DNA of 60,297 nucleotides, the filler included, from a candidate division TA06 bacterium SM23_40 (GTDB taxonomy: Bacteria; LJUI01; SM1-40), in NCBI GenBank assembly GCA_001303705.1. It is 7 parts of 7 records of this genome, joined end to end, with 100 filler letters (N's around TTAATTAATTAA, not from the genome) between each part and the next. Parts side by side here need not be neighbours in the genome. Positions count along the whole stretch, not along the records: positions 27,294 to 47,890 come from LJUI01000028.1; 6 more parts are not named here. One strand, written 5' to 3'. This document shows, one piece after another, positions 1-60,297 of this stretch; position 1 is the stretch's first letter; each line of letters begins with the position of its first letter. Below the pieces are notes generated by a model, which was given only the letters and a program-made list of their open reading frames with translations, made no database searches and was not told the DNA's origin. Position numbers and translations under genes: made by a program.

Positions 1-577
1 GCGTATCCGTCGGCGTGTGAGAGGGGGTATATGTACGCGTCACTGTCGGTGTACGGGTGGGCGTGGGCGTCTTCAGCGGCGTCGGCGTCGCCTTCATCTG
101 CCGACCTGGCTGGTTGGCGATCACCGTTGCCATCTGGATCGTGTCCGACATCGCCCCTGGATCCTGAAGCGGCCAGATCACCCGCACCACCACCTGCCGG
201 GCCGTCCCCGCCGCTCCGATATCACTCACATAGCGCTCCACCTGGAACCGATCGAGAAACGGAGAATCGAGGTAGAAGTAGCTCGAATCGGGAAGATACC
301 CGGTGTTGTCGCCCGTCTGCGTGAACCCCACGATGTTGTTCAGGCCGGGATACCCGCCCTGCTTCACGCTCTCGATCACCTCCTGGGCGAGCTTGGTGGC
401 GACCTGGCGATCCCGCGTCACGCTCGTCGTCCGCAACCCGGTGGAGAAGAAGACGACCGTCCCCAAAATGATAAATGCCAGGATCACGAGCGCGACGATC
501 ACCTCGATCAGCGTGAACCCGGCAGATCTGTAGCGGCCCCGATGCAGCGGGCTGTACCCCCCGTACGCCTCCTGCAT
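1..577 (-). CDS. Prepilin-type (PilV/GspI-like) minor pilin with Thr/Pro-rich C-terminal linker; 3'-truncated at window edge
   Basis: Absent from the ORF track because it has no stop. Manual translation from ATG 577 gives MQEAYGGYSPLHRGRYRSAG|FTLIEVIVALVILAF (class III signal, G|FxxxE). AGGAG RBS upstream; tail TPTPLKTPTPTRTPTVT. Confidence 0.85.
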   Translation of the reverse strand, partial: MQEAYGGYSPLHRGRYRSAGFTLIEVIVALVILAFIILGTVVFFSTGLRTTSVTRDRQVATKLAQEVIESVKQGGYPGLNNIVGFTQTGDNTGYLPDSSYFYLDSPFLDRFQVERYVSDIGAAGTARQVVVRVIWPLQDPGAMSDTIQMATVIANQPGRQMKATPTPLKTPTPTRTPTVTRTYTPSHTPTDT

Positions 578-682
578 GATCGGCTCCTGTTGTCTTGACC
601 TCTACAGCCCCACCACACTCCCACCTCGCACCCCACGTCATCACACCCCTCCAAATCCGACCCCTGTCAACTACATGTATAT

Positions 683-711
683 AGATTACCAAAAAGTGCG
701 CGTCCCGTCAA
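683..711 (-). promoter_or_regulatory. Putative sigma70 promoter for the PilV-like gene
   Basis: TTGACG-17 bp-TAATCT on the minus strand in an AT-rich patch ~105 bp upstream of ATG 577. Confidence 0.45.
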
Positions 712-1119
712 CAGCAAAATCGTAGTGCTTTTCTGGAAGACGCTGTGCACGAAGAGGTTGTATGTTCTACCGCGTCCTCTGGTCACAACGATAGGACACG
801 GCGCTCCCGCCAGCCCGGGTGCTGGCAGCTTGCTGCCGCGGGCGTGCGTATCGGCACGCGCTCCGACTCCCACATTCCAGCGCGGCCCAAAGAGACCGCA
901 CCTCCCTGCCGACCTGTCTCGGGCGCCGCGCTGCCCTGCGGTTGATCGATCCAAGAAAAACCTTACCGAGATGATCGGACATATCTCGGCAGATCCCGGG
1001 AGCCGATACATCCCGATGCAGGAACAGGAAGAGCACCGGCTGGAGAAGACTGAAGGGAGGGAGCCGCCAGAGCAGAACGAAGAGGGCGGCTCCCCATTTG
1101 AAGGTCGGAATAGCCAGGC

Positions 1120-1148
1120 AAAAGAGAGGTCACAAAGACCTCTCTTTT
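1120..1148. terminator. Intrinsic terminator (possibly bidirectional) after PilX-like copy B
   Basis: AAAAGAGAGGTC-acaaa-GACCTCTCTTTT, a perfect inverted repeat with A/T tails. Confidence 0.75.
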
Positions 1149-1255
1149 CTCGTTGTGCGCCGCCCGATCTGGAAGATAGGCGTACCGGGCGGCGCGATGG
1201 AACGTTTCCGGAAGTCTGGCATTCGGCCAGAGCCGGTGCCTCCCCGTCCAGTGGA

Positions 1256-2986
1256 CTAGGTCACCGGCAGTACCCGCCAGCTTCCCGGATAGAGATAGAC
1301 GATCCGCGGCAGGGCCGGCAGCTTGACCCGCGTGAGATTCTCGTCGTAGTTGTACGATCGGCGGCCGTACGCCCGGGACAGCTCAGGCGTCTCATACGAG
1401 GCAATGCCTCCGACGAGGGTGAACTTCCGATCCCACGAGGAGATCCACTCAGGCAGGTGGACGTGCTGCCCGCGGAAGACACCGTTCTCACTGACGATCT
1501 GTGCACTCATCACCAGCGTGTCAGGAGCCGCCGGAATACCCAGGTACTCATACCTTTGATCCGCGATGACGATATCGTCCGTGGCGAAGAGCCCGAGCCC
1601 ACAGGGCCGTTCTTTCGTCTCCGGCGGCCTCACTGGTGGCTCCGTGTTGTAGTCCACATCCGAATACTTGATATCGCCGTTGATCAGGATTTTGCCCTGC
1701 CAATCGGAAACAACATCAGTGCCGCTGCAGATCGAGAGCCTGCCGTCGACCATGATGTCTCCCACGACAGCCACTCCATCATCGATGAAGAGTACGCCGC
1801 CCTCTTCCGCGGTACTGGGGGGACGGTAGTTCTGGGGAACAGCCTGGTAGGCGTAGCGCTCGCTCAGGGGAGTGTGCAAGGTGTCAAGCGCCGTGAGCGT
1901 GATCGTGCTCTCGGCCCCCTCGCGGCGCACCCACCACTTCTGCCATGTACCGGAACCGACTTCGCGTTCGATCACTCTGAGCGTATCCTCGGGGTTGGGA
2001 CCGGTCGACTGTATGAAGCTCTGTGCCCAGAGAGCGGACTCAGACAGCTCCCCAAACCAGAGACCATAGGCGTGATTTTCGCTCCAGCGGTCAAACCGCT
2101 GCACCCCACCGCCATAGTAGCCGCTGTCCGGATCGCCGCCGGTCGCCTGCATGAACGGTCCCTCGCTGCTCAGGTCGATATAAGGCATGGGCAGGACTGC
2201 AGTGCGCATGAACGAAGGAGTGGCGGTCGACACGATCCGGCCGTCGCTGGGCCCGGTATACGGATAGATCGAACCGCCGAAACTCGGAACGTCCACAGAG
2301 CTGGCCGTGGCATTGAGACGAATGGTATCATTCTCGCCGGGAACGGGACTGTAGTTATTGACCGAGAGGAGGGCATTGGAGTGGATCTTGCCGTGCCAGA
2401 CTCCTCCATTGACCAGGGTCAGATCGCCACCGGTGTACAGCACGTAGTCGCTGGGAGAGACGGTGACGACGAGTGCGAACAGACGCCTCGCATAGTCCGG
2501 ATCGGGAGAACCGTCGCGCATCCGGATGTTCCCGGTCCTGTCGAGCTTGTATCCCGTGCAGACGATGCCGATCCGCTTCATCCCGTCAGCATCATAACCC
2601 AGCGGTATACCCTGGAGCACCTCCTGCGGGGACAGATTCTGGTCCAGAGAATCTACACCAGTATGGATATCGAGGACGTATGCCGCTACGTTTTGTCCCG
2701 TCTGTGGATCACCGAGGACGACCGGATCGGTGGGGTTGGCATAACCATCCCACTCTACGTCCTGGATGAGATGCCGGATCACATCCTGGAGCCCGGCATC
2801 CGCAGCCTCAAGCGCAACGTCCCTGCCCGTGGCCTGAGCCGTGCGCTGCAATTCGTAGGGAATATAGGCGAGGAATGTCGCGCCCAACAGGGCGACGAGC
2901 ATGGTGAGCATGAGAGCGATGACGAGGATGAATCCCCCTTCGGCTCGCTCCGGCGCTCCTTGGGTACCTCTGCGATCGATCCTCAT
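1256..2986 (-). CDS. PilX/GspK-like large minor pilin, copy B (576 aa)
   Basis: EGG|FILVIALMLTMLVALLG prepilin signal lacking Glu5 (PilX/GspK hallmark); AxxAADAG motif; GGAGG RBS; full-length paralog of 4016-5752. Confidence 0.8.
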   Translation of the reverse strand: MRIDRRGTQGAPERAEGGFILVIALMLTMLVALLGATFLAYIPYELQRTAQATGRDVALEAADAGLQDVIRHLIQDVEWDGYANPTDPVVLGDPQTGQNVAAYVLDIHTGVDSLDQNLSPQEVLQGIPLGYDADGMKRIGIVCTGYKLDRTGNIRMRDGSPDPDYARRLFALVVTVSPSDYVLYTGGDLTLVNGGVWHGKIHSNALLSVNNYSPVPGENDTIRLNATASSVDVPSFGGSIYPYTGPSDGRIVSTATPSFMRTAVLPMPYIDLSSEGPFMQATGGDPDSGYYGGGVQRFDRWSENHAYGLWFGELSESALWAQSFIQSTGPNPEDTLRVIEREVGSGTWQKWWVRREGAESTITLTALDTLHTPLSERYAYQAVPQNYRPPSTAEEGGVLFIDDGVAVVGDIMVDGRLSICSGTDVVSDWQGKILINGDIKYSDVDYNTEPPVRPPETKERPCGLGLFATDDIVIADQRYEYLGIPAAPDTLVMSAQIVSENGVFRGQHVHLPEWISSWDRKFTLVGGIASYETPELSRAYGRRSYNYDENLTRVKLPALPRIVYLYPGSWRVLPVT

Positions 2987-3051
2987 AGTCTCTGCCTCCT
3001 TGGTTCCACTTTCTATGCCAGTTCGTCATTTCGCTACCATCCCTACTCATA

Positions 3052-3068
3052 AGCAAGAAGCATACCAA
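3052..3068 (-). promoter_or_regulatory. Putative sigma54 (-24/-12) promoter for PilX-like copy B
   Basis: TTGGTATGCTTCTTGCT on the minus strand = GG-N10-GC, close to the YTGGCACGNNNNTTGCW consensus; 66 bp upstream of the ATG. Confidence 0.55.
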
Positions 3069-3149
3069 TCAGGGCCAACAAACAGCCCCGAAAATCCCCT
3101 CTGAACGGCCCTGGAACGCAGGTCTGCACGACCCACGCCGCGCGCTCTC

Positions 3150-3164
3150 GTGTCGGTGCGACAC
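3150..3164. promoter_or_regulatory. Palindrome, candidate enhancer-binding-protein site
   Basis: GTGTCG-gtg-CGACAC perfect inverted repeat ~80-95 bp upstream of the -24 element, the usual position of a sigma54 activator site. Confidence 0.35.
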
Positions 3165-3190
3165 TATGTTACAGTCGGCCTCCATTTCGG

Positions 3191-3425
3191 TACACCGGAT
3201 CGCACTGCCACACCACACCGGGTTTGCTCGCCCGACTGCATCGGCACACCCCGCTGCGGTACTACCGCAGACTGCAGTAGCACACAGGACTGCAGTAGCA
3301 CACGGGACTGTAGTAGCATACCGACGTGGGTCGACACACCGGAGTGCACTGAGCCACCGGGCCTGACTGGCAATCTCAGTGCGGCGGCACACCAGACAGC
3401 ACTGGCACGCCAGACTGCAGGCACC
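3191..3425. repeat. Degenerate 18-bp tandem repeat, ~13 units, consensus CACACCGGACTGCAGTAG
   Basis: Units read directly, e.g. taccgcagactgcagtag / cacacaggactgcagtag / cacacgggactgtagtag. Confidence 0.75.
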
Positions 3426-3568
3426 TCCTGCAACGAGGGAAGACCGCTCTCGCGGCCTCCATCCCGAGCCCCACGACGCGTATTTCCCCCCCTGCCGAAC
3501 GAGAGTCTGGAGAGTGACAAATAATGGAAGAGATCTCGGCGGATCTCACACAGCCCGCGCAGCCGGTG

Positions 3569-3826
3569 CGCCGGAGCGAGGTGATCCGCCGGAACAGCGG
3601 CCATGCGGCGACGCAAAGGTCGTGCGCCGGCGCGGGAGTCATACGCCCATGCAGGGGTCATGGATTGGGGTAGGATCGTACGCCGGAACAGGGTAAGCCG
3701 CCGAACCAGGGTCATGCGCCGCAGCAGGTCTGGGCGCCGGAGCAGGGTCCGACGCTCGTGCAGAAGTCGGACGCCGGAACAGGATCGTGGGCTGGAGCAG
3801 CGTCACGCGCCGGAGCAAGGACCCGG
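3569..3826. repeat. Degenerate 18-19-bp tandem repeat, ~14 units, consensus CGCCGGAGCAGGGTCATG
   Basis: Recurring cgccggaRcagg at 18-19-bp spacing, e.g. cgccggaacagggtaagc / cgccgaaccagggtcatg / cgccggagcagggtccga. Confidence 0.7.
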
Positions 3827-3873
3827 CGGGCAGTCCAACCAGAGGTAGGCCGCTCGTTGCAGGCCCCGATCAC

Positions 3874-3908
3874 AAAAGAAAAGAGAGGTCGTGAAGACCT
3901 CTCCTTCT
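3874..3908 (-). terminator. Intrinsic terminator after PilX-like copy A
   Basis: GAGAGGTC-gtgaa-GACCTCTC stem with adjacent A-run (U-tract on minus); same stem as 1120-1148. Confidence 0.7.
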
Positions 3909-4015
3909 CGTTGCTCATCGCCAAATCACGAAGACGGCTTGGTGGCTGTGGGCCTTATGTACCTGCTTCGCGAACGCCGGGCGTCGGCCGGAACCGGTGC
4001 TCCTCCATCGACGGA

Positions 4016-5752
4016 CTACGACATCGGCAGAATCCGCCAGCTCCCCGGATAGAGATAGACGATCCGCGGCAGGGCCGGCAGTTTCACCCGATTCAGATTC
4101 AAGTCGTAGTTGTAGAATCGGCGCCCATATGCGCGCGACAGCTCGGGTGTTCTGTACGAACAGATCGCTCCCACGAGCGTGAATTTTCGATCCGCTGCGG
4201 GGCAATTGACCGGCAAATCGTTGTACAGAGCGCGGAAGACGCCCTGCTCGGTGATGATCTGAGCACTGACCGTCAGGGTGTCGTCGGCGCAGGGGATGCC
4301 GAATTGCTGGAACTGCTTGTCGGCGATAAATATCCTGTCCGTGGCGAAGAGCCCCAGCCCGCACGGCCTCTCCTTCGTCTCCGGCGGCGTTGTGGGCGGA
4401 TCTGTGCTGTAGTCGACGTCCGAATACTTGATGTCGCCATCGATCAGGATGGAACCCTTCCAGTGCGAGGGAGCGTCGGTCCCGGAGACGATGGAGACGC
4501 GGCCGTCGACCATGACGTTACCCACTACTGCGGTTCCGTCGTGGACGAAGAGCACGCATCCCTCTTCCGCCGGATTGTCGGGATGCCAGTTCACCGGCAC
4601 CTGCCTGTAGCCATATGACTCGTCGAGGGGATTGTACACGCTGTCGATCGCGGTGACGCTGATGAAGCTGTTCTGACCGTGACCTTCACGCTGCACCCAC
4701 CACTTCTTCCACACTCCCGACCCGACCTCCCGCTCGATGACCCTGATCGTGTCCTCGGGATTGGGGCCCGTCGATTGTATGAAGCTCTGTGCGAAGAAGT
4801 CAGTATCGGAGACCTCACCGAACCAGAGCCCGTGGTCGGAGTTGGTGCTCCAACGGTCGAATCGCTCCACGTGGCCGTTGTAGTACCCGCTGTCCGGATC
4901 GCCGTGTGTCGCCTGCATGAACGGACCATCCGGGCTCAGATCGAGATAGGGCATCGGCAGCACCGTCGTGTTGATGAACGGAGGGCTGGCAGTCGATACG
5001 ATCCGGGGATCGTTCGGCCCGGTGTACGGGTAGTGGCTCCCGCCGAAATCGGGCGGCGTGGGAGAGCTGACCGGAGCATTGAGATAGATCGTATCGTTGA
5101 GTCCGGGGACGGTACTGTAATTGTTGATGTTGATCTGCTCATTTGCGTGGATCTTGCCGTTCCACGTCCCTCCATTGACGATCGTGAGCCACCCACCGGT
5201 GAACAGCACGTAGTCGCTCGGAGAGAGGGTAACGACGAGGGCGAACACGCGCCTGGCGTAGTTGGGATCGGGAGAGCCGCCTTTCATCCGGATGTTGCCC
5301 TCCTGCGTCAGCTTATATCCGGTGCTGATGACCCCGATCCGCTTCATCCCGGTCAGGTCGTATCCGAGCTGTATGCCCTGCAGGGTCTCCGGCGGTGAGA
5401 CGTTCCTGTCGTACTGATCAACCCCGGTATGGACGTCCAGGGTGAATGCCGAGATGATCTTCCCGGATTCCGGATCGGTGAGCACGACCGGATCGTCCGG
5501 GTTCTCGTACCCATCCCATCGCGCATCCTGGATGAGATTCTGAATCACATCCTGGAACCCGGCATCAGCGGCCTCGATGGCTACGTCCCGCCCGGTGGCC
5601 TCGTCCGTACGCTGAAGCTCGAACGGAACGTAGGCGAGGAACGCCGCGCCGAGTAGGGCGATGAGCATGGTGAGCATGAGGGCCACGACGAGGATGAATC
5701 CTCCTTCGCCCTGGTCCCGGGCTCGCTGCTTGAGAGTGAAACGCGTCTTCAT
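4016..5752 (-). CDS. PilX/GspK-like large minor pilin, copy A (578 aa)
   Basis: EGG|FILVVALMLTMLIALLG signal without Glu5; GAGGAGG RBS; colinear paralog of 1256-2986. Confidence 0.8.
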   Translation of the reverse strand: MKTRFTLKQRARDQGEGGFILVVALMLTMLIALLGAAFLAYVPFELQRTDEATGRDVAIEAADAGFQDVIQNLIQDARWDGYENPDDPVVLTDPESGKIISAFTLDVHTGVDQYDRNVSPPETLQGIQLGYDLTGMKRIGVISTGYKLTQEGNIRMKGGSPDPNYARRVFALVVTLSPSDYVLFTGGWLTIVNGGTWNGKIHANEQININNYSTVPGLNDTIYLNAPVSSPTPPDFGGSHYPYTGPNDPRIVSTASPPFINTTVLPMPYLDLSPDGPFMQATHGDPDSGYYNGHVERFDRWSTNSDHGLWFGEVSDTDFFAQSFIQSTGPNPEDTIRVIEREVGSGVWKKWWVQREGHGQNSFISVTAIDSVYNPLDESYGYRQVPVNWHPDNPAEEGCVLFVHDGTAVVGNVMVDGRVSIVSGTDAPSHWKGSILIDGDIKYSDVDYSTDPPTTPPETKERPCGLGLFATDRIFIADKQFQQFGIPCADDTLTVSAQIITEQGVFRALYNDLPVNCPAADRKFTLVGAICSYRTPELSRAYGRRFYNYDLNLNRVKLPALPRIVYLYPGSWRILPMS

Positions 5753-5815
5753 GATCTTTACCTCCTCATACAGGACCCGATACCCCGTGTGGGTGTGCGG
5801 GCCTGGAGGTCCTGT

Positions 5816-6217
5816 TCAGTTTCGTATGGCTGCTCGGGTTATTACGTGCATCCGCCCTCCGATATCCTGGCTACCACCCATCCGCCGTTGACGCTTCTCT
5901 GATTGGGCCGTTACTTCGATGATCATTCCCGTCTCTGCCGGTGTCGTATACGGCGCCGTTCCCCCCTGAAACTCGGGAAGATCGAACTGAACCGCCACCA
6001 CGTGCTCCAATACCACTCGCCTGATGGTCCGAGTCCCCGAACGCAAACTGTCAACCTCGATCAGCTTGAAGTTGTCCGGATCCGTCCTGTCCACGTAGTA
6101 GGTCATCCGATGTATGTGGTCATCACTAACATACTGCGTCACATCGAGCCCCGGATCGAGCATATAGAACCGAAACGAATTCGATGAATCCGAATGCCAC
6201 GTGTCGCGAAGCGGATA
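5816..6217 (-). CDS. PilW/GspJ-like minor pilin, C-terminal part (5'-truncated)
   Basis: Frame is open to the contig end; C-terminus ...VITRAAIRN is typical of PilW/GspJ-like proteins; lies directly upstream of a PilX-like gene. Confidence 0.55.
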   Translation of the reverse strand, partial: YPLRDTWHSDSSNSFRFYMLDPGLDVTQYVSDDHIHRMTYYVDRTDPDNFKLIEVDSLRSGTRTIRRVVLEHVVAVQFDLPEFQGGTAPYTTPAETGMIIEVTAQSEKRQRRMGGSQDIGGRMHVITRAAIRN

Positions 6218-6317
6218 NNNNNNNNNNNNNNNNNNNNNNNNNNNNNNNNNNNNNNNNNNNNTTAATTAATTAANNNNNNNNNNNNNNNNNNNNNNNNNNN
6301 NNNNNNNNNNNNNNNNN
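6218..6317. other. Artificial contig linker
   Basis: N44-TTAATTAATTAA-N44, stops in all six frames. Confidence 0.98.
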
Positions 6318-6318
6318 G

Positions 6319-6765
6319 ACTGCGAACGGCTTCGACAATCTCGTGACGACGCAGCTCTCGGCTGTGGCGCTCGCCGCGGCGCGGATCCAGATGGTGGGCT
6401 TCCGGGGTGACCAGGCGGAGCGGATCCAGGTTGTGCCGGACCAGATTCTCGGGCCGCCGGATCTCTATGAGACGGCTTACGAGATCATCGCGTCGTCTGG
6501 CAAGGTCGATACGGCGGATAACAACCGTAACGTCCATGAGGGCAAGTACACCTTCATCGAGTGGAACTACCTGCCGGATACCAACAACTGGTTCCTGATG
6601 GATTCCACGATGAGGCGCAACATGCTCTTCTGGGTGGATCGGACCCCGCTCGAGTTTGGCATGATCGAGGACTTCGACACCTTCACGGCCAAGTGGCGTG
6701 CCTACATGCGCTACGCATACGCGCACGTCAACTGGCGGTGGATTCTCGGAGCCCAGGTCTCCTAG
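6319..6765 (+). CDS. Major capsid protein C-terminus (HK97 fold, Mu gpT-like); 5'-truncated
   Basis: WNYLPDTNNWFL...EDFDTFTAKWRAYMRYAYAHVNWRWILG matches the DFDT..K....RY....WR..G ending of gpT-like capsids. Confidence 0.75.
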   Translation, partial: TANGFDNLVTTQLSAVALAAARIQMVGFRGDQAERIQVVPDQILGPPDLYETAYEIIASSGKVDTADNNRNVHEGKYTFIEWNYLPDTNNWFLMDSTMRRNMLFWVDRTPLEFGMIEDFDTFTAKWRAYMRYAYAHVNWRWILGAQVS

Positions 6766-6767
6766 CG

Positions 6768-6956
6768 ATGGCGAACAGGTTTCACAACAAGATGCCCAAG
6801 CGCAAGGGTGCACCGACCGGGAAGCCGGAGGGCAGGATCCCGAAGATCGTCGAGAAGACGGCGGCTTGGCCCGGCGTGCCGGGCAAGACGCAGCCCCGGG
6901 ACCGCTCTGCTGGAGTCAAGAAGGTCAAGCAGTCAATGCGCTCGGAGGGCATCTAG
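6768..6956 (+). CDS. Small basic phage protein (62 aa)
   Basis: ATG 2 nt after the capsid stop; Lys/Arg-rich MANRFHNKMPKRKG... Confidence 0.6.
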   Translation: MANRFHNKMPKRKGAPTGKPEGRIPKIVEKTAAWPGVPGKTQPRDRSAGVKKVKQSMRSEGI

Positions 6957-7033
6957 ACGGGTAAGCGGAGGTGCGATTCCTCCGGGCAGCCGCTGGGTCA
7001 CGGCTCATCGGGTGTTCCTAGAAGGAGATAGTG

Positions 7034-7903
7034 ATGGGTTTGACACACTACCCGCATGGGGTTGCCAGCTTTGGTATGCCGGTGCTCGGCATGGGCGAGG
7101 AGACGATGACGACGGGCAACGTCTTCTTCGTCGACTCGGGTGCGGCAAACGCCTCGGATGGCAATAGGGCGACCTCGCCGGACGCCCCGGCAGCGACGAT
7201 CGACGGCTGCATCGCGAAATGCACGGCCAACAACGGCGACATCATCTTTGTCATGCCGGGCCATGACGAGAATCCGACCTCCAGCATTACGATGGATATC
7301 GCGGGCGTCTGGATCCGCGGCCTCGGCTGGGGTGCGGATCGGCCCACCGTGACCTTCGGGGCTGCGGCTGCCTGTGTCGCGATGTCGGCTGCGAGCTGCC
7401 GGGTCTCGAATATCCGCTTCGATCTCGGCACGGTGGCTCATGCCACGAGCCAGTTCAACACGATCATCAATGCGGATACCAGTGCGACGAGGCTGGTCGT
7501 CAGAAACAACAGGTTTTTGACTCTTACGACGGATACGGGTACGACGACCGGATTTGAGCTCAATGGCTGTGACCAGATCCAGATCTACAACAATCTGATC
7601 TTCGGCAACTTCAGCGCTGACGCGATCGACAACGATACGGACGAGATCCTCGATGCATTCGTCTTCAACAACATCATCAGGAATACCTCGATCACGGGCG
7701 AGTGCTTCGATATGGATGCCAATGCGACGGGAATCTTCGTCAGCAACCATTTTGGTGGAGGCTTGAACTACGAAGCCAATGTGACTGGTGGTCTTACCGC
7801 TGGAGCTACTGCCATCATGTACTCCGACAACTGGATGTGGGACAGCACGGCTGGTGGTGGCAAGAGCGGCGGTATCTTCCCGGTGGCAAGGCTGACATCG
7901 TAA
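7034..7903 (+). CDS. Phage virion protein with parallel beta-helix (head decoration/fibre-like)
   Basis: AAGGAG RBS; FFVDSG...TIDGCIAKC...GDIIFVMPGH pectin-lyase-like start; repeated NNxF/I strands; position after the capsid gene. Confidence 0.65.
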   Translation: MGLTHYPHGVASFGMPVLGMGEETMTTGNVFFVDSGAANASDGNRATSPDAPAATIDGCIAKCTANNGDIIFVMPGHDENPTSSITMDIAGVWIRGLGWGADRPTVTFGAAAACVAMSAASCRVSNIRFDLGTVAHATSQFNTIINADTSATRLVVRNNRFLTLTTDTGTTTGFELNGCDQIQIYNNLIFGNFSADAIDNDTDEILDAFVFNNIIRNTSITGECFDMDANATGIFVSNHFGGGLNYEANVTGGLTAGATAIMYSDNWMWDSTAGGGKSGGIFPVARLTS

Positions 7904-7966
7904 GAGCGTTGATGGCACATACTCGAGGAGAGCCTCTGATCGGATTCTTCTAGAAGCGTGAATCGT

Positions 7967-8653
7967 ATGATAGACAGCGTTCTCATACTCGGCTGTGCAA
8001 CCAGTACGATTCATCAGGCTCCCGTCAACAGGCGTCGTACCGAGATCTGGACGGTCGCCTCCTTCATTGAGCTTCATCCGAGAGCAGCGTCGCTGATCAG
8101 CCGCTGGTTCGATCTCCACCATGAGCCCGAGAAGAAGCATCCGCAGTGGTGGGCCTGGGCGCTCGAGAGGCAGCCAAGCTGCATCTTGATCGAGAAGCGC
8201 GATGAGCTGGTAAACTCGCAGGCGTATCCCATCGATGAGATGAGGAAGAGGTTTGGCAGCTACTTTACGTCTTCCATCTCCTACATGCTGGCCCTGGCGA
8301 TCGCGCGTCGAGCGAAGTGGATCGGGATCTATGGTGTCGATATGGCATGCGGCTCTGAATACTACTATCAGCGTGCTTGCTGTGAGTTTCTGATTGGGAT
8401 AGCGAGGGGCTCAGGCATCGAGGTTGAGATCCCTGACGAGTCGTTCTTGCTCAGATCGCGCTGGCTCTATGGATACGATGACGGTCGACCAGTCACGGAG
8501 AGTGAAAGGATGATCGAGGAGATGTCGATCTGGCGTGCCGAGGCGCTGGCTCTTCGTGCGATGATCCCAGAGGAGAATAGGCCGAAGCCGCCGCCGAATG
8601 CGGTCAGGTTTGTTGAAGAGATGCAAGCGCTTAGAAGTGGTATTGATGCGTAG
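7967..8653 (+). CDS. Phage protein, putative sialyltransferase/MAF-like glycosyltransferase fold, copy 1
   Basis: VLILG start, FTSSISYMLALA, IGIYGVDM...EY..QR motif reminiscent of the I-x-L-x-G-x-D motif of GT29/GT42/DUF115-like proteins. Alternative GTG start at 7958. Function is inference. Confidence 0.55.
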   Translation: MIDSVLILGCATSTIHQAPVNRRRTEIWTVASFIELHPRAASLISRWFDLHHEPEKKHPQWWAWALERQPSCILIEKRDELVNSQAYPIDEMRKRFGSYFTSSISYMLALAIARRAKWIGIYGVDMACGSEYYYQRACCEFLIGIARGSGIEVEIPDESFLLRSRWLYGYDDGRPVTESERMIEEMSIWRAEALALRAMIPEENRPKPPPNAVRFVEEMQALRSGIDA

Positions 8654-9344
8654 AGATGTAAACGACGCTCTGATTATCGGATGTGCGTCGAGCACGGTAC
8701 GGTCTTCTCCTGTCAGGAGACCGAACACGGAAATCTGGACCGTGACGTCGTTGATCGATCAGTATCCGAGAGCCGCTCAGTCCGTGGACCTCTGGTTCGA
8801 TATGCATGAGAAGCCAGAGGAGAAGCATCCCAAGTGGTGGATATGGGCGCTCGAGAACCAGCCGAGATGTATGCTTCTGAAGCAACGCGATGAGCTGGTG
8901 AATTCCAGGGCTTATCCAGTCGATGAGATCATCTCTCGATTTGGCTTATACTTCACCTCCTCCGTCTCGTACATGCTGGCTCTGGCGATTGCCCGTGGTG
9001 CCAGATGGATTGGTCTCTACGGAATCGATATGGCATGTGGCTCGGAGTATTACCATCAGCGTGCCTGCTGCGAGTATCTGATTGGCCTCGCTGTCGGTAG
9101 CGGCATCACGGTCGATATCCCAAAGGACTCGGCCCTTCTCAAATCCCGCTGGCTCTACGGCTATGACGAGGATAGGCCGACGACCGAGAATGAGAGGCTC
9201 ATTGAGGAGATGTCGATCTGGAGGGCGGAGGCGTTGGCCCTGAGAAGGCTCGTGCCGGAGGATCAGAGACCTAAGCTGACACAGGCGACGGCGAAGATGA
9301 TTGAAGAGCTGAATCTTGAACATGCTTCGGCGGTGTCGAGATGA
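8646..9344 (+). CDS. Phage protein, putative glycosyltransferase-like, copy 2 (tandem paralog)
   Basis: Colinear and highly similar to 7967-8653 (FTSSVSYMLALAIAR, IGLYGIDMACGSEYYHQRACCE); overlaps the upstream stop. Confidence 0.55.
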   Translation: MRRDVNDALIIGCASSTVRSSPVRRPNTEIWTVTSLIDQYPRAAQSVDLWFDMHEKPEEKHPKWWIWALENQPRCMLLKQRDELVNSRAYPVDEIISRFGLYFTSSVSYMLALAIARGARWIGLYGIDMACGSEYYHQRACCEYLIGLAVGSGITVDIPKDSALLKSRWLYGYDEDRPTTENERLIEEMSIWRAEALALRRLVPEDQRPKLTQATAKMIEELNLEHASAVSR

Positions 9345-10111
9345 GAGATCATATCGTCATAGGACTCGGCACGGGAAGATGCGGGACGAAAACGCTCTCG
9401 CGAATTCTGGGCTTCACCCACGAGGGTCGTCATCTGCCGTGGATCTATTGTGAGCCGCTCTTCCAGAATGCTCTGTCCTTTGTTCGTGAGCACCGCGGAG
9501 ATGTGGGATGCTATTGGCTCAACTACGTCGAGCCGCTTCTTCAAGCTCATCCAGATACGAAGTTTGTCTGTTTGCAACGAGACAAAGAGTCTACGGTCAA
9601 GAGTTGGCGGCGTAGGATGGTCGGCCGCAAGGAGTTCGGGATCTACGTAATGTACGTCGACCCGACTGGTCGGATCCGCGCTCCGTCTATGTTCCCCGAT
9701 TACAAGGGTGTCGCTCTCGATAGGGCTGCTGCTCTCTACTGGGAGACCTATTACGAGAAGGCTCGGAAGCTCGAGGAGCTTTATCCTTCTGCCTTTAGAA
9801 TCTATCCGATGGACGAGGTCTTGAATGATAAGCGTGCTCAGAGGAAGATGCTGAAGTTTGCCGGCATGACCAATGCTCCTCGTGTAAAGAAGAGGGAGAA
9901 TCGTGGGGGTATGCACGACTCCGAGTTTGGAAACATGATGGCGGATATCAGTGCCGAGATGATCGAGAAGTATGATCTTCGGCCGGGAGCACGGATGTGC
10001 ATCAAGCCTCCACTGGGAAGCCGGCTGGGAGAGCTTGCGGTGAAGAGGGGCGTATCGAAGTCCGTTACCGAGCCGATCATGCTGGAATTCAACAAGGGGC
10101 TAATCAAATGA
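9341..10111 (+). CDS. Sulfotransferase-family (PAPS-binding P-loop) protein
   Basis: IVIGLGTGRCGTKTL (5'-PSB loop) and KFVCLQRDKESTVKSW (3'-PB R...S motif); ATGA-coupled to the upstream gene. Confidence 0.7.
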   Translation: MRDHIVIGLGTGRCGTKTLSRILGFTHEGRHLPWIYCEPLFQNALSFVREHRGDVGCYWLNYVEPLLQAHPDTKFVCLQRDKESTVKSWRRRMVGRKEFGIYVMYVDPTGRIRAPSMFPDYKGVALDRAAALYWETYYEKARKLEELYPSAFRIYPMDEVLNDKRAQRKMLKFAGMTNAPRVKKRENRGGMHDSEFGNMMADISAEMIEKYDLRPGARMCIKPPLGSRLGELAVKRGVSKSVTEPIMLEFNKGLIK

Positions 10112-10893
10112 GGCAATATCTGACGAAGGCGCAGAGGGATGCTTACGAAGAGGACCGGCGAACCTTTCAGGATCAGCTCTCGAATCCTGCTGTGCAGGAG
10201 AAGGCTGCCGTCCGGCGTGAGCTGAGAAAAGTCGAGCAGATCCTCTCGACGCAATCTCCGCCCGAGCTGAAGGGAGCCGATCTCGACAAGGCGGTAAAGG
10301 CCGAGAAGGAGCTTCGTGAGGAGATCGTGCCCAACATGCTCTCGCAGGAAGAAATGCGGAAGAATCCGCCTGGCGCGGTGGGCCGCGAGCGTGCATTCCA
10401 GAAGCGCTACAAGGAGAAGATCCTCGCCTGGAAGAATCTCCGGCGTGCGATCGAGCGCGACTCGGACGACCCCGATCTCTCGAATCTCGAGGTCTATCGT
10501 CCAACGGTCTCGCAGCTCAACATGCAGAACGCCCAGATTCCAGGCAGGGACTACAACTTCCCGAGCGAGCGGTTCCAGGCCAACTACGATCAAGTCAAGT
10601 GGAATAAGAGTAATCCTGAGACGACGATGACGGCTCTACCGGACTCCTATGAGGTGACGAGCACAGAAGATGTTGTGTTGGTCGATCCTGCCACTGACGA
10701 GAGTCAGAATCTGCGGGATGAGATGCGGGGGATCAAGGCGGAGAATGAGACGCTAAAGAGCAGCGCTGGGCCGGCGAAGCCGATACACAAAAGAGGCAAG
10801 ATGAGCGCTGAGCAGCGGAAGATCCAGAGCGAGCGCATGAAAGCGTACCACGCCAGGAAGAGGGCCGAGAAGGCAGCTAAGGAGGTCAGCTAG
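10108..10893 (+). CDS. Phage hypothetical protein, helical, with basic C-terminal tail
   Basis: ATGA overlap with the sulfotransferase stop; tail KMSAEQRKIQSERMKAYHARKRAEK resembles NUMOD3-like basic helices. Confidence 0.65.
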   Translation: MRQYLTKAQRDAYEEDRRTFQDQLSNPAVQEKAAVRRELRKVEQILSTQSPPELKGADLDKAVKAEKELREEIVPNMLSQEEMRKNPPGAVGRERAFQKRYKEKILAWKNLRRAIERDSDDPDLSNLEVYRPTVSQLNMQNAQIPGRDYNFPSERFQANYDQVKWNKSNPETTMTALPDSYEVTSTEDVVLVDPATDESQNLRDEMRGIKAENETLKSSAGPAKPIHKRGKMSAEQRKIQSERMKAYHARKRAEKAAKEVS

Positions 10894-11897
10894 TGGCATT
10901 CCCTTATAACTTTGAGAGCAATTTCGAGCAGGGAAGCAACGCTGAATGGGATAGTGAGACCGACAACGACAGCGCTCTCGACTTCCCGAGCTACAAGATC
11001 TTGGCTGGCGTTGGAGCCGAGCCTTACATTGGTGCCTATTGCATGAGGCTTGCGATGGGCGGTACCAATGATGCGATACTCAGTGAAGGCGACATCGATA
11101 TTGCGGCTGGAGCAACGCGCTACATCCGTTTCGATGTCTACGTAAGCTCCAACTTCGCTGGTGGTGCTACGGATAGCTTCAATCTACTCGAGCTTCAGCA
11201 GACAGGCGGCACGGTGGAGGCGACCTTCGGAGCGAAGGTGACGACAAGCACAAACGTCGTGCAGTTTGGTATCGGTGAGACGGCGCCAACGAGTCTCACA
11301 CAGGCGATCGCGAAGGGTGTGTGGAATACGGTAGAGCTGAAAGTCGTCTGTGACTCTGGTGGTAATAACGATGGAACGATCGATCTCTATCTGACGCAGC
11401 AGGGCCACAGAACCGCGACCGGTGTTGCTGCGACGCAGGTTGGCACGCTTGATCAGGGAGCGATCGGACAAGGTGTGCTGGGTCTTCAGGGAGGTGTCGC
11501 GACGACGACTGGCTTCATTTTGATCGACAACTTCGCCATGGACGACGGAAGGCTCTATCCAACGCTGAGATTCCCACCAGTCCCTGTGCTCACGAAGTCT
11601 AGGCATGTGATTCTCGGCCAGGGGAAGCTTGGGATCATCAGCCTTCTATCTGGAGGTGCTGCGGACAACGTCCTTCGCGTCTGGGATACGGATGCCGCCG
11701 ATACGACAAATCAGTCGAATCTGGTGCTCGAGCTTCGCAACACGGCTGCTTCGCAGACGGTCTTCTCGCAGGAGCCAGTCTACGTGAGACACGGCGCCTA
11801 CGTGGAGCTCAGCGGTACGAATCCGAGGGCGACCGTCAAGGTCGAGCACGGAAACCACTCAGCCGGAGCGATCCGGAGATTGGGGATGGTTGGATGA
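10893..11897 (+). CDS. Phage virion protein, beta-sandwich (LamG/concanavalin-like, tentative)
   Basis: AAGGAGG RBS, GTG start; beta-rich, GVWNTVELKV...IDLYL...ILIDNF pattern. Confidence 0.55.
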   Translation: MAFPYNFESNFEQGSNAEWDSETDNDSALDFPSYKILAGVGAEPYIGAYCMRLAMGGTNDAILSEGDIDIAAGATRYIRFDVYVSSNFAGGATDSFNLLELQQTGGTVEATFGAKVTTSTNVVQFGIGETAPTSLTQAIAKGVWNTVELKVVCDSGGNNDGTIDLYLTQQGHRTATGVAATQVGTLDQGAIGQGVLGLQGGVATTTGFILIDNFAMDDGRLYPTLRFPPVPVLTKSRHVILGQGKLGIISLLSGGAADNVLRVWDTDAADTTNQSNLVLELRNTAASQTVFSQEPVYVRHGAYVELSGTNPRATVKVEHGNHSAGAIRRLGMVG

Positions 11898-12328
11898 AGT
11901 GGCTACTGATTCTTCTTCTGCTGCTGCCCAGCACGGCATGGGCAGGCTGGAGCAATGACGAGGATGGTACCGGGACGGAGTGTGAGGACGAGCAGCCCAA
12001 TCCGACTTCACAGCGGCGGTGCTGGTGGAACTTTACCAGTGCAGATAGCACCAACAACAGCAATCTCTTGAAGGTCGACCAGTGTGAGAACTGGAGCATC
12101 GCATGTGTGCCTGACTTCGACGGTACAGGTACTACGGCGACGGTGAAGCCCTACATCTGCCTAGACGACGCTTGCAATACGAATGCCTGCTATAACCCGC
12201 GAAACGTCGTCTTCAACAGCACGACACACGCGATGTATGGTGCTGATGGAACGTGGATCTGCCTAGATATAATCACGGCGGCTGGTTCTGGCGAGAATGG
12301 CCGCTGTGAATTCAGGTGCAACCAGTAG
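11894..12328 (+). CDS. Phage secreted Cys-rich protein (144 aa)
   Basis: Signal peptide MKWLLILLLLLPSTAWA; 10 Cys; ATGA overlap. Confidence 0.7.
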   Translation: MKWLLILLLLLPSTAWAGWSNDEDGTGTECEDEQPNPTSQRRCWWNFTSADSTNNSNLLKVDQCENWSIACVPDFDGTGTTATVKPYICLDDACNTNACYNPRNVVFNSTTHAMYGADGTWICLDIITAAGSGENGRCEFRCNQ

Positions 12329-13348
12329 ATGGCTGCTGAAACGTTATACGACGATTTCGAGACTCTCTACACGGATCTCCTGAATAGGGTTCGCGAGAGT
12401 ACCAGCGTTACTGCAACGGTGACGCTTGCTAAGCGCTTCATCAATATTGCAGTTGAAGATATGCATATCGGGGCTAGCGAGACGCTGCCATGGGCCGAAC
12501 GAAGATCCCACATCCTGACTCAGCCGACCTATACGACGGGTACGTTGAGCGCAACGAAGGGATCACAGGTCGTTACAGGCTCTGGCACATCATGGAAGAC
12601 CGATAACGATTTTGGTGTCAATAACGTCAGGCGAGATGGGAAGCTATTGATCAATGGAACGACGGAGCCCTATCGTGTCTATAGCGTTACCAATGATACC
12701 CAGCTTGCAATAACATCGAAGTTCATCGACGACGATGTGAGCGGTGCAAGCTATACGTACTTCGAGGACGAGTACGATCTGGCCTCTGACTTTGGACGTC
12801 CGATCGACTGGAGGACCTTCTCGGACGGATACAGCATTCCGATGATCAGTCGCACCGAGTTCTACAGGAGATTCCCGAGAAATAGCTCTCCAGGCAAGGT
12901 CAAGGTCGCAACGATCATCGATGTCGATGATGCAACCACGCTGCCCGTCAGGAAAGTGCTCTTCCACAATCCTCCCGATGAGGCTCAGGTGATCCCGTAT
13001 CACTATGTCACCAAGTACCTATGTGTGCAAGATGACGGCACACGGTTGGATTATATGACTGGCAATTCTGATGAGCCGCTCGTGCCGAAGAGGTACAGGC
13101 TCGCGATCGTCCTCAATGCGCTCTACCACTGGTATCGTGACCGAAAGGACGATACCCGTGCACAGGAGGCGAGGGCCGAGTACATCGACTTCATGATGAG
13201 GATGATGAATGATCTCGAGATCGGCTCAAAGCGCCCGAGCATCGTGCCGCGTGTTGGCCCTTACTGGCTCAAGGCGAGACGACCGTGGTCAGGATCGTGC
13301 TCGCCTCGTTATGACATCTACGATCGCTTCGATAGGATGGAGTGGTGA
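12329..13348 (+). CDS. Head-tail adaptor (P22 gp4/T7 tubular protein A-like) with inserted beta domain
   Basis: Helical N-terminus (LYTDLLNRV...AKRFINIA), YDLASDF, P..A..I.Y.Y, DEPLVPKRYRLAIV pattern of podophage adaptors. Confidence 0.65.
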   Translation: MAAETLYDDFETLYTDLLNRVRESTSVTATVTLAKRFINIAVEDMHIGASETLPWAERRSHILTQPTYTTGTLSATKGSQVVTGSGTSWKTDNDFGVNNVRRDGKLLINGTTEPYRVYSVTNDTQLAITSKFIDDDVSGASYTYFEDEYDLASDFGRPIDWRTFSDGYSIPMISRTEFYRRFPRNSSPGKVKVATIIDVDDATTLPVRKVLFHNPPDEAQVIPYHYVTKYLCVQDDGTRLDYMTGNSDEPLVPKRYRLAIVLNALYHWYRDRKDDTRAQEARAEYIDFMMRMMNDLEIGSKRPSIVPRVGPYWLKARRPWSGSCSPRYDIYDRFDRMEW

Positions 13349-13351
13349 CGG

Positions 13352-14636
13352 ATGGCGACTCGCGTCAAGACGATCCGGCACCTCTTCAACGGAGGCTGGG
13401 CGACGGACTACGGCCCGACGGCCGAGGTGCAGGTAGGTCCTGACGGCTTCCTGCGGATTCCGTACCTGCTCAAACGATGGTGGACCGCACAAGGTCGGCG
13501 GCACGGCAAAGCTCAACAGCTCGGCACTGGAGAGTGGTGCCGCGATCCGCGGCGTCTATGACTACTGGCGGCAGGGTACGAGCGGAAGTCCGACCCAGAA
13601 GCGTATCGTTCACGTCTCCACCAAGGTCTACCAGGACGATGCGGACGGCAGCTTCTCGAGTCTCTTCACGGGCCTGTCTGATACCGCGATTCCCTCTTAT
13701 GCCACCTTCGACGATGTTCTGATCATCTCCAGCGATTCAAACAATCCGGCAGATGTTCCGAGATATTGGGATACTGTCACGCCCAGGGCTCTCGGAACGA
13801 ATACGCCAAACTTCGCCTTCGGCTGTGCGCACAAGAATCGGTGGTGGGCGGCTGGCGTCGCGAGCAATCCATCGCTCGTCTATTACAGCCCGGATCTCAC
13901 GAATAGCGGTCCAGACGGCGACTGGGACGGTGCGACATCCGGCTACATCCAAGTTGATCCTGGTGATGGAGACCGGATCGTCGGTCTGGCCTCGCACAAG
14001 GATGACCTCTGGGTCTTCAAGGGCCCCTACAAGAAGAGCATTCACCGTATCGCTGGATCCGCACCGACTGGAGACGACGGATTCTCGCTTCACCCCTTCA
14101 TCCAGGGTGTGAGTGCGGTCTACCATAACTCGATCTTCAAGTTTCGCGATGACCTCGGCTTTATGGACTCCGATGGAGCGGTCCATGCGCTCTCTGCCGT
14201 TGCCGCCTATGGAGACTTCAAGGAGGCTGCTCTTAATCGAGATATCAATAGATGGATCGCTGAGCATGTCAACAATACGGTACTCAATACGGCTTGGGCG
14301 GTGACGCAGCCTGCTCTCGGCAGGACGCTCTTCGCGATTCCGATCGATGCATCATCTACGCCCAATGCGCTGCTCTCGATGGACTACCGCTTCGCGCCGG
14401 TGCGCTGGTCGTATCTTACATTCGCGTCGGCATTCGAGCCGCAGTCAATCGCTCCCGTGATCGACTCTGCATCGAGCAACAGGCATATTTTCATGGCTGG
14501 ATGCAACGACGGCTACGTCAGAAAGCTCGATCAGGCGACTCGCTCGATCGACGGCTCGACTGGCATCTCCGCCGATGTCGCGATACCATATCTCAACTAT
14601 GGCACGCCAAAGAGGATGAAGACGCTGTTTGACTTC
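13352..14636 (+). pseudogene. Tail nozzle/stabilisation protein (P22 gp10/T7 tubular B-like), one frameshift near 13474; 3'-truncated
   Basis: MATRVKTIRHLFNGGW...PYLLK in one frame; the +1 frame is open from 13476 (DGGPHKVGG...HKNRWWAAG...LVYYS...GDRIVGLASHKDDLWVFK) to the contig end. Confidence 0.65.
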
Positions 14637-14736
14637 NNNNNNNNNNNNNNNNNNNNNNNNNNNNNNNNNNNNNNNNNNNNTTAATTAATTAANNNNNNNN
14701 NNNNNNNNNNNNNNNNNNNNNNNNNNNNNNNNNNNN
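14637..14736. other. Artificial contig linker
   Basis: N44-TTAATTAATTAA-N44. Confidence 0.98.
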
Positions 14737-16389
14737 TCGATTATCCTCCTGGGGATCGTGATCTACGGAAACACGCTCCCCAATGGCTTCACGTATGACG
14801 ATCACTTTCAGATCGAGCAGAATGAGGCGCTCCGTACGTGGTCGCAGTTCGTTCACCGCACTTCGCTGTACCGGCCGCTCACCAAGTTAACGTGGTTCGC
14901 GGATTATCACCTGTGGGGGCTCAATCCCCTCGGGTACCACCTCACGAATCTGATCCTGCATATCCTTGCTTCGATCGCTCTGTACTCCTTTGTCTGGCGG
15001 CTTCTCAGGAGGCACTGGAGTGCGTGGGCCGCGTCGATAATCTTCCTCGCCCATCCTGTTCATACGGAATCGGTGGCTTCTGTCGCCAACCGCGGCGACG
15101 TTCTGGCGGCCGTGCTCGTCTTCTCTGCCTGGGCACTCGTGGCAACTGAACGTCCCGCGAGGTGGGCATCTGCAGGGGCGTGCGCGCTCTTCATCCTTGC
15201 CTTGCTGTCGAAGGAGACGACGGCAGTCTTCCCTGTCCTGCTCCTGGCACAGCGACGTCTCCTTCCTGCAGGTCAGGGAAGGGAACGGACTCCCCTATCG
15301 ACGGACCTGAAGCTGGTCAGTCCTCTACTCGTACTCTCAGCCATCGCCTTGGGATATGCCGGGTGCAAGCTCTTCATCACCTGGGGCACGTTCGGTCAGA
15401 CTTGGGGATCGATGGGTCACAGCCTCTCGGGCGGGAGGAGCTATGGAGAGATTCTCATCACCGAGCTGGGTGCCGTGCCGGTCTATCTGCGGCTCCTCGT
15501 CGCACCATCGGGTCTCCGCGCCGACTACTACTTCCCATCGGATGCACCGCTCCACGGAATGGATGCCTGGCTCGGCCTCGTGTTCGTGGCGGGCCTGATC
15601 ACCATCGCATGCCTCATGCTCCGACGTGCTGCCACGGTGTCCATTGGCCTGCTCTGGTTCATCCTGTTCATGCTTCCGGTGTCGAACATCGTCCCCGGTG
15701 CATTTTTCGTGGCTGAACGATACCTGTACATCCCGTCAGGAGGATTCTGCCTCATCGGTGCCGTTGCCCTCGATCGTCTTCGCCGAGCAGGAGCTCCAAG
15801 CGCCATGAGGTTCCAGTGGGGAGCCACTGCCCTGCTCGCCGTCGTCACCCTCTCTTTCTCCTGGCTCACGATCTCGCGCAACAGGGAGTGGCGCGATGAT
15901 CTCGTGCTATGGCGGGCCACCTTGCGCGAGAACCCGCTCTCCGCTCCCGCACGTACAAACCTGGGCCTTGCGGAGATGGCCAGAAAGAACTACCATGAGG
16001 CGATCTATCATCTCGAGCAGGCAGTCGCGCTGCGGCCCGACCTGGCCGAGCCGCACAACAATCTCGGAGCGGCGTACGGGGAGGCAGGCCGCTCTCTGGA
16101 CGCCGTAGCTCAGTTCTCCGTGGCCGCCGCTATCGCGCCACAGGTGCCCAAGTTTCGCTACAACCTCGCACTCGCGCATAAGGAAGCGGGCCAGATTGAC
16201 AGCGCGATCCGTGAGCTCGTGAGGGTGGTGGAACTGTGGCCGGAGTTCGCCGGTGCTCACTACGAACTGGGATTGTTATATCTGGAGGCCGGCGACTTAG
16301 AGGATGCCCGACGCCATTTCGCCCTCTCGGGGCGCAATGCACGGGATGAACCCGACGAGAACGGGTCGGGCCGGACGAACACGAGGTGA
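14737..16389 (+). CDS. TMTC-like GT-C protein O-mannosyltransferase with TPR repeats; 5'-truncated
   Basis: FTYDD, YRPL, GYHLTNLILH, HPVHTESV, SKE, AERYLYIP motifs; multiple TM helices; C-terminal TPRs (NLG...A). Confidence 0.85.
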   Translation, partial: SIILLGIVIYGNTLPNGFTYDDHFQIEQNEALRTWSQFVHRTSLYRPLTKLTWFADYHLWGLNPLGYHLTNLILHILASIALYSFVWRLLRRHWSAWAASIIFLAHPVHTESVASVANRGDVLAAVLVFSAWALVATERPARWASAGACALFILALLSKETTAVFPVLLLAQRRLLPAGQGRERTPLSTDLKLVSPLLVLSAIALGYAGCKLFITWGTFGQTWGSMGHSLSGGRSYGEILITELGAVPVYLRLLVAPSGLRADYYFPSDAPLHGMDAWLGLVFVAGLITIACLMLRRAATVSIGLLWFILFMLPVSNIVPGAFFVAERYLYIPSGGFCLIGAVALDRLRRAGAPSAMRFQWGATALLAVVTLSFSWLTISRNREWRDDLVLWRATLRENPLSAPARTNLGLAEMARKNYHEAIYHLEQAVALRPDLAEPHNNLGAAYGEAGRSLDAVAQFSVAAAIAPQVPKFRYNLALAHKEAGQIDSAIRELVRVVELWPEFAGAHYELGLLYLEAGDLEDARRHFALSGRNARDEPDENGSGRTNTR

Positions 16390-16393
16390 GCCG

Positions 16394-17650
16394 ATGACCG
16401 CCCCACAGCAGCGGCCGCACATACTCCACCTCAACTTCGGCACCGAGCTCGGAGGCACGGAGACGATGATCCTCCACTATCTCGACCACGCTGACACCGG
16501 TTCGTTCCGCTACTCCGTGGCCGCCTTTGCACACCGAGGGCCGCTCCTCCAGGAGGCGGCGAGGCGGGGGTGCCGGACGCTCCTCCTGGGAATGAGATCT
16601 GAGCGGGATCTGCTGGGCATCCTCCGTGCAGTGCCCAGGCTCCATCGATTTATGAGGCAGGAGAGGGTCGCGCTCGTCCATACCTATGGGCTGCACACCG
16701 GCATCATCGGAAGAGCCGTCGCCCGATCGGCCGGAGCCAGAGTTGTCGCAGGGCAGAGGACAGCCGACAGCCGCCGCCCGCGAATGCACTCTCTCCTCAA
16801 CCGGCTGACCTCGCGGTGGGTTGACCTCTATGTCTCCAACTCAGAGGCAGGCCGCCGACTCCTCATCGAGAGAGACGGTATCCCCGCGGCAAGAGCGATC
16901 ACCGTCCGTAGCGGTATCGACCCTCAATGGGGCCGGGACCTGGGTGCAGGAGACAGGCCCGGACACCGCGATAGATCCTTCCCCGGAGCGGAGAAGATCG
17001 GCGAACATGATGCTGTTGTCGGCATGATCGCACACTTCCGGCGGGGGAAGTTATTCCACCAGTTAATCCGGGTCGGGGATATGGTTCTGCGATCCATACC
17101 CGCGGTGAAATTCGTCCTCGCAGGGGACGGGGAGACGCGGGGCCGGATCGAGCGTCTGGCGCAGGAAACCGAGGGCCGGTCGGCATTCGTATTCGCCGGC
17201 GCCCTCGCAGACATCGGACCTCTGCTCCGCCAGCTCGATCTCTTCGTCCTCGCTACAGAGACAGAGGGACTTCCAGTATCGATCATCGAGGCGATGGCCG
17301 TGGGCAAACCTGTAATCGCCACACAGGTCGGGGGCATCCCCGAACTCGTGGAGGATGGGATAACAGGCCTCCTCGTCAGGCCCGGAGATGACCATGCTCT
17401 GGCGGATGCCATACTCCGTCTTCTTCGAGATCCCGCGTTGGCCAGGAGAATGGGCGAGGCAGGACGGAGACGCATCGCGGAATCGTTCGGTATCGAGTCG
17501 ATGGTGAAAAGACTGGAGCAGATCTACCGGCACGTGCTGGAACTCGATCGGCACGAACCAGGGGTTGATCGGCGCGTGCCAGGAGTCGATGGACACGTGC
17601 TGGCGGCCGATCGGGACGTACCGGGAGGCGGTGGCTCTGCATCTCGATGA
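16394..17650 (+). CDS. Glycosyltransferase family 4
   Basis: GGTE N-terminal motif; DLFVLATETEGLPVSIIEAMAVGKPVIATQVGGIPE. Confidence 0.9.
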   Translation: MTAPQQRPHILHLNFGTELGGTETMILHYLDHADTGSFRYSVAAFAHRGPLLQEAARRGCRTLLLGMRSERDLLGILRAVPRLHRFMRQERVALVHTYGLHTGIIGRAVARSAGARVVAGQRTADSRRPRMHSLLNRLTSRWVDLYVSNSEAGRRLLIERDGIPAARAITVRSGIDPQWGRDLGAGDRPGHRDRSFPGAEKIGEHDAVVGMIAHFRRGKLFHQLIRVGDMVLRSIPAVKFVLAGDGETRGRIERLAQETEGRSAFVFAGALADIGPLLRQLDLFVLATETEGLPVSIIEAMAVGKPVIATQVGGIPELVEDGITGLLVRPGDDHALADAILRLLRDPALARRMGEAGRRRIAESFGIESMVKRLEQIYRHVLELDRHEPGVDRRVPGVDGHVLAADRDVPGGGGSASR

Positions 17651-17710
17651 GTGACCGCTCTATCGCGCCTGTGTGCGAGACCGTGCCGACCAGCAACAGG
17701 GAAGAGAAGA

Positions 17711-19147
17711 ATGGATCCGGACCCTCAATCGCGCTCGTTCCGGCGTACTATGTACAGGGCAGCCGAACGCCTCACGGGCAGAAGGATAGAGGCCACCTAC
17801 CGAGCCCTGCTCGCACACGACACCCTGGGAGCGGATGAGATCCGTGCGCTCCAGTGGCATAAGCTCAAGGCGCTCCTGGAAGATGTCTATAGTTCCGTAC
17901 CCTTCTATCGTCGCCGGTTCGAAGAAGCCGGAATCAGGCCTGACGATGTGAGAGGATGGGAAGATTTCCGAAGACTCCCCCTTACGTCAAAGCGTGACAT
18001 CAAGGCCGCCTACTCTCACGAGGTGGTGGCCTCCGATCGACTCCATACGAGACTCATCGAGCGAGTGACCACTGGCACCACTGATGCTCCGCTTCGGTTC
18101 GTCATCGACACGGAGATGTTCGATCTCGGCGTCGCACGCGCGCTTCGCGTCCTCGATTGGGCCGGATCGACGCTGGGAGACAGAATGGTGCAGCTCGGGC
18201 CGATCAGAGAGCGACGCGGGCTCCAGCACCGCCTCTTCGCCCATATGACTCAGAGACTCGTCCTCGATACCCTCGCGCTCACCACCAGTTCCACTCCACT
18301 CTGCTGTCCGGCGGACACCTCAGTCCCCGACCAGATCGACCTCGACCGGGCGGGGCGCTACTGCCGATCGATCGCCGCCCAGAGGCCCGGCCTCATCTAC
18401 GGATACGTCACGGACCTCCTCGCCCTCGCCGCGTATATCGAACATACCGGCTTCACCGGGATCCGTCCCCGGGCAGTAGTCTCCTCCGCCGAGATCCTCA
18501 CCGATCCCGCACGGCGCCGCCTGGAGACGATCTTCGGCGCCGAGGTCTTCGACCTGTACGGCGCGACGGAATTCCCGGCGATAGCCTGCGAATGTGAAGT
18601 TCACAACGGCCTCCACGTCCTCTCCGATAGCTATGTCGTGGAGATTATCTCCGACGGGAGAGATGCATCGCCCGGTGAGACCGGCGAGGTAGTCATCACC
18701 GACCTCGACAACCGCGTCATGCCGTTCATACGGTACAGAATAGGAGATGCCGCGAGGGCGACGGACAGGCGCTGTTCATGCGGGCGCAGCTTCCCGCTCA
18801 TCGACATGATCGAAGGGAGGACAAGCGAGGTTGTCGTCGCGCCAGGAGGCCGGCTCCTCCTCGCTCGCCGGTTCGCCACCATCCTCCAAGAGATGGAAGA
18901 CGTGAGGGCGTTTCGCATCGTGCAGGAAAGGATCGATCGACTCGACGTGCAGATCGTCACACGGCCATCCTGGACATCGCAGCATGGCGAATCCCTCCTC
19001 CAGCGCATCCGTGCCCTCGTGGGCGAAGACATGGAGGTCACACTCAGCCAGGTTCCCGACCTGGCGGTCGATCCCTCACGCAAGGAGCGGTACCTCTATT
19101 CATCCGTGGAATACGACATAGTGGGTGGAAGGTGCTACCGTTCCTAG
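17711..19147 (+). CDS. Phenylacetate-CoA ligase family/CapK-like adenylate-forming enzyme
   Basis: VPFYRRRF, LPLTSK, TTGTT, YGATE, IACEC, MPFIRYRIGD, IEGR motifs. Alternative GTG start at 17651. Confidence 0.85.
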   Translation: MDPDPQSRSFRRTMYRAAERLTGRRIEATYRALLAHDTLGADEIRALQWHKLKALLEDVYSSVPFYRRRFEEAGIRPDDVRGWEDFRRLPLTSKRDIKAAYSHEVVASDRLHTRLIERVTTGTTDAPLRFVIDTEMFDLGVARALRVLDWAGSTLGDRMVQLGPIRERRGLQHRLFAHMTQRLVLDTLALTTSSTPLCCPADTSVPDQIDLDRAGRYCRSIAAQRPGLIYGYVTDLLALAAYIEHTGFTGIRPRAVVSSAEILTDPARRRLETIFGAEVFDLYGATEFPAIACECEVHNGLHVLSDSYVVEIISDGRDASPGETGEVVITDLDNRVMPFIRYRIGDAARATDRRCSCGRSFPLIDMIEGRTSEVVVAPGGRLLLARRFATILQEMEDVRAFRIVQERIDRLDVQIVTRPSWTSQHGESLLQRIRALVGEDMEVTLSQVPDLAVDPSRKERYLYSSVEYDIVGGRCYRS

Positions 19148-20079
19148 GACTTGGCGACCCGGGCCATCGCTTTCAGTATCCAGGCACTCGTGGGAATGTT
19201 GCAGAGGTTCCAGAATTCCCTGAGCTCGCGCGGCGACCAGCCCTCCGGCGCGAACCCGTCTTTGGACAGGGCGTCGAGCGGCTGGTGTCTCATGGCGTAG
19301 GGATGGGCACCGAGGGAGAGGACTACGTCCCGGCGGCGATACGCGTCGACCGGCGTGTCGTCGTATCCATAGAGACAATAGACAACGACACTCTCGTCCG
19401 CCCTCACGCCATAGTCGGCGAGCATGTCGATTATGCCCCGCAACCTCGACTCGTGCTTGAGGCTATCGAAGGTGAACCGCCAGCACGGCATCCTCAGTCG
19501 GCTCAGCAGGAGCTCGACATGCCAGGGCTCGAGCAGCCGAGCATCGAGGCCATGGAGGAAGTCGACGTATGGCTGGCTCGCCAGCCGTTCTACAGTCTTG
19601 GTGACGTGGGCTCGCGAGCACGCAAGAAAGTTGTTATCGAGTACGGAAGGCGCCGGGACGAAGTCCGGAAGCTCGCGAAGCGCACCCTCCACCAGAGGGA
19701 CCGAACACCATGGGCAGCGGAGCGTGCAGCCGCGCGAGGTGTAGGTAGCCCGGTATCGACCGGGCATCTGATCGAAGCGCGGATCGAGGCCGAGCGTGGG
19801 ATCGATACCCAGATGTGCCCGGATGTACGCGGCCATGAGCGCAGCCGCCGGCCCTCCGATCTCTATCTCCGAGAATTTTGATGCCCCGGACGCAGCACGC
19901 ACGAGCTCGGGGATGTCCCACGTGTACAGGGCGCCGAAGAAAGCCTTACCAACTCCCTCCCATGAGGAAAAGCCGGGCTTGGCCTTGATGACCTCATAGC
20001 CCGACGCTCTGAGCCAGTGTGCGAGCTTCTCCGTTCCCAGGTTATAGTCCGAACTACAGTTGATGACTGCTGCCCTCAT
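19144..20079 (-). CDS. Radical SAM protein with B12-binding-like N-terminal domain
   Basis: TSRGCTLRCPWC (CxxxCxxC), IEIGGPAA, LDNNFLA, GLDARL; GGAGG RBS before ATG 20079. Confidence 0.8.
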   Translation of the reverse strand: MRAAVINCSSDYNLGTEKLAHWLRASGYEVIKAKPGFSSWEGVGKAFFGALYTWDIPELVRAASGASKFSEIEIGGPAAALMAAYIRAHLGIDPTLGLDPRFDQMPGRYRATYTSRGCTLRCPWCSVPLVEGALRELPDFVPAPSVLDNNFLACSRAHVTKTVERLASQPYVDFLHGLDARLLEPWHVELLLSRLRMPCWRFTFDSLKHESRLRGIIDMLADYGVRADESVVVYCLYGYDDTPVDAYRRRDVVLSLGAHPYAMRHQPLDALSKDGFAPEGWSPRELREFWNLCNIPTSAWILKAMARVAKS

Positions 20080-20156
20080 GCCGCTCGATTCCTCCGCACT
20101 CCCCTCCCGACTTGACCACAGTCCATCGGGGATCCCGATCCCCCGTCTCTTCTCTG

Positions 20157-20357
20157 ACGAGCCCCGCGCCAGATCTTCACGGACGAAACCTCTGCTAGAT
20201 CTTCGCCGACGAGACCCCCGCCAGATCATCTCCATCGAGCCAGTGTCAGATCATTCCGATCGAAGCCCACGCGAGATCTTGTCCAGCGAGCCCCCTGCTG
20301 GATTCTGCCCGACGAGACCCCCGCTAGATCATCTCCATCGAGCCCCGCACGAGATGG
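20157..20357. repeat. Degenerate ~26-bp tandem repeat (8 units) overlapping the 3' end of the EIIA-PII gene
   Basis: AGATC-like core at 20171, 20197, 20223, 20248, 20274, 20300, 20326, 20352; 36-bp duplicate 20206-20241 vs 20309-20344 (35/36 identical). Confidence 0.75.
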
Positions 20358-20920
20358 AGGTCGACGAGTGCGATCAGCGCGCCGGTGTGCTTGTCGAGGT
20401 CGCCGGTGATCTCCTCGATGCCGCGGACCACATCGTCGACCTGATCCTCTGCCAGTGTGGCCAGGATCGTCTTGCTGTAGGTCTTGTGTTCGCCGAGGAA
20501 ATTGATGAAATCGACGAACAGGGGCACGGTAGAGAGGATGTCCCGAATACCCTGGGATTCGAAGACAGTGGCGCCTCTGATCCCCATCTCCAGAAAGAGC
20601 TCGAAGACGTCGGCCACCCACCGTTCCTCCTGAAGAACCAGGATGAGCAGCTTCGCCGACTTTCTCTTCGCCGGCGACACCGGGGCGGGTCTGGTATGGC
20701 GGAGAAAGGTCTCGCAGAGGGCGAGATTCGAAGGCGACTTGACGAGCTCTCTCCTCACCCGTTCATCGCGCAGCACCCTGGAGACCTGTGCCAGAAGCTG
20801 GACATGACCTCCCGGTTTATCCTCGGGGCCGACGATGATGACAAACAGGTTGACCTTCCGGTTATCGAGCGCCTCGAAGTCCACGCCCTTTGGAGAGACG
20901 GCAAGGCCCAGCACGAAATC
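20324..20920 (-). CDS. PTS EIIA(type 2/Ntr-like) - PII-like fusion protein; 5'-truncated
   Basis: GVDFEALDNRKVNLFVIIVGP...HVQLLAQVSRVL (EIIA) followed by KLLILVL...GIRGATVFESQG...SKTIL (PII-like ferredoxin fold). Confidence 0.75.
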   Translation of the reverse strand, partial: DFVLGLAVSPKGVDFEALDNRKVNLFVIIVGPEDKPGGHVQLLAQVSRVLRDERVRRELVKSPSNLALCETFLRHTRPAPVSPAKRKSAKLLILVLQEERWVADVFELFLEMGIRGATVFESQGIRDILSTVPLFVDFINFLGEHKTYSKTILATLAEDQVDDVVRGIEEITGDLDKHTGALIALVDLHLVRGSMEMI

Positions 20921-20921
20921 A

Positions 20922-21021
20922 NNNNNNNNNNNNNNNNNNNNNNNNNNNNNNNNNNNNNNNNNNNNTTAATTAATTAANNNNNNNNNNNNNNNNNNNNNNN
21001 NNNNNNNNNNNNNNNNNNNNN
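20922..21021. other. Artificial contig linker
   Basis: N44-TTAATTAATTAA-N44. Confidence 0.98.
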
Positions 21022-21619
21022 TCCTGTAGATCCCCTCAGCCCTCGTGCCAACCCAGACAGCCTCACCATCCGGTTCGATGGCTATCGATTGGCAGATGAG
21101 CGTCAACGGCGTCAACTCCCAATTGTCTCCTCCATCTGTCGATCTATATGCCCCGCCATCAGTGGCCATATATCCATTCTGATTATTCGTTGGATCAATA
21201 ACTATACCGTAGATGTAGTCCGATAGCTCTGTCTCCACCCAGTCCTCGCCTTCATTGGTCGTCTTGTAGACATAGCCGATGCCCCAAGGGCGACGCATCC
21301 CGCCAACAAAGATCGTTGTCGGGTCCACAGGATCGACGGCCATGCAGTTGAAGTAGAAGGATTCGCCCGGGTACAGCCCCTCGCTGCGACTAACCCAGCT
21401 CTCTCCACAATCTGTACTCCGATAGAATTCGGCGGTCCCTGCCCAAAATTCGCCATATGTGATCGCGTATATGATGGACGGATCCTCCGAATTGACAGCC
21501 ACTCCCGGAATATCCCCTCCATAGAGGACAGTCTGCGACCACTCGCCCACTGCTGCCCATCCGGAAACAGAAACAGCGCAGGTGATCACCATCAGCCAAA
21601 GAACAATCGCCCTGGCCAT
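21022..21619 (-). CDS. Secreted BNR/Asp-box (YCF48/sortilin-like) beta-propeller protein; 3'-truncated
   Basis: Signal peptide MARAIVLWLMV...; YRSTDCGESW, YKTTNEGEDW, YRSTDGGDNW Asp-boxes; GAGG RBS. Confidence 0.8.
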
Positions 21620-22071
21620 TTTCGTACCTCCTCTCGCTGTTACAGCAGATGAGGCAGCCCGAACACACCAGCTCTTCTGGCCGCCCAAGAACTTAACTTC
21701 TGTCTCTCTGCCTCTGGCTTGTGTCAGATTCTCGCCAGTACTAACCACGAATGCAATCGCATCACGGACGGATTCGCAATGGAGTTCCTGCGGCAAAAGC
21801 AAGAACTCCTCGAGCCCCCTTTCCCTTCTGGCTGCCCACAAATGGACTGACCCCAGCAGCTCTACCGCTCGGGTCATGGAAATCGATGTCCGTCCTTGGC
21901 TCTATATGCTACCAACGGTGCCGGCGCCCAAAATCAGTCTCGGATGGGCCCGAGCGGCGAGGCGACCTGCCGCCCAGTTATGAATGACCTCTTCTAATCT
22001 TACACCGCATTGGGTCGCATAGTCAACCACGAAATGCCAGACACCCTTCCAGTTCTACCTTTTGTCATGAA

Positions 22072-22171
22072 GGCTCCCCGGGTTGGTGTCCCAGAGCGTA
22101 CTTTTGTGGGATCTGTCAAGAGTTGAGATGAGGCGGGCGGCTAGGGGACATACCGAGATCAGCCTCCTCCC
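22072..22171. repeat. ~100-bp dispersed repeat, copy 1 (possible IS end/MITE)
   Basis: 22072-22137 matches 27093-27158 at 65/66 nt, with weaker similarity for ~35 bp more; internal TGTCCC...GGGACA inverted motif. Confidence 0.8.
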
Positions 22172-22263
22172 AGAGCAGGTTAGACTCCCTATATCCGTCT
22201 CCTCCCCGCCGGCTGATGTTCACTCATGACAAAGACATACAACGGCTCGGCATCAGCCACGCG

Positions 22264-24948
22264 CTACAGCGCTCTCAGCGCATCTTCGATCCCAGCCGCA
22301 ATGCGGGCATGATCATGTTCGCCCTCGAAAGCAACAGGCGCCCCGAAGATCACCTGCGCGGTGCCCCGACGGGGAATCGATTTGCCCTTCGGCAGGATCT
22401 CGAACAAGCCCCTGAGCTTGACTGGCACCACCGGCGCAAGCATCTCTCCCGCGATCAGACCTATCCCCGGCCTGAACGGCGCGATCTCCCCCGTGATACT
22501 CCTCGTCCCCTCGGGATAGATGAGGACAGACCAGCCATCGTCGAGTAGGTCTCCCATAAGGCTCAGGCTCTTCCGGACCGCCTCCTTCCGGCAGAAAGGA
22601 AACGCATTCATCAGGAGGGGAGCCATGACCGCCAGCCCCCTCCGGCTCCACTTCACACGTTCATTCTGGTCCGTCTCCATCCCAAAGAAGTAGTCGGCGG
22701 CTGCGGCTACTGCGACTCTTCTCCTTATACGCGAAGGAAGACTCCACAGTATCGCTGGCGTGTCGAGATGGCTCGTATGATTGGCCACGAAAATCACCGG
22801 AAGCAACAGGCGAGACAGATTCTCTCGGCCCCGGATCTGCCGACCGAGAACGGTCCTCAAGTAGACAGTGCAGAGCCTCTGGAGAATGTCTCTCGCCAGA
22901 ATGGCGACTGGCGTTCTCGCCCACGAGAGTTCGGGAAACCTCACGGCGCTCTCGACAGAGCACTCGATCAGAGCCTCCAGATCGGCAACGGTTGACGCCG
23001 GGGTGAGATTGCTCTCGTCAAATCCTATACTAAACCGTTCCTCCAGAGCCACAACGAGTTCCACCATTCGGAGAGAGTCCAATCCGAGATCGTCCACAAG
23101 CCGCGAGCCGGACTCTACCTCCCCGGGAGGAATCCGCAAGAATGTGGCGAGTAACTCCAACAACTCCGATCCGGCCTCCTTCCCGCCCCCCACTCCCGGA
23201 ACATGCCTCCTTTCCGATTCCCTGCGCTCTCTCAGGGCCGCGGCTACTTCGTGCTTCTTGATCTTGAGCAGTGCAGTCTTCGGGAATTCCTCGCCCGCCC
23301 AAAAGCTCCCCGCGTGTATTCGCTGAGCTTCGCTCAGCTTCTCATTTGCTTCGCTCACTATTTCGTCGACGCTGAGGGTGCAAGACGGCTCAGGGATTAC
23401 CGCCGCGTGAGTTGTCATACCTCCGTTCTCTTCAAGACCGACAACACAACTCTCCTTCACACATGGATGTCGGTCGAGGACTCTCTCGATGTCGCGGGGA
23501 AAGATATTGGCCCCTGCGGAGCTGAGTATCATCTCCTTCTTTCGCCCCACAATCGTCAGGTACCCATCGTTGTCAATATCCCCGATATCACCTGTCTTGT
23601 ACCAATCCCTCTCGAACGCATTCTTAGTGGCTCCCTCATCCTCGTAGTAGCCCGACGTAACATTCTTGCCGCGTACCAGTATCTCCCCATCATCCGCTAT
23701 GCGTATTTCTTGTCCGGGCAGCGTCCTTCCTACGGTATGTGCCTTGTATCGGCGCAGCGTGTTGCAGGATACGACCGGAGAGGCCTCAGTTAGCCCATAT
23801 CCCTGCAACACGCGAATCCCCAGCCTCATCCAGAAATCCTCGGTCTTCTCATCGAGCTTCGAGCCACCACATATGAAAAGCCTCAGGCTCGGACTGATGC
23901 CTCGCCTCACGGGGTAAGACAGCATTCTCGCAACCCTAAACGGAACCGCTCCCCCGACCGTCGTCAACGATCTCAGAACCCAGTACCTGCCCCTGTGACC
24001 GGCCCTCCTCCACACGCTCTCCCTCATCGCTTCCAGGAAAAGAGGAACACACACCACCGTATTGACCCGGTGTCGCCGGAAGAGCTTTCCGACATCCAAT
24101 GACTTTCGTGTCTTGGTATAGATGATGGTCGCGCCGAACCTCAGAGGATAGAACAACCCGAGAACCTGCTCTAACAGGTGACTGAGTGGCAGCATCGAAA
24201 GGAACGTATAGGATGAATCCAAAAGCATCATCCGCCTCATGGAGCGGATGTTCGATACCAGATTTCTGTTTGTGATCAGCACACCCTTGGGATCGCTCGT
24301 CGTACCCGACGTGAAGACTATCTCGATCAGGTCATCTCCTCTTATGTCCGGCAAGTCATCCGGCGGCACAGGCTCCACATCAGCCAGGCACTCAAGCAGA
24401 TCCTCGGCGAACAGCTTCTCGATCGGACTATCTAGGATTTTCAAGGTTGAGAGAAGTATCGCCTTTGCCCTGACTCGCGCAATTATTTTTTCTGCGAACT
24501 CCGCCCGTGAGCCGAAGTCGATGGGCACAAGCACAATCCCGGACATGAGACAACCGAAAAAACAGACGATCCAACTGGGAGAATTATATGCCCATATACA
24601 GACCCTGTCCCCCTTATCGATACCCCGGGAACGAAGCAACGTCACAAACCTTCTCGCGTTGTCATATATATCCTCGTATGTGAATGACTGTGTACGATAG
24701 CTGCCCTTCCAGTGGAGCGCCACGTTATCGCCGTAGGCCCTGCGCAGAGCCTCAATGTAGTAGACAACCGTATCTTTGTCTCGGGAGTCCATCATCCTCA
24801 TTCCGTCATCCGTATCTTCGTCCCCAGAGTCTATCATCCTCATTTTGTGAACCGTATCCTTATCGCGGGATCCCATCATCCTCGTGCCGTGATCGGGCTG
24901 ACTCGACGATCCGAGGGCTATGAAATGATAGTCCCTCTGGCTGCTCAT
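22264..24948 (-). CDS. Tri-domain acyl-ligase (AMP-binding) - acyl carrier - lysophospholipid acyltransferase
   Basis: FTSGTTSDPKG, GYGLTE, YKTGD (adenylation); LGLDSL (phosphopantetheine site); NHTSHLD and IYPEGTRS (PlsC). Start placed at the ATGA overlap 24948; later ATGs inside the 42-bp repeats are possible. Confidence 0.88.
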   Translation of the reverse strand: MSSQRDYHFIALGSSSQPDHGTRMMGSRDKDTVHKMRMIDSGDEDTDDGMRMMDSRDKDTVVYYIEALRRAYGDNVALHWKGSYRTQSFTYEDIYDNARRFVTLLRSRGIDKGDRVCIWAYNSPSWIVCFFGCLMSGIVLVPIDFGSRAEFAEKIIARVRAKAILLSTLKILDSPIEKLFAEDLLECLADVEPVPPDDLPDIRGDDLIEIVFTSGTTSDPKGVLITNRNLVSNIRSMRRMMLLDSSYTFLSMLPLSHLLEQVLGLFYPLRFGATIIYTKTRKSLDVGKLFRRHRVNTVVCVPLFLEAMRESVWRRAGHRGRYWVLRSLTTVGGAVPFRVARMLSYPVRRGISPSLRLFICGGSKLDEKTEDFWMRLGIRVLQGYGLTEASPVVSCNTLRRYKAHTVGRTLPGQEIRIADDGEILVRGKNVTSGYYEDEGATKNAFERDWYKTGDIGDIDNDGYLTIVGRKKEMILSSAGANIFPRDIERVLDRHPCVKESCVVGLEENGGMTTHAAVIPEPSCTLSVDEIVSEANEKLSEAQRIHAGSFWAGEEFPKTALLKIKKHEVAAALRERRESERRHVPGVGGGKEAGSELLELLATFLRIPPGEVESGSRLVDDLGLDSLRMVELVVALEERFSIGFDESNLTPASTVADLEALIECSVESAVRFPELSWARTPVAILARDILQRLCTVYLRTVLGRQIRGRENLSRLLLPVIFVANHTSHLDTPAILWSLPSRIRRRVAVAAAADYFFGMETDQNERVKWSRRGLAVMAPLLMNAFPFCRKEAVRKSLSLMGDLLDDGWSVLIYPEGTRSITGEIAPFRPGIGLIAGEMLAPVVPVKLRGLFEILPKGKSIPRRGTAQVIFGAPVAFEGEHDHARIAAGIEDALRAL
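24766..24891. repeat. Three 42-bp in-frame tandem repeats at the 5' end of the acyl-ligase gene
   Basis: Encode TRMMGSRDKDTVHK / MRMIDSGDEDTDDG / MRMMDSRDKDTVVY. Confidence 0.8.
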
Positions 24949-26009
24949 GCATATAGCCAGTTGATCATATGAAAGGTGATCGGAACTGTGAAGATGAGGC
25001 TGTCGACTCGATCTATAATCCCCCCGTGCCCGGGCAGCATCGTGCCCGAGTCCTTTATCCCCATGTCCCGCTTGACCATCGAAAAGACCATATCGCCCAT
25101 CAGCCCGAGAAAACCTATCAACAGACCGAGAACCGCGGCAAAAGTATAGCTCAACCTCCCCCTCGCGAAATCGGGCATGATGGGCACAAAGGCCAGCGAC
25201 AGGAGAGTGACCAACGAGGCCGTGATTATTCCAGCTCCCCACGTCTTCTTGGGGCTCACAGTCACTGCGATCTTGGTGTTCAGTAATCTGAGCAAGGAAT
25301 TGCCGGGGATTCTCGCCTGAAACGAAGCGAGACCTTTTCCCACCCAAAATGATAAGAGATCCCTCGCTTCTGTCAGAAAGAAGCAGTAGAGTAGCACCAT
25401 CGCCCCCAGATTGATCATGAACAGGCTGTGCCCGAGATTGAACACAAAGAACATGAGGCCTATGGAAATGAGCCCAATAGATCGGATGGTTCCTTCTGCC
25501 CTGTTCTGCAGGACGAAGATGATGGGTATCAGCAAGAACGTGTAGACCGGCACGAGAATAATATACAATCCGTACTTCTGAGTGTAGGCTAGATAGCCGA
25601 GAACGAGAATAGCCAGGTGACAGACGATCGCCGGCAATCTATCTCTCGAGATCGGATTCTTCGGGTCTCCTCCCCCGCACACTGAGAGAAGAGAGAAATA
25701 CTCCCTCAATGCGAGAAAGCAGAGGAACCCCATGAAGCAAAAGGAGACGATCCTGTGCGTCGAGACCGCCACAATGAAAACCGCGGCCATCCACCACCAG
25801 GTGACTGTCCGGCTCACTATTTCGTCGGCCATGGCGGACTTCCTGGCCACCAGTATCCGGCCGATCAGACTGAAAAAGAGCAGCAGCCCGATGATGACTC
25901 CCATAACGACGAGCATGGAATTGTTTCGTCTCTGAACCAGGATTCCCAGAGAGACGAGTATTATTCCGGCAAGTAGAATGAACCTGCCAAACCTCTTTAG
26001 CATCTTCAC
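24945..26009 (-). CDS. Phosphatidate cytidylyltransferase (YnbB/CdsA-like)
   Basis: VSPKKTWG, GDMVFSMVKRDMGIKDSG..LPGHGGIIDRVDS signature; polytopic membrane protein. Confidence 0.9.
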   Translation of the reverse strand: MKMLKRFGRFILLAGIILVSLGILVQRRNNSMLVVMGVIIGLLLFFSLIGRILVARKSAMADEIVSRTVTWWWMAAVFIVAVSTHRIVSFCFMGFLCFLALREYFSLLSVCGGGDPKNPISRDRLPAIVCHLAILVLGYLAYTQKYGLYIILVPVYTFLLIPIIFVLQNRAEGTIRSIGLISIGLMFFVFNLGHSLFMINLGAMVLLYCFFLTEARDLLSFWVGKGLASFQARIPGNSLLRLLNTKIAVTVSPKKTWGAGIITASLVTLLSLAFVPIMPDFARGRLSYTFAAVLGLLIGFLGLMGDMVFSMVKRDMGIKDSGTMLPGHGGIIDRVDSLIFTVPITFHMINWLYA

Positions 26010-26644
26010 CTACCGATCCAGGTGTAGGACTTGTATTCCTCGCCTCTTGCCACTTCGAGTATCTTCGCTATTCTCCTGATGCAAGTCAACCCGACGAGGA
26101 TCGAGACCCCTGCAAGATAATGGGGCAGGTAATGAATGAAGTCGTGGTTGAAGAATGCGATGATGGCGAATAGTCCCACCCATACTGCTCTGTCAGGTTT
26201 GCCTCCGCCCAAACTCTCGTGTCTCCGCACTCCCCCGGGCAGACTCTTCCCCAGAACTCCATAGAACTCTGCCGCCCAGATCAGAATGAGAAATATCGTC
26301 AGCGACAGAGCAGGACCATCCGGCACGAAAAAGAGCACGCCATAGCAGATGGTGTCGCCGCCGATGTCGAGCGATTCGTTCCAGACCTCCCCTGCCGGGG
26401 TCGCCGTGTTGTACTCACGCGAGAGCATTCCATCCAGGGTGTTCATCGCCAGTCTCATGACGAGAAAGAGGGGCACTAGCAGCAGCACCCATCCCAGATG
26501 CTCATAGGAAAGCCCAACGTATAAGCCCAGAGCAGCGAGGAGTATGAAGGCCACCCCAAAATACGTCGCCTGGTTGGCAGTCATCCAGGAGCCGGCCATC
26601 CAGCGAACCACTTTCTGGAAGTTACCCTTCTGTAAGTAGAGCAT
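26006..26644 (-). CDS. CDP-alcohol phosphatidyltransferase (YnbA-like)
   Basis: TANQAT, RLAMNTLDGMLSRE...GEVWNESLDIGGD (DGxxAR...GxxxNxxxD variant), GKPDRA. Confidence 0.85.
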   Translation of the reverse strand: MLYLQKGNFQKVVRWMAGSWMTANQATYFGVAFILLAALGLYVGLSYEHLGWVLLLVPLFLVMRLAMNTLDGMLSREYNTATPAGEVWNESLDIGGDTICYGVLFFVPDGPALSLTIFLILIWAAEFYGVLGKSLPGGVRRHESLGGGKPDRAVWVGLFAIIAFFNHDFIHYLPHYLAGVSILVGLTCIRRIAKILEVARGEEYKSYTWIGR

Positions 26645-27092
26645 ATGCCCTCCTCATCGTTCGCCTGCTCGTTCCGCGGTGCATCCTCATTCTCAGTCCG
26701 CTTTACATCGTCCTTCTCTTTCCGCTCTCCATCGTCTTTCTCAGTATCCCTGTAGTTCTCCTTCTCATTCTCATTGCAAATATGGATGCATGTCTGCTTC
26801 ATTCTCCGGATACGGGCGCGGCGCCTGGCACCAGTGCGCCACCGCCCCGCATCACAACAGTTGAGTGCTAAAGATGCTGATCTCTCTTCCGGCCTCCCGT
26901 CCCAATCGATCCCCTCTCTACCCCGTGGTCACAGTCTACAAAAAGACCCGAGCAGCTCCACCGCTCAGGTCCAGAGTTCAGAGACACTTCCTCATACCAT
27001 GCGAACAGCGGGGCAACCTCCCGTCGATCGTACTCGCCGTCACTGCCACCTAGGCTAGGGCGCCGCCGCGTTGAATGTCAAGGAAAAACACT

Positions 27093-27193
27093 GGCTCCCC
27101 GGGTTGGTGTCCCAGAGCGTACTTTTGTGGGATCTGTCAAGAATTGAGATGAGGCGGGTCGCGAGGGGACGTACCAGGATGAGCCTTCTACCT
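27093..27193. repeat. ~100-bp dispersed repeat, copy 2, running into the contig end
   Basis: Direct repeat of 22072-22171; the assembly breaks inside it, as expected for a multicopy element. Confidence 0.8.
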
Positions 27194-27293
27194 NNNNNNN
27201 NNNNNNNNNNNNNNNNNNNNNNNNNNNNNNNNNNNNNTTAATTAATTAANNNNNNNNNNNNNNNNNNNNNNNNNNNNNNNNNNNNNNNNNNNN
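27194..27293. other. Artificial contig linker
   Basis: N44-TTAATTAATTAA-N44. Confidence 0.98.
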
Positions 27294-27762
27294 TTCGCCC
27301 GGAACCGGACCCACTGCCCGCCAACGTCGACGTGCTTCAGGTCGAGTCGGACCACCTTGGTGCCGCGGAGCCCGGTCGAGTAGACCGCATGCAGAAGTGC
27401 GCGATCCCCGAGCCCCGTCGCCGTCCGGATTCGCGGCTTCTCGAGCATGCGCTCGACCTCCTTGACGCTCGGCACCATCGGGAGGCGTCCCTGTCTGTGC
27501 GGGGCTCTCACGACCTCGGTAGGATCGCACACCGCCTCATCGCCGAGAGCTTGCGGGTGCTCGCCGTCGTGCCGGCCTGCCGGAGAGACCCGAGGAACCC
27601 CACCACATCGTGCCGCTCGGCGCGGACGGGCCCCGTGCTATGGGCCTCGAGATACCTGAAGTATTGTCTCAGGTCGCCCCCGTATGCCCTGACCGTATTG
27701 TCGCTTAGATCGTCCTGAAGCCGCAGGTGCGCCTCGAAGCGCTCCAGCAGATCGAGCTCCAT
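27294..27762 (-). pseudogene. XerC/XerD-like tyrosine recombinase, degenerate (deletion/frameshift ~27533); 3'-truncated
   Basis: LSDNTVRAYGGDLRQY...RKLSAMRR in one frame, then DPT...LPMVPSVKEVERMLEKP...GLGDRALLHAVYSTGLR in another; several normally conserved residues are substituted. Confidence 0.75.
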
Positions 27763-27919
27763 GAACACACCTCCCCGCCGACCGTTGGGTACAGAAAGAC
27801 ATGCCTCACCCTTGATCAGCCCGTGGCGAGGTATGTCCGGAGACATCATCCGATGGGCGCTCACCAGGCGAGGCAGATTCCCGGCACCCCCTCCCCTATC
27901 GCAGCGACTGCCCGTGCCG

Positions 27920-29775
27920 CTAAGGCTCCACGACTGTGAACTTAAACCCGTCCTGATCGAAGACGTTACCGGGCATCCCCACCTTCCAAGCCAGTTCCCA
28001 CGTGCCGAGAGGGCACATGTCGCGTACCTGATACTCTCGAACGTACTGCCAGCTGTAATGTCGATGTATGATCCCATAGCCGGGTCCCTCGAGCGGATTC
28101 CCGGGCCATGGCTCGCCATCAGGTAGAGTCAGTTTCACAATGCCTCTACACGGCTGCGGCTCATCGTTGCAGTTGACCAATGTGTAGAGAACATGCAGGC
28201 TATCACCCAGTAGGAGAGAGAGCGTCTCAGGTGTCACATACGTGACAAGACTCTTCGACTGATCGAAGAAGAAGGCACCCATATCGCTGCGTGTACCGCC
28301 AGGATCGAGCGAGTCCGGATGCCCAGAATCGATGCAGGGTGAGCCCCACAACAGACGATAGTCCCGCCACTCCGACTTCACGAACCTCGGATCAGCGTCG
28401 ATGTTGCCCTCGTCCCACTGCAACATGCCTCCCGGCCCGACATACACTGCTGCCGAGCCTCCCTCGACATCGGAGTAGCTAACAGTCAGCGAACATGACG
28501 CAGCCAAGTAGATTTCCGGTCCAGAATCCCCGCTGTCCCCCCAGAGGACCAAGTTGATGACGGTTGGCGAGGATTCATCTTCACAGAAGATCCCACCAGC
28601 ACACTCCCCGGCTGTATTCCCCGTGATAGTATTGGCTTCGGTCGCTGGAGATGATCGAAGGCAATAGACTCCTCCGCCGTTCTCTCCAGCCGTATTCCCA
28701 GCAACTGCGTTGAGCTCGATCGGCGTAGAGGATCCGAGGGCGCAGAAGATTCCCCCGCCGGCGACGTCCGCGGTATCCTCTATGATGGTGTCGTCTACGA
28801 CCGGCCCTGAACAGTCCAACCGGAACGTTATGCCCCCTCCCTTGTAGGTACTCGCATTTCCAGTGATCGTGTTTCCAGAGATCGGCGGGGAGGAGTGATA
28901 GCTGTAGATCCCGCCTCCATAAGTGTTGGCCGTGTTGTCTGTGATTGTGTTGTCTTTCAGAGGTGGGCACGAGGTGTTCCAGCATGCGACTCCTCCCCCG
29001 CGCTCGCCGGCAACGTTCTCAGTGATTGTGTTGCCCTGGATCTGCGGAGAGCCCCCGTTGTAGCAGTCGATTCCGCCGCCGTCCTCTTCAGCCGTGTTCC
29101 CGGTGATGGTGTTGTCAACGATTTGCCCATAACAAGTGTACCAGAACTGTGTACCCCCTCCCCTGGAGCTGGTTGTATTCTCGGTGATAGCGTTGTGCGA
29201 GATCGTCGGCTAGCAGTAGAAGTACCAATAGATGCCACCACCACCGCGAAAGTCGGCGTGATTCCCCGTGATCGTGTTGCCTCGGATGGTTGGCGAGGAA
29301 GCGTACCGGCCGGCGATGCCGCCGCCGACATTCGCCGTATTCCCTGTGATCACATTGCCCTCTATGATGGGAGAAGAACCGCTGCAGAATATCCCACCAC
29401 CGTATCTATCCCAATTCGTGAGGTACGAATACCCATTTCTGATCGTGAATCCATGCAGCACCCAGGTCGAGTGCTCGCCACTATGGAAATAGAACCCTCG
29501 GTGAGGATCTCCCGCACTCCCTTCACAATCGATAATGGTCACACCGGGCCCCTCTTCAGACATGACTGTTATGGCCCTTCCCCGAAATCGATGTCACGGT
29601 TCCCGTCACCCGTGTAGGTGCCATTGGCGACTAGCACCGTATCGCCCTCCAAGGCAGCGTTGATCCCGGCCTGAATCGTCGGCTAGTCGTCCGGCACGCG
29701 GAGAACCGTGGCCCAGGCGCTTCCGCACGCAACGACAGTCAAGGAGACACCCAGCACTACCATCACTACTCTCAC
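27920..29775 (-). pseudogene. Beta-helix array gene 10 (type-B C-terminal domain), multiply disrupted
   Basis: GTG 29775 signal peptide then VLRVPDD*PTIQAG (TAG 29683-29685); second TAG at 29210-29212; several frameshifts; C-terminal part intact in ORF 27920-28819. Confidence 0.8.
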
Positions 29776-29873
29776 GTTCGCTCCCCCCTTCGCTCTATTG
29801 CCCCGAATCCTGCTCTTTCCTCAGGGCCCGCCCGTGCTCGCAGGGATGACCGAGCAGCTGTGATCGCGATTGA

Positions 29874-32828
29874 TCACTTCTTCACTGGCAGCACCACCGT
29901 GAACTTGAAGCCGTCCTGGTCGAAGACGTTTCCGGGATGACCCACCATAGTCCTGAAGCCCCAGGTCCCGAGCAGACACTGGAGAGGCACCGTATACGAC
30001 CTCACGGCCTGAAAGTAGGAATCAGGCTTCATCTCGAGGTAGTGCGGCCCTTCGAGCGGGTTCCCGGGCCACGGCTGGCCGTTGGGCCGCCTGAGGAGAG
30101 CGATCCACCAGGTCGGCTGGGGCTCGTCATGGCAGTTCATGATCGTGTATACGACACTCCCGGTCTGTCCCGGAGCTACCGTCAGTGCCTGGACTGAGGC
30201 ATAGATGACGAGGGTTTTCGACTGATCGAGGGAGTGTGCTCCCATGTCGCACCTGGTGCCATCAGGATCGAGCGAATCAGGATGGCCTGCGTCGATGCAT
30301 GGGGATGGCCAGAGCAGCCGATAATCATCGAAGCTCGGCCAGACGAACCAGGGACTGGTGTCGATGTTCCCTTCGCCCCACGCGAGGAAGCAGCCAGGAT
30401 CGACATGGACTGCCGATGAGCCGCCCTCCACGTCAGTGAAGCTGATGCCGATCGCTCCGCTCTGGCGGAGGACGACTTCAGGGCCAATTCCTGCGTTGTC
30501 ACCCCAGAGGATGGAATTGGTGACATTCAAATAGGAGTCGTGGCAGGAGATGGCACCGCCTTCCGCAGCCGTATTCCCGGTGATGGTGTTCCTCACGAGG
30601 GTAGCTGGGCTTTCGCCCCAGCAGGAGATGCCCCCTCCGTAGGTGCCGGCATTCTCGCCGATCGTATTGCCCACTATCATCGGAGCGCAATACCCCAAGC
30701 ACGAAATGCCGCCGCCGTATGTGGCTTCATTCTCGGACACCGTATTGCTGATCACGATGCCATCGCTGTCTTCCCAGAAAGCGATACCCCCACCCCAGAC
30801 GGCATGGTTGTCGGTGATCATGTTCTCCACAATGATCGGGAAAGATTCCTCCTCAGCGGCTATCCCACCGCCGTCGATCTCCGCAGTGTTCTCCCGGATG
30901 ATATTCCCGGCAATCGTGGGTGAAGAACCGACGCAGTGAATCGCGCCGCCGCACGTCAGGGGCCATCCCCCCGTCACATACCCATTCTGAATCGTGAACC
31001 CGCGCACGACCGCGGTGGCCTCCTCCCCACTATAGAATCGAAACCCGCGATGGGGATCGAGCGAGCTCCCCTGACAGTCGATGATGGTCACCTCCGGGCC
31101 GTTCTCCGACATGACAACGATCGCCTTACCACCGAAGTCGATATCCCGGTTCCCGTAACCGGTGTACAGACCATCGGCGACTAGCACCGTATCTCCGGCC
31201 GCCGCCGAGTCGACCCCTGCCTGAATAGTAGGACACTCAGGGCTCGGCACGTGCCAGGTCCTCGGTACCATGGTGCCGATTGCCTCGAGGGCCTGAATCC
31301 GCCCCGCTCCATAGTCGTTGTCCTTCCCTGCCGGACCTCTGTCGAGCGCTGTCATCTCGATTATCGAATCGATCTCTGGAGGCGTGAGAGCCGAGTTGCA
31401 GGAGAGCAACAAGGCGATTAGCCCGGAATTGTGCGGAGCTGCCATGGATGTGCCGCTCCAGGTTTCGCCGCTGTATCCTCCTCCCATGATCGTGGAGTTG
31501 ATATTCACTCCCGGTGCGCAGATATCGGGATCGATCAGACCCATGCCCGGAGCGTATGGATAGTCATACCAGGGTGGAACCGACTGCCAACTGACCGGTC
31601 CGTTGGAGCTGAAGTACGCGTAGTCGTCATTGTAGTAACCGGTCGCTCCCACCGTCATCATCGAGTTGAGGCCGCCCTCGAGCGTCTGGCCGGGATGGAG
31701 CCAGGGAGGTGGCACGTCGCCGGGCGTCGTAATCACGTCCGGAGGCCAATAGGAGGGGCGCCCGCCGCCGCCAGAGAACGACAGTATGACATCTGCAGCC
31801 AGGGCATAGCTGCAGACATCCCGCCATGCCGCCCGGTCAGGAAGATGAATGAGGTGGTACCAACCGATCGACCCATGCAGGATATCCGCCCCCATGTCGA
31901 CCGCGTACTCGATCGCCTCCCAGACATTTGCCTCTTCGCCCCATCCCACCTCATCCAACACGCGAATCGCCATCAGGTGAGCCTCTGGTGCAACTCCCGT
32001 CAGCACGCCGCCTGTCCCATCCCCTGCTACTGTGCCGGAGACATGTGTGCCATGCCCGTTCTCATCGATCGGATCGGATGTGTGCGCATCGAAATTGAAC
32101 CCGTAGTAGTCGTCGATGTACCCATTCTCATCGTCGTCAATTCCGTTGTTCGGTATCTCCCCGAGATTCGTCCACATGTTGCCGGAAAGATCACTGTGGT
32201 AGTACCAGATTCCGGTGTCGATGATCGCAACGAGAACGCCCTGACCTCTGTACCCGAGTTCCCACACATCGTCAGCTCCGATCCACTGCACACCCCACGC
32301 CGTGTCCGACTGATGGGAGCGCGGAGCAAACGGCTCGATAGAATCAACTGATTCAGGTCTCTCCTGGAGGCCGGTCAAAGCGTACCCACGCGTGTTGTAC
32401 ATGATCGTCTCCACCTCAGGCAGCGCGGCAATCTCCCTCACCAGTGAGGACTGAGCGAGTAGACGGACCACATTGACTGCATGCAGATATCGGATGTCTC
32501 GAGCGCGTCCCAACGCGGCAGCCTCCTGCACGAGCGTGCGCAGCCGCGACTGGCTTTCTCTCGCGAAGGCCGTCGCCTCCTCCCGAATCACACGCCTTCC
32601 CTCTGTCTTGGGGAGACCAGTCGCTAGAGCGTGCAGGCCTTCGTAGTCGATTCTCTCCCTCATGATCACGCTGATCGAGATATGCCCATCATCGGCTGCC
32701 GCCTTCACCGTTTCCTGCAATGCGGGATCTGTTCTGCCCGCATATACCACGCCCCATAAGCCCGCGACCATCACCAGCGCGAGACACAGCACCGCGCACC
32801 ACATCCATCCGTCTTCTCTTCTGCACAT
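29874..32828 (-). CDS. Beta-helix array gene 9: S8 subtilase fused to beta-helix and type-B C-terminal domain
   Basis: Signal peptide; catalytic triad IIDTG, HGTHVSG, SGTSMA; then WHVPSPECPTIQAG and GGGI repeats; GGAGG RBS before ATG 32828. Confidence 0.88.
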   Translation of the reverse strand: MCRREDGWMWCAVLCLALVMVAGLWGVVYAGRTDPALQETVKAAADDGHISISVIMRERIDYEGLHALATGLPKTEGRRVIREEATAFARESQSRLRTLVQEAAALGRARDIRYLHAVNVVRLLAQSSLVREIAALPEVETIMYNTRGYALTGLQERPESVDSIEPFAPRSHQSDTAWGVQWIGADDVWELGYRGQGVLVAIIDTGIWYYHSDLSGNMWTNLGEIPNNGIDDDENGYIDDYYGFNFDAHTSDPIDENGHGTHVSGTVAGDGTGGVLTGVAPEAHLMAIRVLDEVGWGEEANVWEAIEYAVDMGADILHGSIGWYHLIHLPDRAAWRDVCSYALAADVILSFSGGGGRPSYWPPDVITTPGDVPPPWLHPGQTLEGGLNSMMTVGATGYYNDDYAYFSSNGPVSWQSVPPWYDYPYAPGMGLIDPDICAPGVNINSTIMGGGYSGETWSGTSMAAPHNSGLIALLLSCNSALTPPEIDSIIEMTALDRGPAGKDNDYGAGRIQALEAIGTMVPRTWHVPSPECPTIQAGVDSAAAGDTVLVADGLYTGYGNRDIDFGGKAIVVMSENGPEVTIIDCQGSSLDPHRGFRFYSGEEATAVVRGFTIQNGYVTGGWPLTCGGAIHCVGSSPTIAGNIIRENTAEIDGGGIAAEEESFPIIVENMITDNHAVWGGGIAFWEDSDGIVISNTVSENEATYGGGISCLGYCAPMIVGNTIGENAGTYGGGISCWGESPATLVRNTITGNTAAEGGAISCHDSYLNVTNSILWGDNAGIGPEVVLRQSGAIGISFTDVEGGSSAVHVDPGCFLAWGEGNIDTSPWFVWPSFDDYRLLWPSPCIDAGHPDSLDPDGTRCDMGAHSLDQSKTLVIYASVQALTVAPGQTGSVVYTIMNCHDEPQPTWWIALLRRPNGQPWPGNPLEGPHYLEMKPDSYFQAVRSYTVPLQCLLGTWGFRTMVGHPGNVFDQDGFKFTVVLPVKK

Positions 32829-32886
32829 CGCTTCCTCCCTCGTCCGTTCCCTCCAGATCCCCAATGCGGTTCTTCCTCGTCCTCGT

Positions 32887-34444
32887 CTACTCCACCGGCG
32901 GGGGCACGATCGCGAAACCGAAACTGTCCTCGTCGTAGACCATCGAGGGTGGCATCCCGATCCGGGACCCATACCCATACGCGCCGAGAGGCGCAGCCCC
33001 AGGCACCATGTGATGCAGGTGACGCTGCACCGTAGTATTCGCCGGCAGGGTGTATTGGTCGGGCCCGATGATAGTGAACGGGCTGCCATTCGGCAGGGTC
33101 GCCTCTGTCTGAACCCAGAACGGCTCCGCCTGTGGCCACCGGTTGATTGCCGTGTAGGTCACGCCTAGCATTGCTCCCGGGGACACTTCAGTCGTATCGG
33201 GTGTCAAGTACAGCGTCATGTAATCCTCCTGGTCGAAGAACTCCGCCCCCATGTCCCTCCGCGTCCCATCCGCGTCCAACGAGTCTGGATGCCCGGCGTC
33301 GATGCATGGCGACCCCCACAGCAATCGGTAGTCTCCCTTCTCGGCCAGCACAAACATCGGATCTGCGTCAATATTGCCCTCACCCGACCAGCCTCCTTCG
33401 ACGTCGCAATAGGCAACGACTAGTAATGTATCTCCATCGACTTCGATCTGGGATGGCGAGTCGCCCCAGAGGATGGAGTTAATGATAGACAGGGAACACG
33501 AGTAGCAATGAATCGCGCCGCCCTCCCCGAGGGTGACGGCGTTTCTGGTCATGGTATTTCCGTTGATCGTAAGAGAAGACGCATGACATAATATCCCGCC
33601 CCCGATCCGAGCCTCATTCCCGCTGATCGTGTTGCCACCGATCAGAGAAGAAGATCCCCACGGAAAGTACATTCCACCGCCCGCGAGCTCCCCTACATTC
33701 CCGCTGATCGTGTTTCCCACGATCACTGGACCGGACTCGTAGCAGTAGATTCCACCGCCATAATAGGCCTCATTTCCACTGATCCTGTTCCATGCGAGTG
33801 TTGGAAAGGACGCGTACAGGCAACATATTCCGCCGCCGCCACCGCGAGCCGAACCACTAGCACTAGCCGTATTCCCAGCAATCGTATTCCCCACGATCAT
33901 AGGAGAGGCATAGTCGCAGTAGACTCCGCCGCCCGCTCCCCGTAATCATGTTGCCTTCGATCCTGGGAGAAGACGAGTAGCAGTGGATTCCGCCGCCCCA
34001 CCCACTCAAGCCACCCGACGCCGTATTCCTGGTGATCCAGTTGCCTGCGATCGTGGGAGAGGCGTAGTCGCATCGCATTCCGCCGCCGCGGTAGGCAAAT
34101 CCGTTCTGAACCGTAAATCCCCGGAGCACCGAACTCAAGTCCTCCCCGCTATGGAAGAAGAATCCTCGGTGCGGATCCAGTGAATCTCCCTCACAATCGA
34201 CAACTGTCACCTCAGGCCCATTCTCGGAGATCACAACAATCGCCTTGCCCAGAAAGTCGATGTCCCGGTTCCCGTCACCCGTATACGTCCCATCAGCCAC
34301 CAGCACCGTGTCACCCTCAACTGCGGCATCGATCCCTGCCTGGATAGTCGGATACTCGCCCGGCACGTGGAGAACCGTTGCCGAGACTCCCGCACATAGC
34401 AAGAGAGTCAGGGCAGCACCCAGCAAAGTCGTGAACCGTGTCAT
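32887..34444 (-). pseudogene. Beta-helix array gene 8 (type-A C-terminal domain), single frameshift ~33935
   Basis: N-half in ORF 33863-34489 (MTRFTTLLG...VLHVPGEYPTIQAG), C-half in ORF 32887-33900; the break falls within a GGG repeat. Confidence 0.8.
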
Positions 34445-34513
34445 GATATTTCTCTCCGTTGGACCCCAGCGGTGATCACCATGCCCCAATGTGATTCCAG
34501 CCAGTTGTCTCGA

Positions 34514-36073
34514 CTACGGTTCAACCAGCGTGAACGTGAAGCTGTCCTCATCATAGAGTGTCGAGGGCGGTACGCCGATGCGAACCCGGTACCCATACAG
34601 ACCGAGCGGCACTCCGAATGGCAGGTTCCGAGCCGTGTGACGCTGCACGGTGAAATCGGGTGGCAGAGAATACGGTCCCTGCGTGCTAGTCGAGGTGTTA
34701 CCGTTGGGTAGCGTGACTCGCGTACGCATCCACAAGGTCTCTGGCTGTGCCCAGCGATTGATGAGGGTGAAGGTCAATCCGAACTGGCCACCTGGGACGA
34801 TCTCGGTCGCGTCCGGCGTCAGGTACAGCGTCATGTAGTCGTCCTGATCGAAGAAGTGCGCCCCCATGTCGCTGCGTGTACCGTCTGGGTCCAGGGAATC
34901 CGGGTGCCCAGCGTCAATGCACGGGGATTCCCAAAGGAGGCGGTAGTCTTGTTTGTCGGCCAGTACAAACATCGGATCTGCGTCGATATTGCCCACGCCC
35001 TCCCAACCGCCTTCTATGTCCGAGTAGGTGATGGCGATCGAGCTTGTACCCGCCAAACATATCTCGTGGTCGATCCCGGCACTGTCTCCCCACAGAACGC
35101 AATTGAGGGCCGTAGCCGAGGATTCGCCGAGGTAGATTCCACCACCCCAGCCTTTGGCCGTGTTTCCCGTGACTGTGTTTCGCCTCATCAACGAAGCGGA
35201 ATAGTGACAGTATATTCCCCCTCCGTCCTCGCCCGCGGCATTGTCGCTGATGATGTTGCCCACGACGCTCGGACAAGCTTCGCTCGAACAGATTCCCGCC
35301 CCCCAGACGGCCGTATTTCCGGCGATCGCGTTGGCTTCGATAGTGACAGTAGTGGGAGAATCCGAGCACCATATCCCACCACCAGAAACTATGGCTGTGT
35401 TCGCTTCGATTGTGTTGCCCTTGATGGTCGGGGAACACCATTGGCTATGAATCCCACCGCCCCAGCCGGCCGTATTCCCCGTGACCGCGTTGCCCTCAAT
35501 GATCCCTGAACAGTCATAACAGAAGATCCCGCCGCCATTCCACCCGACCATATTCCCGGAGATCGTGTTCCCCTTGATGGTCGCAGAAGAGGCATAACAG
35601 TAAATCCCCCCGCCATTCGACTCGGCCGCATTCGCCGTGATCCTGTTCCCCTTGATCGTGGGAGAAGAGGAATAGCAGAGTATGCCCCCACCATTGTCCT
35701 GCGGGAAGAGTCCATCGGCACCACAGCCGTTGCGAATCGAGAAGCCCTTCACTGCCGATGTGGAGTCCTCTCCAGAGTGGAAATAGAACCCCCGATGGGG
35801 ATCGAGTGAGTCGGCCTCACAGTCAATAATCGTCACTTCCGGCCCGTTCTCCGACATCACGACCATGTTCACCCCACCGAAATCCAGATCGCGGTTCCCC
35901 TCGCCGGTGTAGATCCCATCAGCAACCAGCACCGTGTCACCCCCAACTGCGGCGTCGATCCCTGCCTGGATCGTGGGATACTCCCCCGGTACATGCAGAA
36001 CCGTCGCCGTGGCACTCGTGCCTGCTGCTGCGACGAGTGCTCCACACATCAGAATCGCCAATCGCTTTGTCAC
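34514..36073 (-). CDS. Beta-helix array gene 7, intact (type-A C-terminal domain)
   Basis: Signal peptide, VLHVPGEYPTIQAG, GGGIxC/GNTIxGNxA repeats (Pmp-like), DYRLLWESPCIDAG. Confidence 0.88.
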   Translation of the reverse strand: MTKRLAILMCGALVAAAGTSATATVLHVPGEYPTIQAGIDAAVGGDTVLVADGIYTGEGNRDLDFGGVNMVVMSENGPEVTIIDCEADSLDPHRGFYFHSGEDSTSAVKGFSIRNGCGADGLFPQDNGGGILCYSSSPTIKGNRITANAAESNGGGIYCYASSATIKGNTISGNMVGWNGGGIFCYDCSGIIEGNAVTGNTAGWGGGIHSQWCSPTIKGNTIEANTAIVSGGGIWCSDSPTTVTIEANAIAGNTAVWGAGICSSEACPSVVGNIISDNAAGEDGGGIYCHYSASLMRRNTVTGNTAKGWGGGIYLGESSATALNCVLWGDSAGIDHEICLAGTSSIAITYSDIEGGWEGVGNIDADPMFVLADKQDYRLLWESPCIDAGHPDSLDPDGTRSDMGAHFFDQDDYMTLYLTPDATEIVPGGQFGLTFTLINRWAQPETLWMRTRVTLPNGNTSTSTQGPYSLPPDFTVQRHTARNLPFGVPLGLYGYRVRIGVPPSTLYDEDSFTFTLVEP

Positions 36074-36132
36074 TTGCTCTCCCCCTCTCTATGCTCCCTT
36101 TGTATCCTCCCGCGCTCGTCTCATGATGCATC

Positions 36133-36927
36133 CTATGCATCGAGCAGATCGGCGCGCAGAACCGTGACGGCTCTTCCTCCCAGATGGACACGGTCGCCCG
36201 CAACGCGGACCCGCACGATCCCGCCGCGTGCGGATGCCTGGTACCCGACCAACTCATTCTTCCCCAACCGCTCGGCCCAGAATGGGCCAAGACAACAGTG
36301 GGCCGATCCCGTCACCGGATCCTCGTCGATTCCGGCCCGCGGGGCGAAGAACCGCGACACGAAGTCGTACGCGGCGGAGCTGGCCTCGCTGGTGACCATG
36401 ACACCCCGTATCTCCAGCGTCTTCAGTTTGCCGAAATCCGGTGCCAGGCTCCGGACTGCTTCTTCAGATTCTACCTCAACAAGATAGTCGTAAGTGCTTT
36501 TGCCAAAGGACTTCGGTGTGATGCCAAACGCCTCCGGGAGTCCAGGCGGAATGTCCGTCGGGCTCGGCGGAGTTGCGGGAAAGCTGAGCTCGATCTCGTC
36601 TCCCCTCCGCTCCGCAGTGAGTAACCCGCTCTGCGTATGGAATCGAGCTCGCTCCCTTGGTCCGAGCAGGCCGATCTCCCACAGAATGTGAGCGCTCGCC
36701 AGGGTCGCGTGCCCGCAGAGCTCGACTTCCACAGCAGGAGTGAACCAGCGCAAGTCAAACCCGTCCTCCTGCCTGACCAGAAAGGCCGTCTCGGATAGGT
36801 TCATCTCCCGCGCAACATTCCGCATCCACGTCTCGTCCCGGGCCTCGGGCAGTATGCAGACCGCAGCCGGGTTGCCCTTGAACGGTTTGTCTGTGAAGGC
36901 GTCGACCTGGTAGATCCTGAGCCCCAT
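36133..36927 (-). CDS. PhzF-family isomerase/epimerase
   Basis: QVDAFTDKPFKGNPAAV, NLSETAF, ELCGHATLA, EDPVTGSAH. Confidence 0.92.
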   Translation of the reverse strand: MGLRIYQVDAFTDKPFKGNPAAVCILPEARDETWMRNVAREMNLSETAFLVRQEDGFDLRWFTPAVEVELCGHATLASAHILWEIGLLGPRERARFHTQSGLLTAERRGDEIELSFPATPPSPTDIPPGLPEAFGITPKSFGKSTYDYLVEVESEEAVRSLAPDFGKLKTLEIRGVMVTSEASSAAYDFVSRFFAPRAGIDEDPVTGSAHCCLGPFWAERLGKNELVGYQASARGGIVRVRVAGDRVHLGGRAVTVLRADLLDA

Positions 36928-37140
36928 ATCGTTTCTCCCTGACAGGCGTGTTATGGACGCCGACCTTACAGCCGAAGGCGTCACTGTTAGGAGCCAGGTT
37001 GCGGCTGTGGTGGTATCTCCAGGTAGTGCTCCCGCTCCAGCGGGTCGAGGCCGGACGATGGCCCACCTCCGGGGGATTCTCACTATCGCCACGCACTGAC
37101 GACGAGCCGTACCCCGACCAGGGAGCCGCTGCTCGCGTAT

Positions 37141-38900
37141 CTACGGCTCCGCCACCGTAAACAAGATGCGCTCACTGTCGAAGAGGTTGCCGGGCATCCC
37201 GACCTTCCAGGTTAACCCGGTGGTGCCGAGCGGCCACGGCCCGGGCAGCGTGTACTCCCGAACGTACTGCCAGTTGAACCCGGGCGGCATAACACCGTAC
37301 CCAGGCCCCTCGAGCGGATTCCCGGGCCACGGCTCTCCGTCGGGCAGGGTCAACTCAACGATGCCTCGAGCAGGCTGCGGGTCGCCATGGCAGTTGACCA
37401 ACGTGCACAGCATCTGCACGGTCTGTCCTGGATGCAGAGTATGAACCTCGGGGGATGCATACGCCACGAGCGTCTTCGCCTGGTCGAAAAAGTACGCACC
37501 CATGTCCCTCCGCGTGCCATCCGGGTCAAGAGAATCGAGGTGGCCGGCATCGACGCAGGGTGATCCCCAGAGCAGGCGACAGTCGTTCCGACCCCCCGTG
37601 ACAAACATCGGGTCCGCGTCGATATTACCTTCCCCCCAGTTCAAGGTGCACCCAGGGGCTACGTACACTCCCAATGACCCACCTGAGACATCGGAATAGT
37701 CGACCCTGATCGCACTCACAGACCAATAGTAATGCTCCAGATAGATTTCCGGGCCCACGTCGGCGCTGTCTGCCCAGAGGATCGAATTGAGTACGGCCGG
37801 GGATGAGCAATACGTGGCATATATCGCACCACCTTCATCGGCCACGTTGCGGGTAATGGTGTTGCCCGTTATTACTGGACACGAGTGGTAACGGCACTTG
37901 ATCCCGCCACCTTTCCAGGAGCTCGTATTCCCCACAATCGTATTGCCAACGATGGTCGGAGAAGAGCGCACAAAGCAATAGATCCCACCGGCATCCTGGG
38001 CCGTATTCTCCCCGATCGTGTTGCCCCTGATGATAGGAGAGCACTCCTCACAATTGATCCCGCCGCCAAAGCTGGCTGAATTTCTCATGATCATGTTGCT
38101 GACAATTGCCGCCGGAGAGTGATCAAAGCACTTGATCCCAGCCCCTCTGTGCGCCCAGTTCTCCGCTATCACATTGCTTTCGATAGTCGGAGTTGAATAG
38201 CTCGAGGCGTGGATCCCCCCACCGTCGTGACTAGCTCCATTCCCCACAATCGTGTTGCCGACGATTGTCGGAGAACCGTGATCATAGCAGGTCCCCAGTC
38301 GGCCACATTCCCTCTGATGGTATTCCCAGCGATAGTGGCAGAGGAATAGGTGCAATAAACCCCTCCTCCGCCGCATTCGGCCGTATTCCCTGTGATCGTG
38401 TTGTCGGTGAGGATGGCAGAGCCGTGCTCGCACGAGACCCCGCCACCCCATCAGGCCGAGCCATTCTCCGTAATGGTGTTGCCCACGATGGTGGGAGACG
38501 AGTTGTCGCAGCGGATGCCACCGCCGACAAACTTCGGCCACGGCCCGGCCGCGTACCCGTTCCGAATCGTGAACCCCTGTACGACCGCGGTCGAATCCTC
38601 CCCACTGTGGAAGTAAAATCCACGATGCGAATCGAGCGAATCTCCCTCACAGTCGATGCTGGTTACCTCGGGACCGTTCTCCGACATCACAACCATGTTA
38701 ACGCCGCCGAAGTCCAGGTCCCGGTTCCCGCCACCCGTGTAGGTCCCGTCGGCAACCAGGACTGTGTCACCCTCAGCTGCGGCATCGATCCCCGCCTGGA
38801 TGGTCGGATACTCGCCGGGGACGTGCAGAACCGTTCCCGAGACCACCACGCACAGCCAGAGGATGAGGCTCGCGCCGAGCAAACCTATCAACCGGTTCAT
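37141..38900 (-). pseudogene. Beta-helix array gene 6 (type-B C-terminal domain), nonsense codon plus frameshift
   Basis: In-frame TGA at 38451-38453 (NGSA*WGGGVSC); frameshift ~38292 where a GGGI motif is lost; remainder in ORF 37141-38541. Confidence 0.8.
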
Positions 38901-38936
38901 GGTATTCCTTTCATTCGAAAGACAGCCGCCATCACT

Positions 38937-38951
38937 ATGCTATCATAGCAT
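38937..38951. promoter_or_regulatory. Intergenic palindrome ATGCTAT-C-ATAGCAT
   Basis: Perfect 7-1-7 inverted repeat; the homologous copy at 40467-40481 shows a compensatory change. Confidence 0.5.
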
Positions 38952-38969
38952 TTCGCCGGTAGCGCCCTG

Positions 38970-40430
38970 CTAGGGCCCTACCACTATGAACGCGAAGCTG
39001 TCATCATCGTAGAGTGTCGATGGCGGCACCCCGATCCGGGACCCATACCCATACATCCCGAACGGCGCGAGCCCGGGCACTATGTGATTGAGGTGACGCT
39101 GCTCGGTGTGATTCGCCGGCAGGGCATACTGGTCCGGACCCATCACACGGAACGGAGTGCCGTTCGGGAGGGTTGCCTCCGTCAGCACCCAGAACGGCTC
39201 AGGTTGTGCCCAGCGGTTGATTACCGTATACGTCACTCCAAGCACCTCTCCGGGAGAGACCTCCATCGTATCCGGCGTCAGATAGAGCGTCATATAATCG
39301 TCCTGGTCGAAGAAGCGCGCACCCATGTCGCTGCGTGTGCCGTCGGGATCGAGAGAGTCCGGATGCCCTGCGTCGATACACGGTGAACCCCAGAGCAGTC
39401 GATAGTCTCCGCTATTGGGCAGGACAAACATGGGATCGTCATCCAGGTTTCCTTCGCCCCAGTAGAGATTGCAGTTGAGACCCACGTATACCGCAGACGA
39501 GCCGCCCTCGACGTCGCTGAACTCGACGGTGATCGAGCTCGCACTTCCACTGTAATCATCGAGGTATATCTCCAGCCCAGAGATCGCGCTGTCTGCCCAT
39601 AGTACAGAGTTCATTAGGATGGCTGAACAGTAGTAACAGTAGATACCGCCGCCGTACAGACCGCCTGCATTCCTGCTAATCGTATTGCCCATAATCGTCG
39701 CGAGAGACCCGACCCAGCACGAAATCCCCCCGCCGTGCCTGCGGGCCGCGTTCGCAGCGATCGTGTTCGCAGCGATATCCGGCGAACAGTACATCCCACA
39801 ATGGATCCCGCCGCCACCGAAAGCCCCGTTGCCCGTAATGGTGTTGCCCCGGATCGTTGGCGCACATAAATAATTGAGGCAGATCCCGCCGCCCCCACCG
39901 TAGGTCCCCAACACGTTCTCTGCAATTCTGTTCGCCACGATTTGTGGAGATGATTCGTAACAGAAGATGCCGCCTCCGCCCAATTCGGCCCTATTTCCAG
40001 TGATGCTGTTGCCTACGATCGTGGGCGAGGAATTCCAGCAGATGATGGCGCCACCAGAGCCCTGCGAAGATTCTCCGTACGCATACCCGCCTCGTATCGT
40101 GAACCCTTGTACCACAGAGTTCGGGCCCTCTCCATGTGTGAAGTAGAAACCTCGGTGCGGGTCCTCGTGGGTACCCTGACAATCGATAATCGTCACCTCA
40201 GGCCCGTTCTCCGACATAACAACAATCGCCTTGCCCAAGAAGTCGATGTCCCGGTTTCCCGTACCAGTGTAGGTACCGTCGGCTACGAGCACCGTGTCAC
40301 CCTCACCTGCGGCGTCGATCCCCGCCTGGATGGTCGGATACTGGCCCGGGACGTGCAGAACCGTCGCCGAGGCCACCGCGCACAGCCAGAGGATGAGGCT
40401 CGGGCCGAGCAGACCCATCAACCGGTTCAT
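38970..40430 (-). CDS. Beta-helix array gene 5, intact (type-A)
   Basis: MNRLMGLLG signal, AAAGGA-like RBS region, GGGIxC repeats, LYLTPDT...INRWAQPEPFW domain. Confidence 0.88.
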   Translation of the reverse strand: MNRLMGLLGPSLILWLCAVASATVLHVPGQYPTIQAGIDAAGEGDTVLVADGTYTGTGNRDIDFLGKAIVVMSENGPEVTIIDCQGTHEDPHRGFYFTHGEGPNSVVQGFTIRGGYAYGESSQGSGGAIICWNSSPTIVGNSITGNRAELGGGGIFCYESSPQIVANRIAENVLGTYGGGGGICLNYLCAPTIRGNTITGNGAFGGGGIHCGMYCSPDIAANTIAANAARRHGGGISCWVGSLATIMGNTISRNAGGLYGGGIYCYYCSAILMNSVLWADSAISGLEIYLDDYSGSASSITVEFSDVEGGSSAVYVGLNCNLYWGEGNLDDDPMFVLPNSGDYRLLWGSPCIDAGHPDSLDPDGTRSDMGARFFDQDDYMTLYLTPDTMEVSPGEVLGVTYTVINRWAQPEPFWVLTEATLPNGTPFRVMGPDQYALPANHTEQRHLNHIVPGLAPFGMYGYGSRIGVPPSTLYDDDSFAFIVVGP

Positions 40431-40466
40431 GGTATTCCTCTCATTCAAAAGACAGCCGCTAACACT

Positions 40467-40481
40467 ATGCTGTCACAGCAT
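40467..40481. promoter_or_regulatory. Intergenic palindrome ATGCTGT-C-ACAGCAT
   Basis: Same position relative to the start codon as 38937-38951; paired A>G/T>C substitution keeps the symmetry. Confidence 0.5.
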
Positions 40482-40499
40482 TCCGCCGGAACAGCCCTG

Positions 40500-42053
40500 C
40501 TAGGGCCCTACCACTATGAATGCGAAGCTGTCCTCATCATAGAGTGTCGATGGCGGCACCCCGATCCGGGACCCATACCCATACAGACCGAGAGGCGCAG
40601 CCCCAGGCACTATGTGATTCAGGTGACGCTGCTCGGTGTGATTCGCCGGCAGCGCATAGTGAGCCGGACCCATCACAGGGAACGGATTGCCATTCGGGAG
40701 GGTTGCCTCGGTGAGCACCCAGAACGGCTCAGGTTGTGCCCAGCGGTTAATGGCAGTGTAGGTGACTCCAAGGACACCTCCCCGCGTGACCTCTAGCGTA
40801 TCTGGTGTAAGGTAGAGTGTCAGGTAGTCGTCCTGGTCGAAGAAGTGCGCACCCATGTCGCTGCGTGTGCCGTCGGGATCTGTGTAGTCGGGATCTCCCG
40901 AATCGACGCACGGTGATCCCCAGAGAAGGCGGTAGTCGTTCTTATCGGCCAGCAGGAACAGGGGATCTGCTTCGATATTCCCCGCCCCTTGCCAGCCGCC
41001 CTCCACGTCACAGTAGGTCACATCGATCGAACTCGTCTCGTCCACGTAGATCTCCTGATCGGTGGCGGCGCTGTCGGCCCAGAGCACCGTATTGAAGACG
41101 ATCGGCGAACAGGCCCAATAGCAGCAGATCCCCCCGCCGAGGGCCGCCCTGTTGGCCGTAACGGTATTCGCCTTGATGACCGGCATCGCGTGATAGTAGC
41201 AATAGATGCCGCCGCCCTCGTCGGCTGTATTCTCGACAATGGTGTTCCTCTCGGCTATTGGTGACGAGTCAGAGCAGTACATCCCCCCACCGGTGAACGC
41301 CGCAGTATTGCCCGAGATCGTGTTCAACCTGATCACACCCGAACAGGTGTAGTCATAGAAGACCCCGCCGCCATAGAAGTCAGCCGTATTCCCGGTGATC
41401 GTATTCCCCTCGATAGTCGGCGCCGAGAGGTGGTACACACAGAGCCCTCCGCCGCTGTGATGTGCTGTGTTCGCAGTGATGGTGTTTCCTTGGATCGTCG
41501 GCCAGGAGTCGATACAGCAGATCCCGCTGCCACTGTACGTCGATGTGTTCCCGGCGACTATGTTCGCCCTGATGATCGCTGCCGAGGCACCATCACAGAA
41601 GATGCCCCCTCCATTGTAGGCTGCTGAGTTACCGGTGATGATATTCCCCTCAATGCTCGGTGATGACCCGAGACAGTAGATGCCGCCCCCATCGTACACC
41701 TCTATGTGTCCATTCGTGATCGTCAACCCCTGCACCACTGAGCTCGCGTCCTCGCCGCTGTGGAAGACGAAGCCACGGTGTGGGTCTGCGGCGCTCCCCT
41801 CACAGTCGATGATCGTCACCTCCGGACCGTTCTCCGACATCACGACCATGTTGACGCCACCGAAGTCGAGGTCCCGGTTTCCATCACCGCTGTAGGTGCC
41901 GTCGGCAACCAGGACCGTATCGTTGTCCACTGCGGCGTTGATACCCGCCTGAATGGTCGGATACTCGCCCGGGACGCGGAGAACTGTCGCCCAAACAGAC
42001 AAGGCATATCCCAGAACGAGGCTTCCGCACAGCAATAGTATCATCCTCCTCAT
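40500..42053 (-). CDS. Beta-helix array gene 4, intact (type-A)
   Basis: GGAGGAGG RBS, MRRMILLLCG signal, same architecture as neighbours. Confidence 0.88.
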   Translation of the reverse strand: MRRMILLLCGSLVLGYALSVWATVLRVPGEYPTIQAGINAAVDNDTVLVADGTYSGDGNRDLDFGGVNMVVMSENGPEVTIIDCEGSAADPHRGFVFHSGEDASSVVQGLTITNGHIEVYDGGGIYCLGSSPSIEGNIITGNSAAYNGGGIFCDGASAAIIRANIVAGNTSTYSGSGICCIDSWPTIQGNTITANTAHHSGGGLCVYHLSAPTIEGNTITGNTADFYGGGVFYDYTCSGVIRLNTISGNTAAFTGGGMYCSDSSPIAERNTIVENTADEGGGIYCYYHAMPVIKANTVTANRAALGGGICCYWACSPIVFNTVLWADSAATDQEIYVDETSSIDVTYCDVEGGWQGAGNIEADPLFLLADKNDYRLLWGSPCVDSGDPDYTDPDGTRSDMGAHFFDQDDYLTLYLTPDTLEVTRGGVLGVTYTAINRWAQPEPFWVLTEATLPNGNPFPVMGPAHYALPANHTEQRHLNHIVPGAAPLGLYGYGSRIGVPPSTLYDEDSFAFIVVGP

Positions 42054-42119
42054 CGTCCCTCCTCCCCCTGTCATAGTCTTCTCTGACCGCGAAAAGGAGA
42101 ACACATCGAAGCACCTTCC

Positions 42120-43592
42120 CTACTCAAACGGCGGCGGCACGATCGCGAACTCAAAGCAACCCTCGGCCCAGATCGACCCGGGATGGGCCCCAGTCCGAAC
42201 GCACAATCTGTAGGGGCTCCCATACGGCGCAACCTCCGGTATGTGCACGCGCTGCCGCACACCATACACACCGTAGTTGCTACCGACCACAAACTCGACA
42301 GGCCCGATGACTGGATTGCCCGCATAAGGGTTGCCGCTCAGAAGGTATCCATCGGCCCAGGCCTCAAAGATCAGAGTGCTATCTGTGAAGTTGATAAGAT
42401 CGACGGCGAACCGCAGGTCCTGTCCGGGGGGGATGTGAGTGGTGTCTGGTATCACCTGGACCGCCAGAAAGCTTGCATAGTGGAATCCCATATCCGTGCG
42501 CCAGACATCCCAGACGCCGTCCGTTCTCGTTGTCCCTCTGGGAATGACCGATTCCGGATTCCCGGTGTCGACACACGGGCTCTCTTCCGGCTGACCAGCG
42601 ACTGTCTGGCTCAGGTACCAGTCCCAGAGCGGACCGGAGACAAATAGCGGATTGGCATCGATGTTGCCTTCGCCTGGCCATCCCCCCTGTACATCGGAAT
42701 ACGTCACTGTGACATCGCTGTATATCCCCAGTGCGATCTCCGAGGGGACATCTGCCCACAGGATGCAGTTGGCGATCGTGGGGGTGGAGGAGGCCGTGAA
42801 AAAGGCGCCGCCGCCATCCTCGATGACGGTATTACGCGTAATCGTATTACCCACTATCTCCGGAGACGACATGAAGCAGAATAGACCCCCGCCGTACTCA
42901 GCCGTGTTGTTCGCAATCAGGTTGTCGACGATAGTCGGAGAAGAAGAGGAGCAATAGATGCCCCCTCCATACACATCAACCGCATTTGCCACAATGACAT
43001 TTCCTTCGATGGTCGCGGAGCAGTCGAGTCGGCAGAAGATCGCACCGCCTCGATTAGCGGTATTCTGGGCAATAGTGTTATGCTTGATGCTCGGCGATAC
43101 GCTACCCCTGCAATAGATGCCTCCGCCTAGACCTTCCTCACCGACTGCCGCATTCTCCACCATTCTGTTGCGTTCGATTGTTGGCGCCGCGTGATCACAG
43201 AAGACCGCACCACCTCCGAAGTCCTCTGGCGGGGGCCTGTAGGCATACCCGTTCGTTATCGTGAATCCTCGCAGGACGGAGCTAGATCCCTCCGCGCTGT
43301 GGAAATGGAATCCGCGGTGAGGATCGAGCTGGCTTGCCTGGCAATCGATGATGACGGCTTCCGGCCCGTTCTCGGACGTCACCAGGATCGCTTTACCATT
43401 GAAGTCAACGTCGCGGTTCCCCTCACCGGTGTATGTGCCGTCCGCCACGAGCACCGTATCTCCGTCCACAGCGGAATAAATCCCGGCCTGAATCGTCGGA
43501 TACTCGCTCGGCACGCGTAGAACTGCCGCCAACGCGTTCTCCTGCAGCACGAGCATCTGAACCGCACACAACATCACGACCAGTCTTCTCAT
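42120..43592 (-). CDS. Beta-helix array gene 3, intact (type-C C-terminal domain)
   Basis: MRRLVVMLC signal; WYLSQTVAGQ...GTTRTD...DMGFHY linker; IPDT...NFTDSTL...APYG domain. Confidence 0.86.
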   Translation of the reverse strand: MRRLVVMLCAVQMLVLQENALAAVLRVPSEYPTIQAGIYSAVDGDTVLVADGTYTGEGNRDVDFNGKAILVTSENGPEAVIIDCQASQLDPHRGFHFHSAEGSSSVLRGFTITNGYAYRPPPEDFGGGAVFCDHAAPTIERNRMVENAAVGEEGLGGGIYCRGSVSPSIKHNTIAQNTANRGGAIFCRLDCSATIEGNVIVANAVDVYGGGIYCSSSSPTIVDNLIANNTAEYGGGLFCFMSSPEIVGNTITRNTVIEDGGGAFFTASSTPTIANCILWADVPSEIALGIYSDVTVTYSDVQGGWPGEGNIDANPLFVSGPLWDWYLSQTVAGQPEESPCVDTGNPESVIPRGTTRTDGVWDVWRTDMGFHYASFLAVQVIPDTTHIPPGQDLRFAVDLINFTDSTLIFEAWADGYLLSGNPYAGNPVIGPVEFVVGSNYGVYGVRQRVHIPEVAPYGSPYRLCVRTGAHPGSIWAEGCFEFAIVPPPFE

Positions 43593-43746
43593 CGTCTCGT
43601 TCTGCTTGTTACGCCCTTGTTCCGCCCGATCGGGGTGTACTACCACTGTGCAGGTGCGTACGCCAGGACGCAAAGCACAAGTGCTCCATTACGAGTAGGG
43701 ACGACATAATGCTTTGGAACCCGGATCCGAGAGCCCCGCCCATTGC

Positions 43747-45747
43747 CTATTCTCGAGACGGCGGGAGGATGTCGAAGACGAAACAGGCCTCCGCCGAGAC
43801 TGAGTCGGCATGGACCCCGGCCCGAACGCACAGTGCGTAGGGCCCCCCGTAAGGCGCCTGTACCGGTATACGCACCGACCGCCGCACACCGTTGAAGCCG
43901 CAACCACCGCCCAAGCTGAGTTCCACAACACCCAGCACGGGATTAGCTGCGTACGGATTGCTGGTGGGCAGATAGGCGTCAGCCCAGGCGTCGAATGTCA
44001 GTGTGCTATCTGTCACGTTCACCATGTCGACAGTGAACCACAGTTCCTCGCCGCGATGCACCTGGTGTGTATCGGGAATCGCGCGAATGGATAGCACACT
44101 CGGGTAATGGTAGCCCATATCCACAGGCCAGAAGTCCCATCTATGATCGGTCCTCGTAGTTCCCTGCGGCAGAGCCGAAGTGGGATCTCCTGTATCGACG
44201 CAAGGGCTTTGCTGTGACTGTCCCGCGGCGATCTGGCTCAGAAAGTAGTCGCTCCCAAAGCCCACCACGAAGAGAGGGTCCGCGTCGATATTTCCTTCAC
44301 CAGGCCAGCCTCCCTGCACATCAGAGTAGGTCACTGCAACCGAGCCGCCGTACCCTACTTCGATTTCCGAAGGACTGTCTGCCCATACGATTGAATTGGC
44401 CAGCGTCACGGACGAGCCACTACCGGCGCAGTAGATCGCCCCACCCTCCTCAGCTGCATTCCCGGTCAGGGTGGTGTACCTTACAAGCGCAGAGGACCCG
44501 CTGTAGCAGCAGATCCCACCGCCCCGGTACGCCCCCACGTTCAGAGCCACAGTGTTGTCGTCGAGTATTACCGAAGAGGAGAGCTCGCAGTACATCCCTC
44601 CACCACGATCCCCGGCATGGTTCTCGATTATCGTGTTCCAGATAACGGTCGGGGAAGCGTAAGAACGGCACATGATCCCACCGCCACAATTGTAGGCTAC
44701 GTTCTCCGCAATCGCATTATGGGACACAGTCGGATAGGAGTATTCACGACATTCGATTGCAGCTCCCCAGGAGGCAGCGTTTCCCGTCATCGTGTTGCCG
44801 TGAATAAGCGGAGAAGAATGGTCATGGCAATCGATACCAGCCCCGCGATAGCCGTTATTCCCGACGATGGTGTTGCGCTCAATGGTCGGCGACGAGCTTA
44901 TGCAGCAAATCCCCGCGCCGCTACTGTCCGCCCAATTGCTCGTGATTGCATTAGCCATGATCGGTGCTGAAGACTGCATAGTGCAGTAGATCCCGCCGCC
45001 GTTGCCGGCCGAGTTATCCGAGATCGTGTTCCCTTCGATCGTCGGGGAAGATTCCGAGCAGTGCACGCCGCCGCCATCTCCGCTGGCCGTATTCGCTGTG
45101 ATGGCGTTCTGCTGAATGAGGGGAGAAGAGTGGTTACAGCTGTAGATCCCTCCACCGTGGTTCAAGTGTGCTATGTTCCAGGTAATCGTGTTGTTTCTGA
45201 TCGTTGGAGAGCCGTCGTCGCAGTACACTCCCCCACCCCAGCCCGCCCCATTCGCTACAATCATGTTGCCATTGATGACGGGAGACGCCTCGTTACAGCA
45301 ATAGACCGCTCCGCCGCGAGTAGCCGTATTCCCCGTAAACGTGTTGCCGACAATAGTCGGCGAAGCCTGATCACAGCGAACGGCGCCTCCCTCGGGAACC
45401 CATCCATTAATGATCTGGAACCCGTGGAGCACGGAGGCTGAGGTCTCCCCACTACGAAAGTGGAACCCGCGATGCCAATCCGAGCCACTACCCTGGCAGT
45501 CGATGGCGGTCGCCTGTGGCCCGTTTTGCGAGGTCACGATAATAGACTTGCCGAGAAAGTCGATATCCCTGTTTCCCTCGCCGGTGTAGATCCCGTCAGC
45601 CACCAACACGGTGTCCCCGGTGCCTGCCGCATAGATTCCGGCCTGAACGGTTGGATATTCACTCGGTACACGTAGAATGGTGGCCGACACACTGAAACAG
45701 AGCCGAAGGGTCATGCATGTACCCACCAGTATCACGGCTCTCTTCAC
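43747..45747 (-). CDS. Beta-helix array gene 2, intact, longest repeat core (type-C)
   Basis: GTG 45747 overlapping the upstream stop (GTGA); ~13 GGxIxC repeats; YFLSQIAAGQ...GTTRTD linker. Confidence 0.86.
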   Translation of the reverse strand: MKRAVILVGTCMTLRLCFSVSATILRVPSEYPTVQAGIYAAGTGDTVLVADGIYTGEGNRDIDFLGKSIIVTSQNGPQATAIDCQGSGSDWHRGFHFRSGETSASVLHGFQIINGWVPEGGAVRCDQASPTIVGNTFTGNTATRGGAVYCCNEASPVINGNMIVANGAGWGGGVYCDDGSPTIRNNTITWNIAHLNHGGGIYSCNHSSPLIQQNAITANTASGDGGGVHCSESSPTIEGNTISDNSAGNGGGIYCTMQSSAPIMANAITSNWADSSGAGICCISSSPTIERNTIVGNNGYRGAGIDCHDHSSPLIHGNTMTGNAASWGAAIECREYSYPTVSHNAIAENVAYNCGGGIMCRSYASPTVIWNTIIENHAGDRGGGMYCELSSSVILDDNTVALNVGAYRGGGICCYSGSSALVRYTTLTGNAAEEGGAIYCAGSGSSVTLANSIVWADSPSEIEVGYGGSVAVTYSDVQGGWPGEGNIDADPLFVVGFGSDYFLSQIAAGQSQQSPCVDTGDPTSALPQGTTRTDHRWDFWPVDMGYHYPSVLSIRAIPDTHQVHRGEELWFTVDMVNVTDSTLTFDAWADAYLPTSNPYAANPVLGVVELSLGGGCGFNGVRRSVRIPVQAPYGGPYALCVRAGVHADSVSAEACFVFDILPPSRE

Positions 45748-47624
45748 TCTCGTCTCCCTTCGACGCGAAACCTCGAGGGCTCGTCCCACGAGCCTCTGTG
45801 CTCAACCTGAACTCCTCGCCGGGATGTTGGTGTGACGATACAGGTGAACTCGTCCTGGTCGTACACTATTGGTGGCACCCCTATGCCGGACCGATACCTG
45901 TAGGTGCCCAGAGGGGCCCCCAGTGGCACGTAATGACGAATGTGACACAGCGAGATCGTATTACCAGGCAATACGTGTTGGATCGGCCCGCCCACACTCA
46001 GGGTATCCCCGTTGGGCAGGATCGCCTGTGAAGCCAACCAGAACGACTCCGGGTGCGCCCACCGATTTATTACGGTATACGTGATACCGAGGAAGGTACC
46101 ACGGGCAACTGCTCTGCGGTGTCGCGTCAAGTACAATGTAAGGTAGTCGGTCTGGTCAAAGAAGTGACCTCCTATGTCGCTTCGCGTCATGTCTGGATCG
46201 AGCGAGTCCGGGTGCCCTGAGTCGATGCACGGTGAGTGCCACAGGAGGCGGTAGTCCCCCTTCGCGGTAAGCACGAACATCGGGTCATAGTCTCTATTCC
46301 CCTCTCCCCACATCACGGTGCAGCCTGGGGCAACGTATGTCGAAAAGACACGATTCTCCGTGTTGCAGTAGCTGATGCTCGTTGAACTCTGCTCCCGTAG
46401 GCAGAGTTCCTTGCCCAGACATCCGCTGTCGCCGCGAAGGATGCTGTTCATGATAGTCAACGAAGTAGACCAGCAGTAGATACCCCCGCCCTCCCCGCTG
46501 GCGAGGTTCTTTGTAATCGTATTGCTGTACAGACTCCCAGAGGCGCCTCGGAAGCCGATTCCACCACCTGTCCCGTAAGAGCTGTTCCCGGTGATCGTGT
46601 TACCGCGGATAGTCGCGGAGGAACTGCGACAACGAATCCCACCGCCGTCCTCCGTAGCACTGTTACCCGAGATGGTATTGTACAGAATAGTCGAGGAAGA
46701 ACTCTGAGAACAGACAATCCCACCGCCACTCCCGTTGTAGACCATGTTTCGTATGATCGTGTTATCCGTCACCGTCGCCGACGATACTTCACAACAGATC
46801 CCGCCGCCACGCTTATCTGCACCATTCTCGAGTATGGTATTTCCGGCGATGACCGCAGAGCCGTACCAGCAGTGGATCCCGCCGCCATAGTCGGCCACAT
46901 TCCATTGGACGAAGTTATCCTGGATCACCGCGGAAGACTGATAGATGCAAATCGCGCCACCATGGCCGCCATAAGGCCCAGGGGCTGCATTGCCACTGAA
47001 CGTGTTCCCAGCGATGACAGGGCACGACTGCAATTCGGAGAAGAGACCGCCGCCGTCGTAGGCGCTGTTCTCCGTTAGTGTGTTGCCAACAACAGCGGGA
47101 GATGAGTGATTGCAGTATATCGCCCCCCCGTAATTGGCGACATTACAGGTGATCACGTTATCAGCGATTCTGGCAGAACAATTCCACTCGCAAGCGATTC
47201 CGCCTCCGTTGTCGCCGGCGTTGTCGCGGATGATGTTATCCATGATCGTCGGCGAGGAGCCCCAGCAATAGATCCCCGTGTCATGAGCATTGGTGATAGT
47301 GAAGCCACGCACCACGGAGCTTGAGTCCTCGCCGCTGTGGAAGTAGAGCCCCCGGCAGGCGATGTCTCTACAGTCGATTACTGTGGCCTCCGGACCGCTC
47401 TCGGACATGAGAACGATTGCCTTCCCACCGAAATCGATATCGTAGTTCCCGGGACCGAAGTACGTGCCGCTCGCCACCAGTACCGTGTCTCCTTCCATCG
47501 CGGCATTGACTCCCGCCTGGATGGTTGGATAAACCTGCGGCACACGGATGACTGTTGCAGGAGCGGCGGAAACGAGGCAGGCCGCGGCAACACCTATCGC
47601 CGCGCCTAGTCTGATGCCGTTCAT
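45744..47624 (-). CDS. Beta-helix array gene 1, intact, promoter-proximal (type-A)
   Basis: MNGIRLGAAIG signal, GGGAG RBS, VIRVPQVYPTIQAG, GGGIxC repeats, INRWAHPESFW domain. Confidence 0.88.
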   Translation of the reverse strand: MNGIRLGAAIGVAAACLVSAAPATVIRVPQVYPTIQAGVNAAMEGDTVLVASGTYFGPGNYDIDFGGKAIVLMSESGPEATVIDCRDIACRGLYFHSGEDSSSVVRGFTITNAHDTGIYCWGSSPTIMDNIIRDNAGDNGGGIACEWNCSARIADNVITCNVANYGGAIYCNHSSPAVVGNTLTENSAYDGGGLFSELQSCPVIAGNTFSGNAAPGPYGGHGGAICIYQSSAVIQDNFVQWNVADYGGGIHCWYGSAVIAGNTILENGADKRGGGICCEVSSATVTDNTIIRNMVYNGSGGGIVCSQSSSSTILYNTISGNSATEDGGGIRCRSSSATIRGNTITGNSSYGTGGGIGFRGASGSLYSNTITKNLASGEGGGIYCWSTSLTIMNSILRGDSGCLGKELCLREQSSTSISYCNTENRVFSTYVAPGCTVMWGEGNRDYDPMFVLTAKGDYRLLWHSPCIDSGHPDSLDPDMTRSDIGGHFFDQTDYLTLYLTRHRRAVARGTFLGITYTVINRWAHPESFWLASQAILPNGDTLSVGGPIQHVLPGNTISLCHIRHYVPLGAPLGTYRYRSGIGVPPIVYDQDEFTCIVTPTSRRGVQVEHRGSWDEPSRFRVEGRRE

Positions 47625-47664
47625 CTCGCTGACTCCCTTCCGGGTCCCGGAGGCTTCCCCGAAA

Positions 47665-47702
47665 TAGCAAAAGAGCGACCCCTGACGCTCGGTGTCGCTC
47701 CC
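47665..47702 (-). terminator. Terminator-like hairpin inside the 5' leader of the array (attenuator)
   Basis: GAGCGAC-14 nt-GTCGCTC followed by TTTTGCTATTT on minus, ~45 nt before ATG 47624. Confidence 0.6.
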
Positions 47703-47806
47703 GAAGAGCCTACTTAAGCGGTTTCATCCCACGCCTATTCCCGAGGCCACCGGGCGTTGTCTGCCGGTCACTGCCGGCAGACATCTCGGGAATCTCGTAT
47801 CTATCT
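47703..47806 (-). ncRNA. Candidate structured cis-regulatory leader RNA (family not recognised)
   Basis: 9-bp outer stem ATTCCCGAG/CTCGGGAAT, 10-bp inner hairpin TGTCTGCCGG/CCGGCAGACA, crossing ACGCC/GGCGT pairing; lies between promoter and terminator. Confidence 0.5.
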
Positions 47807-47812
47807 CGTGTG

Positions 47813-47841
47813 ATTATACACCCTTTCGGCAGGCTGGTCAA
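47813..47841 (-). promoter_or_regulatory. Sigma70 promoter of the beta-helix array
   Basis: TTGACC-17 bp-TATAAT on the minus strand. Confidence 0.75.
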
Positions 47842-47890
47842 GGCAAATCCACAGCACTGCCCCCACCTCACCCGGATAGGCGCCCAAACC

Positions 47891-47990
47891 NNNNNNNNNN
47901 NNNNNNNNNNNNNNNNNNNNNNNNNNNNNNNNNNTTAATTAATTAANNNNNNNNNNNNNNNNNNNNNNNNNNNNNNNNNNNNNNNNNNNN
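47891..47990. other. Artificial contig linker
   Basis: N44-TTAATTAATTAA-N44. Confidence 0.98.
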
Positions 47991-47991
47991 G

Positions 47992-48687
47992 GCTCTGGTG
48001 CTTGGTGGTTGTGCCAGGCCCCGGATATCGGGAAGGGTTATCGATAACTTCGGCAGTCCGGTTGATGGGGTGACGGTTTTGATCGCCGATGAGCGACATA
48101 CGGCAACGACGGATGCTGACGGGCGATATTCGATCCGGTTCAAGCCGGGGCGCCTGACCCTTCGGGCGATGAAGGCGGGATACATGGCGGACAGCTTGAT
48201 CGTGACTCTGGACGAGCGGCGTCCGTTCGAGGCGCGTACGCTCGAGCTATTCCGGATACCGCAGAGCAAAGGTGTCTTCGCGATCGGCCCGGATGACTAT
48301 GTGCCGCTGGCCCGTGGGTCCATCGGCGATCAGAGCTGGGAACGAGATGAGGGGTGGAGGGCTGACCATGTCTATCAGGCCGAGGGCGATCTCACCGTAC
48401 TCGGCAAGGGACGACTTCAGTTCTTCGACAATTCAGGCTTACCGAAGATCGTGCTCGTGAAGAGTGATGCAGACGGGCGCATCGGGGAGATGGCCACAGG
48501 TTTCATGGGAGCAGTGGAGTCGAGCGATTTCGATATCATCGAGGACGACCAGATCTACCTCGATCCGATGACGATCCTCCGAGAAGTGGATCTGGAGCCC
48601 GGATATTATGTGTTCGTAGAGTGGCAGGATATACTTTTCGCTCCTGCGCGTCCGGGATCGGTCTGCTATCGGTTCAAGGTAGAGTGA
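47992..48687 (+). CDS. Lipoprotein with carboxypeptidase-regulatory-like (Cna-B-type) domain; 5'-truncated
   Basis: LGGC lipobox; ISGRVID..G.PV.GVTV...TTDADGRYSI...KAGY. Confidence 0.75.
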   Translation, partial: ALVLGGCARPRISGRVIDNFGSPVDGVTVLIADERHTATTDADGRYSIRFKPGRLTLRAMKAGYMADSLIVTLDERRPFEARTLELFRIPQSKGVFAIGPDDYVPLARGSIGDQSWERDEGWRADHVYQAEGDLTVLGKGRLQFFDNSGLPKIVLVKSDADGRIGEMATGFMGAVESSDFDIIEDDQIYLDPMTILREVDLEPGYYVFVEWQDILFAPARPGSVCYRFKVE

Positions 48688-48715
48688 ATGGACTTCCTGC
48701 AAGCTGGGGAGGGAC

Positions 48716-48791
48716 TTGACATCACCTAAATAGGTGCTAGATTGTTAGTGTACCGGCCGGCATTGATGCCCTACGGGTTGGCAATGCCGGC
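48716..48791 (+). promoter_or_regulatory. Putative sigma70 promoter with palindromic operator and leader hairpin
   Basis: TTGACA-16-TAGATT with extended TG; CACCTA-aa-TAGGTG in the spacer; GCCGGCATTG...CAATGCCGGC stem capped by a cUACGg loop. Confidence 0.5.
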
Positions 48792-48881
48792 ATGTGCCAC
48801 ACGGCGAGGCGCGATCCGCATCGTCTCCCAAACGGTTGGGCATACATGTCTTTGAGTACCGCCCCGGGCCGGGGAGGAACG

Positions 48882-50948
48882 ATGGTCATACTTAGAACAG
48901 ACACAGGAAGAGGGGTCGCGCTTCTCTCCCCCTGGGCAGCCTGCCTCGCACTCGCTCTTCTGCTCACCTCAGCCGGGTGCTTCAAAGAACCCGCTGCGCC
49001 ATCCTGGGACGTTCGAGTCGCCATCCCTCTCATAAACCAGACCCAGACGGTGCTGGACATCATCGCCGAAGAGGAGTACCTCACCTGGGATAGTCTCAGC
49101 CTCGATAGTCTGGTCTACTTCGCGATCAGCGACTCGATCGGTTTCGGCATCGGGGACGAGATCCGCACACAGCCGGTCTCCCAGTCGCTCGTGCTCGAGG
49201 TCGGGGAGTTCGAACTCGGTCCCTTCGGCCCGGAGAGCTTGAGCGTGGGGCTGGTGACGCTCTGTCCCGAATGCGAGCCGCTCCTCGGCACAACATCGCC
49301 AGTCCCGCCGTTCGCGTTCAGCATTAACCCCGTCCCTCTCCCCACCCTGGAGGATTTCGACTCGCTCCTCGTGGCGAGTTGCCTCATCATCATCGAGATG
49401 CAGAACAATCTGCCGATTCCGCTCGACGCTGTATCGTTCACGATCATGAGCGGAGGGACGGATATCGCCGGACCGAGCCCGGGGCTGTCATTCGCTCCGG
49501 GTGAGACGCAGGTCGAGACGCTTCAGGTGGCGCCGGGATCGATGGTGCGGAATCCGCTCGCTGTCATCGTCGCAGGACAATCGCCTGGTTCGGGTGGAGG
49601 TGCGGTCTACATTCCGGAAGATGCCGGTCTCGAGTTGCCCGTCTCGATATTCGACCTTGTTCTCATCGAGGCCTGGGCTCAGTTCGACGGATTGAGCGTG
49701 CCTATCGCCGATACGATCGGTGTGCAGGGGGTCGGCCAGCTCGATTCAGCCCGGATCTATCAGGGGACGCTGAGTGGATGGGTGGCGAGTTATCTCACAG
49801 TCAACTGTCGCGTCGATGTCTCGTTGCCCGAGATACGGGGGCCATCAGGGCAATCCCTGTTCATAGGGATACAACTCCCCTCTGGCGAGATGAGAACGTA
49901 CAGCCGGGTCCTCGACGGCTACACGGTCCGGGACCAGGGCGGATCGCCGTCCGATATCACGCTTTCTGTCGAGGGTGAGTTGGTGCTCAATTCCGGCGGT
50001 CAGACGGTGCACATATCGCAGGATGACTACGTGGAGCTGCATATCGACATGGGAGAGACCGTGCTCGATGCGGCGTGGGGCATTCTCACTCCACATACGA
50101 TTCACATGTCTCCTCGATCCCAGCAGGTAGACCTTCCCGACGGACTGGATGCAATCGAGTGGCTTGCCGATCCCAGAGTGCTGTTCGAGATATGCAGGAA
50201 TATCGACTTCCCGGTCTCGCTCGATTCGGCTCGTGTGACAGGAGAGAGCGAGGGGGGAGACCTCGTCTCTCTCTCCGTCGATTCACTCCGGCTGCCGCCC
50301 AACCCGCTGCCGGTCGTCGCCTGCACCACCTTCGTCTTCGATAACTCGAACAGCAATATCCGCGATTTCCTGCTGAATCTCCCCGAGTTGGTCGAGGCGT
50401 CGGGGACAGCGATGGTGGGCGATGGACTATACAGCGGGTCGATCGAGAGGGACGATTCTCTTCACGGCAGGATCACCTGTACATTTCCGCTCATTCTCAG
50501 CCTCAGGGCCGATACGGTGCGGTCGGAGCCGCAGGCTGTCGAGCTGAGTGAGGACGTGCGGGAATTGATACGGGACCATCTTACCAGGGGCGAAGTGATC
50601 ATCATCATTACCAATCATCTTCCCTTCGGCGCGGGGGGCACGCTCTATGTGGGGGCGGACTCGGCGACCGTTTTCGACGATCCGCTGTTAGTGGTGCCCG
50701 AATCCGGCGCCACGGTTGTCTCTGCCGCGCCGGTGGGTCAAGATAGCTTGGTGAGCAGCGCTGTAGCCGATACTATTGTGCTGGGGCTCGACGAATCCGA
50801 CGTGCGTGCATTCGATAATGACGAACTCTATACCGGCGTCGAGGTCGTGTTCGAGGGTACTGGTGGGCAGGTGGTGAAGGTGCAGGTGAGCGATTATATC
50901 CGGTTCACCGGCGTGCTCCGAATCGTTGCCCGCGTCAAAGGCGACTGA
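48882..50948 (+). CDS. Large acidic beta-rich lipoprotein of unknown function
   Basis: GGAGG RBS; LLLTSAGC lipobox; PSWDVRVAIPL start; repeated NNLPI/NIDFP/NHLPF motifs typical of partners of DUF5723 barrels. Confidence 0.75.
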   Translation: MVILRTDTGRGVALLSPWAACLALALLLTSAGCFKEPAAPSWDVRVAIPLINQTQTVLDIIAEEEYLTWDSLSLDSLVYFAISDSIGFGIGDEIRTQPVSQSLVLEVGEFELGPFGPESLSVGLVTLCPECEPLLGTTSPVPPFAFSINPVPLPTLEDFDSLLVASCLIIIEMQNNLPIPLDAVSFTIMSGGTDIAGPSPGLSFAPGETQVETLQVAPGSMVRNPLAVIVAGQSPGSGGGAVYIPEDAGLELPVSIFDLVLIEAWAQFDGLSVPIADTIGVQGVGQLDSARIYQGTLSGWVASYLTVNCRVDVSLPEIRGPSGQSLFIGIQLPSGEMRTYSRVLDGYTVRDQGGSPSDITLSVEGELVLNSGGQTVHISQDDYVELHIDMGETVLDAAWGILTPHTIHMSPRSQQVDLPDGLDAIEWLADPRVLFEICRNIDFPVSLDSARVTGESEGGDLVSLSVDSLRLPPNPLPVVACTTFVFDNSNSNIRDFLLNLPELVEASGTAMVGDGLYSGSIERDDSLHGRITCTFPLILSLRADTVRSEPQAVELSEDVRELIRDHLTRGEVIIIITNHLPFGAGGTLYVGADSATVFDDPLLVVPESGATVVSAAPVGQDSLVSSAVADTIVLGLDESDVRAFDNDELYTGVEVVFEGTGGQVVKVQVSDYIRFTGVLRIVARVKGD

Positions 50949-50964
50949 GTTCGAGGATCATACG

Positions 50965-52305
50965 ATGGCATTGTCTTATTCGCGACCGCGTGTAGGAGGC
51001 TCTGTCGTGCATCGGCGGGATGTCCGGTCGTCCCCGCTGTCCGGGCGGAGCCCGGGCCTGCTCGCTGCGGCATCTCTGGCCGCCATGCTCGTTGCTGCCC
51101 GTCCTCTCTCCGCGTTCGAGGACTCGAATCCCCGCAGTGCAGCGATGGCGGAGGCGTATACGGCGATGGCGAGGGGAACGGACGCCCTCTTCTGGAATCC
51201 GGCGAACCTCGCGCTCTGGGGGAATCCTACGCTCTCGGTCAATGTCGTCACAGCATCTGTAGATGTCTCCAATAACTCGGTCGACCGGGGAGACTACAAT
51301 CGCTTCACCGGTGCCTTTCTCGGCGAGTCCGAGAAGCAGGAGCTGCTGGGGAGCGTGCCGGAAGACGGGCTGCGGTTTACAGGCGTCGGACATGCCTCGG
51401 TGCTCGATGTCTCGTATCGGAACTTCGCTCTGAGCGTTGCCAGAGGGGTCGGGTGTGCGACCACGATCCTTCCCCGTGATGTCCTCGATCTTGCTCTGAA
51501 CGGGAACGAGCTGGGGGAGCGGTACGATTTCGGGGAAGCTGACGGCGAGGGCTGGTTCGTTCAGACCGTCAGCCTGGCCGGTGCCGCAACGCTGCCGGTC
51601 GAGTGGGCAGAGACAGTGGCGGTGGGGGCGACGGTCAAGTATCTGCGCGGGTTTGGGTATGCCCGGGTGATAGAGAGCGGCGGGTCGCTGGTGACAAACT
51701 ATGATGGGCTCTCGGGTGACGGGCGACTGGTCGTGCGCACCGCGTCCCGGGGAGAGGGCCTCGCCGTCGATCTCGGAGTGGCTGCTGTCCTCGATTCTCG
51801 CTGGACGGTGGGGCTGAAGCTCGGAAATCTGCTGGGAAGAATCTGGTGGTACTCGGACACGGAGGAGCACCGGAATAGCTTCCTCATCGACTTGATCACG
51901 GTGAAATCGGTATCGGAGGGAGACTCGATCATCACCATTGGAGAGAGCCGAGCGATCGAATCGTTCACGTCCGACTACCCGGCTTTCGCCAGGGTTGGAG
52001 CCGCCTATCGTTGGACTCCCACCTGTGTCCAGAGTTTCGACTATGAGCAGGGGTTTCGAAATGCTCCCGGGCTCTCGACGTCGCCGCGGCTGGCGACCGG
52101 CCTGGAATATACGAGACTCTGGTGGATGCCCCTCCGCGCCGGCATCTCGGTCGGAGGCCGTGAAGGCGTGACGACCGCATTCGGATTGGCGGTTTCGACG
52201 GGAGCGTTAGACTTCGACGTCGCCATGGCCAACAAACATCACCTCCTTCCCGTGAGCGGCAAGGGGCTGCGGGCCGCGGTCGGCTGTCGGGTCAACTTCT
52301 ACTGA
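50965..52305 (+). CDS. Outer-membrane beta-barrel (DUF5723/FadL-like)
   Basis: AMAEAYTAMARGTDALFWNPANLA N-terminal motif, VGATVKYLRG, GLAVDLG, PLRAG, aromatic C-terminus (VNFY). Confidence 0.75.
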   Translation: MALSYSRPRVGGSVVHRRDVRSSPLSGRSPGLLAAASLAAMLVAARPLSAFEDSNPRSAAMAEAYTAMARGTDALFWNPANLALWGNPTLSVNVVTASVDVSNNSVDRGDYNRFTGAFLGESEKQELLGSVPEDGLRFTGVGHASVLDVSYRNFALSVARGVGCATTILPRDVLDLALNGNELGERYDFGEADGEGWFVQTVSLAGAATLPVEWAETVAVGATVKYLRGFGYARVIESGGSLVTNYDGLSGDGRLVVRTASRGEGLAVDLGVAAVLDSRWTVGLKLGNLLGRIWWYSDTEEHRNSFLIDLITVKSVSEGDSIITIGESRAIESFTSDYPAFARVGAAYRWTPTCVQSFDYEQGFRNAPGLSTSPRLATGLEYTRLWWMPLRAGISVGGREGVTTAFGLAVSTGALDFDVAMANKHHLLPVSGKGLRAAVGCRVNFY

Positions 52306-52475
52306 GGACGGGCAGCAGAGCGGCCGGGGATGCGGGAACTGTGCGGGCCATCCGGTTGTTAGTGAGGAAGGCAGGCGTTCGGAGGAGGCTCTGCGGGCGG
52401 CCGGCCAGATAGCATAGAGGAAGCTGGTGACGTATGCGCGCGGAGCGCATCCGCGAATAGAAGAGGAGAGAGACG

Positions 52476-52718
52476 ATGAGAGAGAAGGTTCAGCAGGTCA
52501 TAGATGAGATCCGCCCCTCACTTCAGGCCGACGGTGGAGACGTAGAATTGGTGGACATAGAGGGCGGGGTGGTAAAGGTGCGCCTCACCGGGGCGTGTGC
52601 TGGGTGTCCGATGTCACAGATGACGCTCCAGATGGGCATCGAGCGGCTGCTCAAGCAGCGTCTGCCGGAAGTGGAGCGGGTTGAGAACGTTCAGGACGTT
52701 CCGGGATCCACGTCGTAG
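52476..52718 (+). CDS. NifU C-terminal (Nfu-type) Fe-S carrier
   Basis: IRPSLQADGGDVELV...GACAGCPMSQMTL; AGGAG RBS. Confidence 0.93.
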   Translation: MREKVQQVIDEIRPSLQADGGDVELVDIEGGVVKVRLTGACAGCPMSQMTLQMGIERLLKQRLPEVERVENVQDVPGSTS

Positions 52719-52784
52719 TCCCGGCAGCTGCGGGCGGTCAGTTCCGGCAGGCATTGGATCTGACCCGACGGACCGGTTGACCAC

Positions 52785-52871
52785 TTGACAAATCCGACCC
52801 GGAACCACATAATCGATGTGCCTGAGGAGGCGCTTTTTTTCCGACTAAACCAGACAGAAAAGGTCGGTCTT
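52785..52871 (+). promoter_or_regulatory. Sigma70 promoter and candidate IscR-type-1-like operator of the Rrf2 gene
   Basis: TTGACA-17-CATAAT (52785-52813); AAACCAGAC-N7-GTCGGTCTT (52847-52871) keeps the GAC-N7-GTC core. Confidence 0.55.
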
Positions 52872-52890
52872 TCGTAAGGTGGAAGTCGCT

Positions 52891-53343
52891 ATGAGGTTAT
52901 CTTCACGCGGTCGTTATGGATTACAGGCCGCCTGCGAGCTTGCTCTGCAGCACGGCATGGGGCCGGTCTCGGCCCGCGTCATTTCAGAACGGAGGAATGT
53001 TCCTCCCGCTTATCTTGAGCAGCTTCTCCGCAAGATGCGCTTGGCCGGAGTTGTGGTGAGTGTCCGGGGTCCAGGGGGTGGGTACCTCCTTGCCCGGCAG
53101 CCGGAACAGATCAGCCTGGGAGATATAGTCCGCGCAGTCGAGGGTCCGATCGCTCTCCTCGAGTGTCTCGAGCCGTCCTTCGCCCCGGATGAGTGTGACA
53201 ATATGTTCGACTGCGTCGCCCGTGCTGTCTGGAAACGGCTGGGCAAGGAACTCGAGGGGATGCTGGATGAGATAACGCTCAAGGAATTGTCCGAGGATCG
53301 CCTGGATATCTGCCTGTGCAGGCCTACGCGGGGCAGGGGATAA
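52891..53343 (+). CDS. Rrf2-family transcriptional regulator (IscR/CymR-like, three Cys)
   Basis: SSRGRYGL, YLEQL, SVRGPGGGYLLAR, C-x9-C-x5-C. Confidence 0.92.
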   Translation: MRLSSRGRYGLQAACELALQHGMGPVSARVISERRNVPPAYLEQLLRKMRLAGVVVSVRGPGGGYLLARQPEQISLGDIVRAVEGPIALLECLEPSFAPDECDNMFDCVARAVWKRLGKELEGMLDEITLKELSEDRLDICLCRPTRGRG

Positions 53344-53398
53344 GAGAGGATAGGGAATCCGGCAGATCTGAGGATACGTCTGAGCGGAGGGTGGGTTC

Positions 53399-53914
53399 AT
53401 GAAGCAGGCGTTGCTCGTCATCGATATGCTTAACGATTTCGTGCTCCCCGGTGCACCCCTCGAGATCCCTGCGGCGCGAGAGATTCTTCCCCGGATCGAG
53501 GCGCTGATCGCGCAGGCCCGGGCAGAGGGGCGGCCCGTCATCTATATCTGTGATTCCCACGATCCCGACGATGAGGAGTTTGATCTCTATCCACCCCATG
53601 CGGTGGCGGGGACCGAGGGGGCAGGCGTTGTTGCCCAGATCGCCCCCCGGTCCGGAGACATGATAGTGGCGAAGAAGCGTTTCTCGGGGTTCTATGGAAC
53701 GAACCTCGGCGAGGCGTTGAAGGAGCGAGGCATCGACTCCCTCGAAGTGACAGGGGTCTGCACTGACATCTGCGTACAGTACACGGCAGCAGATGCCGTA
53801 ATGCGCGGGTTTAAGGTGACCATCCCCTCTGATTCCGTCGCTGCCCTGTCCGAGACTGCACACGATCAGGCACTCGACCATATGAGGCAGGTGCTTCATG
53901 TCGAGGTGATCTAG
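53399..53914 (+). CDS. pncA: Isochorismatase-family cysteine hydrolase, probable nicotinamidase
   Basis: LLVIDMLNDF, DSH, PPHA, KKRFSGF, GVCTDICV; adjacent to a nicotinate phosphoribosyltransferase. Confidence 0.8.
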   Translation: MKQALLVIDMLNDFVLPGAPLEIPAAREILPRIEALIAQARAEGRPVIYICDSHDPDDEEFDLYPPHAVAGTEGAGVVAQIAPRSGDMIVAKKRFSGFYGTNLGEALKERGIDSLEVTGVCTDICVQYTAADAVMRGFKVTIPSDSVAALSETAHDQALDHMRQVLHVEVI

Positions 53915-53964
53915 GTGTCGGTCTCTGAGGGGATCGCGGGAAAGGCGCGTGAGGAGGAGTCCAC

Positions 53965-54096
53965 ATGAGAGGATTCCATGTCGCCTCCGAGGATGAGATA
54001 CTCTCGGGCCTTACTACGGACATATATTTTCGGCGCACTCTCGAGGTGTTGGAGCGGGAGGGTAAGGATCCCGACGTAACGGCTGAGGTCCGGACC
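53965..54096 (+). CDS. pncB: Nicotinate phosphoribosyltransferase N-terminus; 3'-truncated
   Basis: Manual translation MRGFHVASEDEILSGLTTDIYFRRTLEVL...VTAEV (TDxYF motif of archaeal-type NAPRTases); GAGGAGG RBS. Confidence 0.75.
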
Positions 54097-54196
54097 NNNN
54101 NNNNNNNNNNNNNNNNNNNNNNNNNNNNNNNNNNNNNNNNTTAATTAATTAANNNNNNNNNNNNNNNNNNNNNNNNNNNNNNNNNNNNNNNNNNNN
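54097..54196. other. Artificial contig linker
   Basis: N44-TTAATTAATTAA-N44. Confidence 0.98.
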
Positions 54197-55012
54197 TCGG
54201 CGGGCGGCCGCATACGGGGGTCCCTGGAGAAAATCCCAGACCGCCATCATTTCATCGGCCGAGACGACGGCACAGTCGGCCACGCCCCCAGGCACGTAGT
54301 CGACATAGCATTCATTGCTCCAGGGGAGGAGGATGCTCTTTGCATACCAGTACAGAAAGGGGCCCACCTGCTTGGCTGCCCAGTATCCCGCCCGTACGAT
54401 GCTCATCCCCGAAATCATCTCATTGCGAGTCACCTCAGGGTGGCCGACCCTCTCGTATACTGCCTCAGCCGTACCGACCGGCACCCACCAGAGAAGATGC
54501 TCCCCGCCTTCGCCCTGCTCCCAATTGCAGAAGACATCGACCCCTGCCTCGATCAGCTCATGGCTCCTCCCATCCTCGGCCATGGCGGCCGCCAGAAAGC
54601 CCGGATGCCACGTATCATCCGACAGCCGGTGGGAGAGAACCCCCATGAGGAAGGTCACCTGGCGCCTCTCCGCCTCTGTGTAGGGCGGGGGAAACTCCTG
54701 CTTCACGTAGGCCGCGAAGGTGTCGGAGAACATCTCGCTGTGCGTGAGGTCAGCGATATTCTCCATGAGGAGACCATATCCCCAGTCGGGAAACATCGAT
54801 CCGGTATCCCTCTCCCCATCCAGCGACAGAAGCATCTCGACAAGTTCGCCATAGCTCAGAGAGTCAATGATGCCCGGGGTGCGCTCCGCGATCTCGCCAT
54901 GGGTCGTCATCCCACACGCATCGACCTCACACCTGAAGGGACCGACCCAGCAGGCGATGAGAACGGCCGAAAGGACACCGAAACGTATAGGCGTCCCATA
55001 CAGGCACTTCAT
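54197..55012 (-). CDS. Secreted Zn-dependent phospholipase C/GPI-PLD-like hydrolase; 3'-truncated
   Basis: Signal peptide then CGMTTHGEIA, GSMFPDWGY, LTH, FLMGVLSHRLSDDTWH, HELIE metal-ligand motifs. Confidence 0.75.
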
Positions 55013-55306
55013 GTGGCTTTCCTCCTTTATGAGTGGCCTCAACGGATCGCGACAACTACCAACATACCACAATCCGGCGATCTGATCAAGGGGCCATCTG
55101 AGAGGCTCGCACTACAAGAATGCGGGCGTGCTGTTCCGCGCCCGCACCATACCGGTCCCGTGCGGCCCGAGGCGACATCCCTGATACCGCCCGACCCGAC
55201 CCTGCCAAGTTATCGTGTTGCCAGGCTGTCTCTCTTCCCTGCATCTCGATGCATGCAGCCGCTCTGCGGCCGCGTCGGTGGCCCGTGCCCGCATGGGGCG
55301 ACAGAT

Positions 55307-56773
55307 CTACCGCACCAGAAGCATGCGCCTTGTCTCGTTGACCTCGCCCGCTTCCATACGGCAGAAGTAGATCCCGCTCCCCACCTTGTACCCCCGGTCG
55401 TCCCGCCCATCCCACTCCAGCTCATGCGGGCCCGCAGGGACAGAATTCGAGACCAACGAGCGGACACGTGCGCCCCGGATATCATACAGCACAACAGTCA
55501 CGTGCCCCGCCTCGGGAAGAGCATAGCGGATCGTGGTCTTCGCACGAAACGGGTTCGGATAGTTCTGGGCAAGATAAGACGAGCGCGGCCGGGGAGGCTC
55601 ATCCACCTCCCCACTCACCCCGACAAGGCCTTCGGCGTTTGTCTTGATGAGATAGACGTCCGAACCGCTAACACCGAACGATTCCGTGTATCCTGCGACG
55701 ATGTACCCCCCGTCGGCCGTCTGGGCGACGGCCTGGCCCTCGTCATACTCCAGCTCCCCATACGTGCGTGTCCAGAGCGTATCGCCACTGGCGTCTGTCT
55801 TGATCAAATACAGATCACCGATGCCGCTGGCGGACGGTTCCACGTATCCGGTGACGATGTATCCTCCATCGAACGTCTGGGCAACCGAAAACCCCTCATC
55901 ATAGTACTGGCCGCCGTACGTGCGTGTCCACAGTGTATCGCCATCCCCGTCTGTCCTCACAAGATAGAAATCCCATCCGCCTGCACCGAATGACTGAGTC
56001 TCTCCCCCGATGATGTAGCCACCATCGACCGTCTGCGCAACCGAATGGCCGAAATCCTGATCTGAACCGCCGTGGGCACGCGTCCACAGCGTATCCCCGC
56101 TCGCGTCTGTCTTGATCAGATAGACATCGGACTCGCCTGCCCCGAACGAGCGAGTATACCCGGCGATGATGTATCCCCCGTCCGCCGTCTGCGCGACTGA
56201 GCTGCCCCTGTCGGAACCCGAGCCCCCGTAGGTGCGGGTCCACAGCGTATCCCCATCGCCGTCGGTCTTCACGACGTAGACATCCGTTACTCCGGCACCA
56301 AATGAATAGGTGTAGCCTGCAACGATGTATCCCCCATCATCCGTCTGCGCCACCGAGCTACCTCCATCGTGGTCTGTGCCGCCGTACGTGCGTGTCCACA
56401 CCGTGTCGCCCGCCCCATCAGTCTTCACCAGATATATGTCATTGCCCCCATGGCCGAAGGAAGTAGTGCCTCCGACAACGACGAACCCTCCGTCGTCCGT
56501 CTGGTCCAGCGAATAGCACGACTCCGAGGCCGGCCCGCCGTACGCGTTCCACCACAGCGGGTCGCCCCATTCATCTGTTCTGATCAGATAGGCATCCTGT
56601 GAGCCCGCACCGAACGAGTAGGTCCATCCAGCGATGGCGTATCCACCGTCACTTGTCTGCCGGACTGAATACGCTCCATCCCAGTCGGCACCGCCGTAGG
56701 TGTACTCAAACATGATCTGGGCGCCAGCGGTCAGCGGCACCAGTAACGCCAGCACAAACATCAATGTTCTCAT
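55307..56773 (-). CDS. Secreted repeat (beta-propeller-like) protein with FlgD-Ig/T9SS-like C-terminal domain
   Basis: Seven ~50-aa repeats (QTxDGGYIxAGxTxSFG...YLIKTD..GDTLWTRTYGG); LAQNYPNPF...WDGRDD.G..VGSGIYF. Confidence 0.88.
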   Translation of the reverse strand: MRTLMFVLALLVPLTAGAQIMFEYTYGGADWDGAYSVRQTSDGGYAIAGWTYSFGAGSQDAYLIRTDEWGDPLWWNAYGGPASESCYSLDQTDDGGFVVVGGTTSFGHGGNDIYLVKTDGAGDTVWTRTYGGTDHDGGSSVAQTDDGGYIVAGYTYSFGAGVTDVYVVKTDGDGDTLWTRTYGGSGSDRGSSVAQTADGGYIIAGYTRSFGAGESDVYLIKTDASGDTLWTRAHGGSDQDFGHSVAQTVDGGYIIGGETQSFGAGGWDFYLVRTDGDGDTLWTRTYGGQYYDEGFSVAQTFDGGYIVTGYVEPSASGIGDLYLIKTDASGDTLWTRTYGELEYDEGQAVAQTADGGYIVAGYTESFGVSGSDVYLIKTNAEGLVGVSGEVDEPPRPRSSYLAQNYPNPFRAKTTIRYALPEAGHVTVVLYDIRGARVRSLVSNSVPAGPHELEWDGRDDRGYKVGSGIYFCRMEAGEVNETRRMLLVR

Positions 56774-56860
56774 GATGATCTCCTCTCTCAGTTGACGCTT
56801 CACGCGGGGTGAGTAACCTTCTGAACCTACCAACGTCCCCGAGGAGGGGTATCGGTTTCC

Positions 56861-57481
56861 CTAGCGGAGGTGGAGCCAGTCGTAGAACAGGAACTGGAAT
56901 CTTCCGATGAGGAGCGAGATACGGGCCATCACCGTGTACCCGAAGGAGGCGCCGAATGAGATCATCAGGAAGTAGATGCCCAGGCGTGCCACTCCACCGA
57001 GGGCACCCTTGTGTTCTCGGGAGAAGAAGAAGTAGACGAGCACAGAGAGGACGCCGACCACAACCAGGATGTTGACGATCGAGGCCCCGACGTTGCCGGT
57101 CCAGATGGGCACGAGCGTGGCCCTGAGCTGGGCAACGAGCATCGCCTGCACGGTGGCGGGGATGACGACGCCGACGCCCATGCCGATATAGAAGGCGAGC
57201 GCCCAGCGCGACAGCCAGACAACGCGCGGGATGAGGCGGGTGAAGATGAGCAGTCCGAGGATGCCCGGGATAATGTACAGCCAGCGGTGATCGCGCACCA
57301 GGCGATCGATGAGATTGGGGACGATCGCATTGTTATAGTAGTAGACCATCCAGTATGCGGCGGACACGCCCACATAGAGATGCTCAGCAAACTTGTACAC
57401 CGGATTGTCCTTGTACAGAAAGCTCAGGATGGCGAGCGTCAGAAAGGCGGCAATCCATGTGCTGAGGATGGTCAAATCCAT
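56861..57481 (-). CDS. Uncharacterised polytopic membrane protein (DUF6754-like cluster gene 4)
   Basis: ~6 TM; SFLYKDNPVYKFAEHLYVG, FGASFGYTVMARISLLIGR. Confidence 0.8.
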   Translation of the reverse strand: MDLTILSTWIAAFLTLAILSFLYKDNPVYKFAEHLYVGVSAAYWMVYYYNNAIVPNLIDRLVRDHRWLYIIPGILGLLIFTRLIPRVVWLSRWALAFYIGMGVGVVIPATVQAMLVAQLRATLVPIWTGNVGASIVNILVVVGVLSVLVYFFFSREHKGALGGVARLGIYFLMISFGASFGYTVMARISLLIGRFQFLFYDWLHLR

Positions 57482-57592
57482 TACCGTCTTACTCCCTGTC
57501 GATTCACGGGTGCCCTGTGCCTCATCTGATCATTCTCCGTTCCATCCGCAGGCCTCCCGGAGAGGCCTGAACCTGCTCATGCTGACTCAGCA

Positions 57593-58456
57593 TCAGGCGC
57601 CCGGGGAGCGCCGGCGAACGATGAAATACGATATGTTCGCCACAATGATGAACGCCATGATGACGAGGTGCGCCAACGACTGGGCGGTCATTCCCGCAGT
57701 CGCAGACCCGGGCGCGCCGATGAGCGCTTCATATTCGGACGAACCCTTCAGTCCGCCCAAGAGGCCGAAGAGCTGTCCGGAGTCGTAATATGGATAGTAT
57801 TGCGATGTCATCACTCCCGTGGCACAGAGTCCGACCCTCAACCCGAACCGCGCGCCCGCGTAAGCGATCCAGTAGTCCGGGGAGACCCCGTGCGCGAAGT
57901 CGACTGCCAGCGCGACGTCATCCAACCGGTGCACCTCGTGCATGAGCGGGAGCTCTTCGACCGACGTATCATAGTGATCTCGGGGATACGGATCCCATAT
58001 TTCCTTTCCCATCATAAGGAGGGCGACGGTCATCCCGGTCTTATACCCCAGGTTGACGTAGTCGACACCGTACTCCTTATCGTACTCTTCTGCCGCGATC
58101 TGGAGTGCGCGCTCCCCGATCGGGATCCCGGGGGCGATATAGCCGAGCGCCACAACACGCAGTCCCTTTGAGAACACGTGCCGGGCGATGGCCAGGTATG
58201 CCGGGTACAGCTCCGGCTCCGAGGTCGGATCGAAATCGATCGCCATTATAATGACCGAACCAGGCGGAAGTTCGTCGATCGCATCATAGAGATCCTGCAC
58301 TGGCGGGCTCACGAGCACCGGCAATGTGATCGGGTAGAGGACCGGTACCGCGACGACCACGCCGATGATGACAAAAATGATCCGCCGGTCGATCGCTGTC
58401 AGCCTCTCAAGAATCCCCTGTTTCTGTCTCGGCTCCTGTGCAGTGCCGTACTCCAT
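57593..58456 (-). CDS. Uncharacterised membrane-anchored alpha/beta protein (cluster gene 3)
   Basis: N- and C-terminal TM; YGVDYVNLGY, YYPYYDSGQLFGLLGGLKGSSEYE. Confidence 0.8.
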   Translation of the reverse strand: MEYGTAQEPRQKQGILERLTAIDRRIIFVIIGVVVAVPVLYPITLPVLVSPPVQDLYDAIDELPPGSVIIMAIDFDPTSEPELYPAYLAIARHVFSKGLRVVALGYIAPGIPIGERALQIAAEEYDKEYGVDYVNLGYKTGMTVALLMMGKEIWDPYPRDHYDTSVEELPLMHEVHRLDDVALAVDFAHGVSPDYWIAYAGARFGLRVGLCATGVMTSQYYPYYDSGQLFGLLGGLKGSSEYEALIGAPGSATAGMTAQSLAHLVIMAFIIVANISYFIVRRRSPGA

Positions 58457-58511
58457 ACCGAGAACCCTCTACTGTGAAGATCTCACGCCAGTCTTGCCTG
58501 ACTGCACGCGC

Positions 58512-59135
58512 CTAGCCCTCTCCGCCGAAGTACCCACGCTCGACCCCAACGAGCATCCGGAGGGCCGTGGCGATGGCGCCGAGCGAGGCGCCCATTAGGA
58601 TCCCCCGCTGCGCGGCCATGTTGGGATAGCTCATGATCCAGTCAGTGATGACGGGAATGCGGTGCCAGATCATGTCGCCGATCGGTATCCGACCGAGCAT
58701 CACGATGAGGCCAGCGGCAAGCAGGAGGGCAGCCTCTCTGGTTCGCGCCCGAAACGCCCGGTACGCGGCTGACGATATGAAGAAGGCGAGCAGCGCGAAC
58801 ATCGTCGCCTGCAGGGGCCTCATCATGCTCTCATAGATGAACATGAACGGCGTCCCGGCCCTCACCCCCCAGGCGAGCCCGGTCACGAGCGTCGTGAGAA
58901 ATGCGACGAGGAGCACAACCTTGTATCCCCAGTCGCGCTCCTTCCTCCTTACTTTCTTTGCATTGACGATGAACAGATTGAGACCGCTCAGGAACAGGGC
59001 ACACGTCCACACGACCAGGTCCCATTCGAGGAGAACCTGGGAGGTATCCTGGACCCGCCGGTGCGGCACGAAGAAGACGGCCAGCATGAAGATGCCGGAG
59101 GCAAAGACGATGGTCAGCGGAACCGTCTTGCGCAC
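58512..59135 (-). CDS. Uncharacterised polytopic membrane protein (cluster gene 2)
   Basis: ~6 TM; TMFALLAFFISSAAYRAFRAR, LGRIPIG, LVGVERGY. Confidence 0.8.
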   Translation of the reverse strand: MRKTVPLTIVFASGIFMLAVFFVPHRRVQDTSQVLLEWDLVVWTCALFLSGLNLFIVNAKKVRRKERDWGYKVVLLVAFLTTLVTGLAWGVRAGTPFMFIYESMMRPLQATMFALLAFFISSAAYRAFRARTREAALLLAAGLIVMLGRIPIGDMIWHRIPVITDWIMSYPNMAAQRGILMGASLGAIATALRMLVGVERGYFGGEG

Positions 59136-59192
59136 AGCTGCTACTCCCTCAGGTCCACCTCACATACTCGTGTGTTGATGAAACAGACACCG

Positions 59193-60297
59193 CTATCGCA
59201 CCGTCAACCAGGTCGTCAGATTCGTGATCCCGAGCGTTTCGAGAACAACGCCCATGATGATGAGGATCATGATGAGGAGTTTCCCCGAGTCCTGCCCCTT
59301 CGTGGAGGCGACGAGCATCGGCTCCCGCGACAAATATGCTGAGGCTGCGTACAGCTCCTCCCCGATCAGCGTATAGTCACAGGCAGTGACGAAGAACGGG
59401 AGCTGGGCCAGCTCTGCCGTCCCTGCGATCTGGATCGCCCCGGTCGAGTACCCCGTCTCAGCGAGAATGAGAGACTCTGCCATGAAGTACCCGAGAAGGA
59501 AGATCGCTCCGGGCCGCTCGCGCTGCATGATCCCGTCGACACCCGCCGCAAACCCGAACTGGTCGCTCGTAAGGAACCGCACGCTCTCCGGGTTGAATGC
59601 ATCAGGACGGCCGGCATCGACGTACGACCCCTGGACCACCTCCTGAGCCACGGTGAAGACGATCGGATCATAGTTGGGCATGACGAGGGCGGTGTCGTAC
59701 TCCGCTGCCCTCCGTGCCACCCGCCGCAGGATCGACACACTGGCGATCGTCTGCGGGTAGCTCATGTCGCCGATCCCGGGCACAAAAAGGATCGGGCGGC
59801 CCATCTCTGTGGCACGCCCGATCGCCTCATCTACGGCGTTCAGCCCCGCGATTCTCCGGATGAAGAGATCGATCCCTCTGGTCGCCTTCCATACGAAATA
59901 GAACAGGATGATTGAGAAGAGAGCGATCGGAATCAGAATATTGACCCGGCCGGTATGAAACCAGTTGGAGGCAGGAGTGACCGGCCCCACAACCTCGGAG
60001 TCGGCAGAGCGTATACCGTCCGTGGCCTGGACGATATAGAAGTAGCGCAGGGTATCGCTCACATCCGTGTCCATGAACCGATCGGTCCCTGCGCCAACTG
60101 ATCTGACTTCCTCAAACGGCCCTGCCGCATCCGTTGCCCGCAGGATGCGATACACCGTGACCAACTGGGCGCGTTCTCCATCATCGAGCGAGAGTTGCCA
60201 AGTGAGGGAGAGTGCCGATCCATCGTCGTTCGGCTGATCCTCGGCCCGGACCGATCGCGGCGGCGCAAGGCCTGCCTCCTGGGTCTTCGCCGAGCCT
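59193..60297 (-). CDS. Fibronectin-III-like + DUF6754-like membrane protein (cluster gene 1); 5'-truncated
   Basis: Frame is open to the window edge (PPRSVRAEDQPNDDGSALSLTW, FN3-like); IRRIAGLNAVDEAIGRATEMGRP, AESLILAETG, QLPFFVTACDYTLIGEELYAASAYL. DUF number recalled, not searched. Confidence 0.78.
   Translation of the reverse strand, partial: GSAKTQEAGLAPPRSVRAEDQPNDDGSALSLTWQLSLDDGERAQLVTVYRILRATDAAGPFEEVRSVGAGTDRFMDTDVSDTLRYFYIVQATDGIRSADSEVVGPVTPASNWFHTGRVNILIPIALFSIILFYFVWKATRGIDLFIRRIAGLNAVDEAIGRATEMGRPILFVPGIGDMSYPQTIASVSILRRVARRAAEYDTALVMPNYDPIVFTVAQEVVQGSYVDAGRPDAFNPESVRFLTSDQFGFAAGVDGIMQRERPGAIFLLGYFMAESLILAETGYSTGAIQIAGTAELAQLPFFVTACDYTLIGEELYAASAYLSREPMLVASTKGQDSGKLLIMILIIMGVVLETLGITNLTTWLTVR

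What the first reader, a model, noticed from the sequence alone, without database searches (positions are those of the whole stretch)
27294..47841. ~20-kb single-promoter array of ten paralogous secreted beta-helix genes: candidate surface-protein diversification system
Seen: ten co-oriented paralogs, each built as signal peptide + conserved VPxxYPTIQAG...ENGPEVTIIDC cap + variable-length Cys-laddered GG[AG]IxC beta-helix + SPC[IV]DxG...DMG linker + ~120-aa C-terminal domain. A near-consensus sigma70 promoter and structured leader lie at one end, a decayed Xer-type recombinase at the other. Known: GG[AG]I/N-repeat beta-helices characterise chlamydial Pmp adhesins, and Pmp loci diversify by tandem duplication and frameshifting. 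Here there is no autotransporter barrel. Inference: this is a non-autotransporter, Pmp-like repertoire locus evolving by recombination between conserved ends, serving adhesion, polymer binding, or phage/predator evasion.
Basis: partly seen in the sequence, partly recalled or inferred. Interest (0 to 1): 0.8.

Follow-up and report, generated by a model that had tools for sequence, protein, structure and literature searches.

The report
Tandem cluster of secreted beta-helix genes
A sediment bacterium carries eleven neighbouring copies of a gene for a secreted, rod-shaped protein; this looks like an ordinary, slowly evolving gene family, not a switchable variation system.

Summary
The ten co-oriented paralogs are real. 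The window joins several contigs, and the finding is one whole contig, 27294-47890. Its PhzF protein is identical to one that NCBI lists under candidate division TA06.

Each gene is a complete unit with its own start and Sec signal peptide. It encodes an N-cap, 5-13 PMP-type coils with a Cys ladder, a linker and a ~115-aa terminal domain.

Corrections:
- An 11th paralog with its own promoter-like site lies just beyond the contig end.
- g6 and g10 are true pseudogenes.
- The g8 frameshift is a 26-nt omission in this assembly.
- g9 is fused to an S8 peptidase, and a PhzF gene interrupts the array.

The genes are mosaics. Junction blocks are conserved and the cap and C-domain trees disagree. The exchanges are old (dS 0.45 or more; longest exact repeat 46 nt). 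The locus is 99.9% identical, without gaps, in three other assemblies.

The family has thousands of members and dozens of copies per related genome.

The terminal domain has no Pfam or NCBIfam model. It also ends secreted peptidases and beta-propeller proteins, so it is probably a shared anchor or address module.

Verdict: an ordinary birth-and-death cluster, not a diversification machine.

The parts
45744..47624 (-). g1: intact paralog, 626 aa, 10 coils, class-A C-domain with a ~25-aa tail extension that overlaps the g2 start region
   Evidence: ORF; Pfam Beta_helix, NosD and Chlam_PMP (49.8 bits); signal peptide; coil count
43747..45789 (-). g2: intact paralog (likely start GTG at 45747), 13 coils, class-C C-domain
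42120..43673 (-). g3: intact paralog (likely start ATG at 43592), 5 motif coils, class-C C-domain
40500..42104 (-). g4: intact paralog (likely start 42053), class-A C-domain, 87% identical to that of g5
38970..40448 (-). g5: intact paralog (likely start 40430). A mosaic: signal peptide and cap closest to g6 and g8, pre-linker closest to g6, g9 and g10, C-domain closest to g0 and g4
37141..38900 (-). g6: pseudogene with one in-frame TGA (38453-38451) and one frameshift near 38295-38277; class-B C-domain
   Evidence: The lesions are also present in L101 (0 gaps) and in contigs of runs X1, X2 and X5
36133..36927 (-). PhzF-family isomerase gene that interrupts the array
   Evidence: PF02567, E 1e-64; 100% identical to P0242, which NCBI names under candidate division TA06
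34514..36073 (-). g7: intact paralog, 519 aa, class-A C-domain; its cap is sister to that of g6
32887..34489 (-). g8: read as two ORFs in the window, but intact in the population. The window lacks 26 nt behind 33936
   Evidence: frame break; table 4 (the insertion is present in 4 of 4 runs). My hand translation says the 26 nt restore the frame
29874..32828 (-). g9: S8 subtilase with its own signal peptide, fused N-terminally to cap + helix + class-B C-domain
   Evidence: Peptidase_S8 at residues 282-596 and Beta_helix at 693-858 of the 1071-aa ORF
27920..29775 (-). g10: pseudogene with two in-frame TAG codons and one frameshift; class-B C-domain
   Evidence: contigs of X1, X2 and X6 cover the lesions without indels
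27294..27762 (-). Xer-type tyrosine recombinase gene: SAM-like domain, one frame break near 27508-27530, start of the catalytic domain, then cut off by the contig end
   Evidence: PF02899; sequence; PF00589 positions 6-56, 21.9 bits, under the cut-off
47813..47841 (-). sigma-70-like promoter site TTGACC-17-TATAAT upstream of g1
   Evidence: 11 of 12 matches; a consensus match only
47625..47812 (-). g1 leader with a 10-bp hairpin (47758-47783) and a terminator-like hairpin plus T run (47673-47700); homologous to the g0 leader
38470..39437 (-). junction block (g5 C-domain + spacer + g6 N-terminus), repeated at 40000-40967 (g4 C-domain + spacer + g5 N-terminus)
   Evidence: 80.7% identity over 972 nt at offset 1530; the exact repeats of 32-46 nt lie here

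Best explanation
This is one local cluster of a very large family of exported right-handed beta-helix proteins in an uncultivated sediment bacterium. Its nearest named relative is candidate division TA06. The cluster has at least eleven genes; ten are in the window and one lies just upstream.

Shown:
- Each gene is a full translation unit with a Sec signal peptide.
- The mature protein has a conserved N-cap and a rod of 5-13 coils of about 25-27 residues (GGGIxC...SPxIxxNxIxxNxA).
- An end cap that resembles choice-of-anchor Q below the curated threshold follows, and then a ~115-aa terminal domain.
- In the public protein collection the same terminal domain also ends secreted peptidases and beta-propeller proteins. 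It occurs in an all-or-none pattern, with 18-105 matches per genome where present.

Inferred: the proteins cross the inner membrane by Sec. The terminal FnIII/Ig-like domain then acts as a common address or anchor. It either directs passage across the outer membrane or holds the protein on the cell surface or matrix. The helix rods serve as binding or adhesive surfaces for particles or polymers.

Shown for the evolution:
- The cluster grew by tandem duplication through unequal crossing-over, with breakpoints inside the repetitive helix core.
- This gives chimeric genes with new coil numbers and new pairings of cap and C-domain.
- Copies are lost by stop codons and frameshifts (g6, g10).
- Both end modules are under purifying selection.

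This is slow birth-and-death evolution, not a programmed switch.
For: Family and architecture:
- Pfam and NCBIfam results, signal peptides and coil and Cys counts.

Size of the family:
- 6396 of 7999 scored candidates matched at E<=1e-3.
- 506 of 593 pattern matches in species-representative genomes encode a relative.
- Matches per genome were 43, 77, 226, 12 and 16 in G001-G005, and 12, 33, 4 and 10 in G016, G019, G008 and G011.
- Arrays occur elsewhere. G016 has a 3044-nt tandem duplicate at 98.3% identity.

Mosaic history:
- Junction blocks, identity tables, incongruent trees with AU tests and sliding windows.

Age and constraint:
- dS is 0.45 or more and dN/dS is 0.04-0.25. The longest exact repeat is 46 nt.

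Stability:
- L099-L101 are 99.93-99.96% identical with 0 gaps.
- Four runs from four studies cover all 30 bins.

Terminal domain:
- The profile of the ten C-domains finds 2318 cluster representatives at E<=1e-3.
- Of the best 150, the domain ends within 5 aa of the C-terminus in 104, within 6-30 aa in 25, and lies inside in 21.
- Of the 149 scanned by Pfam, 70 are beta-helix proteins, 24 are peptidases without a helix, 17 are propellers, 9 are other and 29 have no family.
- 84 of 112 full-length hits have a signal-peptide-like N-terminus by a crude rule, and the tails end in a conserved YDEDxFxFxVVE-like strand.
- The domain is present in 6 of 81 sampled genomes of one phylum, with 18-45 matches each, and in none of the other 75.
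- Homologs in other lineages carry a T9SS tail at the same place. L023 and L006 are above a cut-off; L019 is just under.
- The T9SS translocon SprA is present in G001-G004.
Against: - No direct evidence of location, secretion route or binding.
- No RNA data.
- The window's own genome is not held, so its secretion systems could not be checked.
- In 4 of 149 scanned proteins the domain is internal and a canonical Por_Secre_tail follows (P0190, P0147, P0206, P0238). In 21 of 150 it is internal. This fits a plain Ig-like spacer or binding domain as well.
- A profile-profile comparison with 18 canonical T9SS tails of G001-G003 shows no relation (probability 0.4%).
- Canonical tails coexist in the same genomes: 54, 93 and 30 matches in G001-G003.
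- The AU tests used groups that I chose after seeing the data.
- The high cap identity of g6 and g7 (86%) comes with saturated dS (1.75). It reflects constraint, not recent exchange.
Confidence: 0.6

Rival explanations
1. One reading: a dedicated surface-protein diversification system. One expressed locus recombines actively between conserved ends, perhaps helped by the Xer recombinase, to vary the surface and evade phage or predators.
For: - Conserved ends flank a variable core, and the genes are mosaics.
- A recombinase gene is on the contig.
- Strain contigs show small clusters of substitutions: X5 at 37580-37654 and 37942-38035, X6 at 39056-39069. Each rests on one contig at depth about 4-5.
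Against: - All copies are complete genes with their own starts and signal peptides.
- The longest exact repeat is 46 nt. dS is 0.45 or more, with purifying selection.
- No repeat tracts and no sound inverted repeats at the promoter.
- The locus is identical in order, with 0 gaps, in three other assemblies.
- All joints seen in the laid contigs have sides of only 20-33 nt, which the tool itself warns against.
- A second promoter-bearing paralog lies upstream.
- The Xer gene sits 20 kb from the promoter, and its state is unknown.
Confidence: 0.05
2. The proteins are secreted or periplasmic enzymes or enzyme helpers, such as a pectate-lyase-fold polysaccharide lyase or hydrolase, or a NosD-like maturation factor. 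The terminal domain is a substrate- or matrix-binding module like a CBM or the RbmA FnIII domains, not an address signal. The cluster would be a repertoire for degrading varied polymers.
For: - NosD, Beta_helix and DUF1565 models match.
- The terminal domain sits on many hydrolases, chiefly peptidases.
- The domain stretch of P0147 hits PF22021 RbmA-like_FnIII at 44.9 bits.
- The C-domain profile's best PDB hits are RbmA at E 0.028-0.036, which is not significant.
- The Atlas model of g5 aligns to CARDB-type and DUF1616 sandwiches at TM 0.73-0.79.
- g9 joins the module to a subtilase.
- In 4 of 149 proteins a true T9SS tail follows the domain.
Against: - The NosD subfamily model scores 17-39 bits against a cut-off of 300.
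- The coils are short and very regular, with no long loops that could form a cleft (sequence). From general knowledge, that is more typical of adhesins and passenger domains.
- No sequence relative has a solved structure at E<=1e-3.
- The extreme C-terminal position in 104 of 150 hits and the all-or-none genome pattern are as expected for an address module. They do not exclude a binding module.
Confidence: 0.25
3. Assembly artefact: the array, or its mosaic pattern, comes from chimeric assembly of dispersed paralogs or of several strains.
For: - The window comes from a fragmented assembly with contigs of 6-20 kb.
- It holds at least one local error, the 26-nt omission in g8. The Xer gene may hold a similar short gap.
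Against: - Copies are only 65-85% identical in DNA, with exact repeats of 46 nt or less.
- Three other assemblies reproduce g1 to g7 without a gap.
- Depth is flat, about 16 and 22 in X1 and X2. The exception is the bin with the shared 31-mers.
- Contigs of 4-6 kb from X1 and X2 bridge g10-g9, g7-g6 and g3-g1 (table 8).
Confidence: 0.02

Closest known systems
Chlamydial polymorphic membrane proteins (Pmp; type V autotransporters)
   Same: - Coils match the Pfam Chlam_PMP repeat above its cut-off in 6 of 10 genes.
- Both are multi-copy, partly tandem families that include broken copies. The Pmp side of this comparison is recalled, not tested.
   Different: - No autotransporter barrel and no Pmp middle domain were found.
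- The FxxN half of the Pmp signature (recalled) is nearly absent: 3 FxxN against 82 GG[AG][IVLM] in 11 genes.
- The C-terminus is an FnIII/Ig-like domain.
- The host is a free-living sediment lineage.
- No poly-G tracts that could give phase variation.
T9SS cargo proteins with a PMP-type beta-helix and a Por_Secre_tail or FlgD_ig C-terminal sorting domain
   Same: - Same N-cap, helix and SPC-linker. Homologs L023 and L006 end in a T9SS tail above a Pfam cut-off, and L019 just below it, at the place where the window's proteins have their terminal domain.
- Both have a Sec signal peptide.
- The terminal domain is shared with C25, M14 and S8 peptidases, as T9SS tails are. The T9SS side of this point is recalled.
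   Different: - The terminal domain is longer, about 115 aa against about 80.
- It lacks the PNPFNP start seen in the relatives' tails.
- It shows no profile similarity to them.
- It has no Pfam or NCBIfam model.
NosD and generic PbH1 right-handed parallel beta-helix proteins
   Same: Pfam NosD, Beta_helix and DUF1565 match, as does the N-terminal xVPxxYPTIQxAIDAAxxGDTVLV cap.
   Different: The TIGR04247 NosD subfamily model scores 17-39 bits against a cut-off of 300. There are no nos genes on the contig.
RbmA-like FnIII and CARDB-type Ig-like domains (for the terminal domain)
   Same: - Beta-sandwich of similar size. The Atlas structural neighbours include CARDB and DUF1616 at TM 0.73-0.79.
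- The domain of one family member, P0147, hits PF22021.
   Different: None of the ten window domains hits any Pfam or NCBIfam model at E<=5, apart from one chance-level hit in each library. The PDB hits are not significant.
Cassette-based antigenic variation loci (pilE/pilS, vlsE, msp2; recalled from general knowledge)
   Same: Tandem, co-oriented, related coding segments with conserved ends and a variable middle.
   Different: Here every copy has its own start and signal peptide. Identity between copies is low, at least two promoter-like sites exist, and no recent conversion tracts are seen.

Membership tests
Chlamydial Pmp / type Va autotransporter | PMP repeat (Pfam PF02415) | tested here: met
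   Above the 20.6-bit cut-off in g1, g2, g3, g4, g6 and g7, i.e. 6 of 10 genes. g10 scores 16.8 bits. g5, g8 and g9 are not listed at E<=0.01.
Chlamydial Pmp / type Va autotransporter | C-terminal autotransporter beta-barrel | tested here: not met
   No autotransporter family among the Pfam hits at E<=0.01 for any of the 15 translated pieces. The C-terminal ~115 aa have no Pfam or NCBIfam hit.
Chlamydial Pmp / type Va autotransporter | alternating GGA(I/L/V) and FxxN motifs (definition recalled) | tested here: not met
   82 GG[AG][IVLM] against 3 FxxN in 11 genes. The second motif is Nx[IVLMA]xxN instead.
T9SS cargo | C-terminal sorting domain matching Por_Secre_tail/TIGR04183 or the type B model | tested here: not met
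   No such hit for the ten domains at E<=5. hhalign against 18 canonical tails of G001-G003 gives probability 0.4%.
T9SS cargo | N-terminal Sec signal peptide | tested here: met
   Read from the sequence for 9 genes, and for the N-terminus of the g9 fusion. No predictor program was run.
T9SS cargo | T9SS machinery in the same genome | not testable with these tools
   No genome is held for the window. SprA is above its cut-off in the relatives G001-G004. The window has only a weak PorV/PorQ-like hit, 28.6 bits against a cut-off of 90, on another contig.
choice-of-anchor Q domain (NF041518) | score at or above the curated cut-off of 25 bits | tested here: not met
   7 of 10 linker segments match at E<=1 (best 3.1e-4). 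The two bit scores that were reported, 17.6 (g5 linker) and 19.3 (g8), are under the cut-off. This is a resemblance only.
NosD (TIGR04247) | score at or above the 300-bit cut-off; nos gene neighbourhood | tested here: not met
   Scores are 17-39 bits. The neighbours are paralogs, PhzF and Xer.
Cassette or gene-conversion antigenic variation system | one expression site plus promoterless, truncated silent copies with long near-identical flanks | tested here: not met
   All copies have their own start and signal peptide. The longest exact repeat is 46 nt. The best block is 80.7% identical.
Phase variation by repeat tracts or an invertible promoter | homopolymer or short tandem repeat in the 5' region; inverted repeats flanking the promoter together with a recombinase | tested here: not met
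   Only two 7-nt homopolymers, both inside genes, and no short tandem repeat of 5 or more units. Around the promoter there are only hairpins and one 17-nt pair at 82% complementarity, whose right arm lies inside g1.
Diversity-generating retroelement | reverse transcriptase plus a template/variable repeat pair | tested here: not met
   No reverse transcriptase among the Pfam hits of the contig's large ORFs. No long near-identical repeat pair. Small ORFs were not scanned.

The most novel reading that the evidence does not exclude
The ~115-aa terminal domain (ending in a YDEDxFxFxVVE-like strand) is an undescribed class of C-terminal sorting signal. It would mark dozens to about a hundred cargo proteins per genome for export across, or attachment to, the outer membrane in TA06-like and Glassbacteria-like lineages. 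The cargo would include beta-helix rods, gingipain-like C25 peptidases, M14 and S8 peptidases, and propellers. The route would be the T9SS with its own adaptor, or an unknown pathway. The array would then be the largest cargo family of that pathway.
Probability: 0.2. Interest if true: 0.65.

Novelty: new variant of a known kind. Interest (0 to 1): 0.35.

Why it matters
For the array itself, little changes. Tandem clusters of this beta-helix family are common in uncultivated sediment lineages. This one evolves in the ordinary way, by unequal crossing-over, chimeras and gene death.

Two by-products deserve a specialist's look.

1. The terminal domain is large and unmodelled: 2318 cluster representatives and no Pfam or NCBIfam model. 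It sits at the very end of many unrelated secreted proteins and is all-or-none across genomes. This is the pattern by which protein-sorting signals have been found before (recalled). If it is one, it would help predict the exported protein set of several candidate phyla that degrade detrital protein in sediments.

2. The leaders of g0 and g1 share a promoter, a 5' hairpin and a terminator-like hairpin. This hints at regulated read-through.

The case is also a caution: windows built from joined contigs make contig ends look like the ends of a locus.

Tried and rejected
- Own genome: none is held.
- Structure: the first fold job failed on the server. I therefore have no model of my own and ran no fold search. 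Fold statements rest on the Atlas answer alone.
- Expression: no RNA holder listed.
- Joints in the laid contigs: all have sides of 20-33 nt and were not used.
- Rfam: nothing at E<=1 beyond two chance-level hits on the contig, and nothing on the g0-g1 spacer.
- Atlas search by features: no usable hit for the g5 domain. For the g3 domain only unnamed clusters at 0.76-0.77.
- Idea that the PorV/PorQ-like DUF5723 ORF (50926-52305) is the partner of the terminal domain: found in 0 of the 6 domain-positive genomes and in 8 others. Rejected.
- Same idea for the lipoprotein-like gene upstream of g0: 0 of 6, and 14 weak hits elsewhere. Rejected.
- Terminal domain as a diverged T9SS tail: no profile similarity.
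- TGA recoding as the cause of the g6 stop: not pursued. It is a single TGA and a frameshift sits beside it.
- Literature. None of these searches found a description of this family, array or terminal domain:
  - TA06 + beta-helix: 0 papers.
  - Pmp + parallel beta-helix + paralogous + metagenome: 5 papers, none relevant by listing.
  - T9SS + C-terminal domain + Gemmatimonadetes: 2 papers.
  - Glassbacteria: 14 papers.
  - choice-of-anchor: 33 papers, 10 listed.
  - Chlam_PMP + T9SS: 0 papers.
  - candidate division TA06 + secretion: 2 papers.
  - Supplements were closed and may hold gene lists that I could not see.
Full report
WHAT THE REGION IS

The window is not one molecule. Six spacers of the form N44-TTAATTAATTAA-N44 cut it into seven contigs. 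The finding (27294-47841) is one whole contig, 27294-47890. No genome is held for the window.

The PhzF gene inside the array encodes a protein 100% identical to P0242, which NCBI lists under candidate division TA06. Words of the locus occur in 10 public runs of 9 studies, from marine sediment, estuary and seawater metagenomes. Six of these runs hold at least half of the words.

CHECK OF THE OBSERVATION

All large ORFs of the contig lie on the minus strand. tblastn with g5 against the whole window gives 17 segments, all within 27923-47576. The cap, linker and DMG motifs recur ten times.

Pfam finds Beta_helix, NosD and DUF1565. Chlam_PMP is above its cut-off in 6 of 10 genes. No autotransporter domain is found. 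NCBIfam adds only generic repeat models and sub-threshold hits.

Nine genes have their own start codon, mostly preceded by a purine-rich stretch. Each has a basic n-region, a hydrophobic core and an AxA-like site directly before TVLHVP.

The seven genes that are intact in the window carry 56 GG[AG][IVLM] motifs at a spacing of 25-27 residues. In 47 of these a Cys follows within two residues. The FxxN motif of Pmp proteins (recalled) is almost absent: 3 against 82 in eleven genes.

The observation needs these corrections:
- g9 is a fusion. An S8 subtilase with its own signal peptide is followed by cap, helix and C-domain.
- A PhzF gene separates g6 from g7.
- g10 has two in-frame TAG codons and one frameshift. 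g6 has one TGA and one frameshift. g8 shows one frame break.

INDEPENDENT ASSEMBLIES

I laid the contigs of four runs from four studies on 27900-47890.

- g8: all four runs carry 26 extra nucleotides behind 33936, exactly at the g8 break. By hand translation these restore the frame and complete a normal coil. g8 is therefore intact in the population, and the window has a local omission.
- g6 and g10: no insertion or deletion is reported at their lesions. X1, X2 and X5 cover the g6 lesions, and X1, X2 and X6 cover the g10 lesions.
- Depth is flat, about 16 in X1 and 22 in X2. The one exception is the bin 38572-39238, where 31-mers are shared with the neighbouring junction block.
- The joints listed have sides of only 20-33 nt, and I do not use them.

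Three metagenome loci (L099, L100, L101) match the window at 99.93-99.96% with 0 gaps over 2.4, 10.0 and 12.1 kb. The order g1 to g7 and the g6 lesions are thus reproduced.

THE ARRAY IS LONGER THAN THE CONTIG

Contigs of X1 and X2 run past 47890. After 653 nt they reach a stretch like the end of a class-A C-domain.

L100 shows the gene. g0 (L100:2936-4516) is an 11th paralog on the same strand, with a signal peptide, cap, helix and class-A C-domain. It ends 895 nt before the g1 start. A lipoprotein-like ORF and a flavodoxin-like gene lie upstream of it.

g0 has its own 11-of-12 promoter-like site (TTGACA-17-TAGAAT). Over L100:2500-5500, 4 such sites were found against 1.0 expected. Over the contig itself, 8 sites were found against 8.4 expected, and only the g1 site is strong.

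The two leaders are about 60% alike. They share a 5' hairpin and a terminator-like hairpin with a U run. In 10 of 37 predicted pairs both sides have changed. This rests on two sequences only, and Rfam has nothing.

g2 to g10 follow at short spacings. Co-transcription from the g1 site is possible but untested.

HOW THE COPIES RELATE

DNA identity between copies is 60-85% in the conserved ends. The longest exact repeat is 46 nt.

The best self-matches are not genes but junction blocks, each made of a C-domain, a spacer and the next gene's N-terminus. The block 38470-39437 matches 40000-40967 at 80.7% over 972 nt. The g7|g8 junction matches both at 71.7% over about 900 nt. This is what unequal crossing-over with breakpoints inside the repetitive core would leave behind.

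Caps are 57-86% identical at the protein level. C-domains fall into three classes: A (g1, g4, g5, g7, g8, and also g0), B (g6, g9, g10) and C (g2, g3). Identity between classes is 21-35%.

- The cap tree joins g6 with g7 (support 96/92). It rejects class B and class A as clades (p-AU 0.015 and 0.0085).
- The C-domain tree puts g6 in class B (95/95) and rejects g6+g7 (p 4e-7).
- The groups were named after I had seen the identity tables, so these tests are post hoc.
- g5 is a clear mosaic. Its signal peptide is closest to g6 (85%), its cap to g8 and g6 (90-92%), its pre-linker to g6, g9 and g10, and its C-domain to g0 and g4 (88-90%).

The events are old:
- dS is 0.45 for the g4-g5 C-domain and 0.83 to saturated for every other pair tested.
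- dN/dS is 0.04-0.25.
- The g6-g7 cap similarity comes with dS 1.75, so it reflects constraint rather than recent exchange.

No features of programmed variation were found. There is no homopolymer of 8 or more and no short tandem repeat. There are no sound inverted repeats around the promoter. No long near-identical repeat pair exists.

The Xer gene has a SAM-like domain, a frame break and the start of a catalytic domain, and then the contig ends. Since g8 shows that this assembly can drop short stretches, I cannot say that Xer is decayed.

THE WIDER FAMILY

- g5 finds 6396 proteins at E<=1e-3 among 7999 candidates scored. The named ones come from candidate division TA06, Latescibacteria and Glassbacteria, at 40-62% identity.
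- In species-representative genomes, 506 of 593 pattern matches encode a relative. The best are in a Glassbacteria MAG at 44-49%.
- Matches per genome vary widely: 43, 77, 226, 12 and 16 in G001-G005, and 12, 33, 4 and 10 in four more. Matches are not copy numbers.
- Tandem arrays recur. Two Poribacteria loci have seven caps each on one strand, and loci of a Gemmatimonadota MAG have six or seven.
- G016 has a 3044-nt tandem duplicate at 98.3% identity.

THE TERMINAL DOMAIN

None of the ten window domains hits any Pfam or NCBIfam model at E<=5, apart from one chance-level hit in each library.

A profile of the ten domains finds 2318 cluster representatives at E<=1e-3, 695 at 1e-10 and 45 at 1e-30. 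Among the best 150:
- The domain ends within 5 residues of the C-terminus in 104, within 6-30 residues in 25, and lies inside the protein in 21.
- Pfam scans of 149 of them (P0161 left out for its length) give 70 beta-helix proteins, 24 peptidases without a helix (C25, M14, S8, M4, M28, C1, C13, M23), 17 beta-propellers, 9 others and 29 without a family.
- 84 of 112 full-length hits look signal-peptide-bearing by a crude rule. The tails share a YDEDxFxFxVVE-like end.

Distribution across genomes is all-or-none:
- G001, G002 and G003 have 29, 45 and 105 matches. The WOR-3 MAG (G004) and the Poribacteria MAG (G005) have none.
- In a sample of 81 genomes of G001's phylum, 6 have 18-45 matches each and 75 have none.

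Homologous helix proteins in other lineages carry a T9SS tail at the same place. L023 and L006 are above a cut-off, and L019 is just under. SprA is present in G001-G004. One review passage says T9SS may occur in other FCB phyla, including Gemmatimonadetes (PMC11285876, introduction passage).

Against a sorting role:
- Canonical tails coexist in G001-G003, with 54, 93 and 30 matches.
- No profile similarity to those tails is seen.
- In 4 of 149 proteins a canonical tail follows an internal copy of the domain.

On the fold:
- The Atlas model of g5 (pTM 0.89) aligns to CARDB-type and DUF1616 sandwiches at TM 0.73-0.79.
- The domain of P0147 hits RbmA-like_FnIII at 44.9 bits.
- The best PDB sequence hits are RbmA at E about 0.03, which is not significant.
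- I could not fold it myself.

The linker before the domain resembles choice-of-anchor Q in 7 of 10 genes. Both bit scores that were reported are under the curated cut-off.

READING

The cluster is an ordinary birth-and-death tandem family of exported PMP-type beta-helix rods. No feature of a programmed diversification system is present.

The most likely mechanism, partly inferred, has three steps:
1. Sec export across the inner membrane.
2. A shared terminal FnIII/Ig-like module that addresses or anchors the protein at the outer membrane or in the matrix.
3. Helix rods that act as binding surfaces.

The main rival is an enzyme or enzyme helper with a binding module. The boldest reading still open is that the terminal domain is a new class of sorting signal. 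I put that at about 0.2.

Noticed in passing
window 6218-6317, 14637-14736, 20922-21021, 27194-27293, 47891-47990, 54097-54196: Spacers N44-TTAATTAATTAA-N44 show that the window is seven joined contigs. Neighbourhood across these points means nothing.
   Followed up: yes
L100:2730-3060 and L100:5184-5420 (the latter = window 47615-47851, minus strand): g0 and g1 have homologous upstream regions. Each has an 11-of-12 promoter-like site, a 5' hairpin and a terminator-like hairpin with a U run about 50 nt before the start. In 10 of 37 predicted pairs both sides have changed. This may be a leader attenuator. There is no Rfam match. The core motif occurs only in L099-L101 among 121 loci.
   Followed up: partly
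window 33936 (g8); possibly also 27508-27530 (Xer): The window lacks 26 nt that all four laid runs carry. The Xer gene has a similar short gap between its two domains, which may be the same kind of assembly omission.
   Followed up: partly
window 37580-37654 and 37942-38035 (run X5); 39056-39069 (run X6): Contigs of strain variants show tight clusters of substitutions in otherwise near-identical sequence. One has 11 changes in 75 nt, in the variable loop before the g6 linker. By eye they match none of the five other copies of repeat family D13. Each rests on one contig at depth about 4-5.
   Followed up: partly
window 45744-45820: g1 runs about 25 residues past the usual ...VVxP end of the terminal domain and overlaps the g2 start region, as if its stop codon had been lost.
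   Followed up: no
window 50926-52305 (another contig): An ORF with DUF5723 (E 8e-11) and a weak PorV/PorQ-family hit, 28.6 bits against a cut-off of 90. It sits next to a 718-aa ORF without a family and a CarboxypepD_reg protein. It does not co-occur with the terminal domain in 81 genomes.
   Followed up: yes
window 12329-13348 (contig 6318-14636): An ORF with a weak SU10 adaptor hit (30.2 bits, cut-off 27). The five other large ORFs of this contig that were scanned have no Pfam family. It may be a phage-derived contig in the bin.
   Followed up: no
window 22264-25347: A 1027-aa ORF that joins AMP-binding, phosphopantetheine-binding and acyltransferase domains. It lies next to two multi-pass membrane ORFs (24945-26009 and 26006-26644) that were not scanned against any family library.
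   Followed up: no
G005:C175:26734-34926 (Poribacteria MAG); L018, L050: Several cap-helix modules lie in one open frame of 3198 aa. In that lineage the 'array' is one giant protein rather than separate genes.
   Followed up: no
L122:4288-10074 (G016:C1): A 3044-nt tandem duplicate at 98.3% identity, each copy holding one family gene. This is a recent duplication in a related genome.
   Followed up: partly

Follow-up and report, generated by a model that had tools for sequence, protein, structure and literature searches.

The minus-strand leader at 47625-47841 of the window (the whole stretch of DNA analysed here, 60,297 nt, filler included) lies at the head of a long array of beta-helix genes. 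It raises the question of whether the RNA is a regulatory element and, if so, of what kind. An earlier note on this DNA had described it as an aptamer plus expression platform that belongs either to a new riboswitch or to a processive-antitermination element. Positions 27294-47890 of the window are one contig of a 2.88-Mb, 189-contig genome that is 89.8% complete. The contig is followed by a 100-nt artificial spacer (47891-47990: 44 N, TTAATTAATTAA, 44 N), so the DNA and genes on the far side of it are not true genome neighbours, and the promoter of the leader lies only 49 nt from the contig end.

All elements of the leader were found on the minus strand, where the earlier note had placed them. 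The promoter that it had read as TTGACC-17-TATAAT is present at 47841-47813: the -35 hexamer TTGACC (47836-47841) and the -10 hexamer TATAAT (47813-47818) are separated by 17 nt and match 11 of the 12 consensus positions. This is the top promoter-like site in the ~19 kb between 28800 and 47890, a region where promoter-like and terminator-like sites occur at the level seen in shuffled sequence. From the position of the -10 box we infer that transcription begins ~7 nt beyond it, near 47806. At the other end of the leader, a Shine-Dalgarno-like GGGAG (47633-47637), read directly from the sequence, precedes an ATG at 47624, which lies 39 nt past the terminator hairpin and U tract. The ATG opens the first gene of the array (45744-47624, minus strand), for which the ORF and a domain match indicate a 626-aa right-handed beta-helix protein with a signal-peptide-like N-terminus.

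A leader family ahead of genes for predicted exported proteins

When the window leader was compared with its own genome by blastn, five further copies were found, with 73–78% identity. A covariance model built from these six copies detected nine copies in the genome at E ≤ 1.6e-10. The same nine, and no further full ones, were returned by a second model made from ten sequences and by nhmmer --max with its filters off. A pattern scan of metagenome contigs gave 35 loci, 12 of which match the leader model; 11 of these have bit scores identical to those of the own-genome copies, indicating that they come from the same population, and the remaining one (L043:769-912) is a new variant, which we count as the tenth copy. 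Two weak metagenome loci (E 0.12 and 0.13) and 21 others were set aside as chance matches in G+C-rich coding DNA. The leader is thus a member of an undescribed family of structured leader RNAs, ~150 nt long, with nine genome copies and one variant. All ten copies are from one organism or population and are not independent.

The conserved unit is well delimited. Mean pairwise identity is 74% among the leaders, 57% over the initial 600 nt of each downstream gene and 52% over the 150 nt upstream of the promoter, where the shuffled baseline is 51%; conservation spans the promoter to the U tract and then stops. The leaders C185a, C185b and C160 are 86–89% identical, and the genes downstream of them are unrelated. 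The promoter belongs to the unit. A TTGACA-type -35 hexamer stands at the equivalent aligned position in eight of the ten copies, and eight of ten combine such a hexamer with a TAnnnT -10 box at the same aligned place and a 17-nt spacer; copies other than that of the window have TAGACT, TAAACT, TACACT or TAGAAT as the -10 sequence, also with the 17-nt spacer. A few bases before the -35 hexamer of C185a, C185b, C160 and L043 we observed a conserved hairpin of 14 bp with a T-rich run after it (for example, L005:1403-1450). It resembles a terminator that would end the preceding unit, and these four leaders may be located in insulated cassettes.

Two further places in the genome, C2:2189-2322 and C163:10970-11048 (G000), gave weak matches that cover the terminator-like half only and lie before unrelated genes, and they are not counted as copies. 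Their stem and loop sequence is similar to that of the leaders, which may mean either that they are copies in decay or that the terminators simply resemble each other.

We compared the leader with the 4227 models of Rfam 15. At the gathering score there was no match anywhere in the window. When the search was relaxed to E ≤ 10 and applied to 491 nt of sequence, to the 158-nt leader and to 176 nt of C160, it returned only chance hits, to eukaryotic, viral or small-RNA families, and no match at E ≤ 5 fell at the leader position in the nine other loci. The earlier note had not recognised the conserved cores of c-di-GMP, c-di-AMP, SAM, TPP or cobalamin riboswitches, and this agrees with the absence of any matching family among the covariance models of Rfam 15. 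At E ≤ 0.1 no c-di-GMP riboswitch (RF01051, RF01786) was detected in the 89.8%-complete genome, where one search covered 150 of 205 first-look candidates, and no TPP riboswitch was found in the same genome. A weak Acido-Lenti-1 match, with 24.9 bits against a gathering score of 37 and E 0.073, occurs at L010:1276-1322 (G000:C185), in the interval that separates a 179-aa ORF from leader C185b.

The compared set has no second genome from this phylum. Leader homologues were absent from the part of the first-look candidates that was scored in 60 sampled genomes, and from the 100–150 of thousands of candidates followed up both in the five genomes with the closest beta-helix proteins and in three candidate phyla (7, 31 and 14 genomes). 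In a loose pattern scan of the genome collection, none of 80 loci among the matches listed fits the leader model. One weak hit, in G058 (E 0.0017), was rejected as it lies inside a 666-aa ORF. DNA contigs from metagenome runs carry paralogous cores that map to 47683-47756, and in two estuary runs they also contain loose ends that resemble further variants of the terminator 3' arm, suggesting that relatives of the leader probably exist in these data. Within the searches made, the family appears to be known from one lineage only. Among the papers listed by full-text searching, no description of such a leader was found; a survey of candidate structured-RNA motifs was published in 2010 (PMC2864571).

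As judged from sequence, every copy precedes a gene for a predicted exported protein. The ten downstream proteins comprise seven right-handed beta-helix proteins, one FG-GAP protein, one with a weak BNR_2 match and one without a Pfam match. The last of these is a putative lipoprotein of 310 aa with a lipobox-like N-terminus; the BNR_2 match, which is below the cutoff, belongs to the L043 gene, whose product has Asp-box-like repeats. All ten N-termini are signal-peptide-like when judged by eye. The genes on the upstream side are unrelated housekeeping genes (dihydroorotate dehydrogenase, aromatic amino-acid lyase, adenosine deaminase, hydrogenase subunit), indicating that each leader starts a new transcription unit. 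The genome has 63 Beta_helix domain matches on many contigs, and the leader therefore heads some of the beta-helix arrays, not all. The gene behind the copy C79 has a TAG at the position of the Gln codon of PTIQAG in its paralogues (L062:1700-1830; G000:C79:10700-10830), and it is possibly a pseudogene or the site of a sequencing error.

Conserved fold and alternative complementarity

A 9-bp outer stem, an inner hairpin and, just before the ribosome-binding site, a terminator hairpin with its U tract had been proposed in the earlier note, and the comparison of copies bears out all three. The outer stem, P1, is formed by the 5' arm AUUCCCGAG (47785-47793) and the 3' arm CUCGGGAAU (47737-47745), which fold prediction pairs over 9 bp as 47793-47785 with 47745-47737. 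P1 is 93% paired over the ten copies, and two of its pairs are changed on both sides. The inner hairpin, P2 (47782-47759), has a conserved base and a variable tip and loop; it is 96% paired over the ten copies, with five pairs changed on both sides. Between P2 and the 3' arm of P1 lies the most conserved block of the alignment, the invariant core ACGCCCGGUGGC (47746-47757), which can fold on itself into a 3-bp hairpin, P3 (GCC/GGC), or else supply the 5' strand (47757-47748) of a candidate alternative helix, AT1. A variable linker (47703-47736) follows. It includes a conserved AACMGCU-type box for which neither a scan of column pairs nor inspection of the alignment of the ten copies revealed a consistent pairing partner.

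The terminator 5' arm GGGAGCGAC (47694-47702) pairs with 47679-47671, and the 3' arm and U tract together occupy 47661-47679; in the window copy the stem is followed by UUUUGCUAUUU, and the U tract runs to 47661. A G+C-rich stem thus passes directly into a U tract, as in an intrinsic terminator. The 9-bp stem is 98.9% paired over the ten copies, and six of its nine pairs vary yet stay paired. At least four U residues come directly after the stem in eight of ten copies, and the tract is weaker in C168 (CUCUUG) and C79 (UUUUGUAC). Variation in the leader is found in P2 (at its tip and in its loop), in the linker and in some of the terminator loop, whose sequence is otherwise nearly invariant in the ten copies.

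Taken alone, the window copy folds only moderately better than chance, with a z-score of -1.96 for 47625-47815 and of -2.89 from the inferred start to the U tract; its opposite strand folds too (z -3.94). The weight of the evidence is carried by the comparison of copies, in which the earlier note had proposed to test covariation. In the model-fitted alignment of the ten copies, which is biased towards the model, P1, P2, P3 and the terminator are together 96.1% paired, and eight pairs have changes in both partners. None of 500 shuffles came up to the alignment in any of five measures, and slid registers gave 45–57% pairing. P1, P2 and the terminator all have compensatory changes. In a structure-blind MAFFT alignment of the same copies, these helices are 93.6% paired and six pairs are changed on both sides; 5 of 500 shuffles have at least as many such pairs, and none of 500 attains the covariation score. 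The frequent G-U pairs, for example in the base of P2 and in the terminator, become A-C on the other strand and fit the minus strand only. Covariation supports a conserved structured, aptamer-like domain, the sequences compared being paralogues of one lineage.

The earlier note had also seen a crossing pairing between ACGCC and GGCGU. It is present in the window copy but not conserved: GGCGU is exact in only two of the ten copies (the window and C128) and partial in C28. The conserved partner of the ACGCC-containing core is instead the terminator loop. A scan of all column pairs revealed that the core sequence ACGCCCGGUG (47757-47748) is complementary to CACCGAGCGU (47694-47685), which consists of the last base of the terminator 5' arm and the adjoining loop and would be the 3' strand of AT1. 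This complementarity is found in ten of ten copies and extends over ten positions with one constant C-A mismatch. At one position two copies have U-A in place of C-G and one copy (C168) has a mismatch, and two positions change on one side only. AT1 is conserved complementarity, not proven pairing: its covariation is not significant, with 101 of 500 shuffles reaching the observed pairing, because its columns hardly vary. An ordinary terminator needs no invariant loop, and pairing of the loop with the core in AT1 would account for the near-invariance. The second alternative helix, AT2, would join the 3' arm of P1 to the foot of the terminator (47705-47700); it is 88% paired, and none of its pairs is changed on both sides. 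Some truncated folds also join the 5' tail to the terminator loop in a helix, which was rejected because its register is not consistent.

In nested folding, the AT1 helix excludes both P1 and the terminator. We compared folds forced into the AT1-containing state (ON) with folds forced into the P1-plus-terminator state (OFF), and obtained differences of -3.5 to +7.5 kcal/mol for full-length leaders and of -7.2 to +2.9 kcal/mol at the decision point, in transcripts that end just past the loop strand. The unconstrained minimum-energy fold contains AT1 in two of ten full-length leaders and in four of ten truncated ones. By these calculations, the two folds are predicted to be nearly isoenergetic in all ten copies. 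Alternatively, AT1 could form as a tertiary pseudoknot while P1 and the terminator are both in place, or it could be a binding site for a protein.

Models of control

A model of control that fits this structure is as follows. The first ~60 nt of the transcript would fold into a compact three-way junction, in which P1 closes P2 and the 3-bp P3 with the invariant GCCCGGUGGC core. The intrinsic terminator would form some 40 nt past the junction, and 25–39 nt beyond it would come the ribosome-binding site and start codon of a gene for an exported protein. The RNA could adopt either of two mutually exclusive nested folds. In the OFF fold, P1, P2, P3 and the terminator would coexist, and transcription would stop in the U tract. 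In the ON fold, P1 would be open, the core strand would pair with the terminator loop (AT1) and the 3' arm of P1 with the terminator foot (AT2), so that the terminator 5' arm would be enclosed and the polymerase would read into the gene. On this modelling, the leader probably alternates between a fold that ends transcription and one that allows read-through, and thereby controls genes for secreted surface proteins. The earlier description as an aptamer plus expression platform is a fair one, since an aptamer-like domain and an intrinsic terminator are accompanied by conserved alternative complementarity of the antiterminator type.

What would set the choice between the folds is a separate matter. 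The junction domain would most likely bind a small molecule and act as an OFF switch of the riboswitch type. We tentatively favour a lineage-specific family of cis-acting attenuators that sense a metabolite in the manner of riboswitches, with a hypothetical effector, and we put this reading somewhat short of an even chance. A signalling nucleotide is a reasonable guess for the ligand because the regulon consists of surface proteins, and the genome has nine genes with GGDEF domains. The more specific proposal is rather doubtful: a new riboswitch class, perhaps with a signalling-nucleotide ligand, that uses a platform of core and terminator loop to govern at least ten secreted beta-helix, FG-GAP and Asp-box-like units.

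The same two-state attenuator may instead be set by an RNA-binding protein or an RNA acting in trans, with no metabolite involved, the factor binding either to the junction domain or to the two invariant strands, core and loop. Such control would draw on the same structural evidence. In addition, a ~60-nt junction with a 3-bp P3 is small for an aptamer, the two invariant 10-nt blocks could be protein sites, and confinement to one lineage is as expected of a lineage-specific regulator. However, no candidate regulator gene is linked to any copy, the upstream genes being the unrelated housekeeping genes listed above. The ANTAR domain (PF03861) had no match in the genome, in a search that matched none of 14 control genomes either. 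We consider a factor acting in trans unlikely on balance, though a serious competitor to metabolite sensing.

Both of these explanations place the leader in cis to the gene behind it. Alternatively, the copies could be about ten paralogous small RNA genes of ~150 nt, each with its own promoter and terminator, that act in trans and stand where they do by chance. In each copy a strong promoter and an intrinsic terminator do bracket a structured RNA, and terminated riboswitch transcripts that act in trans have been described. However, nine of nine genome copies have the same orientation as the next gene, which encodes a predicted exported protein. Moreover, in eight of nine the start codon, with a Shine-Dalgarno-like site, lies 25–39 nt past the U tract, a gap that leaves no room for a separate promoter, so that the gene needs read-through. 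The ninth, C79, is the most divergent copy; it has a poor U tract and is located 238 nt upstream of a beta-helix gene. A conserved fold that competes with the terminator would also be purposeless in a plain small RNA. We regard this explanation as improbable.

We give similarly little credence to a duplicated cassette of promoter and leader that does not switch and serves for fixed leaky termination, mRNA stabilisation or insulation. Such a cassette would agree with the terminator-like hairpin that, in four of ten copies, seems to end the preceding unit shortly before the -35 hexamer, and spread within one genome could reflect duplication. Against it, the leader copies differ by up to ~35% and have kept their pairings through compensatory changes, together with an invariant core and terminator loop, suggesting selection on more than a hairpin. 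The near-equal predicted energies of the two folds in all ten copies also argue against it, and inspection of the alignment revealed no inverted terminal repeats at the unit ends.

The other proposal of the earlier note was processive antitermination, in which RNA polymerase would be modified by the leader RNA, with or without a NusG paralog, so that it passes the terminators of a very long operon. The window copy does head at least ten co-directional genes over ~17.7 kb. Downstream of the first gene, the minus-strand array (29874-45789) includes at least nine further beta-helix-type ORFs, among them an S8 peptidase–beta-helix fusion, and a PhzF-like gene. No second minus-strand promoter-like site with at least 10 of 12 consensus positions was found in 28800-47890, which is suggestive only of what is possibly a single operon. 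Two details of the array concern its gene calls. As called, its first and second beta-helix ORFs share 46 nt (45744-45789), and the start of the second is probably placed too far upstream. The beta-helix gene at 37141-38969 (minus strand) starts near 38900 (MNRLIGLL...VLHVPGEYPTIQAGID) and has one in-frame stop (TGA) before WGGGVSC, so ORF callers split it.

Despite the length of this array, processive antitermination is very improbable. A search for NusG paralogs, which the earlier note had suggested looking for, found one NGN (NusG, PF02357) gene only in the 89.8%-complete genome, and the controls were matched in 10 of 14 genomes. No Rfam family matches the leader, and Rfam includes the EAR and JUMPstart elements. 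Some units are short: that headed by C185a is only ~2 kb long and ends at a terminator-like hairpin and the next leader. The conserved feature of the family is, besides, an internal terminator with a competing fold. Ribosome-mediated attenuation through a leader peptide is unlikely because the copies share no leader ORF in frame and length, and the window copy has none with a Shine-Dalgarno-like site.

If the leader is a switch, it marks the regulon by which an uncultured sediment bacterium deploys a large set of secreted beta-helix proteins, and it would be a candidate orphan riboswitch with an unusual loop-embedded antiterminator. It also offers an experimental handle, an RNA of ~150 nt that can be tested in vitro, on a lineage in which nothing can be grown. 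Occurrence in one lineage limits its general importance until relatives or a ligand are found.

Relation to known systems

The leader family is undescribed, and the kind to which it would belong, riboswitch-like attenuators, is already known. Rfam 15 holds candidate structured-RNA motifs from comparative genomics of metagenomes. The leader resembles these motifs in being conserved, intergenic and discovered through comparison, and shares their setting, here upstream of secreted-protein genes in uncultured bacteria; in contrast to those motifs, it is matched by none of the 4227 models.

The leaders on which LoaP, RfaH and UpxY act and the EAR RNA provide processive antitermination ahead of surface-structure genes. 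Like them, the present element is a structured 5' leader, and its window copy heads a long array. Unlike them, it has no Rfam match and no NusG paralog was found in its genome; some copies head short units, and the element holds what would be its own regulated terminator.

Another parallel is provided by the c-di-GMP riboswitches of classes I and II, which use terminator platforms upstream of genes for adhesins and surface proteins. As with these riboswitches, the leader is present in several copies per genome and has a promoter-proximal domain of the junction type followed by an intrinsic terminator. Its downstream genes likewise encode predicted secreted surface proteins, in a genome with the nine GGDEF genes mentioned above. 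It differs from them in matching neither RF01051 nor RF01786 and in having a third helix of only 3 bp.

With generic terminator/antiterminator platforms the leader shares a P1 3' strand that has an alternative partner beside the terminator, and two folds predicted to be nearly isoenergetic. Unlike in those platforms, its main antiterminator strand would lie in the terminator loop and not in the 5' arm, so that the terminator would be blocked by enclosure of its 5' arm and not by direct competition for the stem. This loop-embedded layout, unproven as it is, would be an unusual one among attenuators.
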